A stretch of DNA of 64,000 nt, taken from the NCBI GenBank assembly GCA_965206275.1, contig OZ242203.1, forward strand, positions 1,480,474 through 1,544,473, given 5' to 3'. The notes under the pieces are model-generated. The model saw only the letters and a program-made list of their open reading frames with translations. It ran no database searches and had not been told where the DNA came from. The number at the start of each line of letters is the position of its first letter. Positions within the stretch are counted from its first letter, which is position 1. Shown piece after piece: positions 1 through 64,000 of this stretch. Made by a program: the position numbers and the translations under genes. The stretch is from Dehalococcoidia bacterium (lineage in GTDB: Bacteria > Chloroflexota > Dehalococcoidia > UBA6926).

Positions 1-140
1 TCGTAATCGTCCTGCAGCGAAACCCAGTTCTTCAGCGCGCCGAAGTAGTTTCCCAAATGCAAACGACCAGTCGGCCGCGCGCCGGATAGCACACGGCCCT
101 TCTTGCCGCCGGGCAGGTCAACATGCAGGCTTGAAGTCAT
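1..140 (-). CDS. trpS: tryptophan--tRNA ligase, N-terminal fragment (continues beyond window start)
   Basis: Reverse complement of 1..140 translates to [46 protein letters not shown]. This matches the TrpRS N-terminus (SGIQPSG-xTLGNYIGAxK..V.LQ.DY, HIGH-like region). Not in the ORF track because the stop lies outside the window. Confidence 0.65.
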
Positions 141-230
141 TTTTGGCTCATTACTCCTCTATTTGAGTTTAGCAGGGTGGCGCATGCGCAAGTGATGCGT
201 CAGGGTCAGGTCGCACGCTACACTATCCAC

Positions 231-875
231 ATGAGCCAGATTGGGTCTAAAGCCGGTGTTCACGTATCGTCCCACCCCATCATCCAGGACAAGCTGTCGC
301 TATTACGAGATGCAGAGACGCCCGCACGTCGGTTCCGGGAACTAGTTAAGGAAATCACAATCCTGCTCGCTTATGAGGCGACTTCGGACCTTTTAACGGA
401 ACCTATCAGTGTCTCTACGCCCCTCGCGACCGCACCCGGACAACAACTGCGTGGGTCCATCGGCTTGGTTCCGGTGCTCAGGGCCGGTCTTGGCATGGTA
501 GAGGGGCTCTGGGAGATGATGCCGGATGCCGTCGTCTGGCATATTGGCCTGCGTCGCGATGAGCGCACGCTGGAACCAATGCAGTATTACGCCAACAAGC
601 CTGTCGAGCCGGACGTGCAAGCCTGCTTGCTGATGGATCCGATGCTCGCGACGGGTGGGTCTGCGTCTGCCGCCTGCGATTTGCTCAAGGGATGGGGTGT
701 GCAGCGTATACGCTACCTTGGCCTCATCGCGGCGCCGGAGGGTCTTGAGCGGCTGCAGCGTGACCATCCCGACGTGCGCATCCATATCGCCGGGCTGGAT
801 GAGAGGCTCAATGAACACGGATTCATCGTGCCTGGTCTGGGCGATGCCGGCGATCGTCAATTCGGCACAGCGTAG
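231..875 (+). CDS. upp: uracil phosphoribosyltransferase
   Basis: Motifs DPMLATGGS and IVPGLGDAGDR. The N-terminus VHVSSHPIIQDKLSLLRD aligns to E. coli Upp. The ORF opens at 177; the internal Met at 231 gives the canonical ~214 aa. Confidence 0.88.
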   Translation: MSQIGSKAGVHVSSHPIIQDKLSLLRDAETPARRFRELVKEITILLAYEATSDLLTEPISVSTPLATAPGQQLRGSIGLVPVLRAGLGMVEGLWEMMPDAVVWHIGLRRDERTLEPMQYYANKPVEPDVQACLLMDPMLATGGSASAACDLLKGWGVQRIRYLGLIAAPEGLERLQRDHPDVRIHIAGLDERLNEHGFIVPGLGDAGDRQFGTA

Positions 876-884
876 GGGAAAGCG

Positions 885-1823
885 GTGAGGATAGCCGTCT
901 TTGGCGCGGGGGCCGTGGGCGCGTACTTCGGCGGACGGCTGATTGAGACGGGCAAGCATGACGTTTCTCTAATCGCCCGTGGCCCGCATCTGGAGGCTTT
1001 GCAAACGCAGGGGCTTCGTATCGAAAGCCCTGAAGGGGACGCAGACTTGCCAACGGATACGTTCTCTGCGACCGATAACCCGGAGGACGTGGGGCAGGTT
1101 GATGCGGTGTTCGTCACGGTCAAGACGTGGATGGTGCCGGAGGCGGCCGTTGCGATTGGGCCGCTGGTAGGCGACAAGACGATAATCATTCCACTCCAGA
1201 ACGGCGTGGAAGCGCCTGACCAACTCACTGCAGAGGTTTCGGGTGGCCATGTCATCGGGGGAACATGCCGCATCTTCACGGACATCGTAGAGCCGGGTGT
1301 TGTGCGGCACACCGGCGTACCTCCGACCATCACCATTGGTGAGCTGGACGGCAGCGTGTCCGAATCCGTGGAGGAACTCCGAGTCGCGCTCTCGGACGCA
1401 GGCATATTCGCCACGGCGCGCGCGGATATACGTGCGGCGATGTGGGAGAAATTGATATTCGTCGGGCCATTGGGAGGGGTGGGCGCGGTGAGTCGTGTGC
1501 CGATTGGAGTATTTCGATCCGTTCCTCGTTCCCGGGAACTATTGGAAACGTGCATGGAAGAGATAGCAGTCGTTGCCGCTGCGGAAAGGGTCTCATTGCA
1601 GTCCGACGCCGTAGAGGGCGCGATGAAGTTGGCGGATCTGGCTCCGGCTGACGGAACGGCATCCATGCAGCGCGATATTGCGTCCGGCAAGCCATCGGAA
1701 CTGGAGGCGCAAGTCGGTGTGATTCCGCGACTTGGGCAGCACCATCACGTACCTACGCCCGCCCACGATGCGATCTATGCCGCGCTGCTGCCCTCTGAGT
1801 TGATAGCCCGCGGCCAACTATAG
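885..1823 (+). CDS. panE: 2-dehydropantoate 2-reductase (ketopantoate reductase)
   Basis: N-terminal Rossmann motif MRIAVFGAGAVGAYFGGRL, 312 aa, ApbA/PanE-like layout. GTG start. Confidence 0.8.
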   Translation: MRIAVFGAGAVGAYFGGRLIETGKHDVSLIARGPHLEALQTQGLRIESPEGDADLPTDTFSATDNPEDVGQVDAVFVTVKTWMVPEAAVAIGPLVGDKTIIIPLQNGVEAPDQLTAEVSGGHVIGGTCRIFTDIVEPGVVRHTGVPPTITIGELDGSVSESVEELRVALSDAGIFATARADIRAAMWEKLIFVGPLGGVGAVSRVPIGVFRSVPRSRELLETCMEEIAVVAAAERVSLQSDAVEGAMKLADLAPADGTASMQRDIASGKPSELEAQVGVIPRLGQHHHVPTPAHDAIYAALLPSELIARGQL

Positions 1824-1888
1824 CTGTAGCCCCCGTGTTCGCGGGCAATTCGGACGGAAACTGAAAAGAGAGAGGATATAATCCAGAG

Positions 1889-2656
1889 GTGAGCAAACTA
1901 CACGAACGACTTGAACGCGCAGCATCCGGCCCAGTTCGCCCACTCGGATTCAGCGCAGGCTCCCGCGAACGTATCCCCGTTCTCGCGATCATCGCATCCA
2001 TAGCGAAGCCGACACAGAAGTCTGTGGAGGCGGCCATTAAGGCGGGCGCAGAGTTCGTCCTGGTACCGGTCGGAGCTACTCCCAAAGCCCCGCTCGGCAT
2101 TGGCTCAACGCCGTGGGGCGCACGAACAGAGGCGCTCACCGAGAAGGCCCATTCAGCACTGCATGAGGCGGGCTGTGATTTCCTGTTTGTAGTTGCAGGA
2201 GATACACCGCTGCGCCTGCTCAATGACGATTCAATCGGCTATTACGGCATTGTGCCTGCCGATACGGATGAGCGCCGTCTGCGCGCGCTTGAACGCCTGC
2301 CCTTTGAGGGAAACGTCATCGAGGCGGACGCAGGTAAGGATCTTACCGTCGGCCAAGCCGTCGAAGTTGCGGCTGCTGCCAGTCGTCTCGCAGGGCCACT
2401 GCTGACAAAGGCGTCTGTCGACTGGGGCGCGGGAGAAATGGAACAACTACGTGACCTGGGCTTTGTCGCCGTGGTTGTTGAGGTTGCTGATACTCGTGGC
2501 GCTGCTCGAATTTCAGATCTGCGTGAGGCCATCCTTGCCGTGCCCGCGCAATCGAGACGCCGCCGGGGCCGCACGTCTGCAACCGTGCCGACAGTATCAG
2601 ATGGAGCAGCTGCTCCGCCACCTGATGAGGGTGATGACGACGATTTCGACGAATAG
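1889..2656 (+). CDS. hypothetical protein with acidic C-terminal tail (DEGDDDDFDE)
   Basis: 255-aa ORF that fills the gap between panE and gmk. No family recognised. Confidence 0.4.
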   Translation: MSKLHERLERAASGPVRPLGFSAGSRERIPVLAIIASIAKPTQKSVEAAIKAGAEFVLVPVGATPKAPLGIGSTPWGARTEALTEKAHSALHEAGCDFLFVVAGDTPLRLLNDDSIGYYGIVPADTDERRLRALERLPFEGNVIEADAGKDLTVGQAVEVAAAASRLAGPLLTKASVDWGAGEMEQLRDLGFVAVVVEVADTRGAARISDLREAILAVPAQSRRRRGRTSATVPTVSDGAAAPPPDEGDDDDFDE

Positions 2657-2674
2657 GCCCCCGTCCGTGTGCCT

Positions 2675-3259
2675 TTAGAGCCCCAGAGGTCGCCTTTCAG
2701 GCCGCACTGCCTCCCGCTCGATGATCTTCCACGTCTCCCTGACGGCGTCGTCCAGGCGACCGTCCTCGTTCACGACGACGTAGTCGAACTCATCTCGCCG
2801 CTCTATCTCACTGCGCGCCTCTTGCAGCCGCCGTTCCATCGTCTCTTGGTCCATGCCTCCACGAGTCCGCATCCGGCGTTCAAGCGTCTGGAAATCAGGA
2901 ACAGTGATGAAGAGCAGCAGCGCCTGCGGAATCAGTGCCTTGATGGAGGCTGCTCCCTGTACATCGGTCTTGACCAGGGCTATCGGCGTTCTGTCTAACG
3001 CGGCCCGGACGGATTCTCGCGGAACACCGTATCGAAAACCGTACACGGTCGCCGATTCCAATAGCTGACCGGACCTTTCCAGTTCAGCGAACGCATCCGG
3101 CGTCAGGAAGTGATAGTGAACGGCGTCAATCTCTCCCGGACGTGGTGGGCGAGTGGTTGCGGTGATTGCAGGTGAAATGCGGTCGGGGTGCTCACTCAGG
3201 ATGCGGTCAGCGACAGCGTCCTTGCCGGATGCGGACGGGCCCGACCGGACGACGATCAT
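2675..3259 (-). CDS. gmk: guanylate kinase
   Basis: P-loop SGPSASGKDAV and the TTRPPRPGEIDGVHYHFL motif. Internal Met start gives ~195 aa; the longer 3463 ORF would overlap remA. Confidence 0.85.
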   Translation of the reverse strand: MIVVRSGPSASGKDAVADRILSEHPDRISPAITATTRPPRPGEIDAVHYHFLTPDAFAELERSGQLLESATVYGFRYGVPRESVRAALDRTPIALVKTDVQGAASIKALIPQALLLFITVPDFQTLERRMRTRGGMDQETMERRLQEARSEIERRDEFDYVVVNEDGRLDDAVRETWKIIEREAVRPERRPLGL

Positions 3260-3329
3260 CTCTTGGTCGTCAAGCGTGACGGAGGCTTTAGATTCTTCGC
3301 TGCGCTCAGAATGACATGCAACTGCGCGC

Positions 3330-3620
3330 TCAGTCCTCGAATTCGCCGTCCGCGCGGTTGCCCTTGCTGGCAGAGACGCGGCCGGCAACGGTCTCCGGGT
3401 TGATGGGGGCGAGGACGACATGGCCGCTGTCCGTGATGAGCACGGCCTTGGTGCGGCGGCCATTGGTCATGTCAATGACGGCGTTGCGGCTGCGGGATTC
3501 CTGGATGAGTCGGCGTGTGGGCGCGGAGCCCGGTGAGACTATTGCGATGACACGGTTCATGATGACGTGATTGCCAAAGCCGATATGGAGTACCTCGGGA
3601 CCTAACACAGCCTCCCCCAT
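3330..3620 (-). CDS. remA: RemA/DUF370 family regulator (YlzA-like)
   Basis: [68 protein letters not shown] is a near-canonical DUF370 sequence. Conserved position upstream of gmk. Confidence 0.8.
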
Positions 3621-3645
3621 TCCCTTGTCGTGGGGAGGCGCGAAA

Positions 3646-4950
3646 TCACGCTACGTCAGCGCCCAGTTGCTCAAAGAACGCCGGATATGAAACGTGAACC
3701 GCGTCAGCCCCCTGGATAACCGTTTCGCCTCGGGCGGCCATAGCCGCAACTGCCAAAGTCATAACAATGCGGTGATCCCCGTGGCTGCGAACGACCGTCC
3801 CCCCAAGCCGTTCACCGCCGTAGATTACCATTCCGTCCGGCATTTCCTCAACCCGCGCGCCCATCTTTCCGAGTTCTCCCGACGTGGCCGTGATGCGGTC
3901 GGTTTCCTTGACACGGAGTTCTGCGGCGTCTCGAAATCGGCTGACGCCATTGGCGTGCATAGCGGCGACAGCTAGCACGGGGAGTTCATCAATCAGGCGC
4001 GGAATAATCGCTCCGCCCACCTCAACAGGCCGCAGTTCACTGGACTCGACGGTGATGTCTGCGATCGACTCGCCGCCAACCTCTTTCTCATTGGAAATGG
4101 TCATATTCGCGCCCATTTCACGCAGCACATCCAGTATTCCGGTGCGGGTGGGATTAATGCCGACGGCGCGGATGGTGATTCGAGCATCCGGATGAACGAG
4201 GCCTGCGACGAGCCAGGGCGCGGCGGAACTGATATCGCCGGGCACGACGACGTCCGTCGCAGTCATTTCAGATGGTTCGATTTCAATTGTGTTGCCCTCG
4301 CTGCGGATACCCGCGCCCATGGCGGACACCATGCGCTCCGTGTGATCGCGGGACGGAGCAGGTTCGATGACGGTCGTCTTGCCCGAGGCGGAGAGGCCGG
4401 CGATGAGCAGGCACGACTTGAGTTGGGCACTGGCGACAGGCATTTCATACGTGAAGCCTGTTAGGTCGGAGCCCCGCACTGTCAGCGGCGCAAGCGCGCC
4501 ATCGTTGCGCCCCCAGATCCGCGCGCCCATAGCGCGGAGTGGCTCAACGACACGCCCCATCGGCCTGCCGCGCAGGGAACTGTCTCCGTTCATAACGGCA
4601 GTAAGGGGAGCGCCGGCGAGGAGGCCGAGCATCAGCCTCATCGTCGTGCCACTATTGCGGGCATTGAGGATGCGGTCAGGCTCTGCAAGGCCTTGTACGC
4701 CGTTGGAGCGGACGCGGAGAGTGGACGAGTGGCCGTCTGTAGCGCGTTCAACCTCTGTAACCCGGACGCCGAGCGCGCGGACGATGGCGAGCGAGGCGAG
4801 GGTGTCCGCGCCGCGTGGGAATCGCGTGACAGTCGCCTCCCCTTTGGCGGCGGCGTTCAGGATGAGCGAACGGTGGCCGATGGACTTGTCGCCGGGCGAC
4901 TCAATATCAAGATGCAGTGTCTTAGGGGAGGCGAGCCGTACAGTGTCCAT
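3646..4950 (-). CDS. aroA: 3-phosphoshikimate 1-carboxyvinyltransferase (EPSP synthase)
   Basis: [20 protein letters not shown] motif, 434 aa. Confidence 0.9.
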
Positions 4951-4965
4951 GATGGGTCACTCTCG

Positions 4966-5955
4966 CTAACGACGGCCGCGACGGAAACGGCCGGCAAGGC
5001 GGGCGAGTCGCTCGCCGCCGAACACGCCTATGGCGCTCTCGCTTGCAGTCGGCACTTCGTCGTAGAGTCGATCCTGTTCCGTCTCGCCGACTCGTCCGCG
5101 CAGCCACGCATCACGGGCGTTGTATGCCTCCTGCAAGGCCTCTTGCAAAGCGTCACCGCCTTCGTCCACAAGTTTGCGCATCTCCTGGAGCTGTTCGACG
5201 TAGGTATCGATCCAATGGAGGATGAAATCCTTGTTGGTGGCGAAGATGGAGTGGTGCATGTCAACCGAGCCGGATGCGAGCCGAGAGACATCACGGAAGC
5301 TGCCCGCGGCCATGCGGGCCATCTCGCGCCAGCTTGGAGATGAAACGGCGGTGCGCATGAGGTTGATGGACAGTGCGATTGGCAGGTGGCTGATAGCGGC
5401 AACGAGGCTGTCATGTTCAACGGAGTCGGCGAAATACGGCTCGCCGCCGAGTGTCTTGATGAGGTTGACAGTGGTGTCGATGGACTTGGACTGGGTGCGT
5501 GGGAGTGGGATGACGGCCCACGTCGCGCCCTGGAACATGCCGGACTGCGCTCCCTCGATGCCGGGCGTCTCGACGCCGGCCATGGGGTGGCCGCCAACGA
5601 AATCGACGGTCTGCGGCAGGATTTCCTCTGCCCACTGGAGCACGGTCATCTTGGTGGATGCCGTGTCCGTGATGATTGCGCCATCGGAGAGGTTGGGGCT
5701 GATGACGGTGAATACCTCGCGGACGGCGGTGACGGGCACGGCGACGATGACGATGGACGCGTCTTCAACGGCACCGGGGAGGGTGTAGGCGACCTCATCC
5801 ACCGCGCCCCGCCTGCGTGCCAGGCCGGCGGTTTCCGGGTCCTTGTCATGGCCGATGATGTCCACGCCCTTGAACGATCCGCGCATGTCCATGCCGATGG
5901 ACGCGCCGATCTGCCCAAGCCCGATGATGGCTATGCGATGCCGTTCCGTTGCCAT
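4966..5955 (-). CDS. tyrA: prephenate dehydrogenase
   Basis: IAIIGLGQIGASIG Rossmann motif and GGHPMAG motif. Adjacent to aroA. Confidence 0.82.
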   Translation of the reverse strand: MATERHRIAIIGLGQIGASIGMDMRGSFKGVDIIGHDKDPETAGLARRRGAVDEVAYTLPGAVEDASIVIVAVPVTAVREVFTVISPNLSDGAIITDTASTKMTVLQWAEEILPQTVDFVGGHPMAGVETPGIEGAQSGMFQGATWAVIPLPRTQSKSIDTTVNLIKTLGGEPYFADSVEHDSLVAAISHLPIALSINLMRTAVSSPSWREMARMAAGSFRDVSRLASGSVDMHHSIFATNKDFILHWIDTYVEQLQEMRKLVDEGGDALQEALQEAYNARDAWLRGRVGETEQDRLYDEVPTASESAIGVFGGERLARLAGRFRRGRR

Positions 5956-5981
5956 GACCGCTCCTCCCGCGAATCGCGCTC

Positions 5982-6695
5982 CTACAGCAGGTCCTGTCCG
6001 AGTAACGCTCGCCCGATGATTTGTACAGGCGGGATGAGGATGCTGCGGAGGATGCCTACATTCAGGATAAGGTCAATGCCAATTATTCCAAAGAGGACGG
6101 TGGGGGCATATGGCTGGAACCTGAGCATTTGCCGCGCGATTTCCCGCGGGGCGATGCCGAATGTGACCTGCGAGCCATCGAGCGGAAAGAGCGGTATTAG
6201 GTTGAAAACACCGAGCAAGAGGTTGTAGACGACGATGTAGGTAAGCGCCGTGCCGAGCCACGCGCCCATGGATAGGTCGGGGTTCGACAGGATGATGCCG
6301 GTGGTGGGTGTGACATCGTAGAGTCGCATGAGGATGCCAAAGGTTGCGGCGGTGATGAAGTTTGAACCCGGCCCTGCGAAACTCACATAGGCAACCGAGC
6401 GCCGCCCACCACGCAGCATGGCGGAATTGACCGGTACAGGCCTGCCCCATCCAAAGCCGACGACTAGAAACACGAACGTCCCTGCCGGATCGAGGTGCTT
6501 GAGCGGGTTGAGCGTTACTCGACCCATCTCGCGGGCCGTCTGGTCTCCGAGTCGGCTGGCCACCCATGCATGCCCGAACTCGTGGACGCTGAGGGCGATG
6601 AGCAGCCCCGCGCCGAGCGCGGTCATGATGAACGGCGCGACACGCAAGGCAGCGCCGGGGTCCTGTCGGATGAGGTCAATGAGAAAGAAGAGCAT
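5982..6695 (-). CDS. site-2 protease family (M50) zinc metalloprotease
   Basis: HEFGHAW HExxH motif in a TM helix. Polytopic membrane protein with LDG motif (FPLDGSQV). Confidence 0.78.
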   Translation of the reverse strand: MLFFLIDLIRQDPGAALRVAPFIMTALGAGLLIALSVHEFGHAWVASRLGDQTAREMGRVTLNPLKHLDPAGTFVFLVVGFGWGRPVPVNSAMLRGGRRSVAYVSFAGPGSNFITAATFGILMRLYDVTPTTGIILSNPDLSMGAWLGTALTYIVVYNLLLGVFNLIPLFPLDGSQVTFGIAPREIARQMLRFQPYAPTVLFGIIGIDLILNVGILRSILIPPVQIIGRALLGQDLL

Positions 6696-6846
6696 GGCGA
6701 TCTATCTATGAGTATATGTGGGCTGTGCTTGACACGTTCGCGGCGTCGCGTCCACACTCGCGTTGTCTGTCGTGGCCGTTTGCGGCCCATGCTGGCAGAA
6801 AGGCGACGTTGTAGTCGCGCAAAGGGAATCCGGGGAGGGAAGAACG

Positions 6847-7737
6847 ATGGCCGATTACGAGAACATCATCTATGAGACCAAGGATGCCGCAGAGGGCAAG
6901 GTGGCGTATATCACGCTGAACAGGCCGGAGCGCCTGAACGCATTGAGCCGCCCCTTGCTTGCCGAGCTTGAGCAGGCGCTGAACGAGGGTGCCACTGACG
7001 ACGACGTTCGCTGCATCGTCATCAAGGGCGCGGGGCGCGGCTTCTCCGCGGGCTATGACATGAACGTTCAGACGACGGGGCGCGGAGGCCCTCGCCCGGC
7101 GCTGGATTCAGTGTTAGAGGACGGCCCGGCGAACATGTATCGCCGTGCCATCTGGAACAACCCGAAGCCGGTCATTGCCCAGGTGCATTCGTTCACGCTG
7201 GCGGGCGGTGGGCAGTTGGCGTGCCATTGCGACATCACCATCGCGGCGGACAACGCGTTGTTCGGCTATCCGCCGGTGCGCTACGCCAGCATGATGATGC
7301 CGATGGTATGGCCGGAGCTGGTCGGCATGAAGAAGGCCAAGCTGATGGCGTTCACCGGTTCCATGATCACGGCGGACGACGCGCTGCGGCACGGGCTGGT
7401 CAGCGACGTGGTTCCGACGGATGAGTTGGAGGAGCGCGTGTGGCAGTTAGCGAATACGATCTCTAAGCTGCCACCGGCGTCCACGGCGCTGAACAAGAAG
7501 GCTATCAACTACTACTACGATCGGCAGGGCCTGTTCGAGGCGATGGAATTCGCGTCGATGTACACGTCCATCTCCTACGCGTCGTCGCCTGAGGATCTGC
7601 CGCGCGGCCTGCAGGACGTGAACCGCGTGACGGCGGAGCACGGGATGCGCGCGGGCTTCCAGTACATGAACGATCGGTTCATCGAGGAGGACAAGGTCGC
7701 GCAGGAGCAGATGGCCCGGCCGAGTCGCGCGCCGTAA
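6847..7737 (+). CDS. enoyl-CoA hydratase/isomerase (crotonase) family protein
   Basis: YITLNRPERLNAL...GAGRGFSAGYDM crotonase signature. Start taken at the internal Met of ORF 6763. Confidence 0.8.
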   Translation: MADYENIIYETKDAAEGKVAYITLNRPERLNALSRPLLAELEQALNEGATDDDVRCIVIKGAGRGFSAGYDMNVQTTGRGGPRPALDSVLEDGPANMYRRAIWNNPKPVIAQVHSFTLAGGGQLACHCDITIAADNALFGYPPVRYASMMMPMVWPELVGMKKAKLMAFTGSMITADDALRHGLVSDVVPTDELEERVWQLANTISKLPPASTALNKKAINYYYDRQGLFEAMEFASMYTSISYASSPEDLPRGLQDVNRVTAEHGMRAGFQYMNDRFIEEDKVAQEQMARPSRAP

Positions 7738-7811
7738 GCAACCTGATCCAAGAAAGGGCAGCTGGCGGGAGGCTGTGGCATTGCCACGGCCTCCCCATTT
7801 ATGGAGATGGG

Positions 7812-8711
7812 ATGAATCCACCAACCGATAAGAGCGATATCCCAACGATGACGCTTCTGTATAACCCGACTTTAGCCGCAATCCGTGACCTTGGAGGCAG
7901 CGCGACAATCTCAGAAATTGAAGCTCATGTTATGGAAAATATGGGTCTCAGTGATGACATCCTCTCAGTGACTAATGTTAGTTCAGGGCAATCGACCTTC
8001 TACAACCGGCTGGGTTGGGCACGAACTGATCTACGAATAGTCGGACTGTTAGAGAACACTGGGACAGGTACATGGGCTCTTACAGCCCTAGGCCAAAATA
8101 CGGAAAGTGTAGATCCCACGAGATTGCGTCGACAAGCAGTGGAGAAGCTCAGATTTCAACAGCCCAAAGTATCGGATACCCCAGACGTTAATGAAGACGA
8201 ATCAGAACCCTATGGCTCCGAGTTGACTTGGCGCGATCAGCTTCTTGAGATGCTCAAAGAAATGAGTCCGTCAGCATTTGAGCGACTATGTCAGAGACTG
8301 TTGCGAGAGGCCGGCTTTACGGATGTAAACGTCACAGGCCGCAGTGGTGATGGCGGGATAGATGGGAATGGAATCCTTCAACTACAAGGCATCATTAGCG
8401 TTCCGGTGTCCTTCCAAAGCAAGCGCTACAAGGGAAGCGTAGGTGCACCAATTGTCCGCGAGTTCAGGGGATCGCTGGGTAGACAAGCTGAACGTGGCCT
8501 CCTCATGACGACCGGCACGTTTACTCCCGATGCTCGACGTGAGGCGACCCGAGAGGGTGCCGTGTTCATTGATCTTATCGATGGGGATGGACTGCTTGAC
8601 AGGCTCAAGGGCTTGCGACTTGGAGTCAAAGTAGAGATGGTCGAACAAACTACCGTTGATAGTGAATGGTGGCAATCCACTTACGGCGTCTCGCCCACTG
8701 AAACTGACTGA
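7812..8711 (+). CDS. mrr: Mrr-family restriction endonuclease (Mrr_N winged helix plus Mrr_cat)
   Basis: C-terminal TGRSGDGGIDG...SFQSKRY..APIVREF matches the Mrr catalytic core. The gene is clearly lower in GC than both flanks. Confidence 0.8.
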   Translation: MNPPTDKSDIPTMTLLYNPTLAAIRDLGGSATISEIEAHVMENMGLSDDILSVTNVSSGQSTFYNRLGWARTDLRIVGLLENTGTGTWALTALGQNTESVDPTRLRRQAVEKLRFQQPKVSDTPDVNEDESEPYGSELTWRDQLLEMLKEMSPSAFERLCQRLLREAGFTDVNVTGRSGDGGIDGNGILQLQGIISVPVSFQSKRYKGSVGAPIVREFRGSLGRQAERGLLMTTGTFTPDARREATREGAVFIDLIDGDGLLDRLKGLRLGVKVEMVEQTTVDSEWWQSTYGVSPTETD

Positions 8712-8719
8712 GGCTAACG

Positions 8720-11125
8720 ATGAGTTCTAACAGCACTGAACCACACCCCGGGCCGCTTGCGCGGTTGCGGGTTTTGGATTTGACGTCGTATCTCGCACAG
8801 CATTGCGCGCGGGCGCTGGGCGATATGGGGGCGGATGTCATTAAGGTGGAGCCGCGCGGTGGCGATCCTGCTCGGATGCTGCCGCCGTTCGCAGGGAACG
8901 TCGAGCACCGGGAACGCAGCCTGCGGTTTATCCACGCCAATCGCTCGAAGCGCGGTGTCACGCTGGATATCAACAATGAGACGGATCGGGAGAGCATCGC
9001 GAAACTTGCTGCCCGTTCAGACATCCTCGTAGAGGATTTTAAGCCGGGTTACATGGCGTCTGTCGGACTGGGATATGAGGATCTGAAGGCTGCCAATCCC
9101 AATCTTGTCTATGTTTCGATAACGCCGTTCGGGCAGACCGGCCCGCACGCGACGTTTGAGGGCGGCGATCTCATTGCGCAGGCGAGCGCGGGGATGATGT
9201 TCGCGAACGGCGACGACACCCGCCCGCCCGTCATGGCCCCTTTCGAGATGGTCACCCAGTTGGCGTGCATGCACGCGGCGTACGGCGCGGTTTTGGCGAT
9301 TCGGGCGCGGCGCGTCATCGGGCACGGCCAGCACGTGGATGTCTCGCAGCAGGAGGCGAGTCTCTGGGCGCAGCACAGCTATATCTCACGGTATTCGTAC
9401 ATCAACCAGATCACGCGCCGTGAGGGGCATCATTCAGCGTTTGGCGCGGTCAATACGTTCCGCACGCGTGACGACGGCTACGTGAACCTGTCCATTTACA
9501 TGCGACACCACTTCGGGCGCATGGCCACGGAACTCATGGGCAACCACCCGGTGCTCTCGGACGAGATGTGGTGGGAGCGCGAGGTGCGGCAAGAGAACCG
9601 CGAGGTCATCGACCAGTTCGTGCAGGAATACATGGAGACGGTCGACCGCGATGATGTCGCGGAGCGCGGTCAGGCCATCGGAATGCCAATCGTGCCGGTG
9701 CTGACGCCGGGCGAGTTCGCCGACAGTGCTCACGCCCGCGAGCGCGAGTTCTTCATCGACATGGAGCATCCCGTCATTGGGCCGTACAAGACGGCCGGCC
9801 CACCGCTCAAGTTCAGCAAGACGCCGTGGCAGCCAAGCCGAACTGCGCCGCTGCTGGGCGAGCATACGGAGGAGGTGCTGGCTGAATTAGAACGGGAGCC
9901 CGCGCCAGCCGGAGCCGCATCTAATGGAACGGTTGCCTCTAGTAGCATCAAGCCACTGGACGGCATCCGTGTTGTGGACTTCACACGGGCGTTTGCGGGG
10001 CCGTTGGCGACAATGTTCCTCGGATTCTTCGGCGCGGAGGTCATCAAGATTGAGTCCGAAGACCTGGACGATAACCGCGCTCCGGGTCAGACGACCTTCC
10101 AGGACCTGAATCGCACCAAGATCAGCGCGACTATCGACATGCGAACTCCCGAGGGCCAGCAGCTGATCCGTGAGCTGGCCGCAAAGAGCGATGCGGTCAT
10201 CGAGAATTTTAGGCCCACCGTCATGGATCGCCAGAACGTGGGCTACAAAGAACTGATCAAGGTCAAGCCGGACATCATCATGCTGGCGATGCCTGGCATG
10301 GGGAACTCCGGCCCGCTGAGCACCTATTTCTGCTATGGCCAGCAAATCATGGGCGTGTCCGGCATCACGAATCTCTGGGGACACCCGGACGCGCCGATGG
10401 ACACGCGGATCAAGATGCCGTTTCCGGACTATATCGCGGGCATCTTTGGGGCGCTGTCCGTGGCTGCCGCGCTTGAGTACCGCGACCGCACCGGCGAGGG
10501 TCAGTACATCGAGCTTGCCCAGGTGGAGGGTGGGGGACACCTGCTCACCGTCGCCTACATGGACTACATGATCAACGGCCATAACCCTCCGCCTGCGGGC
10601 AATCGCAGCGAGTTCTACGCGCCGCATGATGTGTATCCGTGCATCGGGTTCGATGAGTGGTGTGCCATTGAGGTTCATACCGAGGAGCAATGGCAGGCGC
10701 TCGTTGGGGCGATGGGCAGCCCGGGGTGGGCTAATGATGAGCGATTCGCCACCATGCATGCGCGTATCGCCAACAAGGAAGACCTGGACGCGAATATCAG
10801 CGAATGGACCAAGCAGTACACGCCGCGTGTCGCGATGCGTATCCTGCAACAGGCGAGCGTTCCTGCAGCATACGTCGCGAACGGCGAGACGTTGTACGTC
10901 GATCCGCACTTGCGGAGCCGCCCGGCGGCCATCGTTCCGGCTGAACACGCGGATGCGGGCTTGATGGAGCACCAGGGCATCGACACGAATCTGTCAGACA
11001 CGCCCGGCGACGCAGGCCAACCGTGTCCCACAAAGGGCCAGCAAAACGACTACGTCTTCAACGAGGTGTTGGCCCTGTCCGCAGAACGGCGGCGGGAGTT
11101 GGAAGAGAAGGGCGTGCTACGGTAG
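8720..11125 (+). CDS. fused tandem CoA-transferase family III (CaiB/BaiF) protein
   Basis: Two complete CaiB/BaiF-like halves. The first begins ~aa 15 (RVLDLTSYLAQ...GADVIKVEP). The second begins ~aa 410 (IRVVDFTRAFAGP...GAEVIKIES). Confidence 0.85.
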   Translation: MSSNSTEPHPGPLARLRVLDLTSYLAQHCARALGDMGADVIKVEPRGGDPARMLPPFAGNVEHRERSLRFIHANRSKRGVTLDINNETDRESIAKLAARSDILVEDFKPGYMASVGLGYEDLKAANPNLVYVSITPFGQTGPHATFEGGDLIAQASAGMMFANGDDTRPPVMAPFEMVTQLACMHAAYGAVLAIRARRVIGHGQHVDVSQQEASLWAQHSYISRYSYINQITRREGHHSAFGAVNTFRTRDDGYVNLSIYMRHHFGRMATELMGNHPVLSDEMWWEREVRQENREVIDQFVQEYMETVDRDDVAERGQAIGMPIVPVLTPGEFADSAHAREREFFIDMEHPVIGPYKTAGPPLKFSKTPWQPSRTAPLLGEHTEEVLAELEREPAPAGAASNGTVASSSIKPLDGIRVVDFTRAFAGPLATMFLGFFGAEVIKIESEDLDDNRAPGQTTFQDLNRTKISATIDMRTPEGQQLIRELAAKSDAVIENFRPTVMDRQNVGYKELIKVKPDIIMLAMPGMGNSGPLSTYFCYGQQIMGVSGITNLWGHPDAPMDTRIKMPFPDYIAGIFGALSVAAALEYRDRTGEGQYIELAQVEGGGHLLTVAYMDYMINGHNPPPAGNRSEFYAPHDVYPCIGFDEWCAIEVHTEEQWQALVGAMGSPGWANDERFATMHARIANKEDLDANISEWTKQYTPRVAMRILQQASVPAAYVANGETLYVDPHLRSRPAAIVPAEHADAGLMEHQGIDTNLSDTPGDAGQPCPTKGQQNDYVFNEVLALSAERRRELEEKGVLR

Positions 11126-11132
11126 CGCTAGA

Positions 11133-12140
11133 CTACCGCCTGCGGGAGATGGATCTACGCAGGATTACCGCGGCCAGCGTTGCGGCGACGGCCCATGCGG
11201 TGGCGATCCAAAAGAGTTGGCGGGCGTGCTCTATGTCCTCTTTCTCAATCGCGCGCCCCTCGAGGTTCGTGGCAGTCTCCCAGCCGGTAACGTCGGGCTC
11301 CGGGTCAAGGTAGACGCCCAAAGCGCCCGCCATCGCCGACTCAGTCCAGCCACCTTCAAGCACATTGCCGCGAGCGCTGGCCTCCGAGCGGCTTGTCTCC
11401 CACGCCTCTTGCGCGCGCTGTGAGGTCAACTGCGCGCCGGCGGAGAGAAATAGCCCGGATGCCACGGACGGCGCGATAGATGCCGCGCTGTCGATGCGCC
11501 TGGCCGCCACCGCAAGAGGATCATCACCGTGTCTGCGCCACCGAGCTGCGAGCGTCTTGACCACCCGATAGGCCACGGCTCCGGGGATGCCGAAGATCGC
11601 AAAATACAGAAGAGGCCCTACGACACCATCGCGGAAATCGTTGCTCAACCGGCGCAGCGCGTGGGAGCGCTGCTGTTGGAGCACCTCAGGAGAGACTTCC
11701 TGAGCGGTTCCCGTGACAGACTCGCTCATGCCCGCCTCGCGCATCAACCTCGTGACATCGTCTGAAACGACCTCTTGCCCAGTCTCTTGACCGTCCTGTT
11801 CTTCAAGCTCGCGTAGAGCATTCAGTCCGCCCCGGATGGAGATTGCGCCCTTGAGCAGCGCAGTGGCAGCCTCACGGTAGACGGCGCGGTGGATGAGGCC
11901 GGCCGCGCCGAGGATCCACTTGGAACCAAGCCATGCGGCATAGGGCAGGGCGAATGCCGTTCCCATGGCGTACACGGTGCGGGCAACGTATGAGTTCTGA
12001 GGCGCGCGCGCCTCCAGCGCGTCCGCGGCTCGCGTGGCGACACCGACAGGATCGGCTTCTTCAGGAATATCGCCTAGCAGGACATCCCATCCGACCGCCC
12101 AGAGAAGTGTGCCCGGCTCTTGTCCTCGCGGCATTGGCAT
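11133..12140 (-). CDS. cobD: adenosylcobinamide-phosphate synthase CobD/CbiB-like membrane protein
   Basis: GPLLYFAIFGIPGAVAYRVVKTLA and NVLEGGWTESAMAGALGVYL resemble the conserved CobD/CbiB blocks. Confidence 0.6.
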   Translation of the reverse strand: MPMPRGQEPGTLLWAVGWDVLLGDIPEEADPVGVATRAADALEARAPQNSYVARTVYAMGTAFALPYAAWLGSKWILGAAGLIHRAVYREAATALLKGAISIRGGLNALRELEEQDGQETGQEVVSDDVTRLMREAGMSESVTGTAQEVSPEVLQQQRSHALRRLSNDFRDGVVGPLLYFAIFGIPGAVAYRVVKTLAARWRRHGDDPLAVAARRIDSAASIAPSVASGLFLSAGAQLTSQRAQEAWETSRSEASARGNVLEGGWTESAMAGALGVYLDPEPDVTGWETATNLEGRAIEKEDIEHARQLFWIATAWAVAATLAAVILRRSISRRR

Positions 12141-12206
12141 CCTCCACTCCGCGACGCGCTACGCCGCCGTGTCAGGTTGCCTTCATTGTGCCATCAAACG
12201 GGTTCG

Positions 12207-12623
12207 TTATCGACTGTAACGCCTGCGTGCGATCATGTAGCGAAGGATGATGATGGCGACAACGGCCAACGCAATGACGATGAAAAGCAGGATGGCGCGA
12301 GGCCCGAGAATGCGTACGGCGATGAAGGCAAAGGCCAGCCCGATGGCCAGGCGCAACAGGAATAGCAACATGGTGGCTCTCATGAATTCACGGGCCGCGG
12401 GCCGAAGCCCCTCGCCGCTTCCGCCGCCAAAGCTGCGGAACATCCCGGCCATGCTGTTGAGAGGGCCGCCGTCACGCGCTCTTGGCGGACGTGGCATGAC
12501 GGGCTTTTCGCCCTGCTCACGCAGGATCTCCTCGATCTCGTCGCGGAGGCCATCACCCTGATGCTCCGCCTCACTGTCCTGGTTGTCCCGGGGTGTGCTC
12601 ATTGTGCTTCCCCTTACCCCCAT
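12207..12623 (-). CDS. small membrane protein (C-terminal TM helix)
   Basis: 138-aa ORF with hydrophobic LLFLLRLAIGLAFAFIAV and LLFIVIALAVVAIIIL segments. Confidence 0.35.
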   Translation of the reverse strand: MGVRGSTMSTPRDNQDSEAEHQGDGLRDEIEEILREQGEKPVMPRPPRARDGGPLNSMAGMFRSFGGGSGEGLRPAAREFMRATMLLFLLRLAIGLAFAFIAVRILGPRAILLFIVIALAVVAIIILRYMIARRRYSR

Positions 12624-12714
12624 ATCGCGTACGACGCAGGCTCTAACTGGCTCCGGGGGGAGCGGGCGCTGCGGTCATGCCCACACTGTACTCTCTTCGA
12701 CAAGGGAATGGGGA

Positions 12715-13419
12715 CTATTGGCCGTTGTCCGGCGCGGCCCACCCTTCCCTGACCATCAGAGCCGGCAGCTCATTCACGCTTTCCAGGAAGTAGTCCGGCG
12801 CCGGTTCATCGTCCATCGGGAAAGGGTACGACTTTCTGATGCGGATGGCGACTATCCCCATGTTACGCGCGCCGACAACGTCCGCCTCCGTGCGATCACC
12901 GATATAGATGCACTCCGACGCTTCAACACCAAGTCCGTCCAGGCAGTACTGAAAGATCTTTGGGTCCGGTTTGTGCGCGCCCACCTCTCCGCCAATGGCG
13001 ATACAGCCAAAATGATGCTCCAGCCCCAGCACATCGATCTTGCCGCGCTGCAGGTCTGTCGGCCCGTTCGTGATCAGCCCAAGCTTGAACCGCGCTCTGA
13101 GCCATGACAGCGTTTCCTCCACCCCGTCGTACAGACTCAGATGATCCATCAGCACCTTGTTGTAGACGCCCCGCATGAATTGCGTCGCCTCGTCGTCCAG
13201 ACCAAGCCGTTCCGCCATGCGCGACATGCGGTTCCGGAATCGACCCGGCACGCCCACCGAGTCCCAGTTCAACGCCTCACTCATAACCTCAGAAAGCAGT
13301 GTCGGGTCAACGGAATCCGCCAATGCCTCATGGACTGCTTGCAGGCGGAGGGGAGTCAACCCTTCCGAGTCGCAAAGGGTATCATCCAGGTCCAGAAGGA
13401 CAGCTCTGATGGGCGCCAT
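12715..13419 (-). CDS. HAD-superfamily hydrolase (subfamily IA)
   Basis: LLDLDDTL motif I, ITNG motif II, C-terminal IGDRTEADVVGA. Confidence 0.8.
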   Translation of the reverse strand: MAPIRAVLLDLDDTLCDSEGLTPLRLQAVHEALADSVDPTLLSEVMSEALNWDSVGVPGRFRNRMSRMAERLGLDDEATQFMRGVYNKVLMDHLSLYDGVEETLSWLRARFKLGLITNGPTDLQRGKIDVLGLEHHFGCIAIGGEVGAHKPDPKIFQYCLDGLGVEASECIYIGDRTEADVVGARNMGIVAIRIRKSYPFPMDDEPAPDYFLESVNELPALMVREGWAAPDNGQ

Positions 13420-14415
13420 CTACCCGATCTCTACCACTGAGGGGCGCATGAGGATGATTACGCGCCAGTCCCCGCTTTCGTCGGATACGGCGTCAATGAG
13501 CCTCAGACCGCCCTCCATTAGCGCGTATGCCGCCATGTCAAACTTCTCAGCAATGATGCCGGAGCCGATGAGTATCCCGCCCTGGCGTGTCGCGGTGGCA
13601 AGCGGCGCGGCCAGCTCCTCTAGTACTTCGGCAGTCAGGTTGGCTACCACAATGTCCCAGCCACTGTGCTCCTTGACTGTCTCCGGCCAATCCTGCTGCT
13701 CAACTGAAAAAGGATCCTGGCCGGTGCGGGGCAGGGTGCCCTCCCGAATTTCAATTACTTTTGAGAAGCCATTGTGTTCAACGTTATCACGGGCTGCGGC
13801 GACTGCGACAGGGTCGATATCAATCCCTCGCACATGCACTGCGCCAAGCTGAGCGGCAATGATGGACAGGATGCCGGAGCCGCAGCCGACATCCAACACC
13901 GTTTCTCCTGTCTGCACCTGCTTCTCCAGTTCTCGCGCGCAAAGCTGTGTGGTGGGATGCAGGCCGGTGCCGAATGCCATGCCTGGGTCGAGGTGGATTA
14001 CGATGTCATCCGGCTCAGGGTCATAGTCGCGCCACGTCGGAACGACAATGGATCGATAGCCGACGCGATGCGGGTGAAAGTGCTCACGCCACGCGGATTC
14101 CCAGTCCTCGTCGGCGATTGTCCGTTCATGCAGCTCGCCGACGGACGTGATCATGTCCAAGTAGGACAGGCCGTCTCTCAAGCCTTGCCGGGCTGCCACG
14201 ATCGCGCCATCTTCGCCGTTTTCCGGAAGCGGGGTGTAGGCTGCCACGCGAACGCGGCGGCTCTGTGTAAGGGACTGTGGGCCAGTACGTAATTCGTCCG
14301 GTTCAGACAATTCCTGAATCGCAACGCCGCCCGCGTGGCTGTATTGGCTAAAGAGATCCGTAACGGCCTCCGCCGTCTCACCGGTGACGACGACGCTGAA
14401 CTCTATCCATTTCAT
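13420..14415 (-). CDS. prmA: ribosomal protein L11 methyltransferase
   Basis: DPGMAFGTGLHPTTQLC and VLDVGCGSGILSI SAM-binding motifs. Confidence 0.85.
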   Translation of the reverse strand: MKWIEFSVVVTGETAEAVTDLFSQYSHAGGVAIQELSEPDELRTGPQSLTQSRRVRVAAYTPLPENGEDGAIVAARQGLRDGLSYLDMITSVGELHERTIADEDWESAWREHFHPHRVGYRSIVVPTWRDYDPEPDDIVIHLDPGMAFGTGLHPTTQLCARELEKQVQTGETVLDVGCGSGILSIIAAQLGAVHVRGIDIDPVAVAAARDNVEHNGFSKVIEIREGTLPRTGQDPFSVEQQDWPETVKEHSGWDIVVANLTAEVLEELAAPLATATRQGGILIGSGIIAEKFDMAAYALMEGGLRLIDAVSDESGDWRVIILMRPSVVEIG

Positions 14416-14993
14416 GGAGTCGGCGTGGCATTCGGATCCGGTGTTGGCGTTGGCGTACTGACAAAGATGTCCTGCTCTGTGATGAGGCGGGCCATGTGCT
14501 CACCCCATGCGCGATCCAGGAGATAGACACGGTCGATGCCGTCAATGCGCGCATAGTTCGTGATGCGATCGGGTGTCAGATCACCGACATAAACCGTGTA
14601 CGCTTGCCCGTCTTCCATATGGAAGCCCAAGGTAATCTGCGGTGAATCGAGTCCATATAGAGCGAGGGCGGCTTCGTCGGGATTCTCCATGATGAGCCGT
14701 GGAGAGCGCGCGCCGCCCGCAAGGAAAGGCGTTCCCGCGAACTCCTCACTAACCGGCGGGCCTTCCAGATCCCCGTAATGCCAGACCCGCTCGCTGTCCC
14801 GGATGAACGTGGCGACCGTGCCGAAATACGTTACATCCAGGCGATTGATTGTCAGGTCGTCCACCAGATAGAACCACTCCTGTGAGGTAGGGCTATCGTC
14901 CTCCTCCGGTTCGGTAAGTGGTGGTCCAAACCACAGATAGCCGCCCATGAGGACTGCAATCACCACGAGGACGAGTGTGATTCGGAAGTTCAT
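14412..14993 (-). CDS. membrane-anchored hypothetical protein (possibly DUF4340-like GldG-associated protein)
   Basis: N-terminal TM helix. 4-nt overlap with prmA and downstream of the gldG-like gene. PT-rich C-terminus. Confidence 0.45.
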   Translation of the reverse strand: MNFRITLVLVVIAVLMGGYLWFGPPLTEPEEDDSPTSQEWFYLVDDLTINRLDVTYFGTVATFIRDSERVWHYGDLEGPPVSEEFAGTPFLAGGARSPRLIMENPDEAALALYGLDSPQITLGFHMEDGQAYTVYVGDLTPDRITNYARIDGIDRVYLLDRAWGEHMARLITEQDIFVSTPTPTPDPNATPTP

Positions 14994-15036
14994 GGAACGC
15001 GCCGTTCCTTGTCGGCACTATCTCGGAGGGCGTGAC

Positions 15037-16632
15037 TCAGCGCCGCCGCCACCACGTCCACCCCGCGACAAGAATCATAAAGGCCGGAAAGACGCCAACG
15101 GATGAGTAAAGAATCCAGTTCGCCTGCCGCTGTGTGAGTGTAAGAATGCGAGGCACGTTCAGCCGTGCTCGCACGCCGATAAGACCTTCCTGTTCCGTGA
15201 GCCAGTTGACGGAATTCATCATCAAGTCCAGGTTGCCAACGGAGTTGATGAACTGATTCGTCGCGAACGCTGAGTTGCCGATGGCGACGATGCGTCCTGC
15301 GGTGTCTTGCGGAAAACGAGGGTCGGCAGGGAATTCGACAGCTGAGGCAATCGAGAGGGGCCCACGGGTGTCCTGATCCGCGTCGAATCGCGGTTCAACC
15401 AGGCTGCTTTCGTCGCGCTCAAGCCAACTACGGTCCGTCGTGAATGCCAGAGGGTAGACGGTTAGGGCAGAGCCTTCCATGACCTCCGGCGGCAACGGCG
15501 CGACACGAGTGACAAGAGGGAAGAACGTTACGAGGGAGCGGTCAATCATTGGAGCGGTTATGGGGTGATCGGGCAGGTAGGCATCGGCGCGGATTGTTGG
15601 CGTGGTGATGTCAGGCTGCGCGTAGCTGGCCGGGTCGACGATTGTGCCGCCGCCGGCGGCGATGCCTGCCAGGAAGAGCAGTTCCAGCCACGAATCCGGC
15701 GTATCTTCTGATAAAAGGAATAGAACGTTGCCGCCGCGTGCGAGATAGTTCCCCAGCAGATCACGGTCAATGCGCCCTTCTTCCTCGACCAGGTCGCGAT
15801 CTGGGCCTGCAACGACGACGACGGAGCACTCCTCCGGCACCTGCCCCGCGGACGCAAAGCCGAAGTCACGCACCACGTACAATTCGCGTTCCATCGCCTC
15901 CTTGGCGCGGCTCATGCCGATGTCGGTCGTGCTCAGGATGCTGTGCTCGCCGTGTCCCGTCAGGAAGCAGACGGTTCGGAGCTGCGTGCCTGTCGCGAGG
16001 AGGAGGTTCGAGGTGAACTCCTGCTCGGAGATCTGGCGCGTCTGAGTCACACGGTCACGCGAGGCAAAGACAACCACACCGTTCTGATCGATGTTGAACC
16101 TGCTGGCCTTGGCCGGATCCGTTTCCGGATCGACGATTTCATACGTGAAGTTGCCACTCAGCAAATCGTATTCGCGGAGCAGTTGTTCCGTTGCTGCTGC
16201 AGCCTCATCGCCCGGGGTGAAGAAACCGAAAGCCTCCACCGGCTGGTCAAGGTTCCTGAGCACCTCCTGAGTCTGGGTTGCGAGCGTGAATCCGCGATTA
16301 GCGGTCAAATCGACGCGGGCGTTCGCTGCAACGCTGACGACGTTGACAAGAGCCAGGACCACGGTGAAGGCGAGAATCATCACCAAAGTGTTGACGCCGT
16401 ACCGCCCCTGCCGCGTTGACATGATGCGAACGACCTGTTCGCGGCTGAGGAATGCGCCGACAAGCAGCGCAATTACTCCAACGCCCAATAGAACAAGCGC
16501 CCATGCTCTGAGTTCTGCGACGATGGCGTACAGGAGCGCGCCGCTGATGATGGCGACCGCGCCGACGACGAGCAGGGCTATGCCAATGTCCTCGGATACT
16601 CGCTCCCCACGCAGGGATAGACGATCACGCAT
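15037..16632 (-). CDS. GldG-like ABC-transporter auxiliary component
   Basis: Two TM segments flank a large periplasmic domain. Sits next to an ABC-2 permease and an ATPase. Confidence 0.72.
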   Translation of the reverse strand: MRDRLSLRGERVSEDIGIALLVVGAVAIISGALLYAIVAELRAWALVLLGVGVIALLVGAFLSREQVVRIMSTRQGRYGVNTLVMILAFTVVLALVNVVSVAANARVDLTANRGFTLATQTQEVLRNLDQPVEAFGFFTPGDEAAAATEQLLREYDLLSGNFTYEIVDPETDPAKASRFNIDQNGVVVFASRDRVTQTRQISEQEFTSNLLLATGTQLRTVCFLTGHGEHSILSTTDIGMSRAKEAMERELYVVRDFGFASAGQVPEECSVVVVAGPDRDLVEEEGRIDRDLLGNYLARGGNVLFLLSEDTPDSWLELLFLAGIAAGGGTIVDPASYAQPDITTPTIRADAYLPDHPITAPMIDRSLVTFFPLVTRVAPLPPEVMEGSALTVYPLAFTTDRSWLERDESSLVEPRFDADQDTRGPLSIASAVEFPADPRFPQDTAGRIVAIGNSAFATNQFINSVGNLDLMMNSVNWLTEQEGLIGVRARLNVPRILTLTQRQANWILYSSVGVFPAFMILVAGWTWWRRR

Positions 16633-16639
16633 TGACGGG

Positions 16640-17383
16640 TTACCGCCAGCGGCGGGTCTCTACGGCCCGCACAGTCAAGAAGAGGAAGAACACAATCAAA
16701 GAGAAGAAATAGATGATATCCCTCGTGTCGAACACGCCGAAGGCCATATCCCGGACATGTTCATTCATTGCAAGGAACGTCACGACGTCTGTCCATGCAT
16801 GATCGGGATCGCCCAACGCTGCAGTCGCATTGAATAACCAGAGCACGAGCAGGATTGCCAGAGAGAAGATTGCGGCAACAATCTGATTAGCCGTGAGCGC
16901 AGAGCCTAGCATCCCCACGGCGATAGCCACGGCGCCCACGAGGAACAGCGCAAAGTACCCCGTAATGAGGGGAATGACGTCCGGACTGCCGAAGAAGAAA
17001 AGCAATAGTGGGAAATAGAGAGTGAGTGAGTACATGCCCGTGAGGATTGTCAGCGCTGCGAGATATTTCCCGAAAACGATCTCGATATCCCTGACGGGGG
17101 CAGTCAATAGAAGCTCCATCGTGCCCAGCTTCTGCTCCTCTGCCAGTAACCGCATGGTGAGCGCAGGAGCGATGAGGATCGTCAGGAAGAACGCGCCAAT
17201 GGGACCGATGGGGCCGAAAAGGAATCCTCGGATTGTTGCCTCGGGATAACGTCCGGTGACACTCAGGGCAAATGAGAGGCCGGTGAGGCCGAGGAAAATG
17301 GCGGCAATGACCCAGGCGTTGGGCGAGTTCACATAGGAGCGTAGTTCACGCAGCCAGATAGTACGGATTGTTCGCACGTTCAC
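16640..17383 (-). CDS. ABC-2 family transporter permease (GldF-like)
   Basis: Six predicted TM helices. Start overlaps the ABC ATPase stop by 4 nt. Confidence 0.75.
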   Translation of the reverse strand: MNVRTIRTIWLRELRSYVNSPNAWVIAAIFLGLTGLSFALSVTGRYPEATIRGFLFGPIGPIGAFFLTILIAPALTMRLLAEEQKLGTMELLLTAPVRDIEIVFGKYLAALTILTGMYSLTLYFPLLLFFFGSPDVIPLITGYFALFLVGAVAIAVGMLGSALTANQIVAAIFSLAILLVLWLFNATAALGDPDHAWTDVVTFLAMNEHVRDMAFGVFDTRDIIYFFSLIVFFLFLTVRAVETRRWR

Positions 17384-18324
17384 GCGGCTGTCTCCTCGTC
17401 CTCGGTGGTCAGTCGCAAGAAAATCTCCTCAAGTGAAAGGCCCATGGCGCGGAGCTCCACGAGGCCCCATCCGTGGTCTGCTACAGCACGGGCAAGCTCG
17501 ACACGTATGTCTCGGCTCGGCGCGCATTCCACGACGAACTGTTGACGCCCGCCCGCGTCTGAAAGCGTGACTTCCGTAACTCCGTCTACACCGGAGAGAG
17601 CCTGCTGAATCTGCTCGCGCGGGCCGCGCACTTCCATCACGACGCGGGAGACGCCGCCGAGGCGGGCAGACAGCCGCTCCGCCGTGTCCATGACCACGAT
17701 CCGTCCTTCGTGAATGATCAGCACGCGGTCACAGACCATGCTGACCTCCGGCAGGATGTGGGTGGAGAGAATCACGGTATGGTCGCCGCCGAGGCCCCGG
17801 ATGATTTGCCGTGTCTCGACGACCTGCCGCGGATCAATTCCGATAGTCGGCTCGTCAAGCACGAGCACGGGCGGCTCATGCAGGATGGCCTGCGCGATGC
17901 CGACACGCTGGCGATATCCCTTTGAGAGCTTGCTGACCAAAGAGTCCGTGTATTCCTCAAGGCGGCAGAGTCCGAACACATCCTCCACCCGGGCACGGAT
18001 ACGAGGCTTGCTCATGCCGCGCAGCTCTCCCATGTAGTGGAGGTACTCCCGCACGGTCATATCCGTGTAAAGCGGCACGGTTTCAGGCAGGTAGCCGATG
18101 GCTGCACGGGCGTCCAACGGTTCCTCCTGAACATCATGGCCCGCTACAACTGCAGTGCCGGAGGTGGGCGGCGTGAATCCGGTGATGATGCGCATAGTGG
18201 TCGTCTTCCCTGCGCCGTTAGGGCCGAGAAATCCGATAACCTCGCCCGGTTCGGCGGCAAAGGAAACGTCCTCAATTGCCGGAAAATCGCCGTAGAACTT
18301 AGTAAGGCCACGCGCCTCAATCAT
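17380..18324 (-). CDS. ABC transporter ATP-binding protein
   Basis: Walker A GPNGAGKTT, signature LSKGYRQRVGIAQA, Walker B VLVLDEPT. Confidence 0.9.
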   Translation of the reverse strand: MIEARGLTKFYGDFPAIEDVSFAAEPGEVIGFLGPNGAGKTTTMRIITGFTPPTSGTAVVAGHDVQEEPLDARAAIGYLPETVPLYTDMTVREYLHYMGELRGMSKPRIRARVEDVFGLCRLEEYTDSLVSKLSKGYRQRVGIAQAILHEPPVLVLDEPTIGIDPRQVVETRQIIRGLGGDHTVILSTHILPEVSMVCDRVLIIHEGRIVVMDTAERLSARLGGVSRVVMEVRGPREQIQQALSGVDGVTEVTLSDAGGRQQFVVECAPSRDIRVELARAVADHGWGLVELRAMGLSLEEIFLRLTTEDEETAA

Positions 18325-18410
18325 GCACCGCGCCCCCGTAGGTCGGAGAAGTATGAATATCTAGTGTAACGCACGCAGGCGAATTGGGGTTAGGGCAGAC
18401 CAGACGGCTG

Positions 18411-20765
18411 CTAGGTCCTGGCTGCGTCTGCAGCTTGCGCCATCTCTACCTCATGGACGATGCGACGCGTATGGTTGATGACGTCCGGCGAGACGCTCAC
18501 GGACGTGATGCCCCACTCAACCAGCTTGGCCGTCAAGTCCGGGAAAAAGCTGGGCGCCTGACCGCAGATGCCGCACGTGATGCCAAGCCGTGCAGCTGTT
18601 GTGACGATGGTCTCCAGCGCGCGCATGACGGCCTCGTTCCGCTCATCGAAATCGTCGGCCAGGATGGCGCTGTCGCGATCCACCCCGAGGACGAGTTGCG
18701 TCAGGTCGTTGGAACCGATGGACACGCCATCGATACCGACATTTATGAACTCCTCCAGCAGGAACACGTTTGAGGGAACCTCCGCCATCATCCACAGCTT
18801 GAAGCCGTTGTCGCCGCGCCGCAGGCCGTACTGCTCCAACAGCGACTTGGTGTGGACAAGCTCATCCACGGTGCGGACAAACGGGATCATGACGTGCAGG
18901 TTGGGGTGCTTGGCGCGCACACGGCGCACGGCCTCAATCTCAAGCGCGAAGATATCCGGCTCTTTGACGTAGCGACCCGCGCCCCGGTACCCGATCATCG
19001 GGTTCTCTTCTTCCGGCTCGTAGCGGTCGCCGCCCCGCAGATTCCGGTACTCATTCGTCTTGAAGTCGGTTGTGCGATAGATAACAGGGCGGGGATCAAA
19101 GGCGGCGGCGAACTTCATCAGGCCGTCAACTACCTTTTGGGTGTACTCCTCACCACGCCCCTCTTCGATCATCAGGCGAGGGTGTTCACCGATACGCGCG
19201 ACGATGAACTCCGCCCGGAGCAGCCCGACGCCGTCCACGTTGCGGGCGGCGATGACGTCAGCCAGATCCGGCTCCGCCAGGTTTACGTAGACGTTCGTCT
19301 TCGTTCGCAGATTCGCCGCGGCGTCGTCCACACTGACATCTTCGCCCGCGCCCGGAACCGCGCCCTCATAGACGCGGCCGGTAGACCCGTCGACCGTGAC
19401 GATCTGGCCGTCCGTCAGGGTATTCGTTGCCGCCCCTGTGCCAACGGCGCACGGGATGCTCAGCTCCCGGGAGATGATGGCTGCGTGAGCGGTACGGCCG
19501 CCGTGATCGGTGATGATTGCGGTGGCGCGCTTCATGGCGGGGACATAGTCCGGCGTGGTCATCTCCGTAACGAGGACATCACCCTCCTTGACCCGCTCAA
19601 GCTGATTGAGAGATGTCTCGTCAATCTTTGGCAAGACCACGACAGTGCCGGTGGCGCTGCCCGGGCTGGCGGGCGTGCCCTGCAAGAGCAGGGGATACAC
19701 GGATTCGTCCACCTCCAGGCCCTCGGTCTCGCCGACGCTGCCAAGGGTCGTGATTGGGCGCGTCTGCGTGATGTAGAAAGAGTTGCCCTCAATGGCCCAC
19801 TCGATGTCTTGCGGGTGATTGTATGCCTCCTCAAGGTTGAGTCCGTGCTGCGCGATCTCCGCAATCAGACTGTCCGTGAGCTTGTACGTGCGCGACATCT
19901 CAACGGGGACATCAACCTCGTGGTTCAGGTCGTCCGCGCCAACGGCATCCGGATTGCGCGTGAGCATCCTGCTCTGCGGCACGAGGCGCTTCTCCAGGAT
20001 CTCCATGCCGTCCTTCTGGATTAAATAAGAATCCGGCGTCACTGCGCCGGATACGACAGATTCGCCGAGGCCGTAAACGGCCTCAATAAGAACCTTCGAG
20101 CGGTCGCTGCGATTCGGCTCCGCTGTGAACATGACGCCCGAAATCTCGGACTGCACCATGCGCTGCACCGGCACGGCGATGCCGACGCCAAGCTGGTTGA
20201 AATTCTGCTCCGCGCGATAGAAGATGGCCCGTGCCTCAAACAGGCTTGCCCAGCAGCCCTTGACGGTCTCCAGGACCTGTTGGATCCCCTCAACGTTCAG
20301 ATAGGTGCGCTGCTGTCCAGCAAACGAGGCGTCCGGCAGATCCTCGGCCGTCGCGGATGAACGGACAGCAACAGGCCCTTCGCCGAGTTCCCGGTAGGCC
20401 TCTGTGATTTCAGCCGCGAGGTCGGCTGGCATGGGCGCGGAGAGAATCGCCTGCTGAGCCTGCGTGGCAACTTCAACAAGGTTGGAGGAGTGATAGACAT
20501 CAACGCCGCCTAGGATTTCGCCCAACCTGGCATCGAGACCGTTGTCCGTAAGGAATTTCAGATAGGAGACGACGCTGACAACGAACCCGGGCGGCACCGG
20601 AGCGCCTCTGCGCGTCATTTCGCCGAGATTGGCTCCCTTGCCGCCAGCGAGCGCCAGATCGCCGGAATCGACTTCCGAGAACCACAGCAGGGACGCCTGC
20701 CGCTTTTCTATTTCAGTGAGTTCGCGCTTCGGCATCTGCCGAATGTCAACGACCCCGTCTGACAT
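18411..20765 (-). CDS. ppsA: phosphoenolpyruvate synthase (pyruvate, water dikinase)
   Basis: 784 aa. PEP-utilising mobile domain GGRTAHAAIISRELSIPCAVGTG and N-terminal ATP-grasp GGKGANLGEM. Confidence 0.85.
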   Translation of the reverse strand: MSDGVVDIRQMPKRELTEIEKRQASLLWFSEVDSGDLALAGGKGANLGEMTRRGAPVPPGFVVSVVSYLKFLTDNGLDARLGEILGGVDVYHSSNLVEVATQAQQAILSAPMPADLAAEITEAYRELGEGPVAVRSSATAEDLPDASFAGQQRTYLNVEGIQQVLETVKGCWASLFEARAIFYRAEQNFNQLGVGIAVPVQRMVQSEISGVMFTAEPNRSDRSKVLIEAVYGLGESVVSGAVTPDSYLIQKDGMEILEKRLVPQSRMLTRNPDAVGADDLNHEVDVPVEMSRTYKLTDSLIAEIAQHGLNLEEAYNHPQDIEWAIEGNSFYITQTRPITTLGSVGETEGLEVDESVYPLLLQGTPASPGSATGTVVVLPKIDETSLNQLERVKEGDVLVTEMTTPDYVPAMKRATAIITDHGGRTAHAAIISRELSIPCAVGTGAATNTLTDGQIVTVDGSTGRVYEGAVPGAGEDVSVDDAAANLRTKTNVYVNLAEPDLADVIAARNVDGVGLLRAEFIVARIGEHPRLMIEEGRGEEYTQKVVDGLMKFAAAFDPRPVIYRTTDFKTNEYRNLRGGDRYEPEEENPMIGYRGAGRYVKEPDIFALEIEAVRRVRAKHPNLHVMIPFVRTVDELVHTKSLLEQYGLRRGDNGFKLWMMAEVPSNVFLLEEFINVGIDGVSIGSNDLTQLVLGVDRDSAILADDFDERNEAVMRALETIVTTAARLGITCGICGQAPSFFPDLTAKLVEWGITSVSVSPDVINHTRRIVHEVEMAQAADAART

Positions 20766-20953
20766 GCCTGTACCCCCTCAGGACTCTTCCGCGTCCGCCC
20801 CACCCGGGGACGCCGAACGGCCCCTTATGCGGGGCGCGTCATGCCGCTGGAATTATACCATCCGAGAGCCGCGCCGCGTGGGGATGGGGAGGATGCAGAC
20901 AAGGCAGTCTACGCTTGATGCATTTCTCACGATGCGGCAAAGCAATCAAAGTA

Positions 20954-21026
20954 TGGAGCTGAGGGGAGTCGAACCCCTGACCTCTTCAATGCCATTGAAG
21001 CGCTCTCCCAACTGAGCTACAGCCCC
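20954..21026 (-). tRNA. tRNA-Ala (anticodon GGC)
   Basis: Reverse complement is GGGGCUGUAGCUCAGUUGGGAGAGCGCUUCAAUGGCAUUGAAGAGGUCAGGGGUUCGACUCCCCUCAGCUCCA. G3:U70 pair, anticodon loop AUGGCAU, no encoded CCA. Confidence 0.9.
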
Positions 21027-21286
21027 ACCGCGACAACCTGGGAATCGGACACTTTCGCCGCCGCGACGCGGCTTGCACGGCGTGCCGATGCGATTGCGTT
21101 CTCCAATTGTACAGTAGCGCGCTGATCCGGCGGCCACGCCGCGCCCCCACCCATAGCGCGAAACACTACAATGAATAGACGGTAATCAACTGCAATCGGC
21201 AAACACGCCGCCGCCGTGAGGCGCGAACGGAGACGGAGATCAACACGACGAATGGCAGAGAGGCGCGTCTTGCGCGCTTAAGAGAA

Positions 21287-24200
21287 TTGCTGACCGAGCG
21301 TGTCTTGGTCGTGGACGGCGCAATGGGCACGCGCATTCAGGCGCTTGGCCTCACCGCGGAAGACTACGGCGGCCCTGAGCTTGAGGGCTGTCTGGAGAAT
21401 CTCAACCTGACGCGGCCCGACGACATCGCCGGCATCCACCGCTCTTTTCTTGAGGCGGGCGCGGACATCATCGAAACAAACACGTTCGGCTCAACGCCGC
21501 TCGTGCTAGGCGAGTTTGGCGTCGCAGATAGAGCTGAAGAGATCAGTCGTGTCGGCGCGGAGATTGCACGCGCCGCGGCTGACGACGCCTCTACCGATGA
21601 CCATCCCCGCTTCGTCGCAGGATCCATGGGGCCGACGACGCGCTCAATTTCCGTTACGGCCAACGTCACATTTGATGAACTCGTTGAGCACTATCGTGTT
21701 CAGGCGCGGGGACTGATCACGGGCGGCGTGGATTTCCTGCTGGTCGAAACCTCGCAGGACGCCCTTAACATCAAGGCCGCGCTAGAGGGCATCGACCGCG
21801 GGAACGCCGATCTTGGGTCGGACGTTCCCACCGCCGTGCAATGCACCATCGAGACAATGGGCACGCTGCTGGCAGGGCAGGACATCGAGGCGTTCTACAC
21901 ATCTTTCGCGCACCGGGACCTGCTGTGGATTGGCATGAACTGCGCGACGGGGCCGGAGTTTATGCGTGACTACGTCCGCACGCTTTCACAGATTTCACGC
22001 TTCCCTGTTGCGGTGATTCCAAACGCCGGTCTGCCGGATGAGGACGGCAACTACCACGAGACGCCCGAGGATATAGCCTCCGCGCTTGGCTCCTTCATGG
22101 ATGCCGGCTGGGTCAACGTCGTCGGCGGATGCTGCGGGACCGTGCCGGAGCACATCGAGCGGATATGCGCCGTGACGGCCAATCGTCCTGCCCGCGTGCC
22201 CGTAGAATCTGCCACCACTGTTGTCTCCGGCCTTGAGACGCTGACGATTGACGAGGACACGAAACCCGTTTTGATTGGCGAGCGGACGAATGTGCTTGGC
22301 AGTCGCCGATTCAAGCGGCTCATTGGCGAGGGCAATATCGAGGAGGCTTCTGAGATCGGGCGTGACCAGATTCGCAACGGCGCGCACGCCTTGGACGTCT
22401 GCTTGCAGGACCCGGACAGGGATGAGGTGGCCGACATTACCACATTCCTGGAACGGCTCGTCCGCAAGACGCGCGCGCCTCTTGTCATTGACTCAACTGA
22501 TGTCAATGTCATTGAAGAGGCGCTGAAGCGCACGCAGGGCAAATCGATCATCAACTCCATCAACCTGGAGGACGGTGAGGAACGCTTTGCCACCGTCGCG
22601 CCGCTTGCCGCCCGCTATGGGGCGGCAGTCATCGTTGGCTGCATCGACGATGACCGAGAGCAGGCACAGGCCATCACGCGGCAGCGCAAGCTGGAGATCG
22701 CTCAGCGTTCTTATCAACTGCTCACCGAGAAGTACGGTCTGCGCGGCGAGGACATCATCTTTGACGCACTTACATTCCCCGTGGGCACCGGGGACGAGAA
22801 CTACATCGGCTCTGCAGTTGAGACCATCGAGGGCATCCGCCTGATTAAGGAGGCTCTCCCGCTGGCCAAGACGACGCTCGGGATCTCTAATGTGTCGTTC
22901 GGGCTGCCGCAGGCGGGGCGTGAGGCGCTGAATGCAGTCATGTTGTACCACTGCGTGCAGGCCGGTCTTGATAGCGCCATAGTGAACACGGGCGGCCTCG
23001 TGCGCTATGCGGCGCTCTCGGAAGAGGAACGCGCGCTATGCGATGCCCTGATCTTCTGGCGGGGCGACGATCCCATCGCCGCCTTTGCCGCCCATTACCG
23101 TAATCGACAATCGACCGCCGCCGAGCAGGGCGTTGACCGCATGGAAGGGTTGTCCCTGGACGAGCGCATTGCGAGGCGTGTCGTTGAGGGGACGCGCGAG
23201 GGCATGCCGCCGGATCTTGATACAGCTTTGGAGGAGCGGCCTCCGCTAGAAATCATCAACGGCCCGCTGATGGCCGGCATGGACGAGGTGGGACGGCTGT
23301 TTGCGGCCAATGAACTCATCGTCGCGGAGGTGCTGGAGTCGGCAGAGGTGATGAAAGCTGCCGTCGCGCATCTCGAGCCGCATATGGAAACGACCGAAAC
23401 GAGCTCGCGAGGCAAGGTTCTGCTGGCCACCGTCAAGGGTGACGTGCATGACATCGGTAAGAACCTCGTCGATATCATCATGTCCAATAACGGCTATCGC
23501 GTGATCAACCGTGGAATCAAGGTGCCGCCGGGCGAGCTGATTGAGGCGTTTCACGAGCACAGGCCGGACATGATTGGCCTCTCCGGCTTGCTTGTAAAGT
23601 CGGCGCAGATGATGGTCGAAACGGTGCGTGATTTCACGGAGGCGGGCGTTGACGTGCCGATTCTTGTTGGCGGCGCGGCGCTGAGCAATCGCTTCACGCG
23701 CCTCCGTATCGCGCCTGAATACGAGGGGCTTGTTGCATATGCTCAGGACGCGATGACTGGCCTCGACCTCGCCAATCGCATCCGCTTACCTGAGGAGAAG
23801 GAGCGGCTGCAAACGGAGCTTGCGGCTGAGACGGATACCATTCGTGATCAGGACGCGGCTCGTTCTGCTGCTCCATCTGCAGACGGTCGCGCGCCCGCGG
23901 TCATCACGCCCGTGAATGTGCCTCCACATCCTCCGGACCTGGTTGAGCATATCCTGCTGGATCATGATCTCGACGAGGTTTTTTCCTACGTCAACCCGAC
24001 CATGCTCTATGTCCGACACCTGGGATACCGCGGTCGATTCCTAGAAGATCTTGGAAGCGGCAATGAGCGGGCGACTGAGCTGCATGAGCGCGTCCAAAAG
24101 ATTCAGCGTGAGATGGCGTCGCGGCCTGATATCCGCGCCTCGGCCATCTTTCGTTTCTTCCGCGCCACCCGTGACGGCGATGATGTCCTAATCCTCTCGT

Positions 24201-24766
24201 CGGATGGAGAAAACTTACTGGAACGGCTGCAATTCGGTAGGCAGGGCTCGGGAGAAGGCTTGAGTCTCGCGGACTACGTGCGTTCGAACGGCGCGCCGGA
24301 TTACCTTGGAGCGTTTGTCACGACGGTGGGCCCGGGGGTGCGCGCTTTGGCCGACGAATGGAAAAACAAGGGCGAATACCTCGATTCCCACATCCTGCAA
24401 GTGCTGGCGCTGGAGGGCGCAGAGGGCTTTGCGGAGCTGCTGCATCAGCGGATGCGTGCGATGTGGGGATTTGCGGATCCAAGCGACATCACCAAACCGG
24501 ACCTCTTCCGCGCCGCCTACCAGGGCAAGCGGTACTCGTTCGGGTATCCCGCCTGCCCTAGGCTGGAGGATCAGGAGATCCTGTGGCGGCTGCTCAATCC
24601 GGTGGAAACGATCGGCGTCAATCTGACCGAGGAAATGATGATGGAGCCGGAGGGCTCAGTCAGCGCGCTTGTTTTCCATCATCCGCAGGCCAAGTATTTC
24701 AACCTCTCAAATGAGGACGCTGAGAGGTTGGAACAGCGGATTAGTCAATCTGCAGTGTCTGCCTAG
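21287..24766 (+). CDS. metH: cobalamin-dependent methionine synthase
   Basis: 1159 aa. Hcy-binding N-terminus (VVDGAMGTRIQ), pterin-binding, B12-binding (GDVHDIGKN) and AdoMet-activation domains. TTG or GTG start. Confidence 0.9.
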   Translation: MLTERVLVVDGAMGTRIQALGLTAEDYGGPELEGCLENLNLTRPDDIAGIHRSFLEAGADIIETNTFGSTPLVLGEFGVADRAEEISRVGAEIARAAADDASTDDHPRFVAGSMGPTTRSISVTANVTFDELVEHYRVQARGLITGGVDFLLVETSQDALNIKAALEGIDRGNADLGSDVPTAVQCTIETMGTLLAGQDIEAFYTSFAHRDLLWIGMNCATGPEFMRDYVRTLSQISRFPVAVIPNAGLPDEDGNYHETPEDIASALGSFMDAGWVNVVGGCCGTVPEHIERICAVTANRPARVPVESATTVVSGLETLTIDEDTKPVLIGERTNVLGSRRFKRLIGEGNIEEASEIGRDQIRNGAHALDVCLQDPDRDEVADITTFLERLVRKTRAPLVIDSTDVNVIEEALKRTQGKSIINSINLEDGEERFATVAPLAARYGAAVIVGCIDDDREQAQAITRQRKLEIAQRSYQLLTEKYGLRGEDIIFDALTFPVGTGDENYIGSAVETIEGIRLIKEALPLAKTTLGISNVSFGLPQAGREALNAVMLYHCVQAGLDSAIVNTGGLVRYAALSEEERALCDALIFWRGDDPIAAFAAHYRNRQSTAAEQGVDRMEGLSLDERIARRVVEGTREGMPPDLDTALEERPPLEIINGPLMAGMDEVGRLFAANELIVAEVLESAEVMKAAVAHLEPHMETTETSSRGKVLLATVKGDVHDIGKNLVDIIMSNNGYRVINRGIKVPPGELIEAFHEHRPDMIGLSGLLVKSAQMMVETVRDFTEAGVDVPILVGGAALSNRFTRLRIAPEYEGLVAYAQDAMTGLDLANRIRLPEEKERLQTELAAETDTIRDQDAARSAAPSADGRAPAVITPVNVPPHPPDLVEHILLDHDLDEVFSYVNPTMLYVRHLGYRGRFLEDLGSGNERATELHERVQKIQREMASRPDIRASAIFRFFRATRDGDDVLILSSDGENLLERLQFGRQGSGEGLSLADYVRSNGAPDYLGAFVTTVGPGVRALADEWKNKGEYLDSHILQVLALEGAEGFAELLHQRMRAMWGFADPSDITKPDLFRAAYQGKRYSFGYPACPRLEDQEILWRLLNPVETIGVNLTEEMMMEPEGSVSALVFHHPQAKYFNLSNEDAERLEQRISQSAVSA

Positions 24767-24813
24767 CACGCCTATAATCACTGGACAGGCCCTCAAGAGA
24801 ACGGTGTAAGCAC

Positions 24814-25635
24814 ATGACTCTTTCCGATTCGGTTCGAGCCGCGCTGGAAGACGCCGCGCAGACCATTGTGGAGGCGACGTACGTTACTGCGCTCGCCGGC
24901 GCAGGCATGTCCGCTGAGAGCGGCATACCGACATTTCGCGGCCCGGGGGGCCTCTGGAAGAAGTACGGTGAACCGGACAATCTTGGTTATCAGCGGTTCC
25001 TCCGAGACCCGCAGCAGTGGTGGGAAGAGCGGCTGAACGATAACGGCATGCCGGAAATGCGCGAGGCGCTGGAGACTGCAGAGCCGAATCCCGGCCATCA
25101 CGCGCTGGTCGACCTAGAGCGCATGGGCGCGCTGCGCCACCTTGTAACGCAAAACGTCGACAATCTCCACCGCGCCGCCGGCAGCGAGAACATATCCGAG
25201 ATTCACGGGAACCACACGCTGATTCGGTGCATCGAGTGCGTCCAGCGCTTTACGCGGGATGAGATTCCGCTGGATCGATTGCCACCGCGCTGCCCCACGT
25301 GCGAGGGATTCCTCAAGACGGATACGGTCATGTTCGGAGAACCGATTCCGCCGGACGTTCTTCGACGCTGCCAGGAAGAGGCCTCTCTAAGCGACTGCGT
25401 CCTGATCCTGGGCACTTCGGCAATCGTCTACCCAGCCGCCGCCCTACCGGAAGTGGCGCGTCGACTGAATGGCGCGACGCTCATTGAGATCAACCCGAAT
25501 GAGACGGCTCTCACGGATGCGTGTGATATCGTCGTTCGCGCTCCAACCGGAGAGGCCCTGCCGGAGCTAGTGAAAGCTGTGCGTCGGGCGCAGGGGCAGG
25601 GTGAGGTCTCCGGCGGCATCCTGGAGGCGACTTAG
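24814..25635 (+). CDS. cobB: NAD-dependent protein deacylase (Sir2 family)
   Basis: GAGMSAESGIPTFRG, QNVDNLH and Zn-ribbon cysteines CxxC...CxxC. Confidence 0.85.
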   Translation: MTLSDSVRAALEDAAQTIVEATYVTALAGAGMSAESGIPTFRGPGGLWKKYGEPDNLGYQRFLRDPQQWWEERLNDNGMPEMREALETAEPNPGHHALVDLERMGALRHLVTQNVDNLHRAAGSENISEIHGNHTLIRCIECVQRFTRDEIPLDRLPPRCPTCEGFLKTDTVMFGEPIPPDVLRRCQEEASLSDCVLILGTSAIVYPAAALPEVARRLNGATLIEINPNETALTDACDIVVRAPTGEALPELVKAVRRAQGQGEVSGGILEAT

Positions 25636-26959
25636 ATTGACGGAAGCGCTCTTTCGTCCGTTTCACGGTTGGCGCTACGACACATCCCGCGCAGGAGGCC
25701 TCGGCACTCTCGCCGCGCCGCCGTATGACGTCATTGCGCCGTCAGACGTGGAACGTCTGCTTGAGTCCAGCCCTCATAATGTCATCCGGCTTGAACTGCC
25801 GTCCGCCGTCGATGCGGCGGATCCATACGGTTCAGCGAGCAAGACGTGGGACGAATGGACGTCAAACGGTTTCCTGCAGCGCGACGAGACTGCGCATTTC
25901 TATCTTGTTCGCCATACGTTCACACTCGGTGGTGTGAGAACAAGCCGCTTCGAGATCCTGGGCGCGGTCCGGCTGGCGCAGTGGGAGCGGGGCGCTGTGC
26001 TGCCGCATGAGCACACGCATGAGGCCGCCAAGCGTGATCGCCTCATGCTGATGAATGCGCTCCACGCAAACATCAGCCCAATCATGGCGCTGTATGAGGA
26101 CGATGACGGCGCGATTCGCATGCTGCTGCGGGCTATATCGTCGCGCCCTCCGGATGCGTCGTTTACAGACCTCGCGGGAGACGACTATGACGTCTGGCAC
26201 GTGTCTGATACGGGGGAGGCCGGGGCGATCAGGCTCGGAGTATCCGGGCCCCTGTTCGTCGCAGACGGTCATCACCGTTATGAGACGGCGCTAACGTATC
26301 TTGGCCAGCAGCCAGACGAGGCGGACGACGGAGAGCACGCGCCCGGATATATCCTGGCCGCGCTGACATCCATCGAGGATCCTGGCTTGGTCAGCCTGCC
26401 CTATCATCGTTTGATTCGAGGGTTGCCGGACGATGCCCGAGCGCGGCTGATGCGGCAGGTGGAGACGTATTTCAGAGCGGAAGAGATTAGCATCGGCGGC
26501 CTTTCCGATGCTGAGGCGGCCGAGAGATTCACATCGGCAATCGGGGCACAGGATGCGCCGATCATGGCCCTGATCGAGCCGCCCGGCGATGTTCTCAAGC
26601 TGCTCCGCCCTCTGGAGCCCGGCATCTTTGAGGGACTACTAACGGGAGAATCAGAGGCATGGAGTCGGCTTGGGCCATGTGTTTTCTTGGACGTGCTGCT
26701 CACGCATGGGGTGGGCGCAGACCAGCACGAGGCGGAGACTCGCGGCTGGCTGTCCTATCCGCGTGATGCCGCGGAGGCGATAGAGGCCGTTCGCGCAGGC
26801 GGCTGTGATGCAGGCTTCCTCCTGCAGGCAGTGAGCATGACGGATATGACGGAGGCCGCGGAGGCCGGTGAGCGCCTGCCACCCAAATCGACGTACTTCT
26901 TCCCGAAGGTTGCTACGGGAATTGTCCTTAACTCTCTGGCAGGACGACTCGAAGACTAG
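25601..26959 (+). CDS. DUF1015 family protein
   Basis: ADGHHRYETA and C-terminal FFPKVATG motifs. True start is probably TTG/GTG near 25637 rather than overlapping cobB. Confidence 0.65.
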   Translation: MRSPAASWRRLRLTEALFRPFHGWRYDTSRAGGLGTLAAPPYDVIAPSDVERLLESSPHNVIRLELPSAVDAADPYGSASKTWDEWTSNGFLQRDETAHFYLVRHTFTLGGVRTSRFEILGAVRLAQWERGAVLPHEHTHEAAKRDRLMLMNALHANISPIMALYEDDDGAIRMLLRAISSRPPDASFTDLAGDDYDVWHVSDTGEAGAIRLGVSGPLFVADGHHRYETALTYLGQQPDEADDGEHAPGYILAALTSIEDPGLVSLPYHRLIRGLPDDARARLMRQVETYFRAEEISIGGLSDAEAAERFTSAIGAQDAPIMALIEPPGDVLKLLRPLEPGIFEGLLTGESEAWSRLGPCVFLDVLLTHGVGADQHEAETRGWLSYPRDAAEAIEAVRAGGCDAGFLLQAVSMTDMTEAAEAGERLPPKSTYFFPKVATGIVLNSLAGRLED

Positions 26960-27036
26960 TACACTGTCTGGACTTTGGGGCATCCTGTTCGGCCAGACTA
27001 GGCCTCACATAGTCCATTCTCAGATTGGAGTTTTAC

Positions 27037-27528
27037 ATGACGACTGATAGCGCATCTACAGACAACAGCGTGTATATCAGCGCCGAGGGGCTGGAGCGGA
27101 TGAAGGAGGAACTTGAAGACCTCCGCAATATCCGCAGGCCTGAGGTTGCGGAGATGATTCAACGCGCCAAGGAGCTTGGCGACATTACTGACAGTGCCCA
27201 ATACGACGCCGCAAAGAATGAGCAGGCCTTTCTTGAGGGCCGAATCCGTCAACTTGAAGACAACGTGCGGCGCGCCGTCATTATCGAGGATCAGGGTGAT
27301 CAGACTGATGGCCAGGTTCGTGTTGGCTCAACCGTCGTTGTTATCGATTCGGAGGGCCAGGAGGAACGCTGGACCATCGTTGGCCGGGCGGAGGCGGATG
27401 CTGCGAGTGGCCGCATCTCCAATGAATCACCGGTCGGCAGCGCTTTAATCGGCAAGAAAAAGGGTGATTCCTTCGAGATCGATATTCCCGCCGGCAAACT
27501 CGGCTTCACGGTCTCCGCGGTGGAGTAA
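27037..27528 (+). CDS. greA: transcription elongation factor GreA
   Basis: Coiled-coil N-terminus (LEDLRNIRRPEVAEMIQRAKELGD) plus FKBP-like C-terminus. Confidence 0.88.
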   Translation: MTTDSASTDNSVYISAEGLERMKEELEDLRNIRRPEVAEMIQRAKELGDITDSAQYDAAKNEQAFLEGRIRQLEDNVRRAVIIEDQGDQTDGQVRVGSTVVVIDSEGQEERWTIVGRAEADAASGRISNESPVGSALIGKKKGDSFEIDIPAGKLGFTVSAVE

Positions 27529-27537
27529 GAGGCGCGC

Positions 27538-28728
27538 CTAGACCTGCCCTGACAACTGCAGTTGCTTGCCCTCGGTCTTGATGGCGGGGGCGACAATCAT
27601 TTCCGCCTGCTGTAGGTCTCGGATGGTCTCCGCGCCACACATGCCCATCGCTGTGTGGATAGCCCCAACAAGGTTCTCCGTGCCGTCCGTGCGGTCCGTA
27701 GGACCGAATAGCAGGCGCTCAAGCGTCGCGCGGACGCCCACCTTGACACGTGTGCCGCGTGGCAGGGCGGGATGCGGCGTGGCCATACCCCAGTGATAAC
27801 CCTTGCCAGGAGCCTCTTCCGCGCTCGCGAAGATGGAACCCAACATGACGGCGTCCGCACCCGAGACGAGTGCCTTGCAGAGATCGCCGCCAGAACGGAT
27901 GCCGCCGTCTGTGACGATGGGAACGTAGCGGCCGGTGCGCCGGTGATATTCGTTACGCGCGGCAGCCGTCTCAATGGTCGCGGTGACCTGCGGCACGCCA
28001 ATGCCGAGCACCTCACGGCTCGTGCAGGCGGCGCCGGGGCCGACACCGACAAGAATGCCCGCCACGCCTGTCTGCAACAGTTCCATCGTCTGGTGATAAC
28101 CAACGACGTTACCGACGATGACGGGAATCGGAATGCGGCCCACGAGATCGTCGAAATGCAGTCCGACCGGGCTCGATGAGATGTGTCTCGCGGTTGTCAC
28201 GGTTGACTGGCAGACGTAATAGTCCGCGCCAGCTTCGACGACTGTTCCGATGAACCGCTTGGTATTGGCCGGGGTGGCGGAGATGGCCACGGTCGCCCCA
28301 AGCGCCTTCATCTTCTCGATGGTCGCGCCGACATATTCTTCCTTGAGGGGGGCGGAGTAGATGCGCTGTAGTGTGGCCGTGACGGAATCCGCGGGGGCTT
28401 CAACCACTTCTTGCAGGACCTGCTCCGGGTTGGGGTAGCGCCCGTGGACGCCCTCAAGATTGAGGACAGCAAGCCCACCGTAGCGTGTGTACGTGGCTGC
28501 AAAGTTGGGGTCAACGACGCCGTCCATTGCAGCAGCGAGTATCGGCAGGTCGAAGATGCGGTCGCCCATCGCGAACCTGATATCCGTCTGCTCCGGGTTC
28601 AGGGTGACCTGCCCGGGTACGATGGCCACTTCTTCAAACCCGTAGGCGCGCCGTAGCGTTTTGAATTCCGGCACATCGTTTTCGATGCCCAGATCCAGTC
28701 CCCGCTCGGCGATTTCCGTTGCGACCAT
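27538..28728 (-). CDS. IMP dehydrogenase/GMP reductase family protein without CBS pair (GuaB3-like)
   Basis: TIM-barrel IMPDH motifs GVGPGAACTSREVLGIGVPQ and VTDGGIRSGGDLCKAL. Confidence 0.78.
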   Translation of the reverse strand: MVATEIAERGLDLGIENDVPEFKTLRRAYGFEEVAIVPGQVTLNPEQTDIRFAMGDRIFDLPILAAAMDGVVDPNFAATYTRYGGLAVLNLEGVHGRYPNPEQVLQEVVEAPADSVTATLQRIYSAPLKEEYVGATIEKMKALGATVAISATPANTKRFIGTVVEAGADYYVCQSTVTTARHISSSPVGLHFDDLVGRIPIPVIVGNVVGYHQTMELLQTGVAGILVGVGPGAACTSREVLGIGVPQVTATIETAAARNEYHRRTGRYVPIVTDGGIRSGGDLCKALVSGADAVMLGSIFASAEEAPGKGYHWGMATPHPALPRGTRVKVGVRATLERLLFGPTDRTDGTENLVGAIHTAMGMCGAETIRDLQQAEMIVAPAIKTEGKQLQLSGQV

Positions 28729-28912
28729 TGCGACCTACCCCCTTAAACGAAACGGCGCCGCATTGCGGCGCCGTTCAGCCTGCTTTGTGCGCTACATAAA
28801 GCAAAGGGACACGCGAAATCGTGCCCCTAACGTAAACCCCTGTGGATCGCACAGCGTCCATGAACCATTGTTGTCCCGACGGCGCTCAGCGTCAAGCACC
28901 TTTTTGAGGAAT

Positions 28913-29656
28913 TTATCCGCCAAATCCCCCTGACGCGACGAAGCCCGGATATTCGCCGCCGACGCGGTCTTTGATGGAGCCACGCAGCATTTCCAGTTGC
29001 TCCGGCGTCGGGGCAGTTGTCACCGGCACCTCGTCGGGGATAAGTATCTCGAACCCGGTGTTTTCCTTTACCTCATCGACGGTGACACCTGGGTGAACGG
29101 ACTCGAGCAGGAATCTCTTTTGATCCTTTTCATACATCATCACGCAGATGTTAGTAATGAGCATATGAGGACCGCCCGGGCGCTCCACACGCTCTCCACT
29201 GGAACCGGCGGACGTGATGAAGTCAACGTTCTCCACAAAGACTCGTGGCGTGTGCTCCAAACGGAACAGGATGATGCGGTTCGTCATGAAGTAGAGCATC
29301 CCGGAGCCGGCCGCGCCGGGGAGGCGCACGTCCGGCCTGTCATGGTCACCTATTGTGGTGAGGTTGATGTTGCCGTGGCCGTCAATCTGCGCGCCGCCGA
29401 GAAAGAAGATGTCCAGCCTGCCGCGTTGAGCAAGGTCAAAGACTTCTTTTCCGCTGATGAGGTTGAGTTCAGGGTTAGACGCGCCAATGGGGACGTAAAT
29501 CATGTCCGGCGCGTGCGTCTCCTGCGCCAGGAGAACACCCGCCATCGGCACAGGTGATGCCGCGCCGGAACTAACGTATGTGTCGTCACGAACCTCCCGC
29601 GAAATGCGGGTGGCCATCAACTCGCCTATGGTGTAGTCGTCCGACTGGAACGGCAT
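28913..29656 (-). CDS. CoA-transferase subunit B (glutaconate/3-oxoacid CoA-transferase beta)
   Basis: AtoA/GctB-like. GGAQIDGHGNINLT and catalytic-Glu region. Confidence 0.8.
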   Translation of the reverse strand: MPFQSDDYTIGELMATRISREVRDDTYVSSGAASPVPMAGVLLAQETHAPDMIYVPIGASNPELNLISGKEVFDLAQRGRLDIFFLGGAQIDGHGNINLTTIGDHDRPDVRLPGAAGSGMLYFMTNRIILFRLEHTPRVFVENVDFITSAGSSGERVERPGGPHMLITNICVMMYEKDQKRFLLESVHPGVTVDEVKENTGFEILIPDEVPVTTAPTPEQLEMLRGSIKDRVGGEYPGFVASGGFGG

Positions 29657-29680
29657 CGTGCCGGGTGTCGTTGAACGTGA

Positions 29681-30544
29681 CTAGGCGGGAACAGCGACGC
29701 GCGTCACCATCTTGCGGTACTCGTCCTCCGTGTGCCCGCACACGAATTCGTCGAGGTACGCATTGAAGCTGTCCGCGGTCTTTGAGGCCTCCATGTACCG
29801 GGAGAAGTGGTCATTGTCCGCCTCGTAGTAGGGCTTCATGCCGCCGGGGTGCGAGCCTTGCGGAGTATGCACGACGAGGCTGACGAACGGCCACGGAATG
29901 AGGTGGCCGCCGCGCGCATCCTCGGAGAGGTCATAGTCGACGATTTCCTCGACCGTCACGAGCACCTTGTCGCTTGCCTGCGCCACCATGCGGTCCTCGT
30001 AGCCGGGCGCAAGGACGTTGCCGCTCTGATCCGCCTTGAAGGCATGAATCATGGCGATGTCCGGGCGAATGGCCGGCACGAGCAGGATGTCATGCCCCTC
30101 GTTGTAGGGGTCTTCGATGATCTTCCAGTTTGGATGGAGATTGACGAGATCGGTGCCAATCACGCCGCGTGACGGGATGAACGGCACACCGTTGGCTCCA
30201 GCCTGGAGCCCTGTGAGCGTGACGGGTCAGGTGCTGTCCAGCGCGGCGATTCCTCCCTTTTTGGCCACACGGCGGTAGTTCGGGGCAAATCCGCGCTCGC
30301 CGAACGTGAGGGAGCCGGTGTCGATGGCCTTGACGGCGCCTGCGCCGATGAGCATGTCACCCTGGATGCCGCCCGCGGGCGTAAAAACGAGGGTCAGGTC
30401 CTTGATGCCCCGGCGGACGATTTCGCGCGTCAACGCCATGGAGGAGCGGTCGTTGCCGCCGGTAGTGGCGATGAGCATCCCGTCCTTGAATCGATTTCCT
30501 GCCTCTTCAATGCTGACGATTCTCGTCATGGCACATCCTCCCAA
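29681..30544 (-). pseudogene. CoA-transferase subunit A interrupted by a single in-frame TGA (complement of 30224..30226)
   Basis: ORFs 30227..30544 and 29681..30187 share one frame. Read-through gives ...KKGGIAALDST*PVTLTGLQAGANGVPFIPSRG... Both halves align to GctA/AtoD. Confidence 0.7.
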
Positions 30545-30635
30545 TCGCGGGACGCCTCTGAGGGCATCTTTTCATACAAGGTGACGCTACGCCGAATAGG
30601 GTGAAAGGTCAAGTTAGAGACAGGAACGAATGGTG

Positions 30636-31862
30636 CTAAGAACGCTCAATCTTGCCGCTCTTGACAGCGTACATCACGGCATGAGCGCGAACCTCTGCCG
30701 GAATGAGCTCGACATCGGCAGTGGTGATGAGAACCTGCCGGCCCGGCGTCAGGCAGTGGCGCAGAACCCGCTCGCGGCGGTCCGCATCGAGTTCAGAGAG
30801 TGGATCGTCCAGCAGGATGACGGGCTCATCGCCGAGCCGTTGGCCGATATACGCGGACTGCGCGATCACCAGCGCAAGCGCCGCCGTCCGTTGCTGTCCG
30901 CGAGAGCCGTAGACCCCAAGATCGACATCGCCGGACACCACGCGCAGGTCGTCACGGTGCGGACCGACGGATGTCGTTGCCGTGGCTGAATCACGCGCCC
31001 ACGCGCCTTCCAGCGCATCGGCAAAGTTCTGTTGAAGGTTGGATGATGTCCTCTCATCCTCCCTGACGGTGACTGTTGAACGATATTCAAGGGCAAGATG
31101 GCCGGTGCGACCCGTGAATTCGGCGTGGGCGGCCAACATCTCTTTCTGCAAGACGTCGATTAGCGCGATCCGATGCCCCAAGACAAATGAGCCTGCGCGG
31201 ATGAGCTCCTGTTCCCACAGGCGCATGTCCTCAGTCCTTTGTGTAGCGCCGCGCTCCCGGGCGTCTCTGAGCGCCGCATTGCGTTGGGTGACCAGCCGCT
31301 CATAGCGCCGGAGTGCCCGCGCATACTCCGCATCCGTCTGCAGCGCTGTTGAATCGATTGCGCGGCGTCGATCAGCCGGAGGGCCTGCGAACAGATCAAC
31401 CTCCTCCGGCCCTGCGAGGACAACCGCAAGGTCGCCGACGCTGCTCGCAGAACGCTGCCGAACGCCGTTGACCTTGTAGCCCTTCTGCAAGGTGCCGCCC
31501 CTGAGGCCTGAAGGGCCAATCGTCCTCTCGGCAACGGCAGGAGATTCAACGGCCTGCCCTCGCGGCGCGAGTTGCATTACGAGTTCCAGCTTGCGTTCCG
31601 CGCCATCGCCCGCGGTCACGTCCGCCGCGATGCGTGAGTACGGAATCGGTTCACGGGCGGCGCTCCACCCGATGACCTCTCGATCCGTGTCTGCGCGATG
31701 TGAATGGCCGGTTGCGAGAATGAATAGGGATTCGAGGAGGTTCGTCTTACCTTGACCGTTATCGCCCGAGAGGACAGTGACGCCGTCCGCGGGCTCGAAT
31801 TCCTGCGAGGCGTAGTTCCTAAAGTGGGTCAGAGAGAGTCTCGTGACGCGAATGGCGCTCAC
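30636..31862 (-). CDS. recF: DNA replication and repair protein RecF
   Basis: IRVTRLSLTHFRNY N-terminus and Walker A GDNGQGKTNLLES. GTG start at 31862 preferred over the long 31994 extension. Confidence 0.85.
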   Translation of the reverse strand: MSAIRVTRLSLTHFRNYASQEFEPADGVTVLSGDNGQGKTNLLESLFILATGHSHRADTDREVIGWSAAREPIPYSRIAADVTAGDGAERKLELVMQLAPRGQAVESPAVAERTIGPSGLRGGTLQKGYKVNGVRQRSASSVGDLAVVLAGPEEVDLFAGPPADRRRAIDSTALQTDAEYARALRRYERLVTQRNAALRDARERGATQRTEDMRLWEQELIRAGSFVLGHRIALIDVLQKEMLAAHAEFTGRTGHLALEYRSTVTVREDERTSSNLQQNFADALEGAWARDSATATTSVGPHRDDLRVVSGDVDLGVYGSRGQQRTAALALVIAQSAYIGQRLGDEPVILLDDPLSELDADRRERVLRHCLTPGRQVLITTADVELIPAEVRAHAVMYAVKSGKIERS

Positions 31863-32074
31863 CTGCCAGCACTCGAATCGTCGCCGCCATCCGGCGGCAA
31901 GCCGATTGTAGCAGTGGCAAGGGAACGGCGGGGATATACTTTTAAAGGCCGTTGTCCCTTGAGTTCGGAATGACCTCGGAAAGTGTTTCCGCAACGTGTT
32001 CCGGAACGGTCGAATTAACTAATACGAGAATTATTGTGAATCACGCTTCAGAATCAGATCGACCGCAGGGCGTG

Positions 32075-33211
32075 ATGCTGCCCCGCAATCAACTGATCAT
32101 CGCCAAGCTCGGCACCGGAGTGCTGACCGGAGGCGGCGACCAGCTTGATGAGGGTCTTATCGCGTCAATTGCGAAACAGGTCGCGGAGATCGTGGCCGCC
32201 CAATCACAAGTGATTGTAGTCACGTCCGCAGCGGTTGCCCTAGGACGCAGCATCATCGGACTGGAAGGCAGGGGACGGGGCGTTGCGACCCTGCAGGCTC
32301 TCGCGGCGATAGGGCAGCATCACCTGATGCAGTCTTGGGAGAGGGCTTTCGCCGAGCATGATCTCACCGTGGCCCAGGCTCTCATCACTCGTTCCGAATT
32401 CACCGCTGGTCGTTCCGCCGTCAACATTCGCCGCACCCTGCGCGAGCTACTGGGATTTGGTGTGATCCCCATCATTAACGAAAACGATGTCGTTGCCTCG
32501 GAAGAACTGAGTGAAACGCTTGGCGACAACGACACCCTGTCAGCTGCTCTCACGAACCTCATGGCGGCGGACATGCTTATCCTTCTGACGGATCGCGACG
32601 GGCTCTATGACAGTGATCCGCGCACCAATCCCGATGCCGCGCTCATTCACCGCGTGGACCGCGTGACGGACGACATCCTGGCAATGGCTGCTGAGATGCC
32701 CGGCGAGCTCGGACGTGGCGGGATGGCATCAAAGGTTCGTGCCGCAGCAGAGGCCACGTCGTGGGGGACATCGGTTGTGATTGCCAATGGCAAGGCCCCG
32801 GACGTGCTACTGCGCATCGCGCGCGGCGAGGACATCGGGACGCGGTTTGAGGCTTGGGGACGGCGGCGTCCGTCCGCCCGCAGGCGTTCTCTTGGTCCTC
32901 TATTCGTACGCGGACAGGTTGTTGTTGATGAAGGCGCCGCAAAGGCGCTGCGGCGAGGCACATCGAGTCTCCTTGCAGTTGGGGTTCGCGAGGTACGCGG
33001 CGAGTTCACAACCGGTGACATCGTGGAGATCGTTGGGCCGGACGAGACAGGGGTGGCGCGAGGGGCGGTGTCGTATCCCGCAGGCCTCATGCGTCGCCTG
33101 GCAGGCCTCCACAACGCAGAGGTCCGCCAATTCTTCCAGGCGGAGGACAACGCCGATGCCGCCTACCATGGCGAGGAGATGGTTCACCGAGATCATCTGA
33201 CACTGCTGTGA
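32075..33211 (+). CDS. proB: glutamate 5-kinase
   Basis: AAK family IIAKLGTGVLT motif and C-terminal PUA domain. Internal Met start. Confidence 0.85.
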   Translation: MLPRNQLIIAKLGTGVLTGGGDQLDEGLIASIAKQVAEIVAAQSQVIVVTSAAVALGRSIIGLEGRGRGVATLQALAAIGQHHLMQSWERAFAEHDLTVAQALITRSEFTAGRSAVNIRRTLRELLGFGVIPIINENDVVASEELSETLGDNDTLSAALTNLMAADMLILLTDRDGLYDSDPRTNPDAALIHRVDRVTDDILAMAAEMPGELGRGGMASKVRAAAEATSWGTSVVIANGKAPDVLLRIARGEDIGTRFEAWGRRRPSARRRSLGPLFVRGQVVVDEGAAKALRRGTSSLLAVGVREVRGEFTTGDIVEIVGPDETGVARGAVSYPAGLMRRLAGLHNAEVRQFFQAEDNADAAYHGEEMVHRDHLTLL

Positions 33212-33326
33212 CAGGCAGCTATCTCGTTTGAACAGCCCCGCCCGCGCAAATACAATTACAGAATAGATAGATACCGGCTACAACGGCAGCGCTACGCGGC
33301 TGCCGTTCAGGAAAAGAGTAACCGCG

Positions 33327-34631
33327 ATGACGGCAACTGCAACAAGAAACACGGACGCAGGAGAGCTTTCGGAAGAGCTCGTCAGCAAGGCGCAGGCAGC
33401 GCGCAAGGCGAGCAGGCCGCTGTCGCGCGCGTCCACTGAAGAGAAGAATGGGGCGCTTGAGCGCATCGCAACCCTGTTAGAAGAGCGCGCCGATGAAATC
33501 GTCGCGGCTAACGAGCGGGACTGTGCGGCGGCGCAGACGGACGGAATGTCGGACGTCCTGTTGGACCGTCTGCTTCTCAACGAGGAACGTGTGCGGGGAA
33601 TGGCGGCCGATGTTCGCGGCACCATCGCCTTGGCGGATCCCATCGGCGAGGAGTTCGATGCGTCGACCTTGCCCAACGGCCTCCGCATCTGCCGCCGGCG
33701 CGTGCCGCTCGGCGTCATTGCAGCCGTGTACGAGAGCCGCCCCAACGTCACCATCGACATCGCTGCCCTCTGCATCAAGTCCGGCAACGCCGTCATCCTG
33801 CGGGGCGGGAAAGAGGCCATCAACTCCACAACGACGCTCGCGCGCATCGTTCGCGAGGCGCTGGAGGATGCGGGCCTGCCTCAGGACGCGGCGCAGATCA
33901 TCGAATCCACCGACCGGGCTATCGTCGGGGAGATGCTGGTGTACGAGGGCGGGATCGATCTGCTGATTCCACGCGGCAGCGACACCCTCATCCGCTTCGT
34001 GCGGGACAACGCTCGGATTCCTGTTGTGACCGGCGGCATTGGTGTGTGTCACACCTATGTTGACGCCGACGCGGATGTTGAGCAGGCCGTTGCCATTGCC
34101 TATAACGCCAAGGTGCAGCGTCCGACGGTGTGCAATGCGCTGGACACGCTGCTTGTTCACGCTCAGGCCGCTCCAAAGCTGCTTCCCGCCGTTGTTGCGG
34201 CGTGGGCACGGGACAACGTCGAAATCCACGCAGACGGGCGTGCGCTCGCCCTGATTGGCCCCGAGCCTCCCACACGGGTCATCACAGCCGTCGAGGACGA
34301 CTGGGGCCGCGAGTTTCTGTCACTAACGGCCGCCGTGAAGGTTGTTGATTCCATTGACGAGGCGTTGGAGCATATCGCGGAGTACGGCTCCGGCCACACA
34401 GAGGCGATCCTCACGACGAGCGACGAGAACGCCACGCGGTTTCTGGACGAGGTGGACGCGGCGGCGGTTATCGTGAACGCGTCAAGCCGGTTCACGGACG
34501 GCGCGCAGTTGGGGCTGGGCGCGGAAGTTGCCATCAGTACCAACAAGCTGCACGCGCGCGGGCCGATGGGGCTGCGGGAGCTGACCTCCTACAAGTGGAC
34601 CATCGTTGGAGACGGTCAGACCAGAACCTGA
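33327..34631 (+). CDS. proA: gamma-glutamyl phosphate reductase
   Basis: ALDH-family protein directly downstream of proB. Catalytic Cys region VCNALDTLLVH. Confidence 0.9.
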   Translation: MTATATRNTDAGELSEELVSKAQAARKASRPLSRASTEEKNGALERIATLLEERADEIVAANERDCAAAQTDGMSDVLLDRLLLNEERVRGMAADVRGTIALADPIGEEFDASTLPNGLRICRRRVPLGVIAAVYESRPNVTIDIAALCIKSGNAVILRGGKEAINSTTTLARIVREALEDAGLPQDAAQIIESTDRAIVGEMLVYEGGIDLLIPRGSDTLIRFVRDNARIPVVTGGIGVCHTYVDADADVEQAVAIAYNAKVQRPTVCNALDTLLVHAQAAPKLLPAVVAAWARDNVEIHADGRALALIGPEPPTRVITAVEDDWGREFLSLTAAVKVVDSIDEALEHIAEYGSGHTEAILTTSDENATRFLDEVDAAAVIVNASSRFTDGAQLGLGAEVAISTNKLHARGPMGLRELTSYKWTIVGDGQTRT

Positions 34632-34635
34632 ACAC

Positions 34636-36159
34636 ATGCGCTACAATCCTGTCATGCGCGGGATTGATTCAGTGACGGGTGTCAGGGAGCGGCGATTACG
34701 CGGCACTCGATACTCCAATGGCGATGCCAGGCTGTCCGTAGGATCCACTATTCGTGACGGTGCGGCGCATTATGCTGCCCGTGTATCCGAGCCGCAGGGT
34801 GCCTGGCCAAGTGAGAAAGACCTCTGCGACGCGTGGGAGTCCGGCGCGGGACAGAGACGAGGACAGCGCCTGAGAACCGTTACGGGTTCAACCGTCGACG
34901 TTATTCAAGCAGGGATTCGCAACTCCGGCGACGGGCCGGATTTCCTCGGCGCGGTCATCGCGATTGAGTTCCACGGCTTGCCGCGTCGTATCATCCGCGG
35001 CGATGTTGAGATGCACCTGCGCGCCACGGATTGGTTCGCACACGGGCATGAAACAAATCCGGCTTTCGCGAGCGTCGTCCTGCACGTCGTGGAGGACGCG
35101 CAGGAGATAGTGGAGATTGCAGGCGCGCCTGTGCTTGAAGTGGGGCACAGCACGCGCCGACTGAACCACAAGACCACGGCAACCATGCCCAAGCTGCTGG
35201 ATCTCGGCGCGGGAGAGGCACGCGATGCAGCCATGATGCTCGATGCGCTGGGCGACGCGCGGCTCGAGGAACGAGCGGCGGCCATGGAGGGCGATATCGC
35301 CGTCGTCGGGCCTGAACAGGCGCTGTACGAGGCTCTCTTTAGGGGTCTCGGCTATACGCGGAATATGACGGCGTTCCAGGAAGTGGCGCGGCTGATGCCG
35401 ATCGAGACGCTGCGTGGCTTGTCGGACGGCGCTCCCGACGAACAGGAACGGGTGGCGCGTTTGACTGGCCTGCTGTTCGGGACGGCAGGATTGCTGCCAT
35501 CGCAACGGAGTAGAGGGGCGCAGGGACGGTTTCCTCTTGGCGAACTGACGTGGAGTGCCTTTGACAGTTTCACCGTATCCTCAGAGACCGAATGGGCGCG
35601 ACACACGGGGCTGGAGTTTCTGCCGCGTGGATCGTGGCAAATCTTTCGCGTGAGGCCGGACAATCACCCTGTCAGACGGATGGGCGCGGCAGTGGAACTT
35701 GTGCTGCGGTGGTTTCAGGGGCCGGGACTGCTCAATAATCTGCGCGTTGGAATCGGCAAGGCCGAGAATCCCCGGGATGCGGCGGCGCGAGTAATCGATG
35801 CCCTGGTCATTCCATCGACGGGCTACTGGGAAACACATAGTGATTTCGGCAAGCTACGACGTAGCAGACCGTCCGCACTGATTGGCCGGGGGCGCGCACT
35901 GGACATAATAGCGACCGCAGTTCTGCCGTTCCTGCTTGCAGTGGCGGATCTTGAATCCAATACGGAAATTGAACACAAGACTCGGCAGGCCTATGCCGTC
36001 CTGCCCAACACCGGAGAGTCTGAGGCTAGCCGCCGCGCGCGGCATTTCCTCGGACGGCACTCACAGCAGCTATCGGCTCGTCGCTACCAGGGATTCTTGA
36101 GCTTGGCCGCCTCTTCAATGAATGGAGCGCGTGAGTCTCTTTATCCATCCGGGGGATAG
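34636..36159 (+). CDS. conserved hypothetical protein (DUF2851-like)
   Basis: Long ORF overlapping the proA stop. Family assignment is from weak recall of the GDVEMHLRATDWFAHGHE block. Confidence 0.45.
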   Translation: MRYNPVMRGIDSVTGVRERRLRGTRYSNGDARLSVGSTIRDGAAHYAARVSEPQGAWPSEKDLCDAWESGAGQRRGQRLRTVTGSTVDVIQAGIRNSGDGPDFLGAVIAIEFHGLPRRIIRGDVEMHLRATDWFAHGHETNPAFASVVLHVVEDAQEIVEIAGAPVLEVGHSTRRLNHKTTATMPKLLDLGAGEARDAAMMLDALGDARLEERAAAMEGDIAVVGPEQALYEALFRGLGYTRNMTAFQEVARLMPIETLRGLSDGAPDEQERVARLTGLLFGTAGLLPSQRSRGAQGRFPLGELTWSAFDSFTVSSETEWARHTGLEFLPRGSWQIFRVRPDNHPVRRMGAAVELVLRWFQGPGLLNNLRVGIGKAENPRDAAARVIDALVIPSTGYWETHSDFGKLRRSRPSALIGRGRALDIIATAVLPFLLAVADLESNTEIEHKTRQAYAVLPNTGESEASRRARHFLGRHSQQLSARRYQGFLSLAASSMNGARESLYPSGG

Positions 36160-36272
36160 CCGCCAGTCTTAGGCGGCAGCGTGTCAATCTCCCTAGTATC
36201 ATGACGAGGTGGGGCGTGGCTTTTGAGAGGCTGCGGTGATCGATCACACGACAACAGGAGGATGATCTCTCG

Positions 36273-37673
36273 ATGCGCATCGAACGTGACTCAATGGGCG
36301 AGATGGAGGTGCCGGACGAGGCCCTCTGGGGCGCGCAGACACAGCGCGCCGTCCGCAATTTCCCGATCAGCGACCTGCGCTTCTCCCGCAGCTTCATCCG
36401 GGCGCTTGCGCTTATCAAGCGCTCCGCCGTAGAGGTTAACGAGGAACTTGGTGGCGTCGCGCCTGAGATGGCCACAGCCGTTAAAGCCGCGGCGCAGGAA
36501 GCGATGGATGGCGAACTCGATGACCATTTTGTGCTCGATATTTTTCAAACGGGCTCCGGCACGTCCACAAACATGAACGCCAACGAGGTCATCGCCAACC
36601 GCGCGACACAGATTCTCGGCGGCGAGGTCGGTTCACGCATGGTCCATCCCAACGACCACGTCAACCGCGGGCAGTCGTCCAACGATGTCATACCGACGGC
36701 GATACAGGTTGCCGCAGCGCACGGCATCGCCTTAGAACTCGTACCCGCATTGGAGCGGCTGCAACAGGCGCTTGCGGACAAATCGGCGGCCTTCTGGGAC
36801 GTCATCAAGACGGGTCGCACGCACCTGCAGGACGCGACGCCCATTCGCCTTGGCCAGGAGTTTCTTGGCCATGCGGGTCAGATGGAGAGGGCAGTGCGAC
36901 GGCTGCGCCACGCAGTCGACGAACTCTGCGAGGTTCCCCTTGGTGGAACGGCCGTCGGCACGGGCATCGGACGCGACATTGAGTTCTCTGAGAAGGTCTG
37001 CGCGCGCCTCGCGTCCTCCACCGGCCTCCCTATCCGCGAGACGGAGAACCATTTCCAGGCCCAGAGCACGCTGAACGCTGTCACGGAGGCGAGCGGTGTC
37101 CTAAACACTGTTGCGGTCAGCATGCTGAAGATTGCTAACGACGTTCGCTGGCTTGGCTCGGGCCCGCGCGCGGGATTCGGTGAGATTGCCCTGCCGGAGG
37201 TGCAGCCGGGCTCGTCAATCATGCCGGGTAAGATCAATCCCGTCATCGCGGAGTCCGTGGCGCAGGCGGCAGCGCAGGTCATGGGCAACCACGTAACCGT
37301 CACGATTGCCGACGCGCAGGGCAGCAACTTTGAGCTGAACGTCATGATGCCGGTCGCGGCCTACAACATTTTGCAATCCATCGATCTGCTCGCCGCGGAG
37401 GCAGACAATTTCCGCGAGCAGTGCATCGAGGGGCTTGTTTCCACGCAGCGCGGGCCGGAGACCGTTGAGCAGGGACTGGCGATCTGCACAGCGCTTGCGC
37501 CGGTCATTGGCTACGATGCCGCTGCCGCAATCGCACATGAGGCATCGGAGACGGGCGAGACGGTGCGACAGGTGGCCCTTCGCACAACGGAGCTCGGCGA
37601 GGCGGCCCTGGAGGAAATCCTTGACGCCGCCAAGATGACGGAGCCCGGCTTCTCCGGTGGCGGAGGAGGCTAG
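36273..37673 (+). CDS. fumC: class II fumarate hydratase
   Basis: GSSIMPGKINP signature and IRALALIKRSAA N-terminal block. Confidence 0.82.
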   Translation: MRIERDSMGEMEVPDEALWGAQTQRAVRNFPISDLRFSRSFIRALALIKRSAVEVNEELGGVAPEMATAVKAAAQEAMDGELDDHFVLDIFQTGSGTSTNMNANEVIANRATQILGGEVGSRMVHPNDHVNRGQSSNDVIPTAIQVAAAHGIALELVPALERLQQALADKSAAFWDVIKTGRTHLQDATPIRLGQEFLGHAGQMERAVRRLRHAVDELCEVPLGGTAVGTGIGRDIEFSEKVCARLASSTGLPIRETENHFQAQSTLNAVTEASGVLNTVAVSMLKIANDVRWLGSGPRAGFGEIALPEVQPGSSIMPGKINPVIAESVAQAAAQVMGNHVTVTIADAQGSNFELNVMMPVAAYNILQSIDLLAAEADNFREQCIEGLVSTQRGPETVEQGLAICTALAPVIGYDAAAAIAHEASETGETVRQVALRTTELGEAALEEILDAAKMTEPGFSGGGGG

Positions 37674-37835
37674 GTCTCATAAACGCCTCTTCGCTTGTCA
37701 CCCTGTGCCACTACTCCGTAAAATGACGGCAAGAGAATGAGCTATTCGCACGAGGCGTTGATGACGCGGCTGCAAGCGCGTCGAATTTCCGATACAATCG
37801 CCAGTTCCAACCACATACGCAGGGGGCGTTAATCA

Positions 37836-38621
37836 GTGTCAAGCAAGAACGGAAATGCCGTCATGGTCGTGGAGGACCTCCGCGTTGAGGTGGACGGCAA
37901 GGAGATCCTGAAGGGCGTCAACCTGGAGGTTCCCACCGGCAAGGTCAACACCGTCATGGGCCCCAACGGTTCCGGCAAGAGCACCCTTGCCAACACGCTT
38001 ATGGGCAACCCCCGCTACGTCGTCACCGGCGGGCGCATCCTCTACAAGGGCAAAGACATCACTCTCGATCTGCCTGATCAGCGCTCGCTTGACGGCATTT
38101 TCCTGGCGTCACAGTATCCCGTGGAGATTTCCGGGGTGACCTTGATTAACTTCTTGCGCCAGATGGTGAACGCCCATCGTGACGAGGAGATGCCGCTTGT
38201 CGAGTTCCGGCAGATGGTGAACGAGAAGATGGACGCGCTGGGTATGGACCGCGCATTTGCCACCCGCTACGTCAACTCCGGGTTTTCCGGTGGGGAGAAG
38301 AAGCGCAGCGAGATCCTTCAACTCGCTGTCCTTGATCCCACACTCGCCATCCTCGATGAGACGGACTCTGGCCTGGACATCGATGCGCTACGCACCGTTT
38401 CGCACGGCGTCAATCAGCTGCGGCACGAGGAAATGGGCATCCTGCTCATCACTCACTACACGCGCATCTTCAACTACATTGAGCCGGACACCGTCCACGT
38501 CATGCTGGACGGCGCAATCGTCAGGTCGGGTGGGCCTGAACTGGCTCATGACCTTGAAGAACACGGGTATGACCTCATCCGGTCCGGCGCAGGCAGCGCA
38601 GTCGCGCCGGCGTCGCAATAG
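37836..38621 (+). CDS. sufC: Fe-S cluster assembly ATPase SufC
   Basis: Walker A GPNGSGKST and FSGGEKKRSEILQL. Confidence 0.9.
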   Translation: MSSKNGNAVMVVEDLRVEVDGKEILKGVNLEVPTGKVNTVMGPNGSGKSTLANTLMGNPRYVVTGGRILYKGKDITLDLPDQRSLDGIFLASQYPVEISGVTLINFLRQMVNAHRDEEMPLVEFRQMVNEKMDALGMDRAFATRYVNSGFSGGEKKRSEILQLAVLDPTLAILDETDSGLDIDALRTVSHGVNQLRHEEMGILLITHYTRIFNYIEPDTVHVMLDGAIVRSGGPELAHDLEEHGYDLIRSGAGSAVAPASQ

Positions 38622-38650
38622 CGCGGCTATTTCGCGCAAGGCCGGTTACC

Positions 38651-39898
38651 GTGCCTGATCACCCATCGCAGCTAGACGTCGAGAGCATCCGCGGCGACTT
38701 TCCCATCCTGTCCCGCGTTATCAACGGCAACCCGATTGTCTACCTGGACAGCACTGCGACGTCTCAGAAGCCGAAGCAAGTCATCGACACGCTGGCGGAC
38801 TTCTACCGCACCTCCAACGCAAACGTCCATCGCGGCATCTACACACTGTCCGAGGAATCGACCGCCGCCTATGAGGGCGCGCGCGAGAAGACAGCCGCGT
38901 TCATAAATGCTGAGTCCTCCAGTGAGATCATCTTCACGCGCAATACAACTGAATCACTGAATCTCCTCGCCTATGCGTGGGGACGCGCGAACCTGAACGA
39001 GGGCGATGAGGTGCTCGTCACGCTCATGGAGCACCATTCCAACATCGTGCCGTGGCACATGATCTGTGATGAGCGCGGCGCGGTTCTCCGATTTATCCCA
39101 GTGACGGACGAGGGCTTCCTTGACCTCACCGATATCGACACGCTCATCACGGAACGCACGAAAGTCGTCTCCTTCACGCATGTCTCCAACGTGCTGGGCA
39201 CCGTGAACCCCGTGCGTGAACTCGTGGACAAGGCTCATGCCGTCGGCGCAATCGCCATCGTGGACGGCGCGCAGGGGGCGCCGCACGTCGCCGTCGATGT
39301 TCGCGACATGGACGCGGACTTCTATGTGTTCTCATCCCACAAGATGCTTGGCCCGACGGGCGTGGGCGTTCTCTATGGCAAGCGGGCGCTGCTCGATGAG
39401 ATGCCTCCCTTCCTGGGCGGCGGCGAGATGATTATGGAGGTGCGCGAGGACGGCTTCACGTGGAAGGATCCGCCCTGGAAGTTCGAGGCCGGCACGCCGA
39501 ACTTTGCCGATGTTGTCGCTTTTGGCGCAGCCATTGACTACCTGACTGATCTCGGCATGGACAACGTACGGCAGCACGAGATCGAGATCACGGACTACGC
39601 GTTGCGGCAAATGCGGTCGCTTGGTGAGGGTGTCACACTGCACGGTCCGCCAAACGTGGAGGATCGCGGCGGCGTCGTTTCGTTCGCCGTTGAATCCATT
39701 CACCCTCATGACATCGCCCAGACATTGGACTGGGAAGGTGTGCAGATTCGCGCCGGGCATCACTGCGCACAGCCGTTGATGCGCCGGCTCAACGTGCCTG
39801 CCACCGCCCGCGCGAGCTTCTACGTTTACAATACGAATGAGGACGTTGACCGACTCATCGATGCCCTGAAGAAGGCTGGTGAACTCTTTGGCAGGTAG
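38651..39898 (+). CDS. sufS: cysteine desulfurase SufS
   Basis: Class V aminotransferase. PLP lysine region FSSHKMLGPTG and RAGHHCAQP active-site Cys loop. Confidence 0.9.
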   Translation: MPDHPSQLDVESIRGDFPILSRVINGNPIVYLDSTATSQKPKQVIDTLADFYRTSNANVHRGIYTLSEESTAAYEGAREKTAAFINAESSSEIIFTRNTTESLNLLAYAWGRANLNEGDEVLVTLMEHHSNIVPWHMICDERGAVLRFIPVTDEGFLDLTDIDTLITERTKVVSFTHVSNVLGTVNPVRELVDKAHAVGAIAIVDGAQGAPHVAVDVRDMDADFYVFSSHKMLGPTGVGVLYGKRALLDEMPPFLGGGEMIMEVREDGFTWKDPPWKFEAGTPNFADVVAFGAAIDYLTDLGMDNVRQHEIEITDYALRQMRSLGEGVTLHGPPNVEDRGGVVSFAVESIHPHDIAQTLDWEGVQIRAGHHCAQPLMRRLNVPATARASFYVYNTNEDVDRLIDALKKAGELFGR

Positions 39899-40373
39899 TG
39901 AACCTGAGCCATATTTTGATGATCTCTACCGGGACCTGATCCTGGACCACTATCGACTGCCCCGAAACAACCGCGTCCTGGACGCCCCCGATGCCGACCT
40001 CACACAGTTCAACCCGGTGTGCGGGGATGAGATTCGCCTGACTGCCCGCATCCGCGACGGCGCAATTGAGGAAATCGCCTTTGTCGGGCAGGGCTGCTCA
40101 ATCTCGCAGTCGTCCGCGTCGATGATGACGGAGGCAATACGAGGCCGCTCGTTAGAGGACGCCCACACGCTTGCTCATGACTTTCGCGCCATGATCCTTG
40201 GCGAGGATGTCGATGAGGCGGCAATGGGTGATCTGATGTCCTTGCAGGGCACATCACGCTACCCAACACGTGTCAAGTGCGCCGTCCTGGCATGGGACAC
40301 GCTTCAAAAAGCCCTCGGCGGCACATCCGGCCGTGAGGACGTCGGCTCCTCAGACCCCGACTCCGGCGGTTAA
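39879..40373 (+). CDS. sufU: SufU/IscU-like Zn-dependent sulfur acceptor
   Basis: NPVCGDEI and GQGCSISQSSASMM motifs. Overlaps sufS stop. Confidence 0.8.
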   Translation: MNSLAGSEPEPYFDDLYRDLILDHYRLPRNNRVLDAPDADLTQFNPVCGDEIRLTARIRDGAIEEIAFVGQGCSISQSSASMMTEAIRGRSLEDAHTLAHDFRAMILGEDVDEAAMGDLMSLQGTSRYPTRVKCAVLAWDTLQKALGGTSGREDVGSSDPDSGG

Positions 40374-40476
40374 TTTTAGACTTCGCGATCCGGCCTTGCC
40401 TGGTCGGTGAAGTCAGGATCCGCGTTCCGGCTTTATAAGTCCGTGAAGTCTGTCTGTATCGGTTCGTGATCCCTAA

Positions 40477-40980
40477 TCACATCATCGGACGCCGAGCCCG
40501 CCCCGTACCCGTTTCGTAGACTTCATCTGCTTGCAGATTCTTGCTCTGTGACGCTTCCACCGCGAGCCGGTCGCAGCGTTCATTCTCGGGAACGCCGGAG
40601 TGGCCGCGAACCCATCTGAACTCGACATCATGGGTATCACAGAGGTCCAGCAACTGTCCCCACAGGTCCGGGTTGATGGCCGCCTCCCTCTTGTTCCGCA
40701 TCCAGTCGTTGGCCCGCCACCGTGCCGCCCACCCTTTCTCGATGCCGTCGATCACGTAGCGGGAATCGCTGTGCAGCGTCACCCGACACCGTTCCTTCAG
40801 CGCCTCAAGCCCACGAATTACGGCGAGGAGCTCCATGCGATTGTTGGTTGTGAGACGATAGCCTGCACTTAATTCCCTGCGGCGGTCTCCGTGGATTAGC
40901 ACGACTCCGTAGCCGCCGGGGCCGGGGTTCCCCTCACAGGCTCCATCCGTATAGATAGTCACCTGCTTTTCTGATGCCAT
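40477..40980 (-). CDS. rnhA: ribonuclease HI
   Basis: IYTDGACEGNPGPGGYG, TNNRMEL and HSGVPENERCDRLA motifs. Confidence 0.9.
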   Translation of the reverse strand: MASEKQVTIYTDGACEGNPGPGGYGVVLIHGDRRRELSAGYRLTTNNRMELLAVIRGLEALKERCRVTLHSDSRYVIDGIEKGWAARWRANDWMRNKREAAINPDLWGQLLDLCDTHDVEFRWVRGHSGVPENERCDRLAVEASQSKNLQADEVYETGTGRARRPMM

Positions 40981-41271
40981 CGTCCGGGATTCTCCTGTCT
41001 GTGAGAGCTGCCATTGGATCAGGGTGAGTCGTTAGGACTCTCATCGGAAGTATAGGCATCTGCCACATGCGTCCGCTTACACGGCATAATAGATAGACAG
41101 CGCAGGGACGGTTGAGGGTTAGGTCATGGCTAAAGAGTACGGGGGCGCACGTAAACGTCGGCGTGGGTTCGGACTGCTTGAACTGAGCGTCCTGATGGCA
41201 GCTATCTGCGTCTCCGGGGCGATAATCACCCTTGCCATCGTCGGCGCATCGGCGGGTTAGAATAAACGCCG

Positions 41272-42960
41272 TCATCCAATCGTGGGGTCGTAGCTCAGTC
41301 GGGAGAGCACCTGCTTTGCAAGCAGGGGGTCAGGGGTTCGAATCCCCTCGGCTCCACCACCTCGGATGGTACTGCGAACTCCGTCGGTTAGGGCGAGTTT
41401 GGCGGTATCCGAATCGCCTATTGGGCTGTCTTCGGGCATGGGGATCGTGTAGACGATTGTCGCCTTGCCCGGCCTTACCTGAATCTCCCTGACGAATGAC
41501 CTAATGAAGGCGCGCGTCTCAGTCAGTTCGCTGGTTCGGAGATACTCACTCATATCAGCGGCGAAGGCAGTGATTGTCTCCGCCCGATCCAGCAGTTCGC
41601 GCCGTTCCGCTAATATTGCCCTGGCCTCATCGGCGGCCTGTTCGAGCTTCTCTCTGCGGTCCTTGAGTTCTCGGACGCGCTCGGCCGCGTCGGCCATCTC
41701 CATGTCGGTCGTCTCAATGACGTGCCAGATGCGTGCTAGTCGGCGTCTCACGTCCTCAAGCTCGCCCTCGATTGTTTCCAGCCGCCCACGCTGCTCATGT
41801 GCCAAGCCGTCCATCTCTTCATCGAGGACACTGACGAGACCTCGGATGTTGCCCTCAGTGAGGACGTTCTCACGGAGATTGCGAACGATTGTCTCCTCGA
41901 ACGACCTGGCATTGATGCGCGGCGTCTCGCAGGAGCCGGTGCCGGTCTTGATGATGGACTGGCAGACGTAGTAAGTGTACTTGCCGCTTTTGGCCTCGGC
42001 CGCGGTGAGGGCTTTCCCACAGAGGGCGCACGTGGCGAGTCCGCTGAGGAGGTAAGGGCTGGCGGCACGGCGCGGGTGGACGGTCATTGGCGAGCGGGCC
42101 TTCAACAGGCGGTTGACTCGTTGAAACTCCAGTTGGGTGACGATGGCGGGAAATGCGTTCTCGACGCGGACGGGCGGCGTGCCGTCCTTCGAACCTGTGC
42201 CCCAGACAAGAGTGCCGGTGTACGCTTCATTGACAAGGATCTTGTGAACTGTGGTGATCCGCCACTGACTGCCGGTCGACGTGGAGACGCCCTCGCCGTT
42301 GAGCGTCTTGGTCACGTCCATGAGTGACTTCCCCTTGAGCACCATGTCGAAGATGCGGCGCACGACGGTGTCGGCGGGCGGATCGAGGTCGAGACGGGGC
42401 CGTTTCTTCGCCCCGTCCTGCACGTAGACCCGCCGGTAGCCGAATGGAGAGCTGGATGTCACCCAGAAACCGCGTGACGCCGCCTCCCGCATTCCCCGTG
42501 TGACCTCCTGTGCCAAGTTCTCCGAGTAGAACTCATCTACGCTCTCGATGATGGCCTCCATGAGCTTGCCAGTGGGGGTGTCGTCGGCATGCTCGGTGAT
42601 GGAGACGACGCGGACACCCTTGCGGCGGAGCATGGACTTGAAGGCGACGGCGTGTTCGCGCTTGCGGGTGAAGCGAGAAAACTTCCAGACAAGAATCTCC
42701 TTGAAGGGAGCGTCCGATGCAGCAGCCGCATCGATCATCTTTCTGAACTGTGGACGGTCAGCGATACGCCCGCTCTCGGCCTCATCGATGTACTCGCGCA
42801 CGACGGTCTGGCCGTTCTTTGCCGCGTAATCCCGCAACGCCCTCAGTTGAGCCGCAACGGATAGATCAACGTCCTGCCGGTCGCTGGACACCCGTGCATA
42901 CAAAGCGACAGGCTCATACGTATCGCCTTGCGGCATTGTTGCATCAGTATTCTGCTTCAA
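41272..42960 (-). mobile_element. large serine recombinase (integrase); ORF extends antisense across tRNA-Ala
   Basis: N-terminal resolvase domain with catalytic LYARVSSDRQD, recombinase domain, Zn-ribbon CALCGK...YYVC and a coiled coil. The last ~29 codons are the reverse complement of the tRNA (EGIRTPDPLLAKQVLSRLSYDP). Confidence 0.85.
41284..41359 (+). tRNA. tRNA-Ala (anticodon TGC) with encoded CCA; integration site of genomic island
   Basis: GGGGUCGUAGCUCAGUCGGGAGAGCACCUGCUUUGCAAGCAGGGGGUCAGGGGUUCGAAUCCCCUCGGCUCCACCA. G3:U70 pair, anticodon loop UUUGCAA. Confidence 0.9.
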
Positions 42961-43332
42961 TGCAGGCCTCCTTTTAGTTCATTTGGCACGGTTGAGCTAC
43001 ATCTATACTTGTCATAACTATACGAGAGCAGTCAAGGCCACGAGGGACATCAACAAATAACTGCATACCGAAGTCTGATGGGGGCTTGCTCTGTTCCTGT
43101 CAGGCGACTGATTCGCGGCTGACAGTCGATCGAATAATTGGCAAGCGCCATCTCTTATCTGAAGTCAGGAATAACACACTACGAGTATGCGTACAGTGCC
43201 TCGCTGGGCCGGGTCAGGCGTTCCCAGGGACGCGTTCTATCCGTCCGCCCCCGATCCGGGCTCGGCTCTGGGGAGGACTTGCTCTCCGGCTCCGGATGTC
43301 CTCGATCTGCTCGCTGGGAGCCGATAGGGTGT

Positions 43333-43510
43333 CAATTCGAGCTTGATTGCCAAGAATACACGATAACTGCACGGATATAGAGGGTCGAAAAGCACAGAGA
43401 TGCCACACGGGCTCTGTATCGTGAAAAGCGGTACACCCAACGCGGTGGAGGGGGGTTTATCTGGCATTCGACCGGTGTGCTAACGCAGGTGAGAAGCGGA
43501 GACCTCATCC
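43333..43510. repeat. copy A of conserved ~170-nt intergenic element (divergent promoter region recombinase <-> mpaB-like)
   Basis: ~75-80% identical by eye to 48425..48600 (aatacacgataactgcacggatatagagg...ctgtatcgtgaaaag... versus aatacacaataactacacggataaaagagg...ctgtatcgtgagaag...). Confidence 0.7.
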
Positions 43511-43569
43511 CAAAACCCGTTCGCTATCCCGTGGGTCGAATGCCTCCCTAATCCCTGAACCCCCCGCCA

Positions 43570-43621
43570 TTCTTGATTCCGCGCAGGGTCCCTTCTGGGT
43601 AGAGCTCTGCGCGGAATCAAG
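43570..43621. promoter_or_regulatory. perfect 16-bp inverted repeat (tcttgattccgcgcag / ctgcgcggaatcaaga) with 20-nt loop
   Basis: Read directly. No downstream T-tract, so it is not a classic intrinsic terminator. Lies ~100 nt upstream of the 43718 start. Confidence 0.5.
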
Positions 43622-43717
43622 AACCTGTACAGGCGCGAGACGGCCGACTGCTTCCGATCCGCCTGTATTTGACCTTCGGCGGTCTGTAGAACCGCGCAGC
43701 AGACTGGAGGACTCTCA

Positions 43718-44905
43718 GTGACAGCCGCTGCCGAACCCCTGAAGATTCCCTCTGCCTACCTTGAGGGCTACAGTCGGGCTCGCGAAGTAGATCCCGAACT
43801 GGCGGAAATCTACATCCGGCACACGCTTGTCACCGACCCGCTCGCTGACGCCGCCATGGAGGCTCTCAGCAACCATGAGCCGACGCGGGCACAGGCGTTC
43901 ATTCAGGCGGGTATGGACGGCGACTACGAAACTCTGCGCAACGCCCCTCAGGCGTTGAGAACGTTCTTCGACTCGCTTGACCCGCCCGAGGGCATGCTCG
44001 ACCCAACAAGAGTCATGCCCGGCATCCGCGCCTTCCACAAATACTCCGACGTGTACTTCCTTGGCCTGCTCATCGACTCCATCGTCACCGGCTTCAGTAC
44101 CAACATAAGCAAGTCCTTCCATATGCGGGGCCGACTCGCGGGAAATCTCCGCCGCCTCAGGCAGAACACTCGCCACATCGTCGAGATCACCCTCCCGGGG
44201 GGGCTTGACCGCCACGGTGACGGCTGGAAGCTGACCATTCGCATCCGACTCACGCACGCCCGCGTCCGTCGCCTGCTTCTCGATTCGGGCGAGTGGGATG
44301 TGGCGGCAGAGGGGTTGCCGCTGCACGCCGCTCACATCGCGCTTGCCGCCAGCGGCTTCTCTGCCAACAGCATTGAGGCGGTGGGCAAGCTTGGCATCAA
44401 GATGAAGTCCCAGGAGCGCGACGATCTCATGCATATCTGGCGCTATACCATCTGGCTCCTAGGTGTCCCCGAGGAGATCTTCTTCAACAACGTCGAAGAG
44501 GCCATGCACCTGAAGGAGATCGGCTACCTCTGCGAACCGCGCCCGGACATCGAGTCCTCCGCCATGGCGCACGCCATCATCACCGCCGTCCCCGATCTCA
44601 TGAATATCACCGACCCCACACAGAAGAAGAAGGTCACGAGCGCAGTCTTCCGGGCCTCTCGTGCCCTCATCGGCGACGAACTCGCCGATGCCCTCGACTA
44701 TCCGAAGCAGTCGACCTTCGGGGCGCTGGCGCTCTTCCGGGCGCAGCGGCGGCTGCAGATGCTTGCGGCGCGCTTCATCCCCGGCGTCACCCCCCACTCC
44801 TTCAATAACTTTGCCGGGCTGCTCCAGCGCTCCGTCTATGACGAACACGGCATCAGCTACCGCCTGCCCGACGCCGTGAAGGATTCCGACTCGACTGCCT
44901 GGTAG
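43718..44905 (+). CDS. MpaB/DUF2236-like oxygenase family protein (tentative)
   Basis: 395 aa. RIRLTHARVRR resembles the conserved R-x-x-H-A-x-VR block of DUF2236/Lcp-like proteins. Confidence 0.45.
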   Translation: MTAAAEPLKIPSAYLEGYSRAREVDPELAEIYIRHTLVTDPLADAAMEALSNHEPTRAQAFIQAGMDGDYETLRNAPQALRTFFDSLDPPEGMLDPTRVMPGIRAFHKYSDVYFLGLLIDSIVTGFSTNISKSFHMRGRLAGNLRRLRQNTRHIVEITLPGGLDRHGDGWKLTIRIRLTHARVRRLLLDSGEWDVAAEGLPLHAAHIALAASGFSANSIEAVGKLGIKMKSQERDDLMHIWRYTIWLLGVPEEIFFNNVEEAMHLKEIGYLCEPRPDIESSAMAHAIITAVPDLMNITDPTQKKKVTSAVFRASRALIGDELADALDYPKQSTFGALALFRAQRRLQMLAARFIPGVTPHSFNNFAGLLQRSVYDEHGISYRLPDAVKDSDSTAW

Positions 44906-44964
44906 CGCCTCGTAACGGCCTGCTCCGGGAGGCCTGCCCGAATGTCCGACATAGCGCCGATTCC

Positions 44965-45840
44965 TTACCGACGAAGGCGCCGACGCAGCGCAACCACCCC
45001 CAGACCCGCGAGGATAGCGCCGATGCCGGTTATCAGGCCAATCGCCCAGATCGGCAGCCCGGAGCCGTCGACGGTCGGGGGCTGCGCGTTGGGAGTCGGC
45101 GAACTCTCGGGCTGGGTGGCCGGAGGCTCCACGACACTCAGTGTGTAGAAGATGCTGTCGTAGTAGAGGGCGCTCGGACCCTCGAAACCTGAGTCGGTGC
45201 CGACGATCAGCCAGACCCGGCCCTCGCTGTCCGAATTGACGCTCAGTGGCAGGTCTATATTGTCCAGGGTCTTGATCCGGTACTCCCTGTTCACCACGTC
45301 GGGGTGAGCCACATCGCCCACGACAACCATCGATTGACCGCCGTTGGCCTGGTTGCCCTTGTCGATGTTCATCCTGAGCCACCGGTTGCTGTCCTCTTCA
45401 GTCATTGGCTCGACGCTCGATACCCCGGCCTTGACGTAAACGCTCTCGCCGGGTGAGCCGCCTATGCCGAACAACCCGGCCGGTACGTTGGTGGCCATAT
45501 CAATGGATACATCCACCGCGTATGTCGTGTTCGGCATCAGTCCGCCAACCTGCCTCTTCAGATACATGAAGAGGTCGTCACTGCGGTTGTGTCCCTGGAC
45601 GTAGACGCCATTGCCTTCGAGCCCGTCTGGAAGCGAGCGATGCCCCTGACCGAGCTCGAAGATCTCCTGATCATAGTCCACGGGCAGGTCTGCGAACCCG
45701 ACCGTCCAGCCCTCGGCACCGCTCTCGAAGTCGAAGCTGAAGTCAATTCGTGTTCCATCCTGCGCAAGCACCACCAACGGGACGGACAGCATGGTCATGA
45801 TGACGAATACTGCAGTCGGCAGCACCCGCCATATGGGCAT
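44965..45840 (-). CDS. exported hypothetical protein with signal peptide, T/P-rich linker and C-terminal TM anchor
   Basis: MPIWRVLPTAVFVIMTMLSVPLVVLAQ signal peptide and C-terminal LPIWAIGLITGIGAILAGLGVVALRRRLRR. Confidence 0.5.
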   Translation of the reverse strand: MPIWRVLPTAVFVIMTMLSVPLVVLAQDGTRIDFSFDFESGAEGWTVGFADLPVDYDQEIFELGQGHRSLPDGLEGNGVYVQGHNRSDDLFMYLKRQVGGLMPNTTYAVDVSIDMATNVPAGLFGIGGSPGESVYVKAGVSSVEPMTEEDSNRWLRMNIDKGNQANGGQSMVVVGDVAHPDVVNREYRIKTLDNIDLPLSVNSDSEGRVWLIVGTDSGFEGPSALYYDSIFYTLSVVEPPATQPESSPTPNAQPPTVDGSGLPIWAIGLITGIGAILAGLGVVALRRRLRR

Positions 45841-45933
45841 GACGCAGCGTGGGCTTCGGACTGAGTTCTTCAACATATCCTCCGGGCGGCTGCAACTAGG
45901 AACGCCTGCTGGACACACGCCATGGACGCGGAG

Positions 45934-48324
45934 CTACTCTCTTTCACTTTGAGAAATCTCCGGCGCCTGTTGCAGGGGCTTCTCCATCCTGTAGCCGACG
46001 CGGGGCTCAGTGTGAATGTAACTGGGGTTGTCGGCGTCGTCCGCCAGTTTGTGGCGAAGATTTCTGATGAATGTGCGTACGGGACCGGAGTGGCCTGCGT
46101 GTCCCGGCCCCCATACCCGTTGCAGCAGGTGGTCATGGGTCAGCACGCGGCCAGCGTTGACCGAAAGCTCTACGAGTAGCCGGTACTCGATATCAGTCAA
46201 CCGGACTGGGCGTCCCGCCAGGTGGACCCGTCGCTCGGTGTAGTCGATGATCAGATTCCCCAGCCGGTAGGGTTCCGATGGCTCGGCCAGCTCGGGCGCT
46301 GCCCGTCGCCGCAGGGCCGTCTGGACCCTCGCCACGAGCTCAGTCGGCGAGAAGGGTTTGACTACGTAATCGTCTGCGCCGGCCTCCAACGCTCTGGCGA
46401 TGATCTGATCCCTGCCATAGGCCGACAGGAAGATCACGGGCACGTCAGAAAGCTCCGGGATGCTCTCCAAGAGTTCTATTCCGTCCGCTCCCGGCAGCAT
46501 CAGGTCGAGCAGCACCAGGTGCGGCCTCGCCTCCTCCACGAGACGGGCCACCTGTTGCGGGTCGCCCGTCACTATTGGCTCATATCCGGCATTCGCGAGC
46601 GCGTCCCGGACGAATCTGAGCGTCTGCGGGTCGTCATCCACCGCCAGAACGCGCGGCCGCTCCCGCCTCATCCTGCGGGTGCTGGTTGAGGCGCCGGGGG
46701 CGATGACCGGTACTGCGTGTCCGGCTTCTAGGACGACGGGTAGAGTGAACGCGAATCGGGTCCCCATGCCCGGTCCCTCGCTCTCTGCCCAGATGCGCCC
46801 CCCGTGTGCCTCCACTATCCCCTTGCAGATCGCAAGGCCCAGGCCCGAGCCGGCAATGCCCTCCCCACGCTCGTCCCCGTCGACACGTGAGAATTTCCTG
46901 AACAATTGGGGCATGAGGTCGGCGGACAAGCCTCTGCCGTCGTCGTCGACGCTGAAAACAACCTGAGCTTCGTCCTGCACGGCGGCTAACCGGATGACGG
47001 ACGACTCGGGAGAGTTCCTGGCTGCGTTGGTCAGCAGGTTGCCGATGACCTGGACGATGCGCCGCCGATCCGCCATCACCGCGGGCAGGTCCGGCTCGAC
47101 GTCAATCTCCATATTGTCTCTGCCTCCACCGCTGAGGAACGAACTCCTGGCCTGATCCACCAGAGCAGCGGCATCGGACGGCTCGGCGGAGACCGACAGC
47201 GTGCCCGACTCGATGCGGGCCATGTCGAGCAGGTCGGTGATCAGCGCGCTCATGTGGTTGGCCTGCTGCTCAATGATCTCGAAGAACAGGTCCATCTCCG
47301 CCGGGTCCAGCGACCTGGCCGACTCTTTCAGAGTTGTGGCGGACCCTTTGATGGAGGTGAGCGGCGCCCGCAGCTCGTGGCTCACGATGCCCAGGAACTC
47401 GGCCCGCTGCCTATCCATCTCCTCCAGCGGTGTCAGGTCCTGTATCGTGACGACGACGGACTCCACGTCGCCCTCATCCTTGCGGATGGGCGTGGCGTTG
47501 AGCAGCACGGTTACACTCCGGCCGTCCGGGACCTCGATGACGATCTCCTCGGCACGAACCGTCTCCGCCTCGCTCATCGCCTGTGCCAGGGGAAACTCCG
47601 CAAGGGAGAGCTCCCGCCCGTCCGCCCGCCGGGCCTTCGCCGTCTCCATTAGCCGCTCCAGCGGCTGATCCGGGTCTTGCAGGGCGTCGATGATCCTCGC
47701 GGCCTCCCGGTTGAACGACACGGGGGCTCCGGTGTCGGCGTCGAGCACGACGACGCCCACGGGCGAGGTGTTGACCAGCGTCTCCAGATTGGCCCTGGCA
47801 CGCCGCTCGTCCCGGTGCCTGCGGGCGTTGGCGATCACCAGCGCCGCCTGGGACGCGAACATGACGAGGGTCTCCTCGTCCTCCCGGCTGAACTCCTGAC
47901 CGGGACCGCTACGGGCGAGGTAGATGTTGCCCACGCCCTCTCCACCGTGGCGGATGGGCGCGGCGAGGAAGGAACTGACCGGCACGGGAGGGCGAAATTC
48001 GGGAAGACCCAGGGAGCTCATGTGGGCACTGAAATCTGCGAGTCGCAGCGGGTCGGGCATGGCGCTCAAATGCTCCAGGAACCGGAAACCCTCCGGCAAC
48101 TCCCATAGCCGCTCGGCCTCCTCGGGGGTCAGGCCCGCTCCCAGGAAGTCCTGCAGGCCGCCTGAATCGTCCAGCACGACGAGCACGCCGTAGCTGGCGC
48201 CGGTCAAGGACCGGGCGCTTTCGAGGACCTCCTGCAGCACCGTGTCGAGGTCGAGACTCTCGTTGATGCGCAGGCTGGCCTCGCTGAGCCGTGTCAGGCG
48301 CTCCCCCAGGGACCGGTTTTCCAT
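45934..48324 (-). CDS. sensor histidine kinase (GAF-PAS-HisKA-HATPase) fused to a complete OmpR-type response regulator (REC plus winged helix)
   Basis: H-box IVSHELRAPLTSIKG, G-box GSGLGLAICKGIVEAHGG, REC RVLAVDDDP...LLDLMLPGADG, and C-terminal Trans_reg_C (RLTDIEYRLLVEL...EPRVGYRM). Confidence 0.85.
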   Translation of the reverse strand: MENRSLGERLTRLSEASLRINESLDLDTVLQEVLESARSLTGASYGVLVVLDDSGGLQDFLGAGLTPEEAERLWELPEGFRFLEHLSAMPDPLRLADFSAHMSSLGLPEFRPPVPVSSFLAAPIRHGGEGVGNIYLARSGPGQEFSREDEETLVMFASQAALVIANARRHRDERRARANLETLVNTSPVGVVVLDADTGAPVSFNREAARIIDALQDPDQPLERLMETAKARRADGRELSLAEFPLAQAMSEAETVRAEEIVIEVPDGRSVTVLLNATPIRKDEGDVESVVVTIQDLTPLEEMDRQRAEFLGIVSHELRAPLTSIKGSATTLKESARSLDPAEMDLFFEIIEQQANHMSALITDLLDMARIESGTLSVSAEPSDAAALVDQARSSFLSGGGRDNMEIDVEPDLPAVMADRRRIVQVIGNLLTNAARNSPESSVIRLAAVQDEAQVVFSVDDDGRGLSADLMPQLFRKFSRVDGDERGEGIAGSGLGLAICKGIVEAHGGRIWAESEGPGMGTRFAFTLPVVLEAGHAVPVIAPGASTSTRRMRRERPRVLAVDDDPQTLRFVRDALANAGYEPIVTGDPQQVARLVEEARPHLVLLDLMLPGADGIELLESIPELSDVPVIFLSAYGRDQIIARALEAGADDYVVKPFSPTELVARVQTALRRRAAPELAEPSEPYRLGNLIIDYTERRVHLAGRPVRLTDIEYRLLVELSVNAGRVLTHDHLLQRVWGPGHAGHSGPVRTFIRNLRHKLADDADNPSYIHTEPRVGYRMEKPLQQAPEISQSERE

Positions 48325-48424
48325 GTCTCATCCCCATTCCGGGCCGGGCTCTGCGGAATTCTTGTGCCTCGCCGGCGCCCGGATGGCCTCATGTTGGTCG
48401 TTGAGGACCGGTTTTGGGGCGAGT

Positions 48425-48600
48425 GTAGCGAATTTATTGAAAATACACAATAACTACACGGATAAAAGAGGTTGCAAGACACAGAAATACGACACACGCG
48501 CTGTATCGTGAGAAGCCAGTACTCAAGCGTGACGGGATAGTTTCACCTGGGATTCAACCGGTCGACCAATGGAATCGGGGCGGCGAGGCTGAGTCCCATG
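48425..48600. repeat. copy B of conserved ~170-nt intergenic element (divergent promoter region HK-RR <-> giant protein)
   Basis: See copy A. Ends ~30 nt before the 48629 ATG. Confidence 0.7.
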
Positions 48601-48628
48601 AAGGCTTCTAGAGAGACGTGCAAACCCG

Positions 48629-51600
48629 ATGACCAACTCCGGCATTAGCTCTATATCCCCTTACATAAAGTGTTGGGCGCGGCATCATGAACGGACGCCT
48701 CCTTCCCACCGTTCGCGGACGGGCGTTCCTCGCCCCCTGTTCCTCCTCCTGGCAGCACTGGCCGCCGTCGCCTTTGTGCTCCTCTCCCCGACCCCGACCA
48801 ACGCGCAGAACGCGGACGACTGCGCCGGGGACAGGACCACCACCTGCTCCATCGCGGTGGGCAGCTCCGTCACCGGCGAGATCGAGAGCGCCAGCGATGT
48901 CGATTACTTCAGCATCTCCGTCACGTCGGGCGCCATCTACCAGTTCGACCTGGAAGGCTCGCCCACAAGCAAGGGAACGCTTGCGGACCCACACCTCAAT
49001 CTCTGGGGCAGCACCGGCGCCACCAGTCTTACGTCAGACAACAACAGCGGCACCGGCAATAACGCCCGCATTACCTGGACCGCCACCGGCACGGGGACCT
49101 TCTATGTCGCGACCTCTTCGAGTAACCCCGGCGCCACGGGCACCTACACCCTCACGGCGGCGGTCGCCCCCGTCACCCTGATCAGCAATGTGGGCCAGGG
49201 CGCGGATAGTGAAAATACTGGCAGCATCGATTATGCGCAGAACTTCACTACCGGGAGCAACTCGGGCGGTTACACGTTAACCAGCGTCGAAATCGTTTCA
49301 GAAGATCCTGAAGGTGACGATGCAAGCGTCTCTCTATGTACGGTCGATGCTTCGGGATTCCCAACTTCCGACTGTACGGCGCTTACGGCGCCGGGCAGTT
49401 TTGCGGCCGGAACGCTTGCGTTCACTGCCCCCGGCAATACGACGCTTGACGCCAACACGACCTACACGCTCCTCATTACTTCACCCGGCGGAGAAACTCT
49501 TACCTGGGACGCGACCACGTCCGACAGCGAGGACACGGGTGGAGCGACGGGCTGGAGCATCGCAAACGCCTATCACTTTAAGAGCCCCGGCTGGAGAACC
49601 ACCTCCAGCGGTAAATCGTTCCGCATCACGGTCAAGGGCACGGTGAAGGCGGACGTCCCCGGCGCCCCGACGAGCCTCACTGCCACCGCCGGCGACGCCC
49701 AGGTGGCACTGAGCTGGGCCGCGCCGGCCAGCGATGGCGGCGCGGCGGTCACGAAGTACCGCCACCGCCACAAGCTGAGCTCCGCGTCCACCTGGGGCAG
49801 CTGGACCGAGGTGACCGGCACGGCGGCGACGGTCACCGGCCTGACCAACGGCAGCGCCTACGACTTCGAGGTGCAGGCGAACAACTCGTCGGGCTGGGGC
49901 GCAAGCGCCTCGGCCAGCGCCACGCCGGCGGTGGGGCTCGGCGTTCACATCAGCCTGAACAGCGCCCAGACCAGCCCCATCGGCATGTGGTCCCCCGACG
50001 GCGAGACCCTGTGGGTGGGGCAGTGGACCTCAAGGCAGATCTACGCCTTCGACCTGTCCGACGGGAGCGAGGATACCTCGGAGGGATGGACCCTCACCAA
50101 CCCCGGGGCCGGCAGCGACAACAACATCAAGCCCACGGGCATCTATTCCGACGGCACCCACGTCTGGGTGTCCGACGCCGACCACGACCGGGTGTTCCGG
50201 TACGACTTCAGCAGCAAGTCGCATAACAGCGTCAACCTCGCGCTGCACAGCGACAACGGCAAGCGCCAGGGCCTCTGGTCCAACGGGACAACGGCCTGGA
50301 TTGCCGACAGCGACGACAACAAGCTCTACGCCTACACCCTGTCCGACTTCAGCCGCGACAGCGGCAAGGACATCGACCTGCACAGCGACAACGGCGAAGT
50401 CCGGGGCATCTGGAGCGACGGAACAATCATCTGGGCGCTGGACAGGGATGACGAGGTGATCTACGCCTACACCCTGTCCGACGGGAGCCGAGACGCGGAC
50501 CTCGACATCGACCTGCCCTCCGAAGGCGTCAACTACAACAGCATCTGGTCCGACGGGACCATCATGTACGTCATCGAGAACGCCGCCGGGTCCACCCGCA
50601 GCCCCCACATTCACCGGCTGCGGATGCCGCGGACCGTCGTCCTCGACCCCGTCCTGCTCAGCAACACCGGGCAGGCGCGAGACGGCCTTGATGACATTTC
50701 CACTTACACCTGGGCCGCGCAGCAGTTCACCACCGGGTCCAACGCCGCCGGCTACACCCTGAGCAGCGTCTCGGTGAGCCCCACCTTTACGGGAACGCCG
50801 TCGGTGACCATGTCGCTGCGCGCGGACGACGGCTCGGACAATCCGTCGTCCACTGATCTGGCCACCTTCGCCCCTCCCACGACCTGGTCTAGCGGGAATG
50901 CGAATGTGTTCACCCTGTCGACGCCCGTCGAATTGCAGGCGAACACCAAGTACTGGGTGCGCATGACGGCCTCGACCAGTTTTGAGGTCCCTTATGCCGA
51001 CGGCTCGAACTTGGACAGCGGCAGCCAGGCCGGTTGGGACGTCGAGCGTTCCTGCGACCCTGACGCCTGCTATACCGATGCCATCTACCAGATGATCCTG
51101 CGCGGCACGGTGGCGGTCCCGGCCGACGTGCTGCTCAGCAACACCGCGCAGACCTCGCTTACAGACGGCACTCAGTTCGACGGATTTACTTGGTTGGCGC
51201 GGCAATTCACGACCGGGCCCGACTCCGGTGGTTACATGCTGGGCAGTATCAGGTTGCTCGGCGGTGGATCGCAGAATACGGTGCCGATCAGCGTGTCCTT
51301 GCGCGCGGACAACGGCTCGAACCGGCCGTCGTCCACTGATCTGGCGACCTTCAATCCGCCGTCGTCGTGGGTTGACGGGGAGAACCTCTTTACCCGGTCG
51401 TCGGCTGTCACTTTGCAGGCGAATACCAAGTACTGGGTGTACATCGACACCTCATCAGCGATTGGCGCCGATGTTGCCGTACTCAAGCGTACCCTGAGCG
51501 ACCAGTTTGTCGGCAAAAGCGGTTGGAGCTTCGGGGGAGCATGTTTCAAGGAAACCGGTAACGTCCCCGTCAGTTGTGAGCTAGGTGATCCAGCAACCTA

Positions 51601-54600
51601 CTGGCAGATGGTCCTGAGCAGCACGGTGGTGACGACGGTTGCCCCCGGCGCCCCGACGAGCCTCACCGCCACCGCCGGCGACGCCCAGGTGGACCTGGCT
51701 TGGGCCGCGCCGGACAGCGACGGCGGCGCGGCCGTCACGATGTACCGCCACCGCCACAAGCTGACCTCCGCTACTACCTGGGGCAGCTGGACCGAGGTGT
51801 CGGCCACCACGTTGACCGCCACCGTCACCGGCCTGACCAACGACAGCGCCTACGACTTCGAGGTGCAGGCGCAGAACTCCGTGGGCTGGGGCGCAAGCGC
51901 CTCGGCCAGCGCGGCGCCCGTCTCCCTCGACCCCGTGCTGCTCAGCAACGACGGGCAGACGCCAGGCACGGATAGTCCTAGTGATCTCACCCTTTACGCT
52001 TGGGCCGCGCAGCAGTTCACCACCGGGTCCAACTCCACCGGGTACACGCTGAGCAGCGTCTCGGTGCGGGCCGGTGTCACAGGAACACCTACGGTGACCA
52101 TGTCGCTGCGCGCCGACGACGGCTCAGACAATCCGTCGTCCACTGATCTGGCCACGTTCACCGCCCCGTCGTTCTGGGTCAGCGGGAGTGCGAATGTCTT
52201 CACCCTGTCGACGCCGTTCGAGTTGGAGGCGAGCACCAAGTACTGGCTGTACATGACCGCCACCGGCGGCAGCTTCGAAGTGGATTTTGCCGATAGCTTG
52301 AACGCGGACAGCAGCAGCCTGGCTGGTTGGAGCATTGGGAGAGCCTGCGATGCCGACTTTTGCTATGACTCCTCCCCCTTCCAGGTGATCCTGCGCGGCA
52401 CAGTCGTGCCGACAACCGTGCTGATCAGCAATGTGGGCCAGGGCGGGGATGACGAACGTACTAGCAGGAACAGGAGCGCGCAGCGCTTCACTACCGGGAG
52501 CAACTCGGCCGGTTACACGTTGACCAGCGTCGAAGTCATCTCAGAAGACACTGCCGGTGACCGTTTTAGCGTCTCTGTGTGTACCGTCACTGGTTCGGGA
52601 TTCCCAACTTCCACGTGTACGGCGCTGACCGCGCCGGGCAGTTTTTCGGCTGGAACTCTTGCGTTCACCGCCCCCGACAATACGACGCTTGACGCCGGCA
52701 CGACGTACACGATCGTCATCGCTCCTGCCGGCAATGCATTCGTGAGTTTGGACACCACCACTGCCAACGGCGAGGACGCGGGTGGGGCAGCGGGCTGGAG
52801 CATCCGAAACAGCCTTGATTTTAACAACGGGGCAAACTGGGCAGTCTCCGCCAATGAATCGCTCCGCATCACGGTCAAGGGCACGGTGCGGCCCGTGGTC
52901 GTCCCCGGCGCCCCGACGTCCCTGACCGCCACCGCCGGGGTAAAGCAGATCGCACTGTCGTGGACCGCGCCGGCGTCTGACGGCGGCGCGGCTATCACCG
53001 GCTACACCCTGCAGGTCTCTGACTCCGATCCCTCCGGCACAGCGAACTGGGCCGACGTGTCACCACAGCCCCAGGGCACAGCCACGACCTACACCCACAC
53101 CGGTTTGGCCGACGGGGCGGAGCGCTGGTACCGGGTGGCCGCGACCAACAGCGTGGGCGACGGTGCGTACTCGGCGACGGCGACGGCCACCACCCATAAC
53201 GTCCCCGGCGCCCCGACGAATTTCACCGCCACCGCCGGCAACGCCCGGGTGGACCTGGCTTGGGACCCGCCGGCCAGCGACGGCGGCGCGCCGGTCACGA
53301 TGTACCGCCTCCGCCACAAGCTGAGCTCCGCGTCCAGCTGGGGCAGCTGGACCGAGCTCACCGGCACGACGGCGACCGTCCCCGGCCTGACCAACGGCAG
53401 CGCCTACGACTTCGAGGTGCAGGCGCAGAACTCCGTGGGCTGGGGCGCAAGCGCCTCGGCCAGCGCCACGCCCGCGCCCCCCGACCCCAACCCCGTGCTG
53501 CTCAGCAACGACGGGCAGACGACGTTCAGCCACCAGCTCCTGAATGATGTTGGCTGGCTCGCCGCGCAGTTCACCACCGGCTCCAACTCCGACGGTTACA
53601 CCCTGAGCAGCGTTGCGCTGATCGGCGATAACGCCCAGCAGACCGTCCCGTTGACCGTGACGCTGCGCGCGCGCAGCGGCGTAAGGCCCTCGTCCACCGT
53701 GCTGGCCACTTTCACAAACCCGTCGTCCTGGGTTGCCGGGGAGAACTTCTTCACCCTTTCCTCGCCCGTCAAGCTGGAGCCGGATACCTCGTACTGGGTG
53801 TACGCGGATACGAGCGGGGCCTCGAACAGTGACCTGGCCGGGGTTGCTTTCATCCTCAATAACGCTGCGGACGGGCGCAGCCTGCCCGGCTGGAGCTTCG
53901 GGTATTCCTGCACCAACGACACCTGTCTCTCCAGCAACGCCTATCGTTTCCAGGTGGTCCTGCGCGGCACGGTGACGAACCCCGCGCTGATCGACACAAC
54001 TGGCAATCTCCGTTCCACTATGTATAGGCTCGGTCACGGTCTGCATGAGGTGGAGTTCGTGGAGGGCCGCTATTACCGGGTGCATGTGGAAGGGCGGGGT
54101 TCTGACCCGGTGCGGGAGCCGCTGATTGCGGTGCTGGACTCGGAGCGCAGGGAGCTGGCGAACAATCGCTACAACCGGGGTCCGACGACTCATGGACCGG
54201 ATTGGGATTACAGCGGCGACGGTCTGGGGGCGAAGCAGGACCGGTTCTGGTATTGGCTGTTGCCGTCTGAGCAGCGCACGCCGGACACGCCGGACTACTG
54301 GAACCCGTACTACGACGAGTCCTTGGGTGCTAAGGGCCTGGCGGGGGCGTGGCGGGAGGACATCGACGATGTTCCGGAGTGCCCGTCGGGCACGATGTGT
54401 ACTAAAGAGCGCACGCCGGAGCATTTCCACCAGGACGACATCAGCTATCTGAACCCCTTCACGTTCAAGGCGCCCGCCTCGGGCACGTATTTCGTCCAGT
54501 TGCGGTCGTACACCTATGACGGCAACCAGTATCGGCTGACGGTGACCCAGGTGGATACCTCGGCCGACGACGAGCCCGCCGAGAGCACCGCGACGGCTGC

Positions 54601-57571
54601 GACGGCTGCGGCTGACGGTTCGTACCATCAGTTCCGGCTGGAGTTTCCCTTCGACCGCGACTGGGTGAAGCTCGAGAACCTGACGGTCGGCAACAGCTAT
54701 CAGGTGCAGGTCAAGGGCAGCATCGTGTACGGCTGCCAGAACTGCCGCACGGTGGCGCATCTGATGAGCATCCGCGATGCCGACGGCGACCTGGTGGACA
54801 GCACGGGGGCGTATCCCAGCCGTCAGACGTTCACTGCGACCAGCACGACCCATTTCGTGGTGGCGGGATCGCGCGCCGGCTCACGGGGCATGTGGAGCAG
54901 CAGGGACACCCGCTGGTACGTGAAAGTGACCGACCAGTCGGGCGCGGGCGGCCAGTCGGACGGCCAGCCTCGCAGTGACGGCTCGGGCGGCGGCGTGTCG
55001 GCCAAGAACGCCGCCCCGACGTCCAAGAGCGTCGTCCCGACCGCGCCGGCGCCGGTGGTCGACGACTACGGCGACAGCCCCGACACCGCGCAGCCGCTGG
55101 CCGACGGGGACGTGCTGGACGGGGTGATCGAGACCTCCGGCGACAAGGACTGGTTCAGAGCCGAGCTGACCGAGGGCCGCCGCTGGCGGGTGCGCGTGAT
55201 CCCCGCGGACCGTGACGGCGAGTACGAGGTGAACCTCTACGGCGTGTACGACGCGAACGGCAACGTGCTGGTCAGCTGGTCTCCCCGCTGGTTCGTGGTC
55301 GATCTGCATCCTCCCGCGGACGGGGTGCACTACTTCGCCGTCGGCTCCGACAACCCCCAGGCCGTGGGCGCCTACACGATCAAGCTCAAGGACATGGGGC
55401 CGTCGGATCGAGAGCCCCGACCCCAGCCTGAGACGGGCCTGCCGACGATCAGCGGCACGGCGCAGGTGGGCGAGACCCTGACGGCCGACACCTCGGGCAT
55501 CGCCGACGAGGACGGCCTGGACAACGTTTCGTACAGCTACCAGTGGGCAGCCGACGGCGAGGACATAGCGGGAGCCACGGACTCGACCTACACCCTGGCC
55601 GACGCCGACGAGGGCAAGGCCATAAGCGTTACTGTGTCCTTCACCGACGACGCGGGCAACGAGGAATCTGTGACCAGCGCGGCCACGGCTGCGGTGGAGG
55701 CCAGGCCCAACACTCCGGCCACCGGCCTGCCGACCATCAGCGGGACCGCCCAGGTGGGCGAGACGCTGACGGCCGACGCGTCCGGCATCGCCGACGAGGA
55801 CGGGCTGACCATCGCGGCGTTCGGCTACCAGTGGGCAGCCGACGGCGCGGACATATCCGGGGCCACGGACTCGACCTACACGCTTGTCGACGCCGACGCG
55901 GGCACGGCCATCAGCGTCACGGTGTCCTTCACCGACGACGCAGGGAACGAGGAGTCGCTGACCAGCGCGGCCACGGCTGCGGTGGAGGCGGCGATTGGGC
56001 AGCTGCCTGAACTTCCGGCCGGCTCGACGATTTTGTGGTCTGCCGACATGACGGTGGTGGACTACGGTGCAGGCTCGGTCGGCGCCGGAAGCGCCGACCT
56101 GTTCGCCAACCAGGTCAGCGCTGACAACCACGAGGCGCAGTGGCTGTGGTCCTACACGCCTGGCCGGCAGGTCGACCTCTCGCTTCTGACGGCCATCATG
56201 GACACCGAGGACCTGGTGCTGCACATAGGCGATCTTGAGCTTCCCTTTGCGGATGCGTCGGGCTCGTTCTCGAACTTCACCTGGTACGGCGTGGATGTGG
56301 ATTGGGGGGACGGCCAGACGCTGCCGGCGCGAATCGCTCGTGTGGCCCAGGTTTCAGAGCCTGTGGCAAACACCCCGGCCACCGGCCTCCCGACCATCAA
56401 CGGCACCGCCCAGGTGGGCGAGACGCTGACGGCGGACACATCGGCCATCACCGACGAGGACGGCCTGGACAACGCGACGTTCAGCTACCAGTGGCAGGCC
56501 GACGGCTCCGACATAGCCAACGCAACGGACTCGACCTACACCCCCGTCGACGCCGACGAGGGCGCGGCCATCAGCGTCACGGTGTCCTTCACCGACGACG
56601 CCGGCAACGAGGAGTCATTGACCAGCACCGCCACGGCGGTGGTGGAGGCCAAGCCCAACACTCCGGCCACCGGCCTTCCGACCATCGGCGGCACCGCCCA
56701 GGTGGGCGAAACGCTGACAGCGGACACGTCAAGCATCTCAGACGAGGACGGCCTGTCCAACGCGACATTCAGCTACCAGTGGGCAGCCGACGGCGCAGAC
56801 ATTGCAGGGGCGACGGGCTCAACCTACACCCTTGCCGACGCCGACGAGGGCACGGCCATAAGCGTCGAGGTGTCCTTCACCGACGACGCGGGCAATGACG
56901 AGTCGCTGACCAGCGCGGCTACGGCGGCCGTGGAGGCGAAGCCCAACACCCCGGCCACGGGAGCGCCGACTATGAGCGGGATCGCCCAGGTGGGCGAGAC
57001 GCTGACGGCGGACACATCGGCCATCACCGACGAGGACGGCCTGACCAACGTCTCGTACAGCTACCAGTGGGCAGCCGACGGCGCGGACATATCGGAAGCG
57101 ACGGACTCGACCTACACCCTGACCGACACGGACGAGGGCACGACCGTCACCGTAACGGTGTCGTTCACCGACGACGCGGGCAACGAGGAGTCTTTGACCA
57201 GCACGGCCACTGTGGCCGTGGCGGGCGTGCCGGCGACTCCGCTGACGGCGACGGTCTCGAATGTCCCGGCATCTCACGACGGGGAGAATGTCTTCACCTT
57301 CGAGTTGCGGTTCAGCGAGGAGTTCCCCATCAGCTACAGGACCCTGCGGGACTACGCCTTCATTGTGAGTGGCGGGGACGTGACGCGGGCGAAGCGGATC
57401 GAGAAGGGCAGCAACATTGCCTGGCGCATCCACGTCAGGCCGGACTCGAACGGCGCCGTGACCATCATCCTGCCCGTGACCACCGACTGCGATGCCCCGG
57501 GAGCCATCTGCACGGACGACGGCCGGATGCTCTCTACGCGTTTGGAGTTGACCATCGACGGTCCATCGTAG
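48629..57571 (+). CDS. giant secreted multidomain protein (2980 aa)
   Basis: Uninterrupted 8.9-kb ORF with a hydrophobic signal-like segment LFLLLAALAAVAFVLLSPTPTNA. It has PPC-like domains (DVDYFSISVTSGAIYQFDLEG), 5 FN3 domains (PGAPTSLTATAGDAQVALSWAAPASDGGA), 6 copies of a ~180-aa module built on the F-T-T-G motif (AQQFTTGSN..GYTLSSV), WSDGT/YAYTLSDGSRD propeller-like repeats and 5 tandem ~95-aa repeats. Confidence 0.8.
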   Translation: MTNSGISSISPYIKCWARHHERTPPSHRSRTGVPRPLFLLLAALAAVAFVLLSPTPTNAQNADDCAGDRTTTCSIAVGSSVTGEIESASDVDYFSISVTSGAIYQFDLEGSPTSKGTLADPHLNLWGSTGATSLTSDNNSGTGNNARITWTATGTGTFYVATSSSNPGATGTYTLTAAVAPVTLISNVGQGADSENTGSIDYAQNFTTGSNSGGYTLTSVEIVSEDPEGDDASVSLCTVDASGFPTSDCTALTAPGSFAAGTLAFTAPGNTTLDANTTYTLLITSPGGETLTWDATTSDSEDTGGATGWSIANAYHFKSPGWRTTSSGKSFRITVKGTVKADVPGAPTSLTATAGDAQVALSWAAPASDGGAAVTKYRHRHKLSSASTWGSWTEVTGTAATVTGLTNGSAYDFEVQANNSSGWGASASASATPAVGLGVHISLNSAQTSPIGMWSPDGETLWVGQWTSRQIYAFDLSDGSEDTSEGWTLTNPGAGSDNNIKPTGIYSDGTHVWVSDADHDRVFRYDFSSKSHNSVNLALHSDNGKRQGLWSNGTTAWIADSDDNKLYAYTLSDFSRDSGKDIDLHSDNGEVRGIWSDGTIIWALDRDDEVIYAYTLSDGSRDADLDIDLPSEGVNYNSIWSDGTIMYVIENAAGSTRSPHIHRLRMPRTVVLDPVLLSNTGQARDGLDDISTYTWAAQQFTTGSNAAGYTLSSVSVSPTFTGTPSVTMSLRADDGSDNPSSTDLATFAPPTTWSSGNANVFTLSTPVELQANTKYWVRMTASTSFEVPYADGSNLDSGSQAGWDVERSCDPDACYTDAIYQMILRGTVAVPADVLLSNTAQTSLTDGTQFDGFTWLARQFTTGPDSGGYMLGSIRLLGGGSQNTVPISVSLRADNGSNRPSSTDLATFNPPSSWVDGENLFTRSSAVTLQANTKYWVYIDTSSAIGADVAVLKRTLSDQFVGKSGWSFGGACFKETGNVPVSCELGDPATYWQMVLSSTVVTTVAPGAPTSLTATAGDAQVDLAWAAPDSDGGAAVTMYRHRHKLTSATTWGSWTEVSATTLTATVTGLTNDSAYDFEVQAQNSVGWGASASASAAPVSLDPVLLSNDGQTPGTDSPSDLTLYAWAAQQFTTGSNSTGYTLSSVSVRAGVTGTPTVTMSLRADDGSDNPSSTDLATFTAPSFWVSGSANVFTLSTPFELEASTKYWLYMTATGGSFEVDFADSLNADSSSLAGWSIGRACDADFCYDSSPFQVILRGTVVPTTVLISNVGQGGDDERTSRNRSAQRFTTGSNSAGYTLTSVEVISEDTAGDRFSVSVCTVTGSGFPTSTCTALTAPGSFSAGTLAFTAPDNTTLDAGTTYTIVIAPAGNAFVSLDTTTANGEDAGGAAGWSIRNSLDFNNGANWAVSANESLRITVKGTVRPVVVPGAPTSLTATAGVKQIALSWTAPASDGGAAITGYTLQVSDSDPSGTANWADVSPQPQGTATTYTHTGLADGAERWYRVAATNSVGDGAYSATATATTHNVPGAPTNFTATAGNARVDLAWDPPASDGGAPVTMYRLRHKLSSASSWGSWTELTGTTATVPGLTNGSAYDFEVQAQNSVGWGASASASATPAPPDPNPVLLSNDGQTTFSHQLLNDVGWLAAQFTTGSNSDGYTLSSVALIGDNAQQTVPLTVTLRARSGVRPSSTVLATFTNPSSWVAGENFFTLSSPVKLEPDTSYWVYADTSGASNSDLAGVAFILNNAADGRSLPGWSFGYSCTNDTCLSSNAYRFQVVLRGTVTNPALIDTTGNLRSTMYRLGHGLHEVEFVEGRYYRVHVEGRGSDPVREPLIAVLDSERRELANNRYNRGPTTHGPDWDYSGDGLGAKQDRFWYWLLPSEQRTPDTPDYWNPYYDESLGAKGLAGAWREDIDDVPECPSGTMCTKERTPEHFHQDDISYLNPFTFKAPASGTYFVQLRSYTYDGNQYRLTVTQVDTSADDEPAESTATAATAAADGSYHQFRLEFPFDRDWVKLENLTVGNSYQVQVKGSIVYGCQNCRTVAHLMSIRDADGDLVDSTGAYPSRQTFTATSTTHFVVAGSRAGSRGMWSSRDTRWYVKVTDQSGAGGQSDGQPRSDGSGGGVSAKNAAPTSKSVVPTAPAPVVDDYGDSPDTAQPLADGDVLDGVIETSGDKDWFRAELTEGRRWRVRVIPADRDGEYEVNLYGVYDANGNVLVSWSPRWFVVDLHPPADGVHYFAVGSDNPQAVGAYTIKLKDMGPSDREPRPQPETGLPTISGTAQVGETLTADTSGIADEDGLDNVSYSYQWAADGEDIAGATDSTYTLADADEGKAISVTVSFTDDAGNEESVTSAATAAVEARPNTPATGLPTISGTAQVGETLTADASGIADEDGLTIAAFGYQWAADGADISGATDSTYTLVDADAGTAISVTVSFTDDAGNEESLTSAATAAVEAAIGQLPELPAGSTILWSADMTVVDYGAGSVGAGSADLFANQVSADNHEAQWLWSYTPGRQVDLSLLTAIMDTEDLVLHIGDLELPFADASGSFSNFTWYGVDVDWGDGQTLPARIARVAQVSEPVANTPATGLPTINGTAQVGETLTADTSAITDEDGLDNATFSYQWQADGSDIANATDSTYTPVDADEGAAISVTVSFTDDAGNEESLTSTATAVVEAKPNTPATGLPTIGGTAQVGETLTADTSSISDEDGLSNATFSYQWAADGADIAGATGSTYTLADADEGTAISVEVSFTDDAGNDESLTSAATAAVEAKPNTPATGAPTMSGIAQVGETLTADTSAITDEDGLTNVSYSYQWAADGADISEATDSTYTLTDTDEGTTVTVTVSFTDDAGNEESLTSTATVAVAGVPATPLTATVSNVPASHDGENVFTFELRFSEEFPISYRTLRDYAFIVSGGDVTRAKRIEKGSNIAWRIHVRPDSNGAVTIILPVTTDCDAPGAICTDDGRMLSTRLELTIDGPS
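55432..57230 (+). repeat. five near-identical ~285-bp tandem repeats inside the giant gene (copies 2 and 3 separated by a ~370-bp unique insert)
   Basis: Repeat unit NTPATGLPTISGTAQVGETLTADTSGIADEDGL..YSYQWAADG.DI.GATDSTYTL.DADEG.AISVTVSFTDDAGNEESLTS. Similar antisense ORFs recur at 55588, 56152, 56536 and 56824, which confirms DNA-level identity. Confidence 0.85.
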
Positions 57572-57728
57572 CGACTCTACCGGGAGGGCGGCGCATCCTT
57601 TCATCCATTGAAGAGCGACTTGCGGCTCTGGGCCTGACTGGCGGGCTTCTGGGGAAGGCCAGAATTGCGCTACGCAACACGCTGACGGACGGTGTGCGGA
57701 CTGCACCGACAGAACAAACCAGGAGGCC

Positions 57729-57911
57729 ATGATGGCGTCACGACCAATCACCGAGGGGTATCTGGACTCACATATGAATTCCGTGCGCCATGACCTAAGT
57801 ATCGAGATTCAACGAGCGGAAACCCGTATCCTCCGTGCCATCGTTGGCGCTACTGTCTTCACGTCTTTCCTGATAGCCATAACCGCATTGTTGCTCACAT
57901 GGACAGGGTGA
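57729..57911 (+). CDS. small membrane protein (60 aa, C-terminal TM helix)
   Basis: Strong RBS aggagg 5 nt upstream of the ATG. Charged helical N-terminus plus a TM segment. Overlaps the amidohydrolase start. Confidence 0.4.
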   Translation: MMASRPITEGYLDSHMNSVRHDLSIEIQRAETRILRAIVGATVFTSFLIAITALLLTWTG

Positions 57912-59683
57912 GTGTGCATAGGTATATAAGCGCCTTGCTTTTCATTCTTGCGCTGACTGTCGCTTGTGCTGAATCACGAGAAGTCGCAGCGCCTGACGAA
58001 ACTCCTCCATCCGAGACGGTTTACATGAATGGCCGAGTCTTCACCCAGGACAAAGACCTGCCCTGGGCTGAGTCGCTGGTGACGGATGGGGACAGGATCG
58101 CCTTCGTGGGTTCCGATGAAGATGCTTTGCGATTCGCCGCTGAAGGTAGCAGGGTCGTAGACCTGCAAGGCCAGTTCGTGATGCCGGGGATTGTTGACGC
58201 GCACACGCACCCCGGACTGATCAGCGTTTGGGGCGATCTGTCAGCCCTGGAAGACGACGCCGGCGACAGCGAATCCGACGCAGACAGGATGCCCTCGGGG
58301 CCGCCGGAAGCAACCCTAGCTTGGCTGCAGCAGTACGCAAAGGACCACCGATTCACCTATGTTATTTCCCATGCGGGATGGGATGTCGCCGCCTACCTTC
58401 CCGACGGCCCCCACAAGAGGGACTTGGACAAGATAGCCAGGTTCAGACCCATCGTGTTGTACGACAATTCTGGGCACAGCGTATGGGTCAACTCCGCAAT
58501 GCTCCGATGGTTGGGCATCAACAGAGACACGCCGGACCCCAGCGAAAACCTTTCCTATATCGTGCGCGACGAGGACGGAGAACCCACCGGCTGGCTCAAG
58601 GAGTTTGTCCTGACCCACCACAGCGGCGGCAGGTTCGTCCCGGGCCACGACAAGCTGAAGGAGCGGATGCAGACGTACCTGGACTACATGTCAAGCAAGG
58701 GCATTACCACGATGCTGGACGCCGGAAACTTCAACATGGACGACGCCGTGTACAAGGCTGCGCATGAACTCGTACGAGAGGGCAGAATGCCGCTGCGCTG
58801 GGAGGCGACGTACCACGTATGGCTACCGGAACACATCGATACCGCTGTGGACTCCCTCACCCGCCTGAGGAAGGAGTACGGCTATGGCAACCTGCGGTTC
58901 AATACCATCAAGATTCACTACGACGGCCTGCAGGACGTTCTGACGGCCGCCATGCTGGAGCCCTACGTGACGGACCCCGACAACTACGGCGGCGTGCTGT
59001 TCTCGACGGAGCGAATGAGCAGCTTCATCCGGGAACTGGACGCCCACGGCATCAACCTGCACGTGCACACCGTTGGCGACCGCGCGACGAGGAATCTTCT
59101 GGACGCAGTCGAGCAGGCGCGGGACGCGCTGGGACGGCCCCTTAGGATGGAGGTCACGCTGAGCCACTTGTTCACCGTCGCAGAGGAGGACATCGCTCGA
59201 TTTGCCGAGCTGAACGTTCACGCCAACTTCACGCCCCACTGGTTCGGCGGAACGGTGTTCGGGGATGCTGGAGCGATCAACATCGGCCCGGAGCGTGCCG
59301 CCCGCTCTCAGGTCATCGGCCACTTCGTGCGAGAAGGGGCGAACATTACGCTGTCCAGCGACGTCATCCACGGCCCCGCGCGGGTGAACCCCTTCATCGG
59401 CATGCAGATGAGCATGACAAGGCGGGCAATTGAAGGGACCGACGCCGTCGCGCTGCCGCCGGCCAACGCCAGGATCTCGCTGGAGCAGGCGATTGCCGGC
59501 TACACCGTCAACGGCGCTGCGCAACTCGGTATGAAAAGGGAGATTGGCGCAATCAAAGCGGGACTGCTGGCAGACTTCATCGTCCTTCCACAGAACCCGT
59601 TTGAAACGGACGTGGAGAACATCCACACCATAGAGCCTAGCGCGACGATTGTGTCCGGTGTCCTGCGAAGCGGAGGCTTTTGA
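57899..59683 (+). CDS. amidohydrolase family (Amidohydro_3-like) lipoprotein
   Basis: Lipoprotein signal LFILALTVAC. Metal-binding VDAHTHP at the N-terminus of the barrel. 594 aa. Confidence 0.78.
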   Translation: MDRVSVHRYISALLFILALTVACAESREVAAPDETPPSETVYMNGRVFTQDKDLPWAESLVTDGDRIAFVGSDEDALRFAAEGSRVVDLQGQFVMPGIVDAHTHPGLISVWGDLSALEDDAGDSESDADRMPSGPPEATLAWLQQYAKDHRFTYVISHAGWDVAAYLPDGPHKRDLDKIARFRPIVLYDNSGHSVWVNSAMLRWLGINRDTPDPSENLSYIVRDEDGEPTGWLKEFVLTHHSGGRFVPGHDKLKERMQTYLDYMSSKGITTMLDAGNFNMDDAVYKAAHELVREGRMPLRWEATYHVWLPEHIDTAVDSLTRLRKEYGYGNLRFNTIKIHYDGLQDVLTAAMLEPYVTDPDNYGGVLFSTERMSSFIRELDAHGINLHVHTVGDRATRNLLDAVEQARDALGRPLRMEVTLSHLFTVAEEDIARFAELNVHANFTPHWFGGTVFGDAGAINIGPERAARSQVIGHFVREGANITLSSDVIHGPARVNPFIGMQMSMTRRAIEGTDAVALPPANARISLEQAIAGYTVNGAAQLGMKREIGAIKAGLLADFIVLPQNPFETDVENIHTIEPSATIVSGVLRSGGF

Positions 59684-59780
59684 GCAGCCTGTCGGATACC
59701 GCCGAAAGAAGCGAGATCTATATGCCTATGCAGAACGACATTGTAGGCGACGATGAACAACCGCGATCTTAGCGATAACA

Positions 59781-59866
59781 CTGGAGGGCGATACACTTCA
59801 GTCCTGCGAACAAGGTGAGCACTTGAGTTGGTCTCGGAGTGGTGAGACTAGGGACATTCCGCGCAA
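59781..59866. repeat. degenerate ~85-nt direct repeat, copy 1
   Basis: gggcgatac...tgcgaac...ttgagttggt...ggtgag...taggg shares its motif order with 60113..60200. Confidence 0.4.
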
Positions 59867-60112
59867 GAGAACATGAGCGTACTTGGCCACTATGAATGGA
59901 CTAACCACGATTCAAGGAAAGTGCTTGCTATCGTTTCACTTGCTGGCGAGTTTAGTTCAGTTACCCCTGACAGGACTGGATGGCGAACTTTCCAGTTGGT
60001 CGTTGTGTTGCAACGATAGCAGAGCTGTGGTGAGCGACAGTCTGAGGATCGGTGGCCCTCACTCCACCTCCGGCCCAGCGAATTCCGCTTGAGCTTCCGA
60101 GTTCGAGACCTC

Positions 60113-60200
60113 TACGTTGGGCGATACGGGTCGATATTGCGAACTGAGCGCGTGTTTGAGTTGGTGGTTGATTGGTGAGGGTAGGGGCTGAAACTTCATG
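60113..60200. repeat. degenerate ~85-nt direct repeat, copy 2
   Basis: See copy 1. A third weak partial match lies at ~59990..60040. Confidence 0.4.
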
Positions 60201-60202
60201 CG

Positions 60203-60616
60203 TCAGGTCTGTTCACCGTCTCTCAACAGCGCGACAAATCCCGCCTGTTCGAAGTCTTGATCGTAGGACAGAGCTTCAATAATGCCACACGCTTCCATCA
60301 CCAAGAAGCTTGCGCAGTCAGTGAGGCTCCAAGTCTGGTCGGCGCGAGGCACATATCGTTCGACAGCAGCCCAGAAATACGCATCGGTTTGAGAAGCGAT
60401 TTCGACCGAGGGATCGTCCTATATCTGCCTGACCATCTCGACGGCAGATGCGCGACGGGATTCGCCGAGGCGTGACGTGTCATTCAACGCCTCGGTGAGC
60501 ACCATCTGAGTTGTCACTACCTGGGTGGAGCCGAGTGTCGCAGCGGTCGCTATCGCGTGTTCGTGCAACTCATCACCGGAGCTCATGAGGGCAATTCCAA
60601 TATCCCGTGTCAGCAA
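60203..60616 (-). pseudogene. PIN-domain (VapC-like) toxin gene interrupted by in-frame TAG (complement of 60419..60421)
   Basis: Translation is MLTRDIGIALMSS...AIATAATLGSTQVVTT...VRQI*DDPSVEIASQTDAYF...LTDCASFLVMEACGIIEALSYDQDFEQAGFVALL. PIN N-terminal LTRDIG and C-terminal D..SF.VM....I.EALT.D.DF..AGF blocks share one frame on either side of the stop. Confidence 0.65.
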
Positions 60617-60628
60617 AGACCGTGGGCA

Positions 60629-60934
60629 CTAGTTCTTTGCCTTGGGGTGGCCGTAGAGGTAGTGCTTAAAGTTCTTGGCGCTGTCAGGCGGGACGCCTTC
60701 CCACAGATCCGGAGGGTAAGATTCGCGCAGCTTCTCGATCCTTTCGACAAGGCCGAGAAGCCCCTTTGACTTGTCGGACTCGTCATCAGTGGAATCTAAG
60801 GAAATCCCGTCACCCTTCCCATGGTAAGTAGGGTCACTGTGAACGGACACGACCACCTCTTTCCCTTCCTCCAAGGCGAGGGGTTCCAGAGGCGTCAGGA
60901 CGCCCTTTTCGTATTTGGCCCTTATCGTAGCCAC
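60629..60934 (-). CDS. DUF104 (AF2212-like) family antitoxin
   Basis: MATIRAKYEKGVLTPLEPLALEEGKEVVVSV is the characteristic DUF104 N-terminus. Immediately upstream of the PIN gene on the same strand. Confidence 0.6.
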   Translation of the reverse strand: MATIRAKYEKGVLTPLEPLALEEGKEVVVSVHSDPTYHGKGDGISLDSTDDESDKSKGLLGLVERIEKLRESYPPDLWEGVPPDSAKNFKHYLYGHPKAKN

Positions 60935-61226
60935 GAATAAACTCCCGAGGATTGCCGTCGACAGCGACTATACTTGTGATCCCTTTGCGCCAGTATAGCG
61001 AGAGAACTGATTAGTCTTTGATGCACCGAAGGTCGAGTGCCAGGGCTGTAGCACAGATCGTAGGAAATTCCAGATGCCGCCTTGAATGCATTGCCGAGAG
61101 CAGCTTTATGGCCGGGGCAAAGGCAATGACAGGAAAGGTTGGCATAACCGACGAATTCGATGACAGTCAGCTCAACCGGCGACACTATAGCTGTACAATT
61201 CAGGTAGCGCATTGTAGGTGGTCGTG

Positions 61227-64000
61227 ATGTCTCTGGCGAGTTTCCCTGGCGGTTCAGCGGCAAAGGTTGCCGACCTGTATGAAGCGGCGTGGACTGCCGA
61301 CTCTCTACTTGACCTCATCTCAGGCAGGGTGGTCGAGATCAGGTTCGAACCTCAGGGCCCGGACGGACAGGGTGTTGAATTCTATAGGTCGCTTCCTGAC
61401 AGCTCAAAGGAGTTCCATTCCGTTAAGCGCCAGGCTCCTGGCTCTGCAAGCGCGTGGACACCCTATCGGTTGACAGGAGCCCAAGACTCGACCGGAAGGA
61501 GCATCCTTGGCGACCTGTTTGGGCATCTTGATGAGGACCCACACGCCCGAGCCGTCTTCGTTAGCCAAGATAGCGCGGGCGAAATTCGTGAAATCTCTGA
61601 GCGCGCTAAGGCACTGTCTGACCACCGAGAATTCGTCGATGCGCTTTCAGAGATGCAGGCAAAATCACTCAGTGAAAGAATAGTCTCCATTGCTAGGGAT
61701 GCACACGATGCACACGAGAAGCTCGCGCGATGCGATTTCGAGACTATTGGCCACAACCAACTGCTTAGGCTAGTCGATGGTAGAATTCCGGCTCTAGTGA
61801 AAAGAGCGGATGGAGCTGACTTCGACCCTGCAGATGTCCGCAGATTCTTGAGCGAATTTGCCTGGCAACACTTGGGCTCCGATCCAGTAAGCCAAAGTGA
61901 CTTGGTTGCCGCGCTGCATGTTCGGGGATTTGCCGCGACTCCGTTACAGCGCGACGCCGCTGTACAAGAACGGGTCAAGGCGATAAACGGGGCCTTTACG
62001 GGCCGTGCTACGAGAACGCTCATTAACGGCAACTACATCGTCCGGCACCAAGCTAGGTCGATAGCAGATGACCTCATACACGGCGAACAATCGCTCATGC
62101 TGTCGGGAAATGCTGGCGTGGGCAAGACTTGCGTACTGGCGCAAGTCACCGAAATCCTTACGGGCGAAGAGATCCCGTATCTTGCTATTTCAATTGATGC
62201 TATAGAAGGTGCTCTCTCCTCCACGGATCTAGGTCGTAAGTTGGGGCTGCCAACATCTCCCGCGACTGTTCTCGGAGAGATCGCCGAAGGACACCGGGCA
62301 ATTCTCTGTGTGGACCAAGTTGATGCGTTGAGTTTTGTGGGCGGCCGCAATCCGCAGGGACACCAGATTTTGGAAGAGTTGATCGGAGAGACCAAGAATT
62401 ATCCTAATCTACTGATTTTATTGGCTTGCCGATCCTTCGATCTCGAGAATGACCGCATCCTCAAAGGACTGGTTGAAGGTGGGTTTCCAGCGGCCAGGCG
62501 CATCGATGTCGAACTTTTGAGCGATGAAGACGTGCAGACCGTCCTTTCAGCGGCTGGTGTGCCGCAAGATATCCTTGAGTTTAGGCAGCTTGAATTGCTG
62601 CGAATTCCCCTTCACCTGTATCTGTTTCTGGGCGGCAATAGATCCCCAAACGCTGCTTGGTCAAGAAGGAGCCTCTTCGATGCCTATTGGGATGAGCTGC
62701 AACGTCGAGTCGACCCGTCTCTAGGAACTGGTGCATTCCGAGATGCAGTAAAGAGCCTCGCAAACATGTTGAGCAGTCGCCGGCGCCTTCGTGCACCTAA
62801 GGTTAGCCTAGACGCACACGTTTCGACCTTGGACGCGATGGCCTCTGAAGGGGCTGTCGTTATGGATGACACCACAGTGAGTTTCTTCCATGCGACATTT
62901 TTTGACTATGCGTTCGCGAGGGGCTTTGTCGCGACTCAACAGGACCTAGTCGGATGGCTCCTTAGTGATTCCCAAGAACTCTTCCGACGTAGCCAAGTTC
63001 GACAGGTCCTGGAATTCCTGAGGGACGGAGATCTTGGAGCCTACTTGGATGTCCTAGGTCGTTTCCTGAACGATGGCAGAATTCGATTCCATCTGAAGCG
63101 ACTGGTGCTTGACTGGTTGGGACAGCTTTCGACCCCGCTGCTAGGCGAATGGCAGATACTCGAAGGATTAGACGAGAAACTCGCGGGTCACATGCTAAGC
63201 GCCATCTACAACAGAGTCCCGTGGTTCGACTTGCTCAATGAGTCGGGGTATCTCGACGAATGGACTAAACTTGGCAGTCAAAGTCGCCTCCAGCGAGCTT
63301 ACTACTTGTGTCAATGGCCAGGTGTTTTCTTGTTGCGCTCCGAAATCGCAGCATATCACCTCCGGAGGATGGCCGACGGAGATAGTGCCTATAGGGCGCG
63401 ATTTGCCTCTAGGATGACTTTTGGGGATGTCCATCACAGTCGCGAGATGTTCGACGTTTTTCTTGAGTTCCTTCGCGACGGTACCCTTGATGGACTAGGT
63501 GGCTCAGGTGGGGCTGGTGACTGGTGGCTGATGCTCTCAAAGATGTCCAGGGAAAACCCGGGATTCTGTTGTGAAGCGATTGGATGCTGGCTTGACCGAC
63601 AGGAGGAATTAGATCCGCCTGAAACGGACATCGATCAGATTGGCGGGGCTTGGTGGAGCAATTTCAGCGAGGAGGTTATTCGGGAGTCGGCATCTAGAGC
63701 TCCTACTCAATTCGCGTCAGAGATCTTCCCTCGAGTAGCAATTGCTGCCATGGGTGAAGAACGTCGCCAATGGGAGTACTTTCTTGCTCCGGTTCGTCAA
63801 CATCTGATTGAAGGGCTTTCGGACGCTCTGAGCAAATTGTCCCAAGAAGACCCCGAAACCCTAGACAGTCTCTTTGCTTCTATCACGCAAGATGCACCCA
63901 AGCTCATCCAAGGGTTACGACTCCGAGCTTGGGCGGCCAATCGTGAGCAGTATGCAAACATGATCCTAGAGTTTCTCATTGGCCACCAAGACCTCTGGCA
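61227..64000 (+). CDS. large NACHT/STAND-like P-loop NTPase, 5'-partial view (at least 924 aa, runs off window end)
   Basis: Hand translation from ATG 61227 (SD aggtgg 8 nt upstream, stop TAG at 61215 in frame) shows no stop codon to position 64000. The other five frames are littered with stops and the ORF track shows no competing ORFs. Walker A LSGNAGVGKTCVLAQV, Walker B-like AILCVDQVDALS (compare the NACHT hhhhDGhDE motif), then >500 aa of W-rich helical repeats. Lower GC than the chromosome. Confidence 0.6.
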   Translation, partial: MSLASFPGGSAAKVADLYEAAWTADSLLDLISGRVVEIRFEPQGPDGQGVEFYRSLPDSSKEFHSVKRQAPGSASAWTPYRLTGAQDSTGRSILGDLFGHLDEDPHARAVFVSQDSAGEIREISERAKALSDHREFVDALSEMQAKSLSERIVSIARDAHDAHEKLARCDFETIGHNQLLRLVDGRIPALVKRADGADFDPADVRRFLSEFAWQHLGSDPVSQSDLVAALHVRGFAATPLQRDAAVQERVKAINGAFTGRATRTLINGNYIVRHQARSIADDLIHGEQSLMLSGNAGVGKTCVLAQVTEILTGEEIPYLAISIDAIEGALSSTDLGRKLGLPTSPATVLGEIAEGHRAILCVDQVDALSFVGGRNPQGHQILEELIGETKNYPNLLILLACRSFDLENDRILKGLVEGGFPAARRIDVELLSDEDVQTVLSAAGVPQDILEFRQLELLRIPLHLYLFLGGNRSPNAAWSRRSLFDAYWDELQRRVDPSLGTGAFRDAVKSLANMLSSRRRLRAPKVSLDAHVSTLDAMASEGAVVMDDTTVSFFHATFFDYAFARGFVATQQDLVGWLLSDSQELFRRSQVRQVLEFLRDGDLGAYLDVLGRFLNDGRIRFHLKRLVLDWLGQLSTPLLGEWQILEGLDEKLAGHMLSAIYNRVPWFDLLNESGYLDEWTKLGSQSRLQRAYYLCQWPGVFLLRSEIAAYHLRRMADGDSAYRARFASRMTFGDVHHSREMFDVFLEFLRDGTLDGLGGSGGAGDWWLMLSKMSRENPGFCCEAIGCWLDRQEELDPPETDIDQIGGAWWSNFSEEVIRESASRAPTQFASEIFPRVAIAAMGEERRQWEYFLAPVRQHLIEGLSDALSKLSQEDPETLDSLFASITQDAPKLIQGLRLRAWAANREQYANMILEFLIGHQDLW

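Follow-up and report, generated by a model that had tools for sequence, protein, structure and literature searches.

In the window, the whole 64-kb stretch of Dehalococcoidia DNA that was analysed, a tRNA-Ala(TGC) gene (41284 to 41359, plus strand) is overlapped on the opposite strand by the open reading frame (ORF) of a large serine recombinase (LSR), an integrase of 562 amino acids (41272 to 42960, minus strand). The tRNA gene, which was detected by ARAGORN and Rfam (70.6 bits), is intact and has kept G3:U70, and as the integration target it forms the B half of attL. The LSR starts with TTG, and a GGAGG site lies 6 nt before the start codon. Its N-terminal resolvase catalytic domain (PF00239, E = 3e-33, residues 18 to 164) contains the conserved ALYARVSSDRQ motif, and the Recombinase (PF07508, E = 4e-22) and zinc-ribbon (Zn_ribbon_recom, PF13408, E = 1e-12) domains are located C-terminal to it, an arrangement that comprises both domain features of the LSR class. 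Exactly this product of 562 aa is carried by the public entry for the 1.87-Mb source contig and is identical to the database protein P0361. More than 5000 homologues were found, the best 120 of which are all at least 70% identical, and dN/dS values of 0.05 to 0.10 reveal purifying selection. The best NCBIfam matches are CcrA, CcrB, CcrC and XisF, with E-values of about 1e-30 that are far below the family cut-offs. No second recombinase is encoded in the 64-kb window. The view that the recombinase is the integrase of a mobile element located at its integration site is supported. Upstream of the gene lies a promoter-like leader block (42961 to 43092, minus strand; CCTTGACTGC..GTTATGACAAGTAT..), which is conserved in the LSR clade and in which a strict sigma-70 scan gave no match. 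Homology to every relative stops at its outer edge, at position 43092.

The 3' end of the LSR ORF covers tRNA-Ala(TGC) completely. Translation places the first stop codon at 41272 to 41274, which is 10 nt past the 5' end of the tRNA. An earlier note on this DNA had described a serine integrase ORF that reads antisense through the tRNA without an earlier stop, and ARAGORN, Rfam, Pfam and translation all bear this out. The antisense tail, for which about 29 codons had been given, consists of 28 codons (41275 to 41359, minus strand; GGAEGIRTPDPLLAKQVLSRLSYDPTIG), including 9 nt outside the tRNA 5' end. The conserved part of the LSR stops at about residue 530, and the C-termini of the homologues are antisense peptides of differing tRNAs; the host-encoded tail thus differs among family members.

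A comparison with the near-identical strain L081 places the boundary between host and element at 41357|41358. Identity, at about 99.5% as far as 41357 (also within the tRNA gene), falls to about 85% from 41358 on. Moreover, as the earlier note had proposed, related genomes lacking the insertion were sought, and empty tRNA-Ala(TGC) sites were found beside rnhA in L087, L088 and L089, the last of which is a contig from the same sample with 16x coverage and an identical RnhA. In L083, an LSR remnant of 52 nt is left. Because of the junction in L081 and the empty site in L089, the tRNA has to be regarded as host DNA save for its last few bases. The idea that integration had reconstituted the 3' part of the tRNA from element DNA has to be given up: the element contributes at most the last 3 to 5 nt (nt 72/73-76), and the approximately 25 antisense-tRNA codons are host DNA. 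Strain L081 carries its LSR at the same site, but dS is 0.87 for the LSR and only 0.026 for rnhA, and the cargo is unrelated; L081 and the window acquired their elements independently at the same tRNA. A further target, tRNA-Ala(GGC) (20953 to 21027, minus strand), is unoccupied in the window and occupied by an orthologous LSR in L010 and L082. Here, the empty (...CAGCTCCA|TACTTTG) and occupied (...CAGCTCCA|CCACCCCGGAAAGTACTGCGAAC) sequences diverge from nt 74. L087 carries an inversion of the 20.4 kb that separate the two tRNA-Ala genes.

The DNA from 43092 to 64000 differs from all relatives. Its first part contains accessory genes that are absent from every relative examined (43355 to 48324). 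According to Pfam, they encode an MpaB-like protein (MPAB_Lcp_cat; 43718 to 44905, plus strand) and a hybrid sensor kinase/response regulator with a GAF-PAS-HisKA-HATPase-REC-Trans_reg_C fusion (45934 to 48324, minus strand), which flank an unknown ORF (44965 to 45918, minus strand); no tblastn or tblastx match to these genes was obtained in the other loci of the 88-locus set. The following cassette (48400 to 59709, plus strand) consists of a regulatory region, a surface protein of 2980 aa with fn3/PPC repeats (48629 to 57571, plus strand) and an amidohydrolase (Amidohydro_3; 57899 to 59683, plus strand). A syntenic copy with 76 to 89% nucleotide identity is present in the relative L091, where no LSR or tRNA is found within 21.7 kb; homology stops at 59709, coinciding with the GC break. 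Since the dS of the amidohydrolase is 0.32 as compared to 0.38 to 0.69 for housekeeping genes, the adhesin/amidohydrolase cassette is native to the lineage. The low-GC segment (59710 to 64000; GC 0.53 to 0.56) carries an AF2212-like antitoxin gene (60629 to 60934, minus strand), a PIN toxin pseudogene (60206 to 60616, minus strand) and a gene for a STAND/Avs-like NTPase (AAA_16/Avs2-like; plus strand) that starts at 61218 and runs out of the window beyond 64000.

Most of the accessory content proposed previously (oxygenase, fusion protein, giant adhesin-like protein, amidohydrolase, toxin-antitoxin genes and NTPase) is thus recovered by Pfam. The toxin-antitoxin pair stands as far as the two genes are concerned, but the PIN gene has an in-frame stop. 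A fall in GC after 59.7 kb, from 0.56 to 0.53, was likewise confirmed. However, the drop reported for the recombinase region was not, as its GC of 0.589 to 0.612 is within the range of 0.55 to 0.64 (mostly 0.59 to 0.64) across 1-41 kb. The composition is not uniform: the tetranucleotide similarity to 1-41 kb is 0.86-0.93 before the tRNA and drops to 0.39-0.79 to its right. The ancestral right flank Z (CCGCACGTATTCAGTGCAGG.., ABC-transporter genes) is missing from the entire window and therefore non-ancestral DNA reaches 64000. In this respect, the postulated island of at least 22.7 kb extending past 64000 holds; that it is a single element does not follow, given the cassette copy elsewhere in a relative, the distinct composition of 59.7-64 kb and the missing backbone genes. 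The 22.7 kb is a strain-specific patchwork and not a single clean island.

LSR attachment (att) sites are quasi-palindromic, 40 to 50 bp long and recombined by a 2-bp crossover, and the arms of attP are longer than those of attB. Sequence comparison points to tRNA nt 71-74 (41354 to 41357) as the candidate crossover zone, with C71-C72 or C72-A73 as the likeliest positions; the exact dinucleotide would lie within nt 71-73. Copies of one element part ways from position +7, and the 65-site consensus has its dyad axis between +5 and +6. The P' half-site, as derived from this consensus and a junction table of about 55 loci, is located within the LSR coding sequence (41358 to 41382, minus strand) and includes the conserved motif GGAGTTCGCAGTA (41369 to 41382), whose distance of 10 nt from the tRNA end is constant in about 55 loci. 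A GAAC motif is found at +21..24 in the tRNAs and at +27..30 in the P arms, and a GTTC mirror at -20..-17. The attP-like sites would thus carry a 50-bp dyad of the form GTTC-N-core-N-GAAC, relative to which the T-loop GAAC of the tRNAs seems to lie 6 bp nearer the axis. Serine integrases are known to differ in motif spacing between attB and attP, and Rutherford and Van Duyne reportedly described a shift of 5 bp for characterised enzymes, which the 6-bp shift would match only approximately. The empty sites have no recognisable motif in their B' halves. Furthermore, no excised (attP) form was seen for this LSR clade, and the attP-like sites at other loci could represent junctions inside tandem arrays instead of free attP.

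A second copy of the 25-nt tRNA 3' half does not occur in the window when up to three mismatches are allowed, which agrees with the failure of the earlier note to detect a second att repeat. The note suggested searching downstream for a direct repeat of the tRNA 3' half, but a long repeat of this kind is not to be expected, the core shared by the family being only 6-10 nt long. In about 55 loci of the family, no direct repeat of at least 13 nt exists within 10 kb. Neither a right-hand att site nor a P-arm motif was found within the window, and the extent of the element is therefore undefined.

The antisense layout is normal for a large, barely described Dehalococcoidia family. Of 83 homologous loci in Dehalococcoidia, 56 have conserved LSR coding DNA that stops exactly where the 3' end of a tRNA gene lies, with 14 tRNA species among the targets, and 49 of the 65 consensus sites belong to the tRNA class. 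Membership was defined by an LSR identity of at least 66% and by the conserved motif GAGTTCGCA/GAGTTATGA at a distance of 10 nt from the tRNA 3' end read in antisense, and the LSR of the window shows both. Elements of the family are found at several tRNAs: L016 and L046 are 99.99% identical across 11.56 kb and reside at tRNA-Ala(TGC) in one MAG and at tRNA-Ile(GAT) in another, and one chromosome harbours three copies that are 96-97% identical, each at a different tRNA. The usual order of the backbone is T4 coupling protein (T4CP), Replic_Relax, DUF3800, XRE repressor and ImmA-like protease, followed by the LSR. The XRE-HTH and ImmA-like (M78) pair is directly upstream of the LSR in 49 of 80 loci, and T4CP and/or Replic_Relax are encoded within about 10 kb in 48 of 80, among them the clade members L003 and L005. 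Neither the window nor the closest LSR clade (L001, L004, L010, L081 and L082) has the XRE-HTH/M78 pair, T4CP and Replic_Relax gave no match across the whole 64 kb, and there is no backbone or RDF-like gene near this LSR. The LSR may no longer be capable of moving its neighbourhood.

With a probability of roughly 0.8, the locus is explained by a tRNA-end integrase, read-through from the crossover position and mosaic DNA to the right. The attachment site of the element would straddle the 3' end of the integrase's own gene, with the P' half-site (motif plus 10 nt) being coding, and crossover would occur at tRNA nt 71-73, within a short core that resembles the tRNA (antisense TGGTGG..). Because this position would be upstream of the native integrase stop codon, integration would fuse the ORF to the antisense sequence of the tRNA that happens to be the target and lead to read-through. 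Since the joined frame contains no stop, the ORF would span the entire tRNA, and the tail would be a by-product. The tRNA would remain host-encoded and intact, with the element supplying roughly nt 73/74-76 only. We infer that the target may be recognised by the universal T-loop GTTCGAA, which lies 6 bp nearer the crossover than the GTTC/GAAC of both P-type arms; this spacing would account for the use of many tRNAs with a common C71-C72 by one integrase. In the window, the element would have entered at tRNA-Ala(TGC), and the DNA up to 64000 would replace the ancestral flank as an additive mosaic of the LSR module (41358 to 43092), strain-specific accessory genes, the lineage-native cassette and the low-GC segment, whose order of accretion we also infer.

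It is possible, if rather doubtful, that the integrase is stranded and that only the 1.75-kb LSR module is element DNA, either as an IS-like unit or as the remnant of a decayed element, the remainder being flexible chromosome of the strain brought in by att-site rearrangement. This would fit the absence of backbone genes, the lineage-native adhesin cassette, the role of tRNA 3' ends as rearrangement breakpoints in the lineage (the inversion in L087) and the homology among the closest LSR loci, which always stops about 130 nt upstream of the start codon. However, no P-arm or core-like sequence lies beside the promoter block, most family members have the LSR as the last gene of an element that exceeds 10 kb, and L081 and L001 each have different accessory-type DNA beside the LSR, as cargo would be. 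Arrival of everything from 41358 to beyond 64000 in a single event carried by this LSR is unlikely. The abrupt break in GC and homology at 59709, the cassette that is syntenic in a relative, remote from any LSR or tRNA, and whose dS does not exceed that of housekeeping genes, and the lack of a T4CP, Replic_Relax or ImmR/ImmA backbone, which about 60% of the family loci have, argue against it, even though everything right of 43092 is missing from relatives sharing the locus, flank Z is absent and the composition is unlike 1-41 kb throughout. It is very improbable that the recombinase has been domesticated by the host and stays at the tRNA, either to take up or swap cassettes in the manner of an integron or to invert the DNA between the two tRNA-Ala genes. 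An intact LSR under purifying selection without backbone genes, orthologous LSRs at the same two tRNA-Ala genes with different neighbours in several relatives, and the inverted segment in one of them could be read in this way, but the divergence of the LSR is uncoupled from that of the host, as the dS values of the LSR and the adjoining rnhA in the comparison with L081 reveal, and this incongruence already speaks against domestication; empty sites are common, and even the strain that dominates the same sample has one, and 11.6 kb of element DNA travels with identical LSRs. That the extension is an ORF-calling artefact and the true protein shorter is highly improbable, because no in-frame stop exists between the conserved C-terminus and 41272 and any translation must include the tail, the stop-free junction is conserved in 49 of 49 tRNA-class sites of the consensus, and the homologues range in length from 529 to 852 aa, although the tail varies in length and sequence and McMurdie et al. 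(PMC3146451) thought a functional tail unlikely.

The preferred reading of a tRNA-end serine integrase can be compared with several known systems. The locus does not match a classical tRNA-integrating island or prophage with a tyrosine recombinase, as the enzyme is a serine recombinase and no 15-50-nt duplication of the tRNA 3' end was found in the window or in the family loci searched. SCCmec targets rlmH (orfX). Its recombinases CcrA, CcrB and CcrC, as well as XisF, are serine recombinases by which cargo is inserted or excised at the 3' terminus of a conserved gene; however, the homology is only distant and the recombinase ORF does not overlap the target. Fuselloviruses of the SSV1 type have a tyrosine recombinase with attP inside the int gene and a tRNA target, and integration splits int in two. 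Here, too, an att site in the integrase ORF and a tRNA target cause the coding sequence to be altered by integration, but the gene stays intact and the exchange is limited to the stop codon and the extreme C-terminus. Prochlorococcus tycheposons are tRNA-anchored hypervariable islands whose heterogeneity peaks beside the tRNA, and they share with the present locus the gain and loss of elements and associated inversions (10.1101/2020.12.28.424599). They mostly use tyrosine recombinases, one tRNA per clade and partial-tRNA repeats (10.1101/2020.12.28.424599), whereas the family described here has a serine recombinase, almost no repeat and many tRNAs per integrase lineage.

A close parallel is provided by the ssrA-specific islands of Dehalococcoides, in which dsiB, encoding the integrase DsiB, overlaps attL and ssrA (McMurdie et al. 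2011; PMC3146451). DsiB targets ssrA and not ordinary tRNA genes, of which 14 species are used across the present family; crossover occurs in the T-loop and not at the acceptor end (nt 71-73), and a 20-bp direct repeat is formed instead of a shared core of 6-10 nt. No tmRNA was found in the window by ARAGORN, the only matches above the Rfam gathering threshold are two tRNAs, and a 20-bp repeat of the DsiB type is absent from the window, which does not extend to the other end of the island. The companions of DsiB are DsiA (a small serine recombinase), RecF, ParB, Mom and primase, those of the present family T4CP, Replic_Relax and ImmR/ImmA-like proteins; the window contains neither set, and the Pfam matches of the neighbours are unrelated to the DsiB module. 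Compared by description, DsiB and the LSR of the window share a CcrB-like affinity. In both systems, which come from the same bacterial class, a CcrB-like LSR (about 540 aa in DsiB) is encoded on the reverse strand where the island borders a tRNA-like RNA gene, and DsiB islands likewise form tandem arrays and carry strain-specific cargo. The integrase ORF of these islands overlaps attL and runs on without a stop through the RNA gene or an adjacent island, and read-through of the same kind was thus already described by McMurdie et al. (2011; PMC3146451); at the present locus, the LSR ORF also overlaps attL and meets no stop before it has crossed the tRNA.

The large serine recombinase (LSR) gene of the window runs on the minus strand from a TTG codon at 42960, which a GGAGG site precedes by 6 nt, to a TGA codon at 41272-41274 and thereby crosses the tRNA-Ala(TGC) gene, which was located by ARAGORN and Rfam at 41284-41359 on the plus strand. 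The encoded protein contains the three domains of an LSR, namely Resolvase, Recombinase and Zn_ribbon_recom. It could be confirmed that the reading frame is open through the entire tRNA gene on the opposite strand and meets its first in-frame stop codon only past the tRNA. The final 28 residues, GGAEGIRTPDPLLAKQVLSRLSYDPTIG, are derived from the antisense strand of the tRNA and 9 nt past it. The exact 562-aa product is present in a public protein collection, and its 1.87-Mb contig also encodes the amidohydrolase found in the window. Moreover, strong purifying selection acts on the LSR (dN/dS 0.05-0.10). A strict-consensus scan for a sigma-70 promoter upstream of the gene gave zero matches.

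More than 5000 homologues of the LSR are present in the databases, and identity is no lower than 70% for the best 120, with lengths of 529-852 aa. The C-termini of the homologues are antisense translations of differing tRNAs. From more than 540 matches or copies among the representative genomes scanned, 80 loci were retrieved, all of which belong to MAGs of Dehalococcoidia or other Chloroflexota, often with several copies per genome. A complete tRNA in antisense orientation forms the 3' end of the gene in 56 of 83 LSR copies, and 14 tRNA species are used, namely those for Ala (three anticodons), Ile, Met, Lys, Arg (two), Val (two), Leu, Glu and Gln. Junctions are precise to the nucleotide: in all cases, 10 nt separate the conserved coding motif GGAGTTCGCAGTA, or its variant GAGTTATGA, from the antisense tRNA 3' end TGGTGG.. 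that follows. For instance, two loci from different MAGs, L016 (1-11563) at tRNA-Ala(TGC) and L046 (1-11562) at tRNA-Ile(GAT), are 99.99% identical at the nucleotide level over 11.56 kb, LSR included, and the homology ends about 9 nt beyond the junction. The same element at two tRNAs suggests recent activity and a relaxed choice of tRNA. LSR copies that are 96-97% identical are also located at Ala-GGC, Ala-TGC and Lys-TTT on a single chromosome (OZ241919.1). Usually, serine integrases are regarded as highly site-specific and aimed at protein-coding genes, and tRNA targeting is a hallmark of tyrosine integrases. In the LSR family, tRNA targeting is coupled to serine chemistry; hardly any shared core is required, and at least 14 tRNA species are hit, sometimes by means of an identical enzyme. 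Literature searches, whose coverage was incomplete, did not uncover a description of this tRNA-targeting LSR family.

The position of the crossover was approached by four comparisons. First, the window and L081, the locus of a near-identical strain, are about 99.5% identical from 40420 to 41357 and about 85% identical from 41358 onward, with CCA replaced by CTT; the latter identity persists through the LSR, and the similarity is random past 43092. Judged from this alignment, the left junction of the window element is precisely mapped to 41357/41358. Second, the tRNA-Ala(GGC) gene of the window (20953-21027, minus strand) is unoccupied, lacks an encoded CCA and reads ..CAGCTCCA|TACTTTG, whereas the occupied orthologue in the relative's locus L010 reads ..CAGCTCCA|CCACCCCGG.., and therefore nt 74 onward is element DNA. 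Indeed, an orthologous LSR abuts tRNA-Ala(GGC) in L010 and L082, and the bases after A73 are element-derived (CCA in L010, CTT in L082). Third, where one element is present at several targets, its copies have only TGGTGG in common after the junction and diverge from +7. Fourth, where no tRNA adjoins the LSR, TGGTGGGCC comes next, and beyond it lies a conserved arm in some loci and the 3' end of another, convergent LSR in others. These non-tRNA sites after the LSR form a 50-bp dyad with GTTC at -20 to -17, GAAC at +27 to +30 and an axis between +5 and +6. Taken together, the four comparisons point to nt 71-73 of the tRNA as the crossover position. The open reading frame passes through the tRNA because the crossover sits upstream of the native stop codon of the integrase: integration swaps this stop for whatever comes next, and the antisense frame of the tRNA happens to be open. 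The read-through mechanism is understood and has a published precedent (PMC3146451).

The tRNA T-loop contains GAAC at +21 to +24, which is 6 bp nearer to the axis than the GAAC of the dyad sites. In the attB half-sites of serine integrases, the zinc-ribbon motif lies about 5 bp nearer to the centre than in attP half-sites. Because the two shifts are similar, the T-arm may be taken as the B half-site that is recognised by the integrase. Furthermore, for the elements at tRNA-Arg the axis is occupied by AC and not by GG, in the tRNA as well as in the attP-like site of L028, a family locus with two LSRs. This is consistent with the requirement that recombining sites have matching central dinucleotides. 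A bolder proposal, to which we assign a probability of only about 0.15, is that one serine integrase reads the universal DNA image of the T-arm and acceptor end, and that the exchange of the C-terminus and stop codon is a built-in sensor of the integration state. If so, insertion would therefore be possible at any tRNA gene with matching nt 71-72. The free form would carry the native end and the integrated form a tRNA-antisense tail of 25-45 aa, the integrated gene would be transcribed head-on into the tRNA gene, and the end exchange would tune stability, directionality or expression of the integrase. If the T-loop reading is true, the LSRs would provide naturally occurring integrases for conserved sites present in multiple copies.

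The earlier note had suggested that element DNA rebuilt the 3' part of the tRNA. The sequence comparisons argue against this idea, as they indicate that the tRNA is host DNA except for the last 3-5 nt. Hence, a long direct repeat is not to be expected, and the search for the tRNA 3' half recovered no copy in the window. The 9-mer GCTCCACCA gave matches at chance level in the window, the sole other exact copy being on the wrong strand, and repeats of at least 13 nt within 10 kb were absent from about 55 family loci. An inverted copy of the P' motif, the element-side att half-site, was considered as the other arm, and its matches were also at chance level. P-arm motifs from other loci (GACGGTAGACAGAACC.. 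and GGACGAAATCAAGAACC) and a generic GTTC-N14-21-core pattern yielded nothing convincing between 43 and 64 kb, and a weak P-arm-type match at 61412 was dismissed. A putative recombinase remnant beside the empty tRNA-Ala(GGC) gene was rejected since the tblastn match corresponds to tRNA antisense only. The far end of the region lies outside the window.

Relatives without the insertion were reached through RnhA orthologues. In L087, L088 and L083, tRNA-Ala(TGC) is located beside rnhA without a recombinase; L083 retains a 52-nt remnant of an LSR 3' end at this otherwise LSR-free site. The earlier note had named a gene order conserved across the taxon, with no empty tRNA-Ala site, as a finding that would speak against an island; the empty sites show the opposite. 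In sample ERZ25069412, identical RnhA proteins are encoded on two contigs, L089 (16x) and L081/L090 (2x). The site is empty in L089 and reads ..GGCTCCACCA|CCGCACGTATTC..; next to it comes the ancestral right flank, which includes CCGCACGTATTCAGTGCAGGATCTG.. and the ABC_tran, BPD_transp and SBP_bac_3 genes of an ABC transporter and is also present in L083. In L081, an LSR and then a type I restriction-modification system are found at tRNA-Ala(TGC). Between the window and L081, dS is 0.026 for rnhA and 0.87 for the LSR, and the cargo is unrelated; therefore, the two strains acquired different elements at the same site. The ancestral flank is absent from the window, and non-ancestral DNA therefore reaches 64000. 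A second variable spot of the neighbourhood is the interval between rnhA and nifU, into which a type I restriction-modification system (HsdM, HsdS, HsdR) is inserted in L088 (10480-17278). Moreover, a 44-codon ORF between rnhA and the tRNA (41126-41260, plus strand; MAKEYGG..RKRRRGFGLLELSVLMAA..) likely encodes a membrane peptide and has been annotated as a gene at the corresponding position in most relatives examined (L081, L083-L087, L089, L090).

The ancestral frame appears to consist of a left block (11425-20912), tRNA-Ala(GGC) on the minus strand, a 20.4-kb segment, tRNA-Ala(TGC) on the plus strand and the ABC-transporter flank. LSR elements occupy the TGC end in the window, L001 and L081 and the GGC end in L010 and L082, and in CAZZAN010000006.1 the GGC end is occupied by a full LSR and the TGC end by a remnant. 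The entire housekeeping segment (window 20953-41359), which is bounded by the inverted tRNA-Ala genes, is inverted in L087; there, the DNA adjoining tRNA-Ala(TGC) corresponds to window 11425-20912, and both breakpoints lie 40-135 nt from the tRNA 3' ends. Thus, the tRNA ends are hot spots of rearrangement at this locus.

The proposal of a single island of at least 22.7 kb (41272-64000) holds in that tRNA-Ala(TGC) is a true integration site with non-ancestral DNA up to 64000, but the region is not one clean element. The accessory gene content is broadly as listed previously, the tetranucleotide similarity to 1-41 kb is 0.39-0.79 right of the tRNA, down from 0.86-0.93, and the GC content drops after 59.7 kb, although not in the recombinase region as had been claimed. 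Most loci of the family contain a conserved backbone in which a TrwB/TraG-like coupling protein (T4CP), Replic_Relax, DUF3800, XRE-HTH and an ImmA-like M78 peptidase precede the LSR as the last gene (HTH and M78 pair in 49/80 loci; T4CP or Replic_Relax in 48/80). None of these backbone genes is present in the window or in its closest LSR relatives L001, L004, L010, L081 and L082, and in this clade homology extends some 130 nt upstream from the start codon and then stops. A cassette at 48.4-59.7 kb, comprising a regulatory region, a 2980-aa fn3 protein and the amidohydrolase, has a syntenic copy in L091 (ERZ24894577), a related genome. This copy sits in the interior of a 620-kb contig, and neither an LSR nor a tRNA occurs within 21.7 kb of it. 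For this genome pair, dS is 0.32 for the amidohydrolase and 0.38-0.69 for housekeeping genes. The homology to L091 stops at 59709, exactly at the GC drop, where a separate low-GC segment (59.7-64 kb) with a decayed toxin-antitoxin pair and an Avs-like NTPase begins. Apart from generic PIN/AF2212 modules, the window shares no cargo with other LSR loci. A phage origin was rejected, as a search of IMG/VR gave no relatives. The region, with its missing backbone, its cassette that has a copy in L091 and its low-GC segment, is therefore best read as a mosaic that grew by addition, with LSR elements at the tRNA as its seed. The window locus is a backbone-less family member with patchwork neighbouring DNA, and the 22 kb beside the integration site are to be regarded as flexible DNA of mosaic make-up and not as one imported element.

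The toxin-antitoxin pair noted previously is indeed present, but the PIN-domain toxin (60206-60616, minus strand) beside the AF2212-like antitoxin is interrupted by an in-frame stop codon at 60419-60421, and the pair is thus decayed; related pairs adjoin LSR elements in L040, L048 and L072. The NTPase ORF (61218-64000, plus strand; >927 aa) runs off the window, shows weak AAA_16 and PADLOC Avs2/PDC-M54A matches and is possibly an antiviral STAND protein. Furthermore, a region of about 130 nt occurs twice on the plus strand (43355-43480 and 48442-48570), with 77% identity over a 75-nt core and an inverted repeat, CACGATA...TATCGTG. It precedes the MpaB-like and giant fn3 genes, flanks the hybrid kinase/regulator and is also found upstream of the giant gene in L091. 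The region had zero Rfam matches and is probably a shared operator or leader.

Convergent LSR pairs are located at about 11560-11620 in L019, L028, L033, L047, L049, L064, L069, L070, L072 and L074. The partners are 52-59% identical, and their 3' ends meet on the common TGGTGGGCC core; T4CP and Replic_Relax are encoded on the far side of the second LSR in L028, and a T4CP match is found there in L033. Tandem or inverted accretion and attL x attL recombination are candidate origins of the pairs. In L012, L034, L037, L040, L042, L053 and L077, the 45-nt arm TGACGGTAGACAGAACCGTCTTCGAGATGTGG replaces the tRNA after the LSR core (about 11590-11635). Homology between the elements stops directly after this conserved arm, for which Rfam returned zero matches. 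A second LSR 9.6 kb beyond the arm in L077 suggests that these sites are internal junctions of tandem arrays.

The integration mode of the LSR family explains a recurrent annotation oddity, i.e., recombinases of 529-852 aa with tRNA-antisense tails. Insertion by the family also accounts for the synteny breaks, strain-specific islands and inversions that are found at tRNA 3' ends in these genomes. The tRNA-end hot spots described here are comparable with the tRNA-seeded islands of Prochlorococcus (10.1101/2020.12.28.424599). With respect to the DsiB islands at ssrA in Dehalococcoides (PMC3146451), the family of the window LSR is a tRNA-targeting variant of the same theme, and what is new relative to this precedent is the range of tRNAs and the near absence of a repeat.

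Follow-up and report, generated by a model that had tools for sequence, protein, structure and literature searches.

A repeated DNA segment in a Dehalococcoidia genome as the probable 5′ control region of a fused sensor-kinase family, with one copy on a gene remnant

Two intergenic regions in a 64,000-nucleotide stretch of a Dehalococcoidia genome (the window) share a segment of DNA, and each lies between divergently transcribed genes. One copy (copy A) is found between a recombinase gene and an MpaB-like gene, and the other (copy B) between a gene for a fused sensor kinase and regulator (HK-RR) and a gene for a giant protein. The question raised by this locus is why the same segment occurs in both places. 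An initial annotation proposed a shared operator or promoter for the kinase fusion or, alternatively, a conserved leader or small RNA. The explanation that we consider likely is that the element represents the conserved 5′ control region of a lineage-expanded family of fused GAF-PAS-kinase-receiver-winged-helix (wHTH) proteins, and that copy A is what remains of a truncated paralogue. The element is thus an ordinary regulatory region with a lineage-specific motif, accompanied by a gene remnant, rather than a new kind of element.

Extent and identity of the repeat

Smith-Waterman alignment of the two regions gives a score of 45.5, against 9.69 ± 1.0 (maximum 14) for 300 dinucleotide shuffles, and the initial annotation was therefore right that a significant repeat of at least the ~170 nt it described is present at both places. 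Its limits, however, were wrong. The full repeat spans about 43185–43510 (copy A) and 48265–48600 (copy B), reaching ~150 nt further leftwards to ~43185 and ~48265, and this extension takes in the HK-RR 5′ leader together with ~20 N-terminal codons, which in the intact gene occupy positions 48265–48324. The identity of 75–80% was likewise set too high for the whole segment: over the intervals first proposed it is 72% of aligned columns, or 64% when gaps are counted, and only an ungapped 75-nt core recovered by a repeat search (43355–43429 and 48442–48516) reaches 77%.

The copies are direct repeats with an offset of 5087 bp, and their longest exact match is 11 nt (CTGTATCGTGA, 48501–48511 in copy B). 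The internal ACACGG/ACACGC motifs described earlier are real; reverse-complemented, they are minus-strand half-sites containing GTG, and they are spaced by 34 nt rather than ~31–33 nt. The half-sites fall at relative positions 2, 13, 36 and 47 on that strand. Searches of the window by an exact-box pattern, by an nhmmer model of the core and by a position weight matrix (PWM) each find only two copies.

Similar peptides can be read from minus-strand mini-ORFs across the repeat (43214..43408, 43332..43508, 48294..48497 and 48434..48526), as would be seen if a mini-ORF encoded a conserved small protein. However, most family copies carry stops in every frame and no frame is open across them, the core contains 1-nt indels, and its 17 mismatches between copies A and B are distributed 4/8/5 by codon position. 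The peptide likeness thus arises from the DNA repeat only, as had been supposed, and the chance that the repeat encodes such a protein is close to negligible.

A control region upstream of HK-RR genes

Copy B covers the 5′ end of the following gene.

45934..48324, minus strand: intact HK-RR gene, 796 amino acids, with GAF-PAS-HisKA-HATPase_c-REC-Trans_reg_C in a single polypeptide (Pfam)

The REC-wHTH portion of the encoded protein is closest to the structures of KdpE (E = 5e-42), MtrA, BaeR, PrrA, RegX3 and PhoP (E = 5e-42 to 1e-29). No clear membrane span is found in the protein, whose GAF domain begins at residue 24 and whose maximum hydropathy is 1.6. The family is very large, the best 120 clusters being 62–88% identical at full length, and it is found mainly in marine ENA/TARA assemblies where neighbouring proteins are labelled Chloroflexota. 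Its members share the N-terminus M-E-N-x-S-L-G-E-R-L-T-R-L-S-E-A and a nearly invariant recognition helix, which is too conserved for co-variation between helix and operator to be demonstrable. Published work on such a family in Chloroflexota, accompanied by giant fn3 proteins, was sought and none was found.

Directly downstream of the HK-RR gene lies a 317-aa ORF (44965–45918, minus strand) with no Pfam match that is a conserved partner, sharing 67% identity with L047 12422–13285 and having a further counterpart at L050 12446–13330. Its product, with a signal-peptide-like N-terminus and a C-terminal hydrophobic anchor, is probably exported, and the ORF is probably co-transcribed with the sensor gene.

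Upstream of the HK-RR start codon, copy B contains the following features.

48325..48421, minus strand: inferred 5′ leader, with a GGGGA/GGAGG Shine-Dalgarno sequence just 5′ of the ATG (family alignment)
48422..48427, minus strand: −10-like hexamer TACACT (family consensus TAGAAT), a conserved alignment column
48440..48459, minus strand: proximal tandem pair GTGTAGTT-ATT-GTGTATTT, 11-bp spacing (PWM and family alignment)
48476..48495, minus strand: distal tandem pair GTGTCGTATTT-CTGTGTCTT, a degenerate second dimer site ~3 helical turns upstream (family alignment)
48501..48510, plus strand: CTGTATCGTG, half-site-like and in the opposite orientation (alignment)
48549..48561, minus strand: distal box CCGGTTGAATCCC (family CCGGTCGAAT.CC), the upstream limit of family conservation (alignment)

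A weak −35 (TTGTGT, 48445–48450) overlaps the proximal pair 17 nt from the −10. Equivalents of the distal pair are clearer in L050, L049 and L051, and are degenerate in both window copies. Contigs were fetched for eight HK-RR homologues, and comparison loci are designated by L numbers. Read on the HK-RR strand from its upstream end, the family alignment consists of the distal box CCGGTCGAAT.CC, the inverted block CACGATACAG, a distal pair of direct repeats (GTGTGGTAT..CTGTGTTTT), the proximal pair GTGTAGTT-ATT-GTGTATTT with the weak −35 TTGTGT inside it, 17 nt, GCTAGAAT, and then a ~100-nt leader with GGAGG, the ATG and the conserved N-terminus. The half-site consensus is RTGTAKTT, arranged as two tandem pairs with a spacing of 10–11 bp.

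Further copies, which the initial annotation had suggested looking for in relatives, are found upstream of HK-RR homologues: nhmmer detects the element there in L001, L002, L010, L047/48 and L050 (E = 1e-10 to 1e-25) and weakly in L052. In paralogues at 67–77% protein identity (L049 and L051–54), overall DNA similarity is gone whereas the two 10–11-bp RTGTAKTT pairs are kept, along with a TAnnnT hexamer at the same 15-nt offset from the half-site end. A composite pattern (RTGYA-N5-6-RTGKA-N16-18-TAnnnT) was scanned against 657 kb comprising the window and the family loci, and each of its 14 matches falls at an element copy. This pattern is located 92–142 nt upstream of the ATG in 10 of 12 HK-RR genes from marine Chloroflexota/Dehalococcoidia assemblies and is absent from the other two (L002 2900–5368 and L058 6517–8880). 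Conservation of the motif is therefore family-wide, and its place is exclusively upstream of HK-RR 5′ ends.

Similar results are given by a PWM built from relatives only, with the window copies left out: copies B and A reach 34.1 and 25.6 bits, respectively, compared with 10.7 for the next window match and a shuffle maximum of 15.4. Neither window copy is called as a promoter when scanned strictly for the sigma-70 consensus, which is consistent with the weak −35. Pattern scans of the genome and metagenome collections produce 13 and 31 matches, respectively, nearly all of them chance; the true matches are only two copies, upstream of HK-RR genes in one Dehalococcoidia MAG, which is the sole named genomic match for the DNA motif.

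The extent of conservation also indicates which gene the element belongs to. An identical HK-RR protein (P0052) is encoded beside different giant genes, and similarity between these loci breaks ~190–215 nt upstream of the ATG, just past the repeats. The element is therefore inherited together with the HK-RR gene. As part of the explanation that we judge likely as a whole, copy B would be the working version of this control region, standing before an intact gene.

We considered whether the repeat instead holds a structured cis-regulatory RNA (a leader or riboswitch) or a small RNA, which we regard as very unlikely. The ~100-nt HK-RR leader is partly conserved, the copy B leader folds slightly better than its shuffles (z = −1.7), and one long-range complementarity (CACGATA/TATCGTG) is present. 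However, conservation is strongest in blocks upstream of the inferred −10, which the HK-RR transcript would not include, and five of six single-sequence fold z-scores are between −1.1 and +0.3. Rfam 15 at gathering thresholds identifies only two tRNAs in the whole window, and a search of positions 42900–48800 at E ≤ 10 yields nothing but an irrelevant ASdes match (E = 2.6). Furthermore, RNAalifold analysis of eight copies predicts 0 pairs on the plus strand of the element and 4 pairs in the leader, with no compensatory change or covariation. Thus, the leader or small-RNA alternative finds no RNA signal in Rfam, RNAalifold or the fold z-scores.

The layout of the element is that of an activator-dependent promoter of the OmpR/PhoB type. 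Winged-helix domains of the OmpR/PhoB family bind head-to-tail to tandem direct repeats ~11 bp apart, as is the case for PhoB, KdpE, Mycobacterium tuberculosis PhoP and MtrA. In pho promoters the box replaces the −35 and is located ~10 bp upstream of the −10, and the regulator’s own operon is usually autoregulated. Like pho-box class II promoters, the element has direct repeats at 10–11-bp spacing, kept in 10 of 12 family promoters, which form two dimer sites about three helical turns apart, and its proximal site overlaps a poor −35 (TTGTGT) that is 17 nt from a good −10 (TAGAAT-like). As in OmpR/PhoB systems, the adjacent gene encodes a REC-wHTH module (Pfam Response_reg and Trans_reg_C; KdpE E = 5e-42). 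In contrast, the half-site is RTGTAKTT rather than the pho box CTGTCAT, the regulator is fused to its kinase, a distal box and an inverted half-site are added, and the operator is a predicted one.

From these features we infer that the region has promoter activity, that the protein binding it is probably the fused sensor-kinase/regulator itself, and that neighbouring genes may be affected. Specifically, phosphorylation of the receiver would let the protein’s own winged-helix domains bind the tandem repeats head-to-tail. Occupation of the proximal pair, which stands in for a good −35, would then recruit RNA polymerase, as PhoB does at pho boxes, and the outcome would be positive autoregulation of the fused sensor-regulator. 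The combination of ~11-bp tandem repeats over a weak −35 with a downstream gene encoding a wHTH domain makes positive autoregulation the best-supported, albeit predicted, outcome. The same bound region may also influence the divergent gene for a giant exported protein, a possibility raised because most family members sit back-to-back with such a gene.

A second comparison can be made with the hybrid two-component systems (HTCS) of Bacteroides, in which sensor kinase, receiver and DNA-binding domain are combined in one polypeptide and which form an expanded family beside the polysaccharide-utilisation loci that they control (PMC11253607, PMC3404733). HK-RR proteins similarly unite kinase, receiver and DNA-binding output in one chain, belong to a large paralogous family, and each have beside their gene a large, variable locus encoding exported proteins. 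Unlike HTCS proteins, they have neither a periplasmic sensor nor a clear membrane span, and sensing would be cytoplasmic through GAF and PAS domains. The outputs of HTCS proteins are AraC-type helix-turn-helix domains, whereas that of HK-RR is an OmpR-type winged helix (Trans_reg_C), and the phylum is Chloroflexota.

A truncated paralogue at copy A

The promoter-like features of the HK-RR strand are retained at copy A, where they are followed by a coding stub.

43185..43240, minus strand: dead 5′ stub of a second HK-RR paralogue, with the ATG lost, 2-nt and 1-nt deletions, and similarity ending at about codon 20
43241..43334, minus strand: 5′-leader relic (alignment)
43335..43340, minus strand: −10-like hexamer TCGAAT, one change from the family TAGAAT (family alignment)
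43353..43372, minus strand: proximal tandem pair GTGCAGTT-ATC-GTGTATTC, overlapping a −35-like TCGTGT at 43358–43363 (PWM 25.6 bits)
43389..43408, minus strand: distal tandem pair GTGTGGCATCT-CTGTGCTTT, in register with copy B at the offset of 5087 (family alignment)
43414..43423, plus strand: inverted half-site-like block CTGTATCGTG (alignment)
43463..43475, minus strand: distal box CCGGTCGAATGCC, with a second, inverted copy at 43532–43544 (alignment)

The stub contains an in-frame stop and is 78% identical to copy B over coding columns. Because copy A carries this dead gene stub, it is not an independent intergenic element. The proposal of a shared operator or promoter for the kinase and OmpR-type fusion therefore holds in part: a family-conserved −35 and −10 on the HK-RR strand and tandem direct repeats at 10–11 bp agree with it, whereas copy A is the 5′ end of a truncated paralogue. 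To describe one element as serving two independent divergent promoter regions is misleading, given that copy A comprises the promoter, leader and ~20 codons of a second HK-RR gene.

Identity in the promoter part is 65% between copies A and B and 67–68% between copy A and copies in other genomes. Copy A is thus as distant from copy B as from the copies of other genomes, and therefore derives from a separate paralogue rather than a recent duplication. Copy A lacks a match to the composite pattern because its −10 is TCGAAT. A tblastn search of the window for the missing body of its gene, as might be left if a mobile element had inserted into an HK-RR gene, returns the intact gene only.

Copy A resembles a pseudogene stub in that neither start codon nor reading frame is preserved, the coding part extends for only ~20 codons and the upstream part can still be aligned; similar stubs are present in relatives. 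It keeps 72% of conserved coding columns, compared with 78–94% in intact genes. In contrast to a typical gene remnant, the promoter is no more decayed than those of working copies, with 80% of conserved promoter columns kept (71–96% in working copies), and copy A may still bind the regulator. The most likely course of events is that the gene body was deleted, which would have left the promoter, leader and frameshifted ~20-codon stub beside the island recombinase as a decaying remnant. Judging from the preserved motifs, residual binding or weak activity as an orphan promoter is possible.

Relatives carry 5′ stubs of ~45 codons (L002 12449–12760), 78 codons (L009) and 17 codons (within a 47-aa ORF of L058), and a 3′ stub is also present (L047 13333–13584). 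The variable breakpoints (codons ~17, ~20, ~45 and ~78) indicate deletion or rearrangement in a fast-turning gene family and argue against a site-specific event.

Three observations concern the individual stubs. On one Dehalococcoidia MAG contig, L009 6916–7396 can be compared with L010 2962–3442 and 6048–6627; the L009 segment is a 96%-identical duplicate of the element and first 78 codons, joined to a homologue of the gene that follows the intact HK-RR gene, and the duplicated module has recently lost ~2.6 kb internally. The 47-aa ORF of L058 (11581–11724, minus strand) has its own TAGAAT −10 and GGAGG, and encodes the HK-RR motif RDRLTRLSEA followed by a hydrophobic helix; it could be either a stub that now encodes a small membrane protein or the product of a fortuitous fusion. 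In copy A, the distal box GGTCGAATGCC is doubled in inverted orientation (43463–43473 and 43534–43544, 60 nt apart) with G-rich flanks at 43446–43457 and 43558–43569, and this doubling may reflect an inversion or two elements that once stood head-to-head.

Neighbouring genes and the surrounding island

The genes flanking the two copies bear on whether the element serves them as well.

48629..57571, plus strand: divergent neighbour of copy B, a 2980-aa exported repeat protein with fn3 and PPC domains (Pfam), the usual neighbour type of the HK-RR family
43718..44905, plus strand: divergent neighbour of copy A, an MpaB/Lcp-type oxygenase gene (Pfam)
41272..42960, minus strand: large serine recombinase, downstream of the copy A stub (Pfam)

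A giant exported-protein gene (1300–3600 aa) is the divergent or nearest upstream neighbour of HK-RR at 7 of ~10 distinct loci. In L058, the mpaB orthologue (85% identity) is preceded by unrelated DNA that lacks the element; in a comparison aimed at an ancestral pairing of mpaB with HK-RR, a divergent HK-RR gene was found ~1.1 kb upstream of this orthologue, and it is a distant paralogue with no detectable element. Three recombinase relatives (88–93% identity) have their own conserved upstream block, which corresponds to positions up to 43037 and does not include the element.

These comparisons weigh on the idea of a shared regulon operator, placed independently before the mpaB-like and recombinase genes and before the giant-protein and HK-RR genes, through which HK-RR would co-regulate all four. 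Both copies keep high-scoring tandem sites in divergent intergenic regions, giant genes are the usual divergent neighbour, and relatives contain orphan copies without an HK stub, for example beside an amidohydrolase gene (L050 13632–13720) and at L002 10888–10989. However, copy A includes HK-RR leader and coding sequence and is so explained by descent rather than recruitment, the L058 mpaB orthologue and the recombinase orthologues have no element upstream, and the PWM finds no third site in the 64-kb window. In addition, conservation ends just past the distal box and travels with the HK-RR side. We therefore consider independent placement unlikely. The shared-operator idea survives in a weakened form, in which the sites are probably operators and copy A appears to be present by descent.

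Promoter capture by the recombinase as a conserved arrangement was also considered and rejected, as the three relatives share their own upstream block from which the element is absent.

The recombinase suggests another possibility, that the repeat is a MITE or IS fragment or a serine recombinase attachment site, with the direct copies bounding an excisable 5.1-kb cassette. The copies are indeed direct repeats 5087 bp apart, a large serine recombinase adjoins copy A, and transposases and recombinases are common near family loci. Nevertheless, neither terminal inverted repeats nor target duplications are present; the initial annotation had named terminal inverted repeats as the feature that would mark an IS or MITE, and both copies lack them. 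All copies are at HK-RR 5′ ends, at remnants or at the expected place of such, stub breakpoints differ and hence define no fixed crossover site, and the longest exact match, at 11 nt, is too short to support homologous recombination. The element is also missing from recombinase relatives at other sites, and the collection scans located it in one Dehalococcoidia MAG only, upstream of HK-RR genes. A mobile or attachment-site origin is thus extremely unlikely, and a control region inherited with HK-RR genes remains the preferred explanation.

A bolder extension of this explanation would make the element the control hub of a module found throughout the lineage in uncultured marine Chloroflexota, in which each soluble, fused sensor binds its own RTGTAKTT repeats and, by way of this bidirectional region, switches on the hypervariable giant surface-protein gene beside it. 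Stubs such as copy A would persist as functional decoys or orphan promoters, and that of copy A, pointing at the serine recombinase, could couple island excision to the sensor. Taken together, we find this proposal speculative and quite unlikely.

A paralogous promoter and a gene remnant are by themselves an ordinary finding. Their value is as an entry point, because they supply a precise candidate operator motif, two RTGTAKTT tandem pairs over the −35, for a large family of two-component regulators, uncharacterised so far and each built as one polypeptide, in uncultured marine Chloroflexota. Of greater interest as a lead is the almost constant pairing of HK-RR regulators with giant exported proteins that are exchanged rapidly. 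If the predicted binding is true, the motif would enable regulon prediction in MAGs and offer a handle on the control of giant surface proteins in these bacteria. Turnover of the HK-RR family is quick and leaves promoter-bearing 5′ stubs, which annotators should treat as remnants rather than as new small genes or RNAs.

Several further observations concern the neighbouring genes. The giant gene at 48629–57571 is internally repetitive, with DNA repeats of 288 bp and ~1.3–3.2 kb at 73–90% identity, and the C-terminal ~110 aa of its product are common to the giant protein of L002 (12828–14381). Across the family, including L047, L049 and L050, the divergent neighbour is nearly always a 1300–3600-aa fn3/cadherin/S8/LapA-like protein, and next to P0052 in L051–L054 (HK-RR 10001–12385) the giant exported neighbours measure 1367, 2418, 1389 and 1843 aa. 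This marks the locus as an apparent hypervariable surface-protein site in which the sensor gene is the conserved anchor.

A perfect 17-bp inverted repeat, TTCTTGATTCCGCGCAG ... CTGCGCGGAATCAAGAA (43570–43586 and 43607–43623), with a 20-nt loop and followed by the palindrome CCTGTACAGG, is located ~100 nt upstream of the mpaB-like gene and is absent from copy B. It could be the operator of another regulator or a hairpin.

Finally, the recombinase ORF reads antisense through an entire tRNA-Ala(TGC) gene (41284–41359, plus strand) before its stop. Genes to the left of this tRNA are housekeeping genes and those to the right are variable cargo, and the region to the right therefore behaves as an island. 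A direct repeat of the tRNA 3′ end of at least 13 nt was sought elsewhere and none was found. The recombinase family is multi-copy in Chloroflexota MAGs, with a C-terminus that varies in length, and L057 represents the syntenic site in a relative (88% recombinase identity), where the cargo is wholly different.

Follow-up and report, generated by a model that had tools for sequence, protein, structure and literature searches.

We find that the last part of the window (the whole stretch of 64,000 nucleotides of DNA analysed here) carries on the forward strand a gene, 61227..64000, that very probably encodes a divergent Avs7-type antiviral STAND protein, in which a nuclease, a STAND switch and a two-lobed sensor of about 850 residues follow one another. 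Avs7 (antiviral STAND 7) was characterised in 2026, the type protein being SeAvs7 of Salmonella enterica (Lee et al., Nature 657:735-743, PMC13581612), for which three structures are available (PDB 9N00, 9N01 and 9YIX; Lee et al., PMC13581612). Judged by sequence comparison, the gene is a distant member of the Avs7 family and not a new kind of defence system. An earlier note on this DNA had proposed a novel type of anti-phage gene, a claim that falls with the end-to-end collinearity of the protein with Avs7. A false lead is thereby removed, as neither the N-terminal domain nor the whole gene represents a new kind of defence component.

The gene and its product

Direct translation of the forward strand from 61227 to 64000 gives 924 codons and no stop, as had been claimed for a single frame running to the window end, and with the base composition of the segment itself a stop-free stretch of this length has a chance probability of 5.7e-18. 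The start codon is an ATG at 61227, preceded by an in-frame TAG (61215-61217) and by a Shine-Dalgarno-like hexamer, AGGTGG, and it agrees with the N-termini of the homologues, in which G8 and G9 are invariant and found at identical positions. A full-length protein on record, P0001, is 100% identical to the 924 amino acids read from the window, and because this protein has 1,491 amino acids we predict that the gene ends with a stop at about position 65702, past the window end. The window thus shows 924 of 1,491 codons, or 62% of the gene (residues 1-924), covering the Cap4-type nuclease, the STAND NTPase and the beginning of the helical sensor, and the last 38% lies outside together with the downstream DNA.

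The nuclease domain

Residues 1 to ~268 (61227..62030, forward strand) are predicted to form a Cap4/DUF4297-type PD-(D/E)xK DNA endonuclease. The fold search matched this part of the protein to Cap4-type domains at 12-14% sequence identity; as a single sequence, the N-terminal 274 amino acids gave nothing useful against Pfam and PADLOC, with no nuclease model reaching significance. By hhalign, E41 (61347-61349), E51 (61377-61379) and S65-V66-K67 (61419-61427) pair with D38, D46 and Q60-C-K62 of SeAvs7, which places a putative active site at 61347..61427. Both glutamates are found in 67/69 relatives (the two exceptions at E51 have D), K67 is found in 68/69, and residue 65, a Q in both Cap4 and SeAvs7, is S in 55 of the 69 and Q in another 13, so that the whole putative catalytic set, E41, E51, (S/Q)65 and K67, is kept in 66/69. 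The window protein therefore resembles SeAvs7 in having a Cap4-type PD-(D/E)xK nuclease at its N-terminus, but the motif of its clade reads E...E...SxK where SeAvs7 has D...D...QxK. The earlier note had treated the domain as an uncharacterised and possibly novel component, and in this it was mistaken, the domain being of a known kind; its tentative guess of a nuclease-like D...E..K arrangement was right in kind, given the putative E41/E51/K67 site aligned with the SeAvs7 nuclease.

The same nuclease module is common to Cap4, SeAvs3, Lamassu LmuA and Hachiman HamA. Unlike the nucleases of CBASS Cap4, Lamassu and Hachiman, that of the window protein comes without a SAVED, SMC-associated or helicase partner. 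We considered membership of CBASS Cap4 and rejected it: Cap4 consists of a DUF4297 endonuclease and a SAVED/CARF sensor of cyclic oligonucleotides and shares its operon with a CD-NTase, whereas in the window protein the nuclease fold is followed after residue 268 by the STAND switch and the helical sensor, and no CD-NTase gene was seen adjoining the STAND gene within the window.

The STAND NTPase

Residues ~269-640 (62031..63146, forward strand) make up a STAND-type NTPase with a nucleotide-binding domain (NBD), a helical domain and a winged helix. The P-loop NTPase that had been read from the Walker A motif GNAGVGKT and a Walker B-like motif is well founded. The former (62106..62129, residues 294-301) aligns with the GSGKT motif of SeAvs7 and has A296, G297, G299 and K300 invariant in 69/69 relatives, and the latter, ILCVDQVD (62301..62324, residues 359-366), has D363, Q364 and D366 invariant in the same 69. 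Full conservation also extends to Arg402 (62430..62432) and to His555 of the winged-helix domain (62889..62891), the counterparts of Arg395 and His545 in SeAvs7, the histidine being aligned within FFHATFFD as against TFGHQTLLD of SeAvs7. Taken together, K300/T301, D363, R402 and H555 match the nucleotide-binding set of SeAvs7, that is, the Walker A Lys/Thr, D358, R395 and H545, of which D358 is a Mg/ATP ligand, Arg395 contacts the gamma-phosphate of ATP and His545 contacts the beta-phosphate of ADP in the resting state (Lee et al., PMC13581612).

Assignment to Avs7

The Avs7 family was defined by its authors through the C-terminal sensor, and it includes at least 20 effector types, that of SeAvs7 being a Cap4 nuclease (Lee et al., PMC13581612). 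When the 924-amino-acid fragment was compared with the PDB by phmmer, only SeAvs7 was matched (E=2.6e-13); the same search with full-length P0001 returned nothing, which we put down to filter behaviour, and the question was settled by profiles. A profile of the family, searched against the PDB with hmmsearch, found SeAvs7 (9n00) at E=4.4e-70, and the next matches were noise (Avs2, E=0.13). The match falls into two blocks, one from profile positions 13-652 to SeAvs7 residues 11-643 (E=2.6e-46), and the other from positions 961-1500 to residues 961-1522, which is the sensor (E=2.6e-20). Against 26 canonical Avs7 sequences, hhalign gave a probability of 100% and E=9.1e-63 over 1,391 collinear columns, spanning positions 27-1520 of our profile and 5-1520 of 1521 of theirs, the N-lobe of the sensor and the C-terminal helix included. 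Identity to SeAvs7 is low, being 23% over the N-terminal 581 amino acids by BLASTP and 12% in the hhalign alignment.

The alignments reach SeAvs7 residues 1520-1522, and hence the short C-terminal helix of Avs7, which in SeAvs7 (1511-1521) clashes with the NBD on activation (Lee et al., PMC13581612). A counterpart is present in the AF2 model of the window protein, where a terminal helix occupies sensor residues 841-849, corresponding to protein residues 1480-1488. The NTPase residues, the sensor homology, the C-terminal helix and the N-terminal effector that characterise Avs7 are thus all present as far as comparison of sequences can tell, and from the end-to-end profile match to SeAvs7 we therefore conclude that the window protein is, very probably, a divergent Avs7-type STAND. 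The effector-NTPase-sensor layout of Avs proteins, which had been claimed from the open frame, is borne out by the collinearity with SeAvs7. Both proteins have the three modules in matching order and are of similar length, 1,491 amino acids as compared to 1,523 for SeAvs7, and like Avs7 the gene is solitary and found in variable defence or mobile-element settings. The two differ in host, a Chloroflexota/SAR202-like bacterium as opposed to an enterobacterium, and in that the kinship of the sensor with that of SeAvs7 is visible to profiles only.

With this assignment the Avs7 family gains a very divergent clade (~23% identity) from uncultured bacteria of the Chloroflexota/SAR202-like kind, about whose means of defence against phages little is known. 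Proteins of this sort go unnamed in Pfam, NCBIfam and PADLOC 2.0, and it takes the 2026 structure or profiles derived from their relatives to recognise them. We point out that the clade could serve as a natural experiment on the extent to which Avs7 can drift in its capsid-sensing surface and in its dependence on EF-Tu.

The helical sensor

From residue 641 the protein continues as an all-alpha, HEAT/TPR-like sensor, of which the beginning (residues 641-924, belonging to the N-lobe; 63147..64000, forward strand) lies within the window and the remainder, to residue 1491, outside it. The long helical C-terminal region claimed in the earlier note is found in the AF2 model of residues 640-1491, which consists of helices throughout (pLDDT 88.0, pTM 0.58). 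Single-sequence searches with the C-terminal 874 amino acids gave nothing useful against Pfam and PADLOC, and the sensor alone gave zero matches by phmmer against the PDB. A profile made from the sensor only (8 sequences) had a sole match in the whole PDB, namely 9n00 (E=3.5e-6), and was collinear with it to the C-terminal helix. The N-lobe, at about 650-960, is aligned with Avs7 by profile-profile comparison only, hmmsearch leaving a gap there. Among the matches listed, those of Foldseek to the sensor model were all HEAT/ARM solenoids of a generic kind (TM <=0.31), and SeAvs7 (9n00) was not among the matches listed in either fold search.

In SeAvs7 the sensor is bilobed and sharply bent, a shape in which SeAvs7 and Dsr1 superpose, and activation proceeds through the phage major capsid protein (MCP), incorporation of EF-Tu, tetramerisation and cleavage of dsDNA (Lee et al., PMC13581612). 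In what follows this mechanism is transferred to the window protein, for which we infer the trigger, the oligomeric state, the cleavage of DNA and any role of EF-Tu by analogy. In an uninfected cell the protein would be a monomer locked in a state in which ADP is bound and touched by His555, and its nuclease would be kept sequestered. Upon infection the sensor would clamp round a structural protein freshly produced by the phage, most likely a major capsid protein of the HK97 fold, and this clamping would lead to release of ADP. Binding of ATP, by K300, D363 and R402, would then bring about oligomerisation, and in the oligomer the nuclease domains could form an active DNA-cutting unit by which the infection is aborted.

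Alternatively, the protein could combine an Avs7-like nuclease and NTPase with a sensor that has been retargeted, either to a phage protein other than the HK97-fold MCP or to an MCP without recruitment of EF-Tu. The divergence of the sensor, such that profiles alone detect its kinship with SeAvs7, and the N-lobe left unaligned by hmmsearch would fit this option. The same can be said of single residues, since the EF-Tu contacts K1044, H1048 and D1059 of SeAvs7 are A, K and G in the window protein and thus not conserved, and of the two aligned MCP-contact residues one, Y1289, is replaced by R; furthermore, Avs sensors have evolved for 14 different phage proteins (Lee et al., PMC13581612). On the other hand, the second of these MCP contacts, N1204, is matched by the near-invariant N1183, and hhalign is collinear over the entire sensor, with both the N-lobe and the C-terminal helix. 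Moreover, recognition of the MCP by Avs7 and Dsr1 relies on overall shape and charge complementarity and not on specific residues, and it holds across very different proteins that carry the Avs7/Dsr1 sensor (Lee et al., PMC13581612). We consider retargeting unlikely and favor the former option, namely a divergent Avs7-type protein that probably senses the capsid.

The Avs7-type sensor is also found in Dsr1 (defence-associated sirtuin 1), for which the MCP of the phage is the trigger as well (Lee et al., PMC13581612). In Dsr1 the effector is an N-terminal SIR2 domain and a STAND NTPase is absent, while the window protein has a P-loop NTPase, and scans with Pfam and PADLOC showed no match of SIR2 or Dsr1 models on it. 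Some short variants, in which the sensor begins at residue ~170-280, were considered as Dsr1-like architectures and rejected; an N-terminal domain could not be recognised in them, they probably stem from gene calls that were cut short, and so they provide no evidence for such architectures.

Other named defence families

The possibility that the protein belongs to another named STAND family, be it NACHT/bNACHT, Avs2/AVAST type 2 or PDC-M54, rather than to Avs7, draws on a number of matches to the NTPase. PADLOC PDC-M54A was matched at E=2.4e-15 (residues 287-571, to positions 317-613 of a model of 1,621 or 1,657 positions) and PADLOC Avs2 at E=1e-6, over residues 286-403 only, and there were weak matches, below threshold in Pfam, to nSTAND (nSTAND3 and nSTAND5), NACHT and AAA, as well as to NCBIfam Avs2. 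All of them are confined to the NTPase core, those to PDC-M54A and Avs2 falling within residues ~285-585, and stay far below the curated cut-offs. Pfam NACHT (PF05729) reached 14.8-17.0 bits, the cut-off being 26.7, and covered only the P-loop at residues 290-312, so that the label "NACHT-like" given in the earlier note is not borne out; NCBIfam Avs2 (NF041813), for which the cut-off is set at 1000, scored 12 bits, which is not a full-length equivalog match. With the family profile, the solved Avs2 structure 9o4e scored E=0.13 as compared to 4.4e-70 for SeAvs7. Canonical Avs7 proteins give a similarly weak match to PDC-M54A, and for this reason we take that match to reflect a general relatedness of the NTPases. 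PDC-M54A and Avs2 thus share a related STAND NTPase core with the window protein but leave its nuclease and sensor uncovered. We therefore rejected membership of NACHT/bNACHT, Avs2/AVAST type 2 and PDC-M54A, and regard this alternative as very improbable. The name PDC-M54 was not mentioned in the literature searched.

Genomic context

The gene lies in a segment of low GC (0.539 at 59700-64000 vs. 0.619 at 1-59700), and its GC3 of 0.54 is below that of host genes in the window (0.72 for MetH and 0.76 for an amidohydrolase), in agreement with the foreign composition ascribed to it earlier. Just upstream and divergent from it, an intact gene on the reverse strand (60629..60934) encodes an AF2212-like antitoxin of 101 amino acids (Pfam, E=9.9e-11), and next to this are the remains of a PIN (VapC-type) toxin gene (~60200..60630, reverse strand), interrupted by a single in-frame stop and a single frameshift in the N-terminal part, whose stitched sequence matches Pfam PIN at 2.7e-8. 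Of the toxin-antitoxin module that had been noted beside the gene, the locus and its antitoxin are therefore there, but the toxin has decayed, and because it is a pseudogene the segment shows some decay. An Rfam scan of 59500-61400 gave no match, and the promoter/terminator scan stayed at chance level.

A large serine recombinase, encoded on the reverse strand at 41272..42960 (Pfam Resolvase, Recombinase and Zn_ribbon_recom), abuts a tRNA-Ala(tgc) at 41284-41359 and may be the mobiliser of an element that carries the defence gene. We found no att-like direct repeat of the tRNA-Ala in the region from 41 to 64 kb, where the only repeats are internal to a giant FN3 gene, and the "tRNA-integrated island" of the earlier note is for this reason not demonstrated.

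At all of the homologue loci examined (7/7) the neighbours are an integrase, a recombinase, a toxin-antitoxin module or a known defence system, the last including McrBC, an Mrr-helicase with a methylase, Eco57I-like, Bil and CBASS, so that the relatives proved to lie in defence or mobile-element settings when the neighbourhood was checked. These settings speak against a non-defence gene, such as one for a STAND ATPase with a housekeeping or regulatory role, and against a pseudogene with a misleading open frame, a reading which the decay of the adjacent PIN toxin and the position of the 3′ third past the window end could seem to invite, but which is the least probable of all, given the chance probability of the open frame, the identical product on record, the intact catalytic-type and nucleotide-binding residues of the window copy, and an effector of the nuclease type of CBASS, Avs3, Lamassu and Hachiman.

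The serine recombinase of the window is 70% (L006), 51% (L003) and 58–81% (L009) identical to those found 1–7 kb from STAND homologues. At L009, the locus of the closest STAND homologue, an intact PIN gene of 141 amino acids lies in the same position and is 61% identical to the PIN pseudogene of the window, and the C-terminal half of the window's antitoxin is 48% identical to a small gene upstream of that homologue, so that the adjacency of the PIN/antitoxin pair and the STAND gene is conserved between the window and L009. The recurrent linkage to one family of serine recombinases and to a PIN/antitoxin pair suggests a route by which the gene has spread. A more speculative and rather doubtful proposal is that a clade centred on Chloroflexota and metagenomes has combined the Avs7 chassis and its E...E...SxK site with a sensor that is maybe retargeted or free of EF-Tu, and that it maybe travels as a fixed cassette with the PIN/AF2212 pair on serine-recombinase elements; if true, marine and uncultured bacteria would possess a distinct Avs subfamily that has both a trigger and a vehicle of its own. 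A scan of genome contigs for relatives found only two loci, both 54% identical, and the closest relative of the STAND protein is 72% identical to it, as compared to 90–98% for sister copies of the window's MetH.

Results

The frame that begins at 61227 on the forward strand stays open for 924 codons to the window end at 64000, with no stop on re-translation (chance probability 5.7e-18 under the segment's own base composition), and it is missing from the ORF list because it runs past that end; on both points the earlier note was right. The start, ATG 61227, has an in-frame TAG (61215–61217) and an AGGTGG hexamer 5′ of it, and matches the N-termini of all relatives; G8 and G9 are invariant among these. 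The full-length protein on record (P0001) has 1,491 aa and is 100% identical across all 924 visible residues. The gene end is therefore predicted near 65702, with 38% of the gene outside the window.

When the 924-aa fragment was compared with the PDB by phmmer, the only match was 9n00_A (E = 2.6e-13), which is Salmonella enterica Avs7, here SeAvs7 (Lee et al., bioRxiv 10.64898/2026.01.04.697583; Nature 657:735, PMC13581612). The full-length protein matched nothing in the same search; for long repeat-rich proteins, a single-sequence negative is untrustworthy without a profile search. A profile of 69 full-length relatives matched SeAvs7 with E = 4.4e-70, the alignment falling into two collinear blocks (profile 13–652 on chain residues 11–643, E = 2.6e-46; 961–1500 on 961–1522, E = 2.6e-20), and its other PDB matches were P-loop or repeat noise. 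The sensor sequence alone had no phmmer match in the PDB. For a sensor-only profile of eight sequences SeAvs7 was the sole PDB match at E ≤ 1; the match (E = 3.5e-6) is split into three collinear segments and extends to the C-terminal helix. We also retrieved canonical Avs7 relatives, using SeAvs7 residues 11–643 rebuilt from the printed alignment. Against 26 of these, aligned, hhalign gave a probability of 100% (E = 9.1e-63) over 1,391 columns at 12% identity, covering 27–1520 of this family and 5–1520 of 1521 in canonical Avs7. In a pairwise BLASTP alignment the protein shares 23% identity with SeAvs7 over 581 residues. The effector-NTPase-sensor layout of Avs type read earlier from the sequence is thus borne out, being collinear with Avs7 from nuclease to C-terminal helix.

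Both quoted motifs of the NTPase are present, GNAGVGKT at residues 294–301 and LCVDQVDA at 359–366. In SeAvs7 the nucleotide is bound by the Walker A Lys/Thr, D358, R395 and H545, of which R395 binds the ATP gamma-phosphate and H545 the ADP beta-phosphate in the resting state (PMC13581612). The aligned residues here, K300/T301, D363, R402 and H555, are invariant in 69/69 relatives.

For the N-terminal domain, hhalign places E41, E51, S65 and K67 on SeAvs7 D38, D46, Q60 and K62. At least 67 of the 69 aligned family members have each of E41, E51 and K67; at residue 65, 55 carry S and 13 carry Q, and the full set is retained in 66. Because these residues are kept in relatives and align on SeAvs7, we assign the domain to the Cap4-type PD-(D/E)xK nucleases, with the motif variant E...E...(S/Q)xK, and the predicted nuclease is very probably active. 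The effector regarded as unknown is thus of a known type, and the tentative nuclease-like guess made for it was correct.

The first 40 kb of the window carry ordinary chromosomal genes (for MetH, PEP synthase, fumarase, an enzyme of the EPSP-synthase family and CoA transferases). The tail is compositionally foreign, as had been noticed: GC is 0.539 in 59700–64000 against 0.619 in the rest, and GC3 is 0.54 in the STAND gene against 0.72 in MetH and 0.76 in the adjacent amidohydrolase gene. MetH has relatives in Chloroflexota and SAR202 MAGs at 65–68% identity and in sister genomes at up to 90–98%, whereas the nearest relative of the STAND protein reaches only 72%. Given this difference and the low GC3, we class the STAND gene as an accessory gene of a Chloroflexota/SAR202-like genome, probably acquired horizontally. 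Directly after the amidohydrolase stop lie about 500 bp (59684–60200) with no convincing gene and no Rfam match, where GC falls from about 0.60 to about 0.55. From 60118 on, the DNA resembles the flank of the locus of the closest relative (L009), and the foreign segment probably has its left junction in 59684–60200.

Of the toxin-antitoxin module said to adjoin the gene, the AF2212-like antitoxin gene (60629–60934, minus strand) is intact and lies directly upstream. The PIN toxin (within 60200–60934, minus strand) is decayed, with one in-frame stop (RQI*DDP) and one N-terminal frameshift; its stitched sequence matches Pfam PIN at 2.7e-8. In L009 the pair is intact at the same position (L009 9030–9622; PIN 61% identical, antitoxin C-terminal half 48%, flank DNA 68–78%), so the pair and the STAND gene may travel together as a cassette.

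A large serine recombinase (41272–42960, minus strand) abuts tRNA-Ala(tgc) (41284–41359, plus strand), its frame overlapping the tRNA gene on the opposite strand. It is 70% identical to a recombinase of homologue locus L006 (17866–19455), 51% to one of L003 (1610–3220) and 58–81% to one of L009 (7347–8979), which lie 1–7 kb from the STAND homologues; this likeness suggests a shared mobile vehicle. The tRNA-integrated island of the earlier note was not confirmed: 17 kb of higher-GC genes (oxygenase, hybrid histidine kinase, 2,980-aa FN3 protein, amidohydrolase) separate recombinase and STAND gene and a search of the window for an att repeat found none, and a tRNA-bounded island is therefore unproven. 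Within this stretch, 45934–48324 (minus strand) encodes a 796-aa hybrid one-polypeptide signalling protein with GAF, PAS, HisKA, HATPase and receiver domains and a winged-helix DNA-binding output (Trans_reg_C). The 2,980-aa ORF (48629–57571, plus strand) has PPC and multiple FN3 domains, raised GC (0.63–0.70) and long internal DNA repeats, with about 300 nt in each of five copies (55433–57256) and 270–300 nt in several others (49.2–53.5 kb). A giant protein of surface or adhesin-like type is its probable product.

Discussion

Every feature of Avs7 that can be judged from sequence is found in the predicted protein: a STAND core sharing the nucleotide ligands of SeAvs7, a sensor whose homology reaches the C-terminal helix, the SeAvs7 type of effector at the N-terminus, and a solitary gene with defence or mobile-element surroundings. 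We therefore regard the gene as a real defence gene, probably functional, and its product, from these features, as a divergent new member of the known, recently characterised Avs7 family and not as the novel system first proposed. Membership in the PADLOC candidate family PDC-M54A or in Avs2 was rejected. The PDC-M54A match (E = 2.4e-15) is limited to residues ~285–585, and canonical Avs7 matches it weakly too. Avs2 matches are confined to the same residues (PADLOC E = 1e-6, on the NTPase only; NCBIfam 12 bits against a cut-off of 1000), and solved Avs2 reached only E = 0.13 with the family profile. The STAND part of the earlier NACHT/STAND reading stands; the NACHT part is not supported, the Pfam score being 14.8–17 bits against a cut-off of 26.7 and, like those of AAA_16, nSTAND3 and nSTAND5, a sub-threshold P-loop match. 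Cap4 proper and Dsr1 were rejected, as the protein falls outside the definitions of both. PADLOC 2.0 is without a real Avs7 model (canonical Avs7 itself matches only LmuA and PDC-M54A, weakly), and standard annotation therefore leaves the STAND gene hypothetical.

All seven homologue loci (L003–L009) carry defence, toxin-antitoxin or mobile-element genes: a serine recombinase, Mrr-helicase and methylase (L003); PIN toxin-antitoxin pairs (L004); ArdC, AlpA and an integrase (L005); McrBC, a relaxase-like gene and a serine recombinase (L006); and an Eco57I-like gene, integrases and HepT/MNT (L007). Defence-island clustering in this clade is well exemplified by L008, with a Bil (ubiquitin-like) defence operon (3457–6335) directly beside the homologue, and by L009, where a serine recombinase and a cNMP-binding/TIR protein precede the STAND gene and a CBASS pair (CD-NTase, patatin; 14866–16821) directly follows it. 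No partner gene is conserved across the loci, so the STAND protein is predicted to act alone.

By analogy, the mechanism is most likely that of SeAvs7. The resting protein would be an ADP-locked monomer; the sensor would clamp a phage protein, probably the HK97-fold major capsid protein; exchange of ADP for ATP would lead to oligomerisation, and the Cap4-type nuclease would then cleave DNA. Among the SeAvs7 capsid-protein contacts (PMC13581612), N1204 aligns with N1183, kept in 65/69 relatives, whereas Y1289 is replaced by R; at the EF-Tu contacts, A stands in place of K1044, K of H1048 and G of D1059. Since these EF-Tu contacts are poorly conserved and the sensor has diverged strongly, the clade may have another trigger or need no cofactor, and we infer trigger, stoichiometry and any EF-Tu dependence in this clade from SeAvs7.

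The sensor type is very common, its profile collecting 3,197 clusters at 50% identity (E ≤ 1e-3), most of about 1,500 aa and with a sensor that begins close to residue 640. A recurrent class of 860–900 aa (e.g. P0235, P0238, P0245, P0259, P0272) consists of the sensor alone, from residue ~15–30; these proteins may be parts of split Avs7-like systems with a separately encoded NTPase, or systematic truncations.
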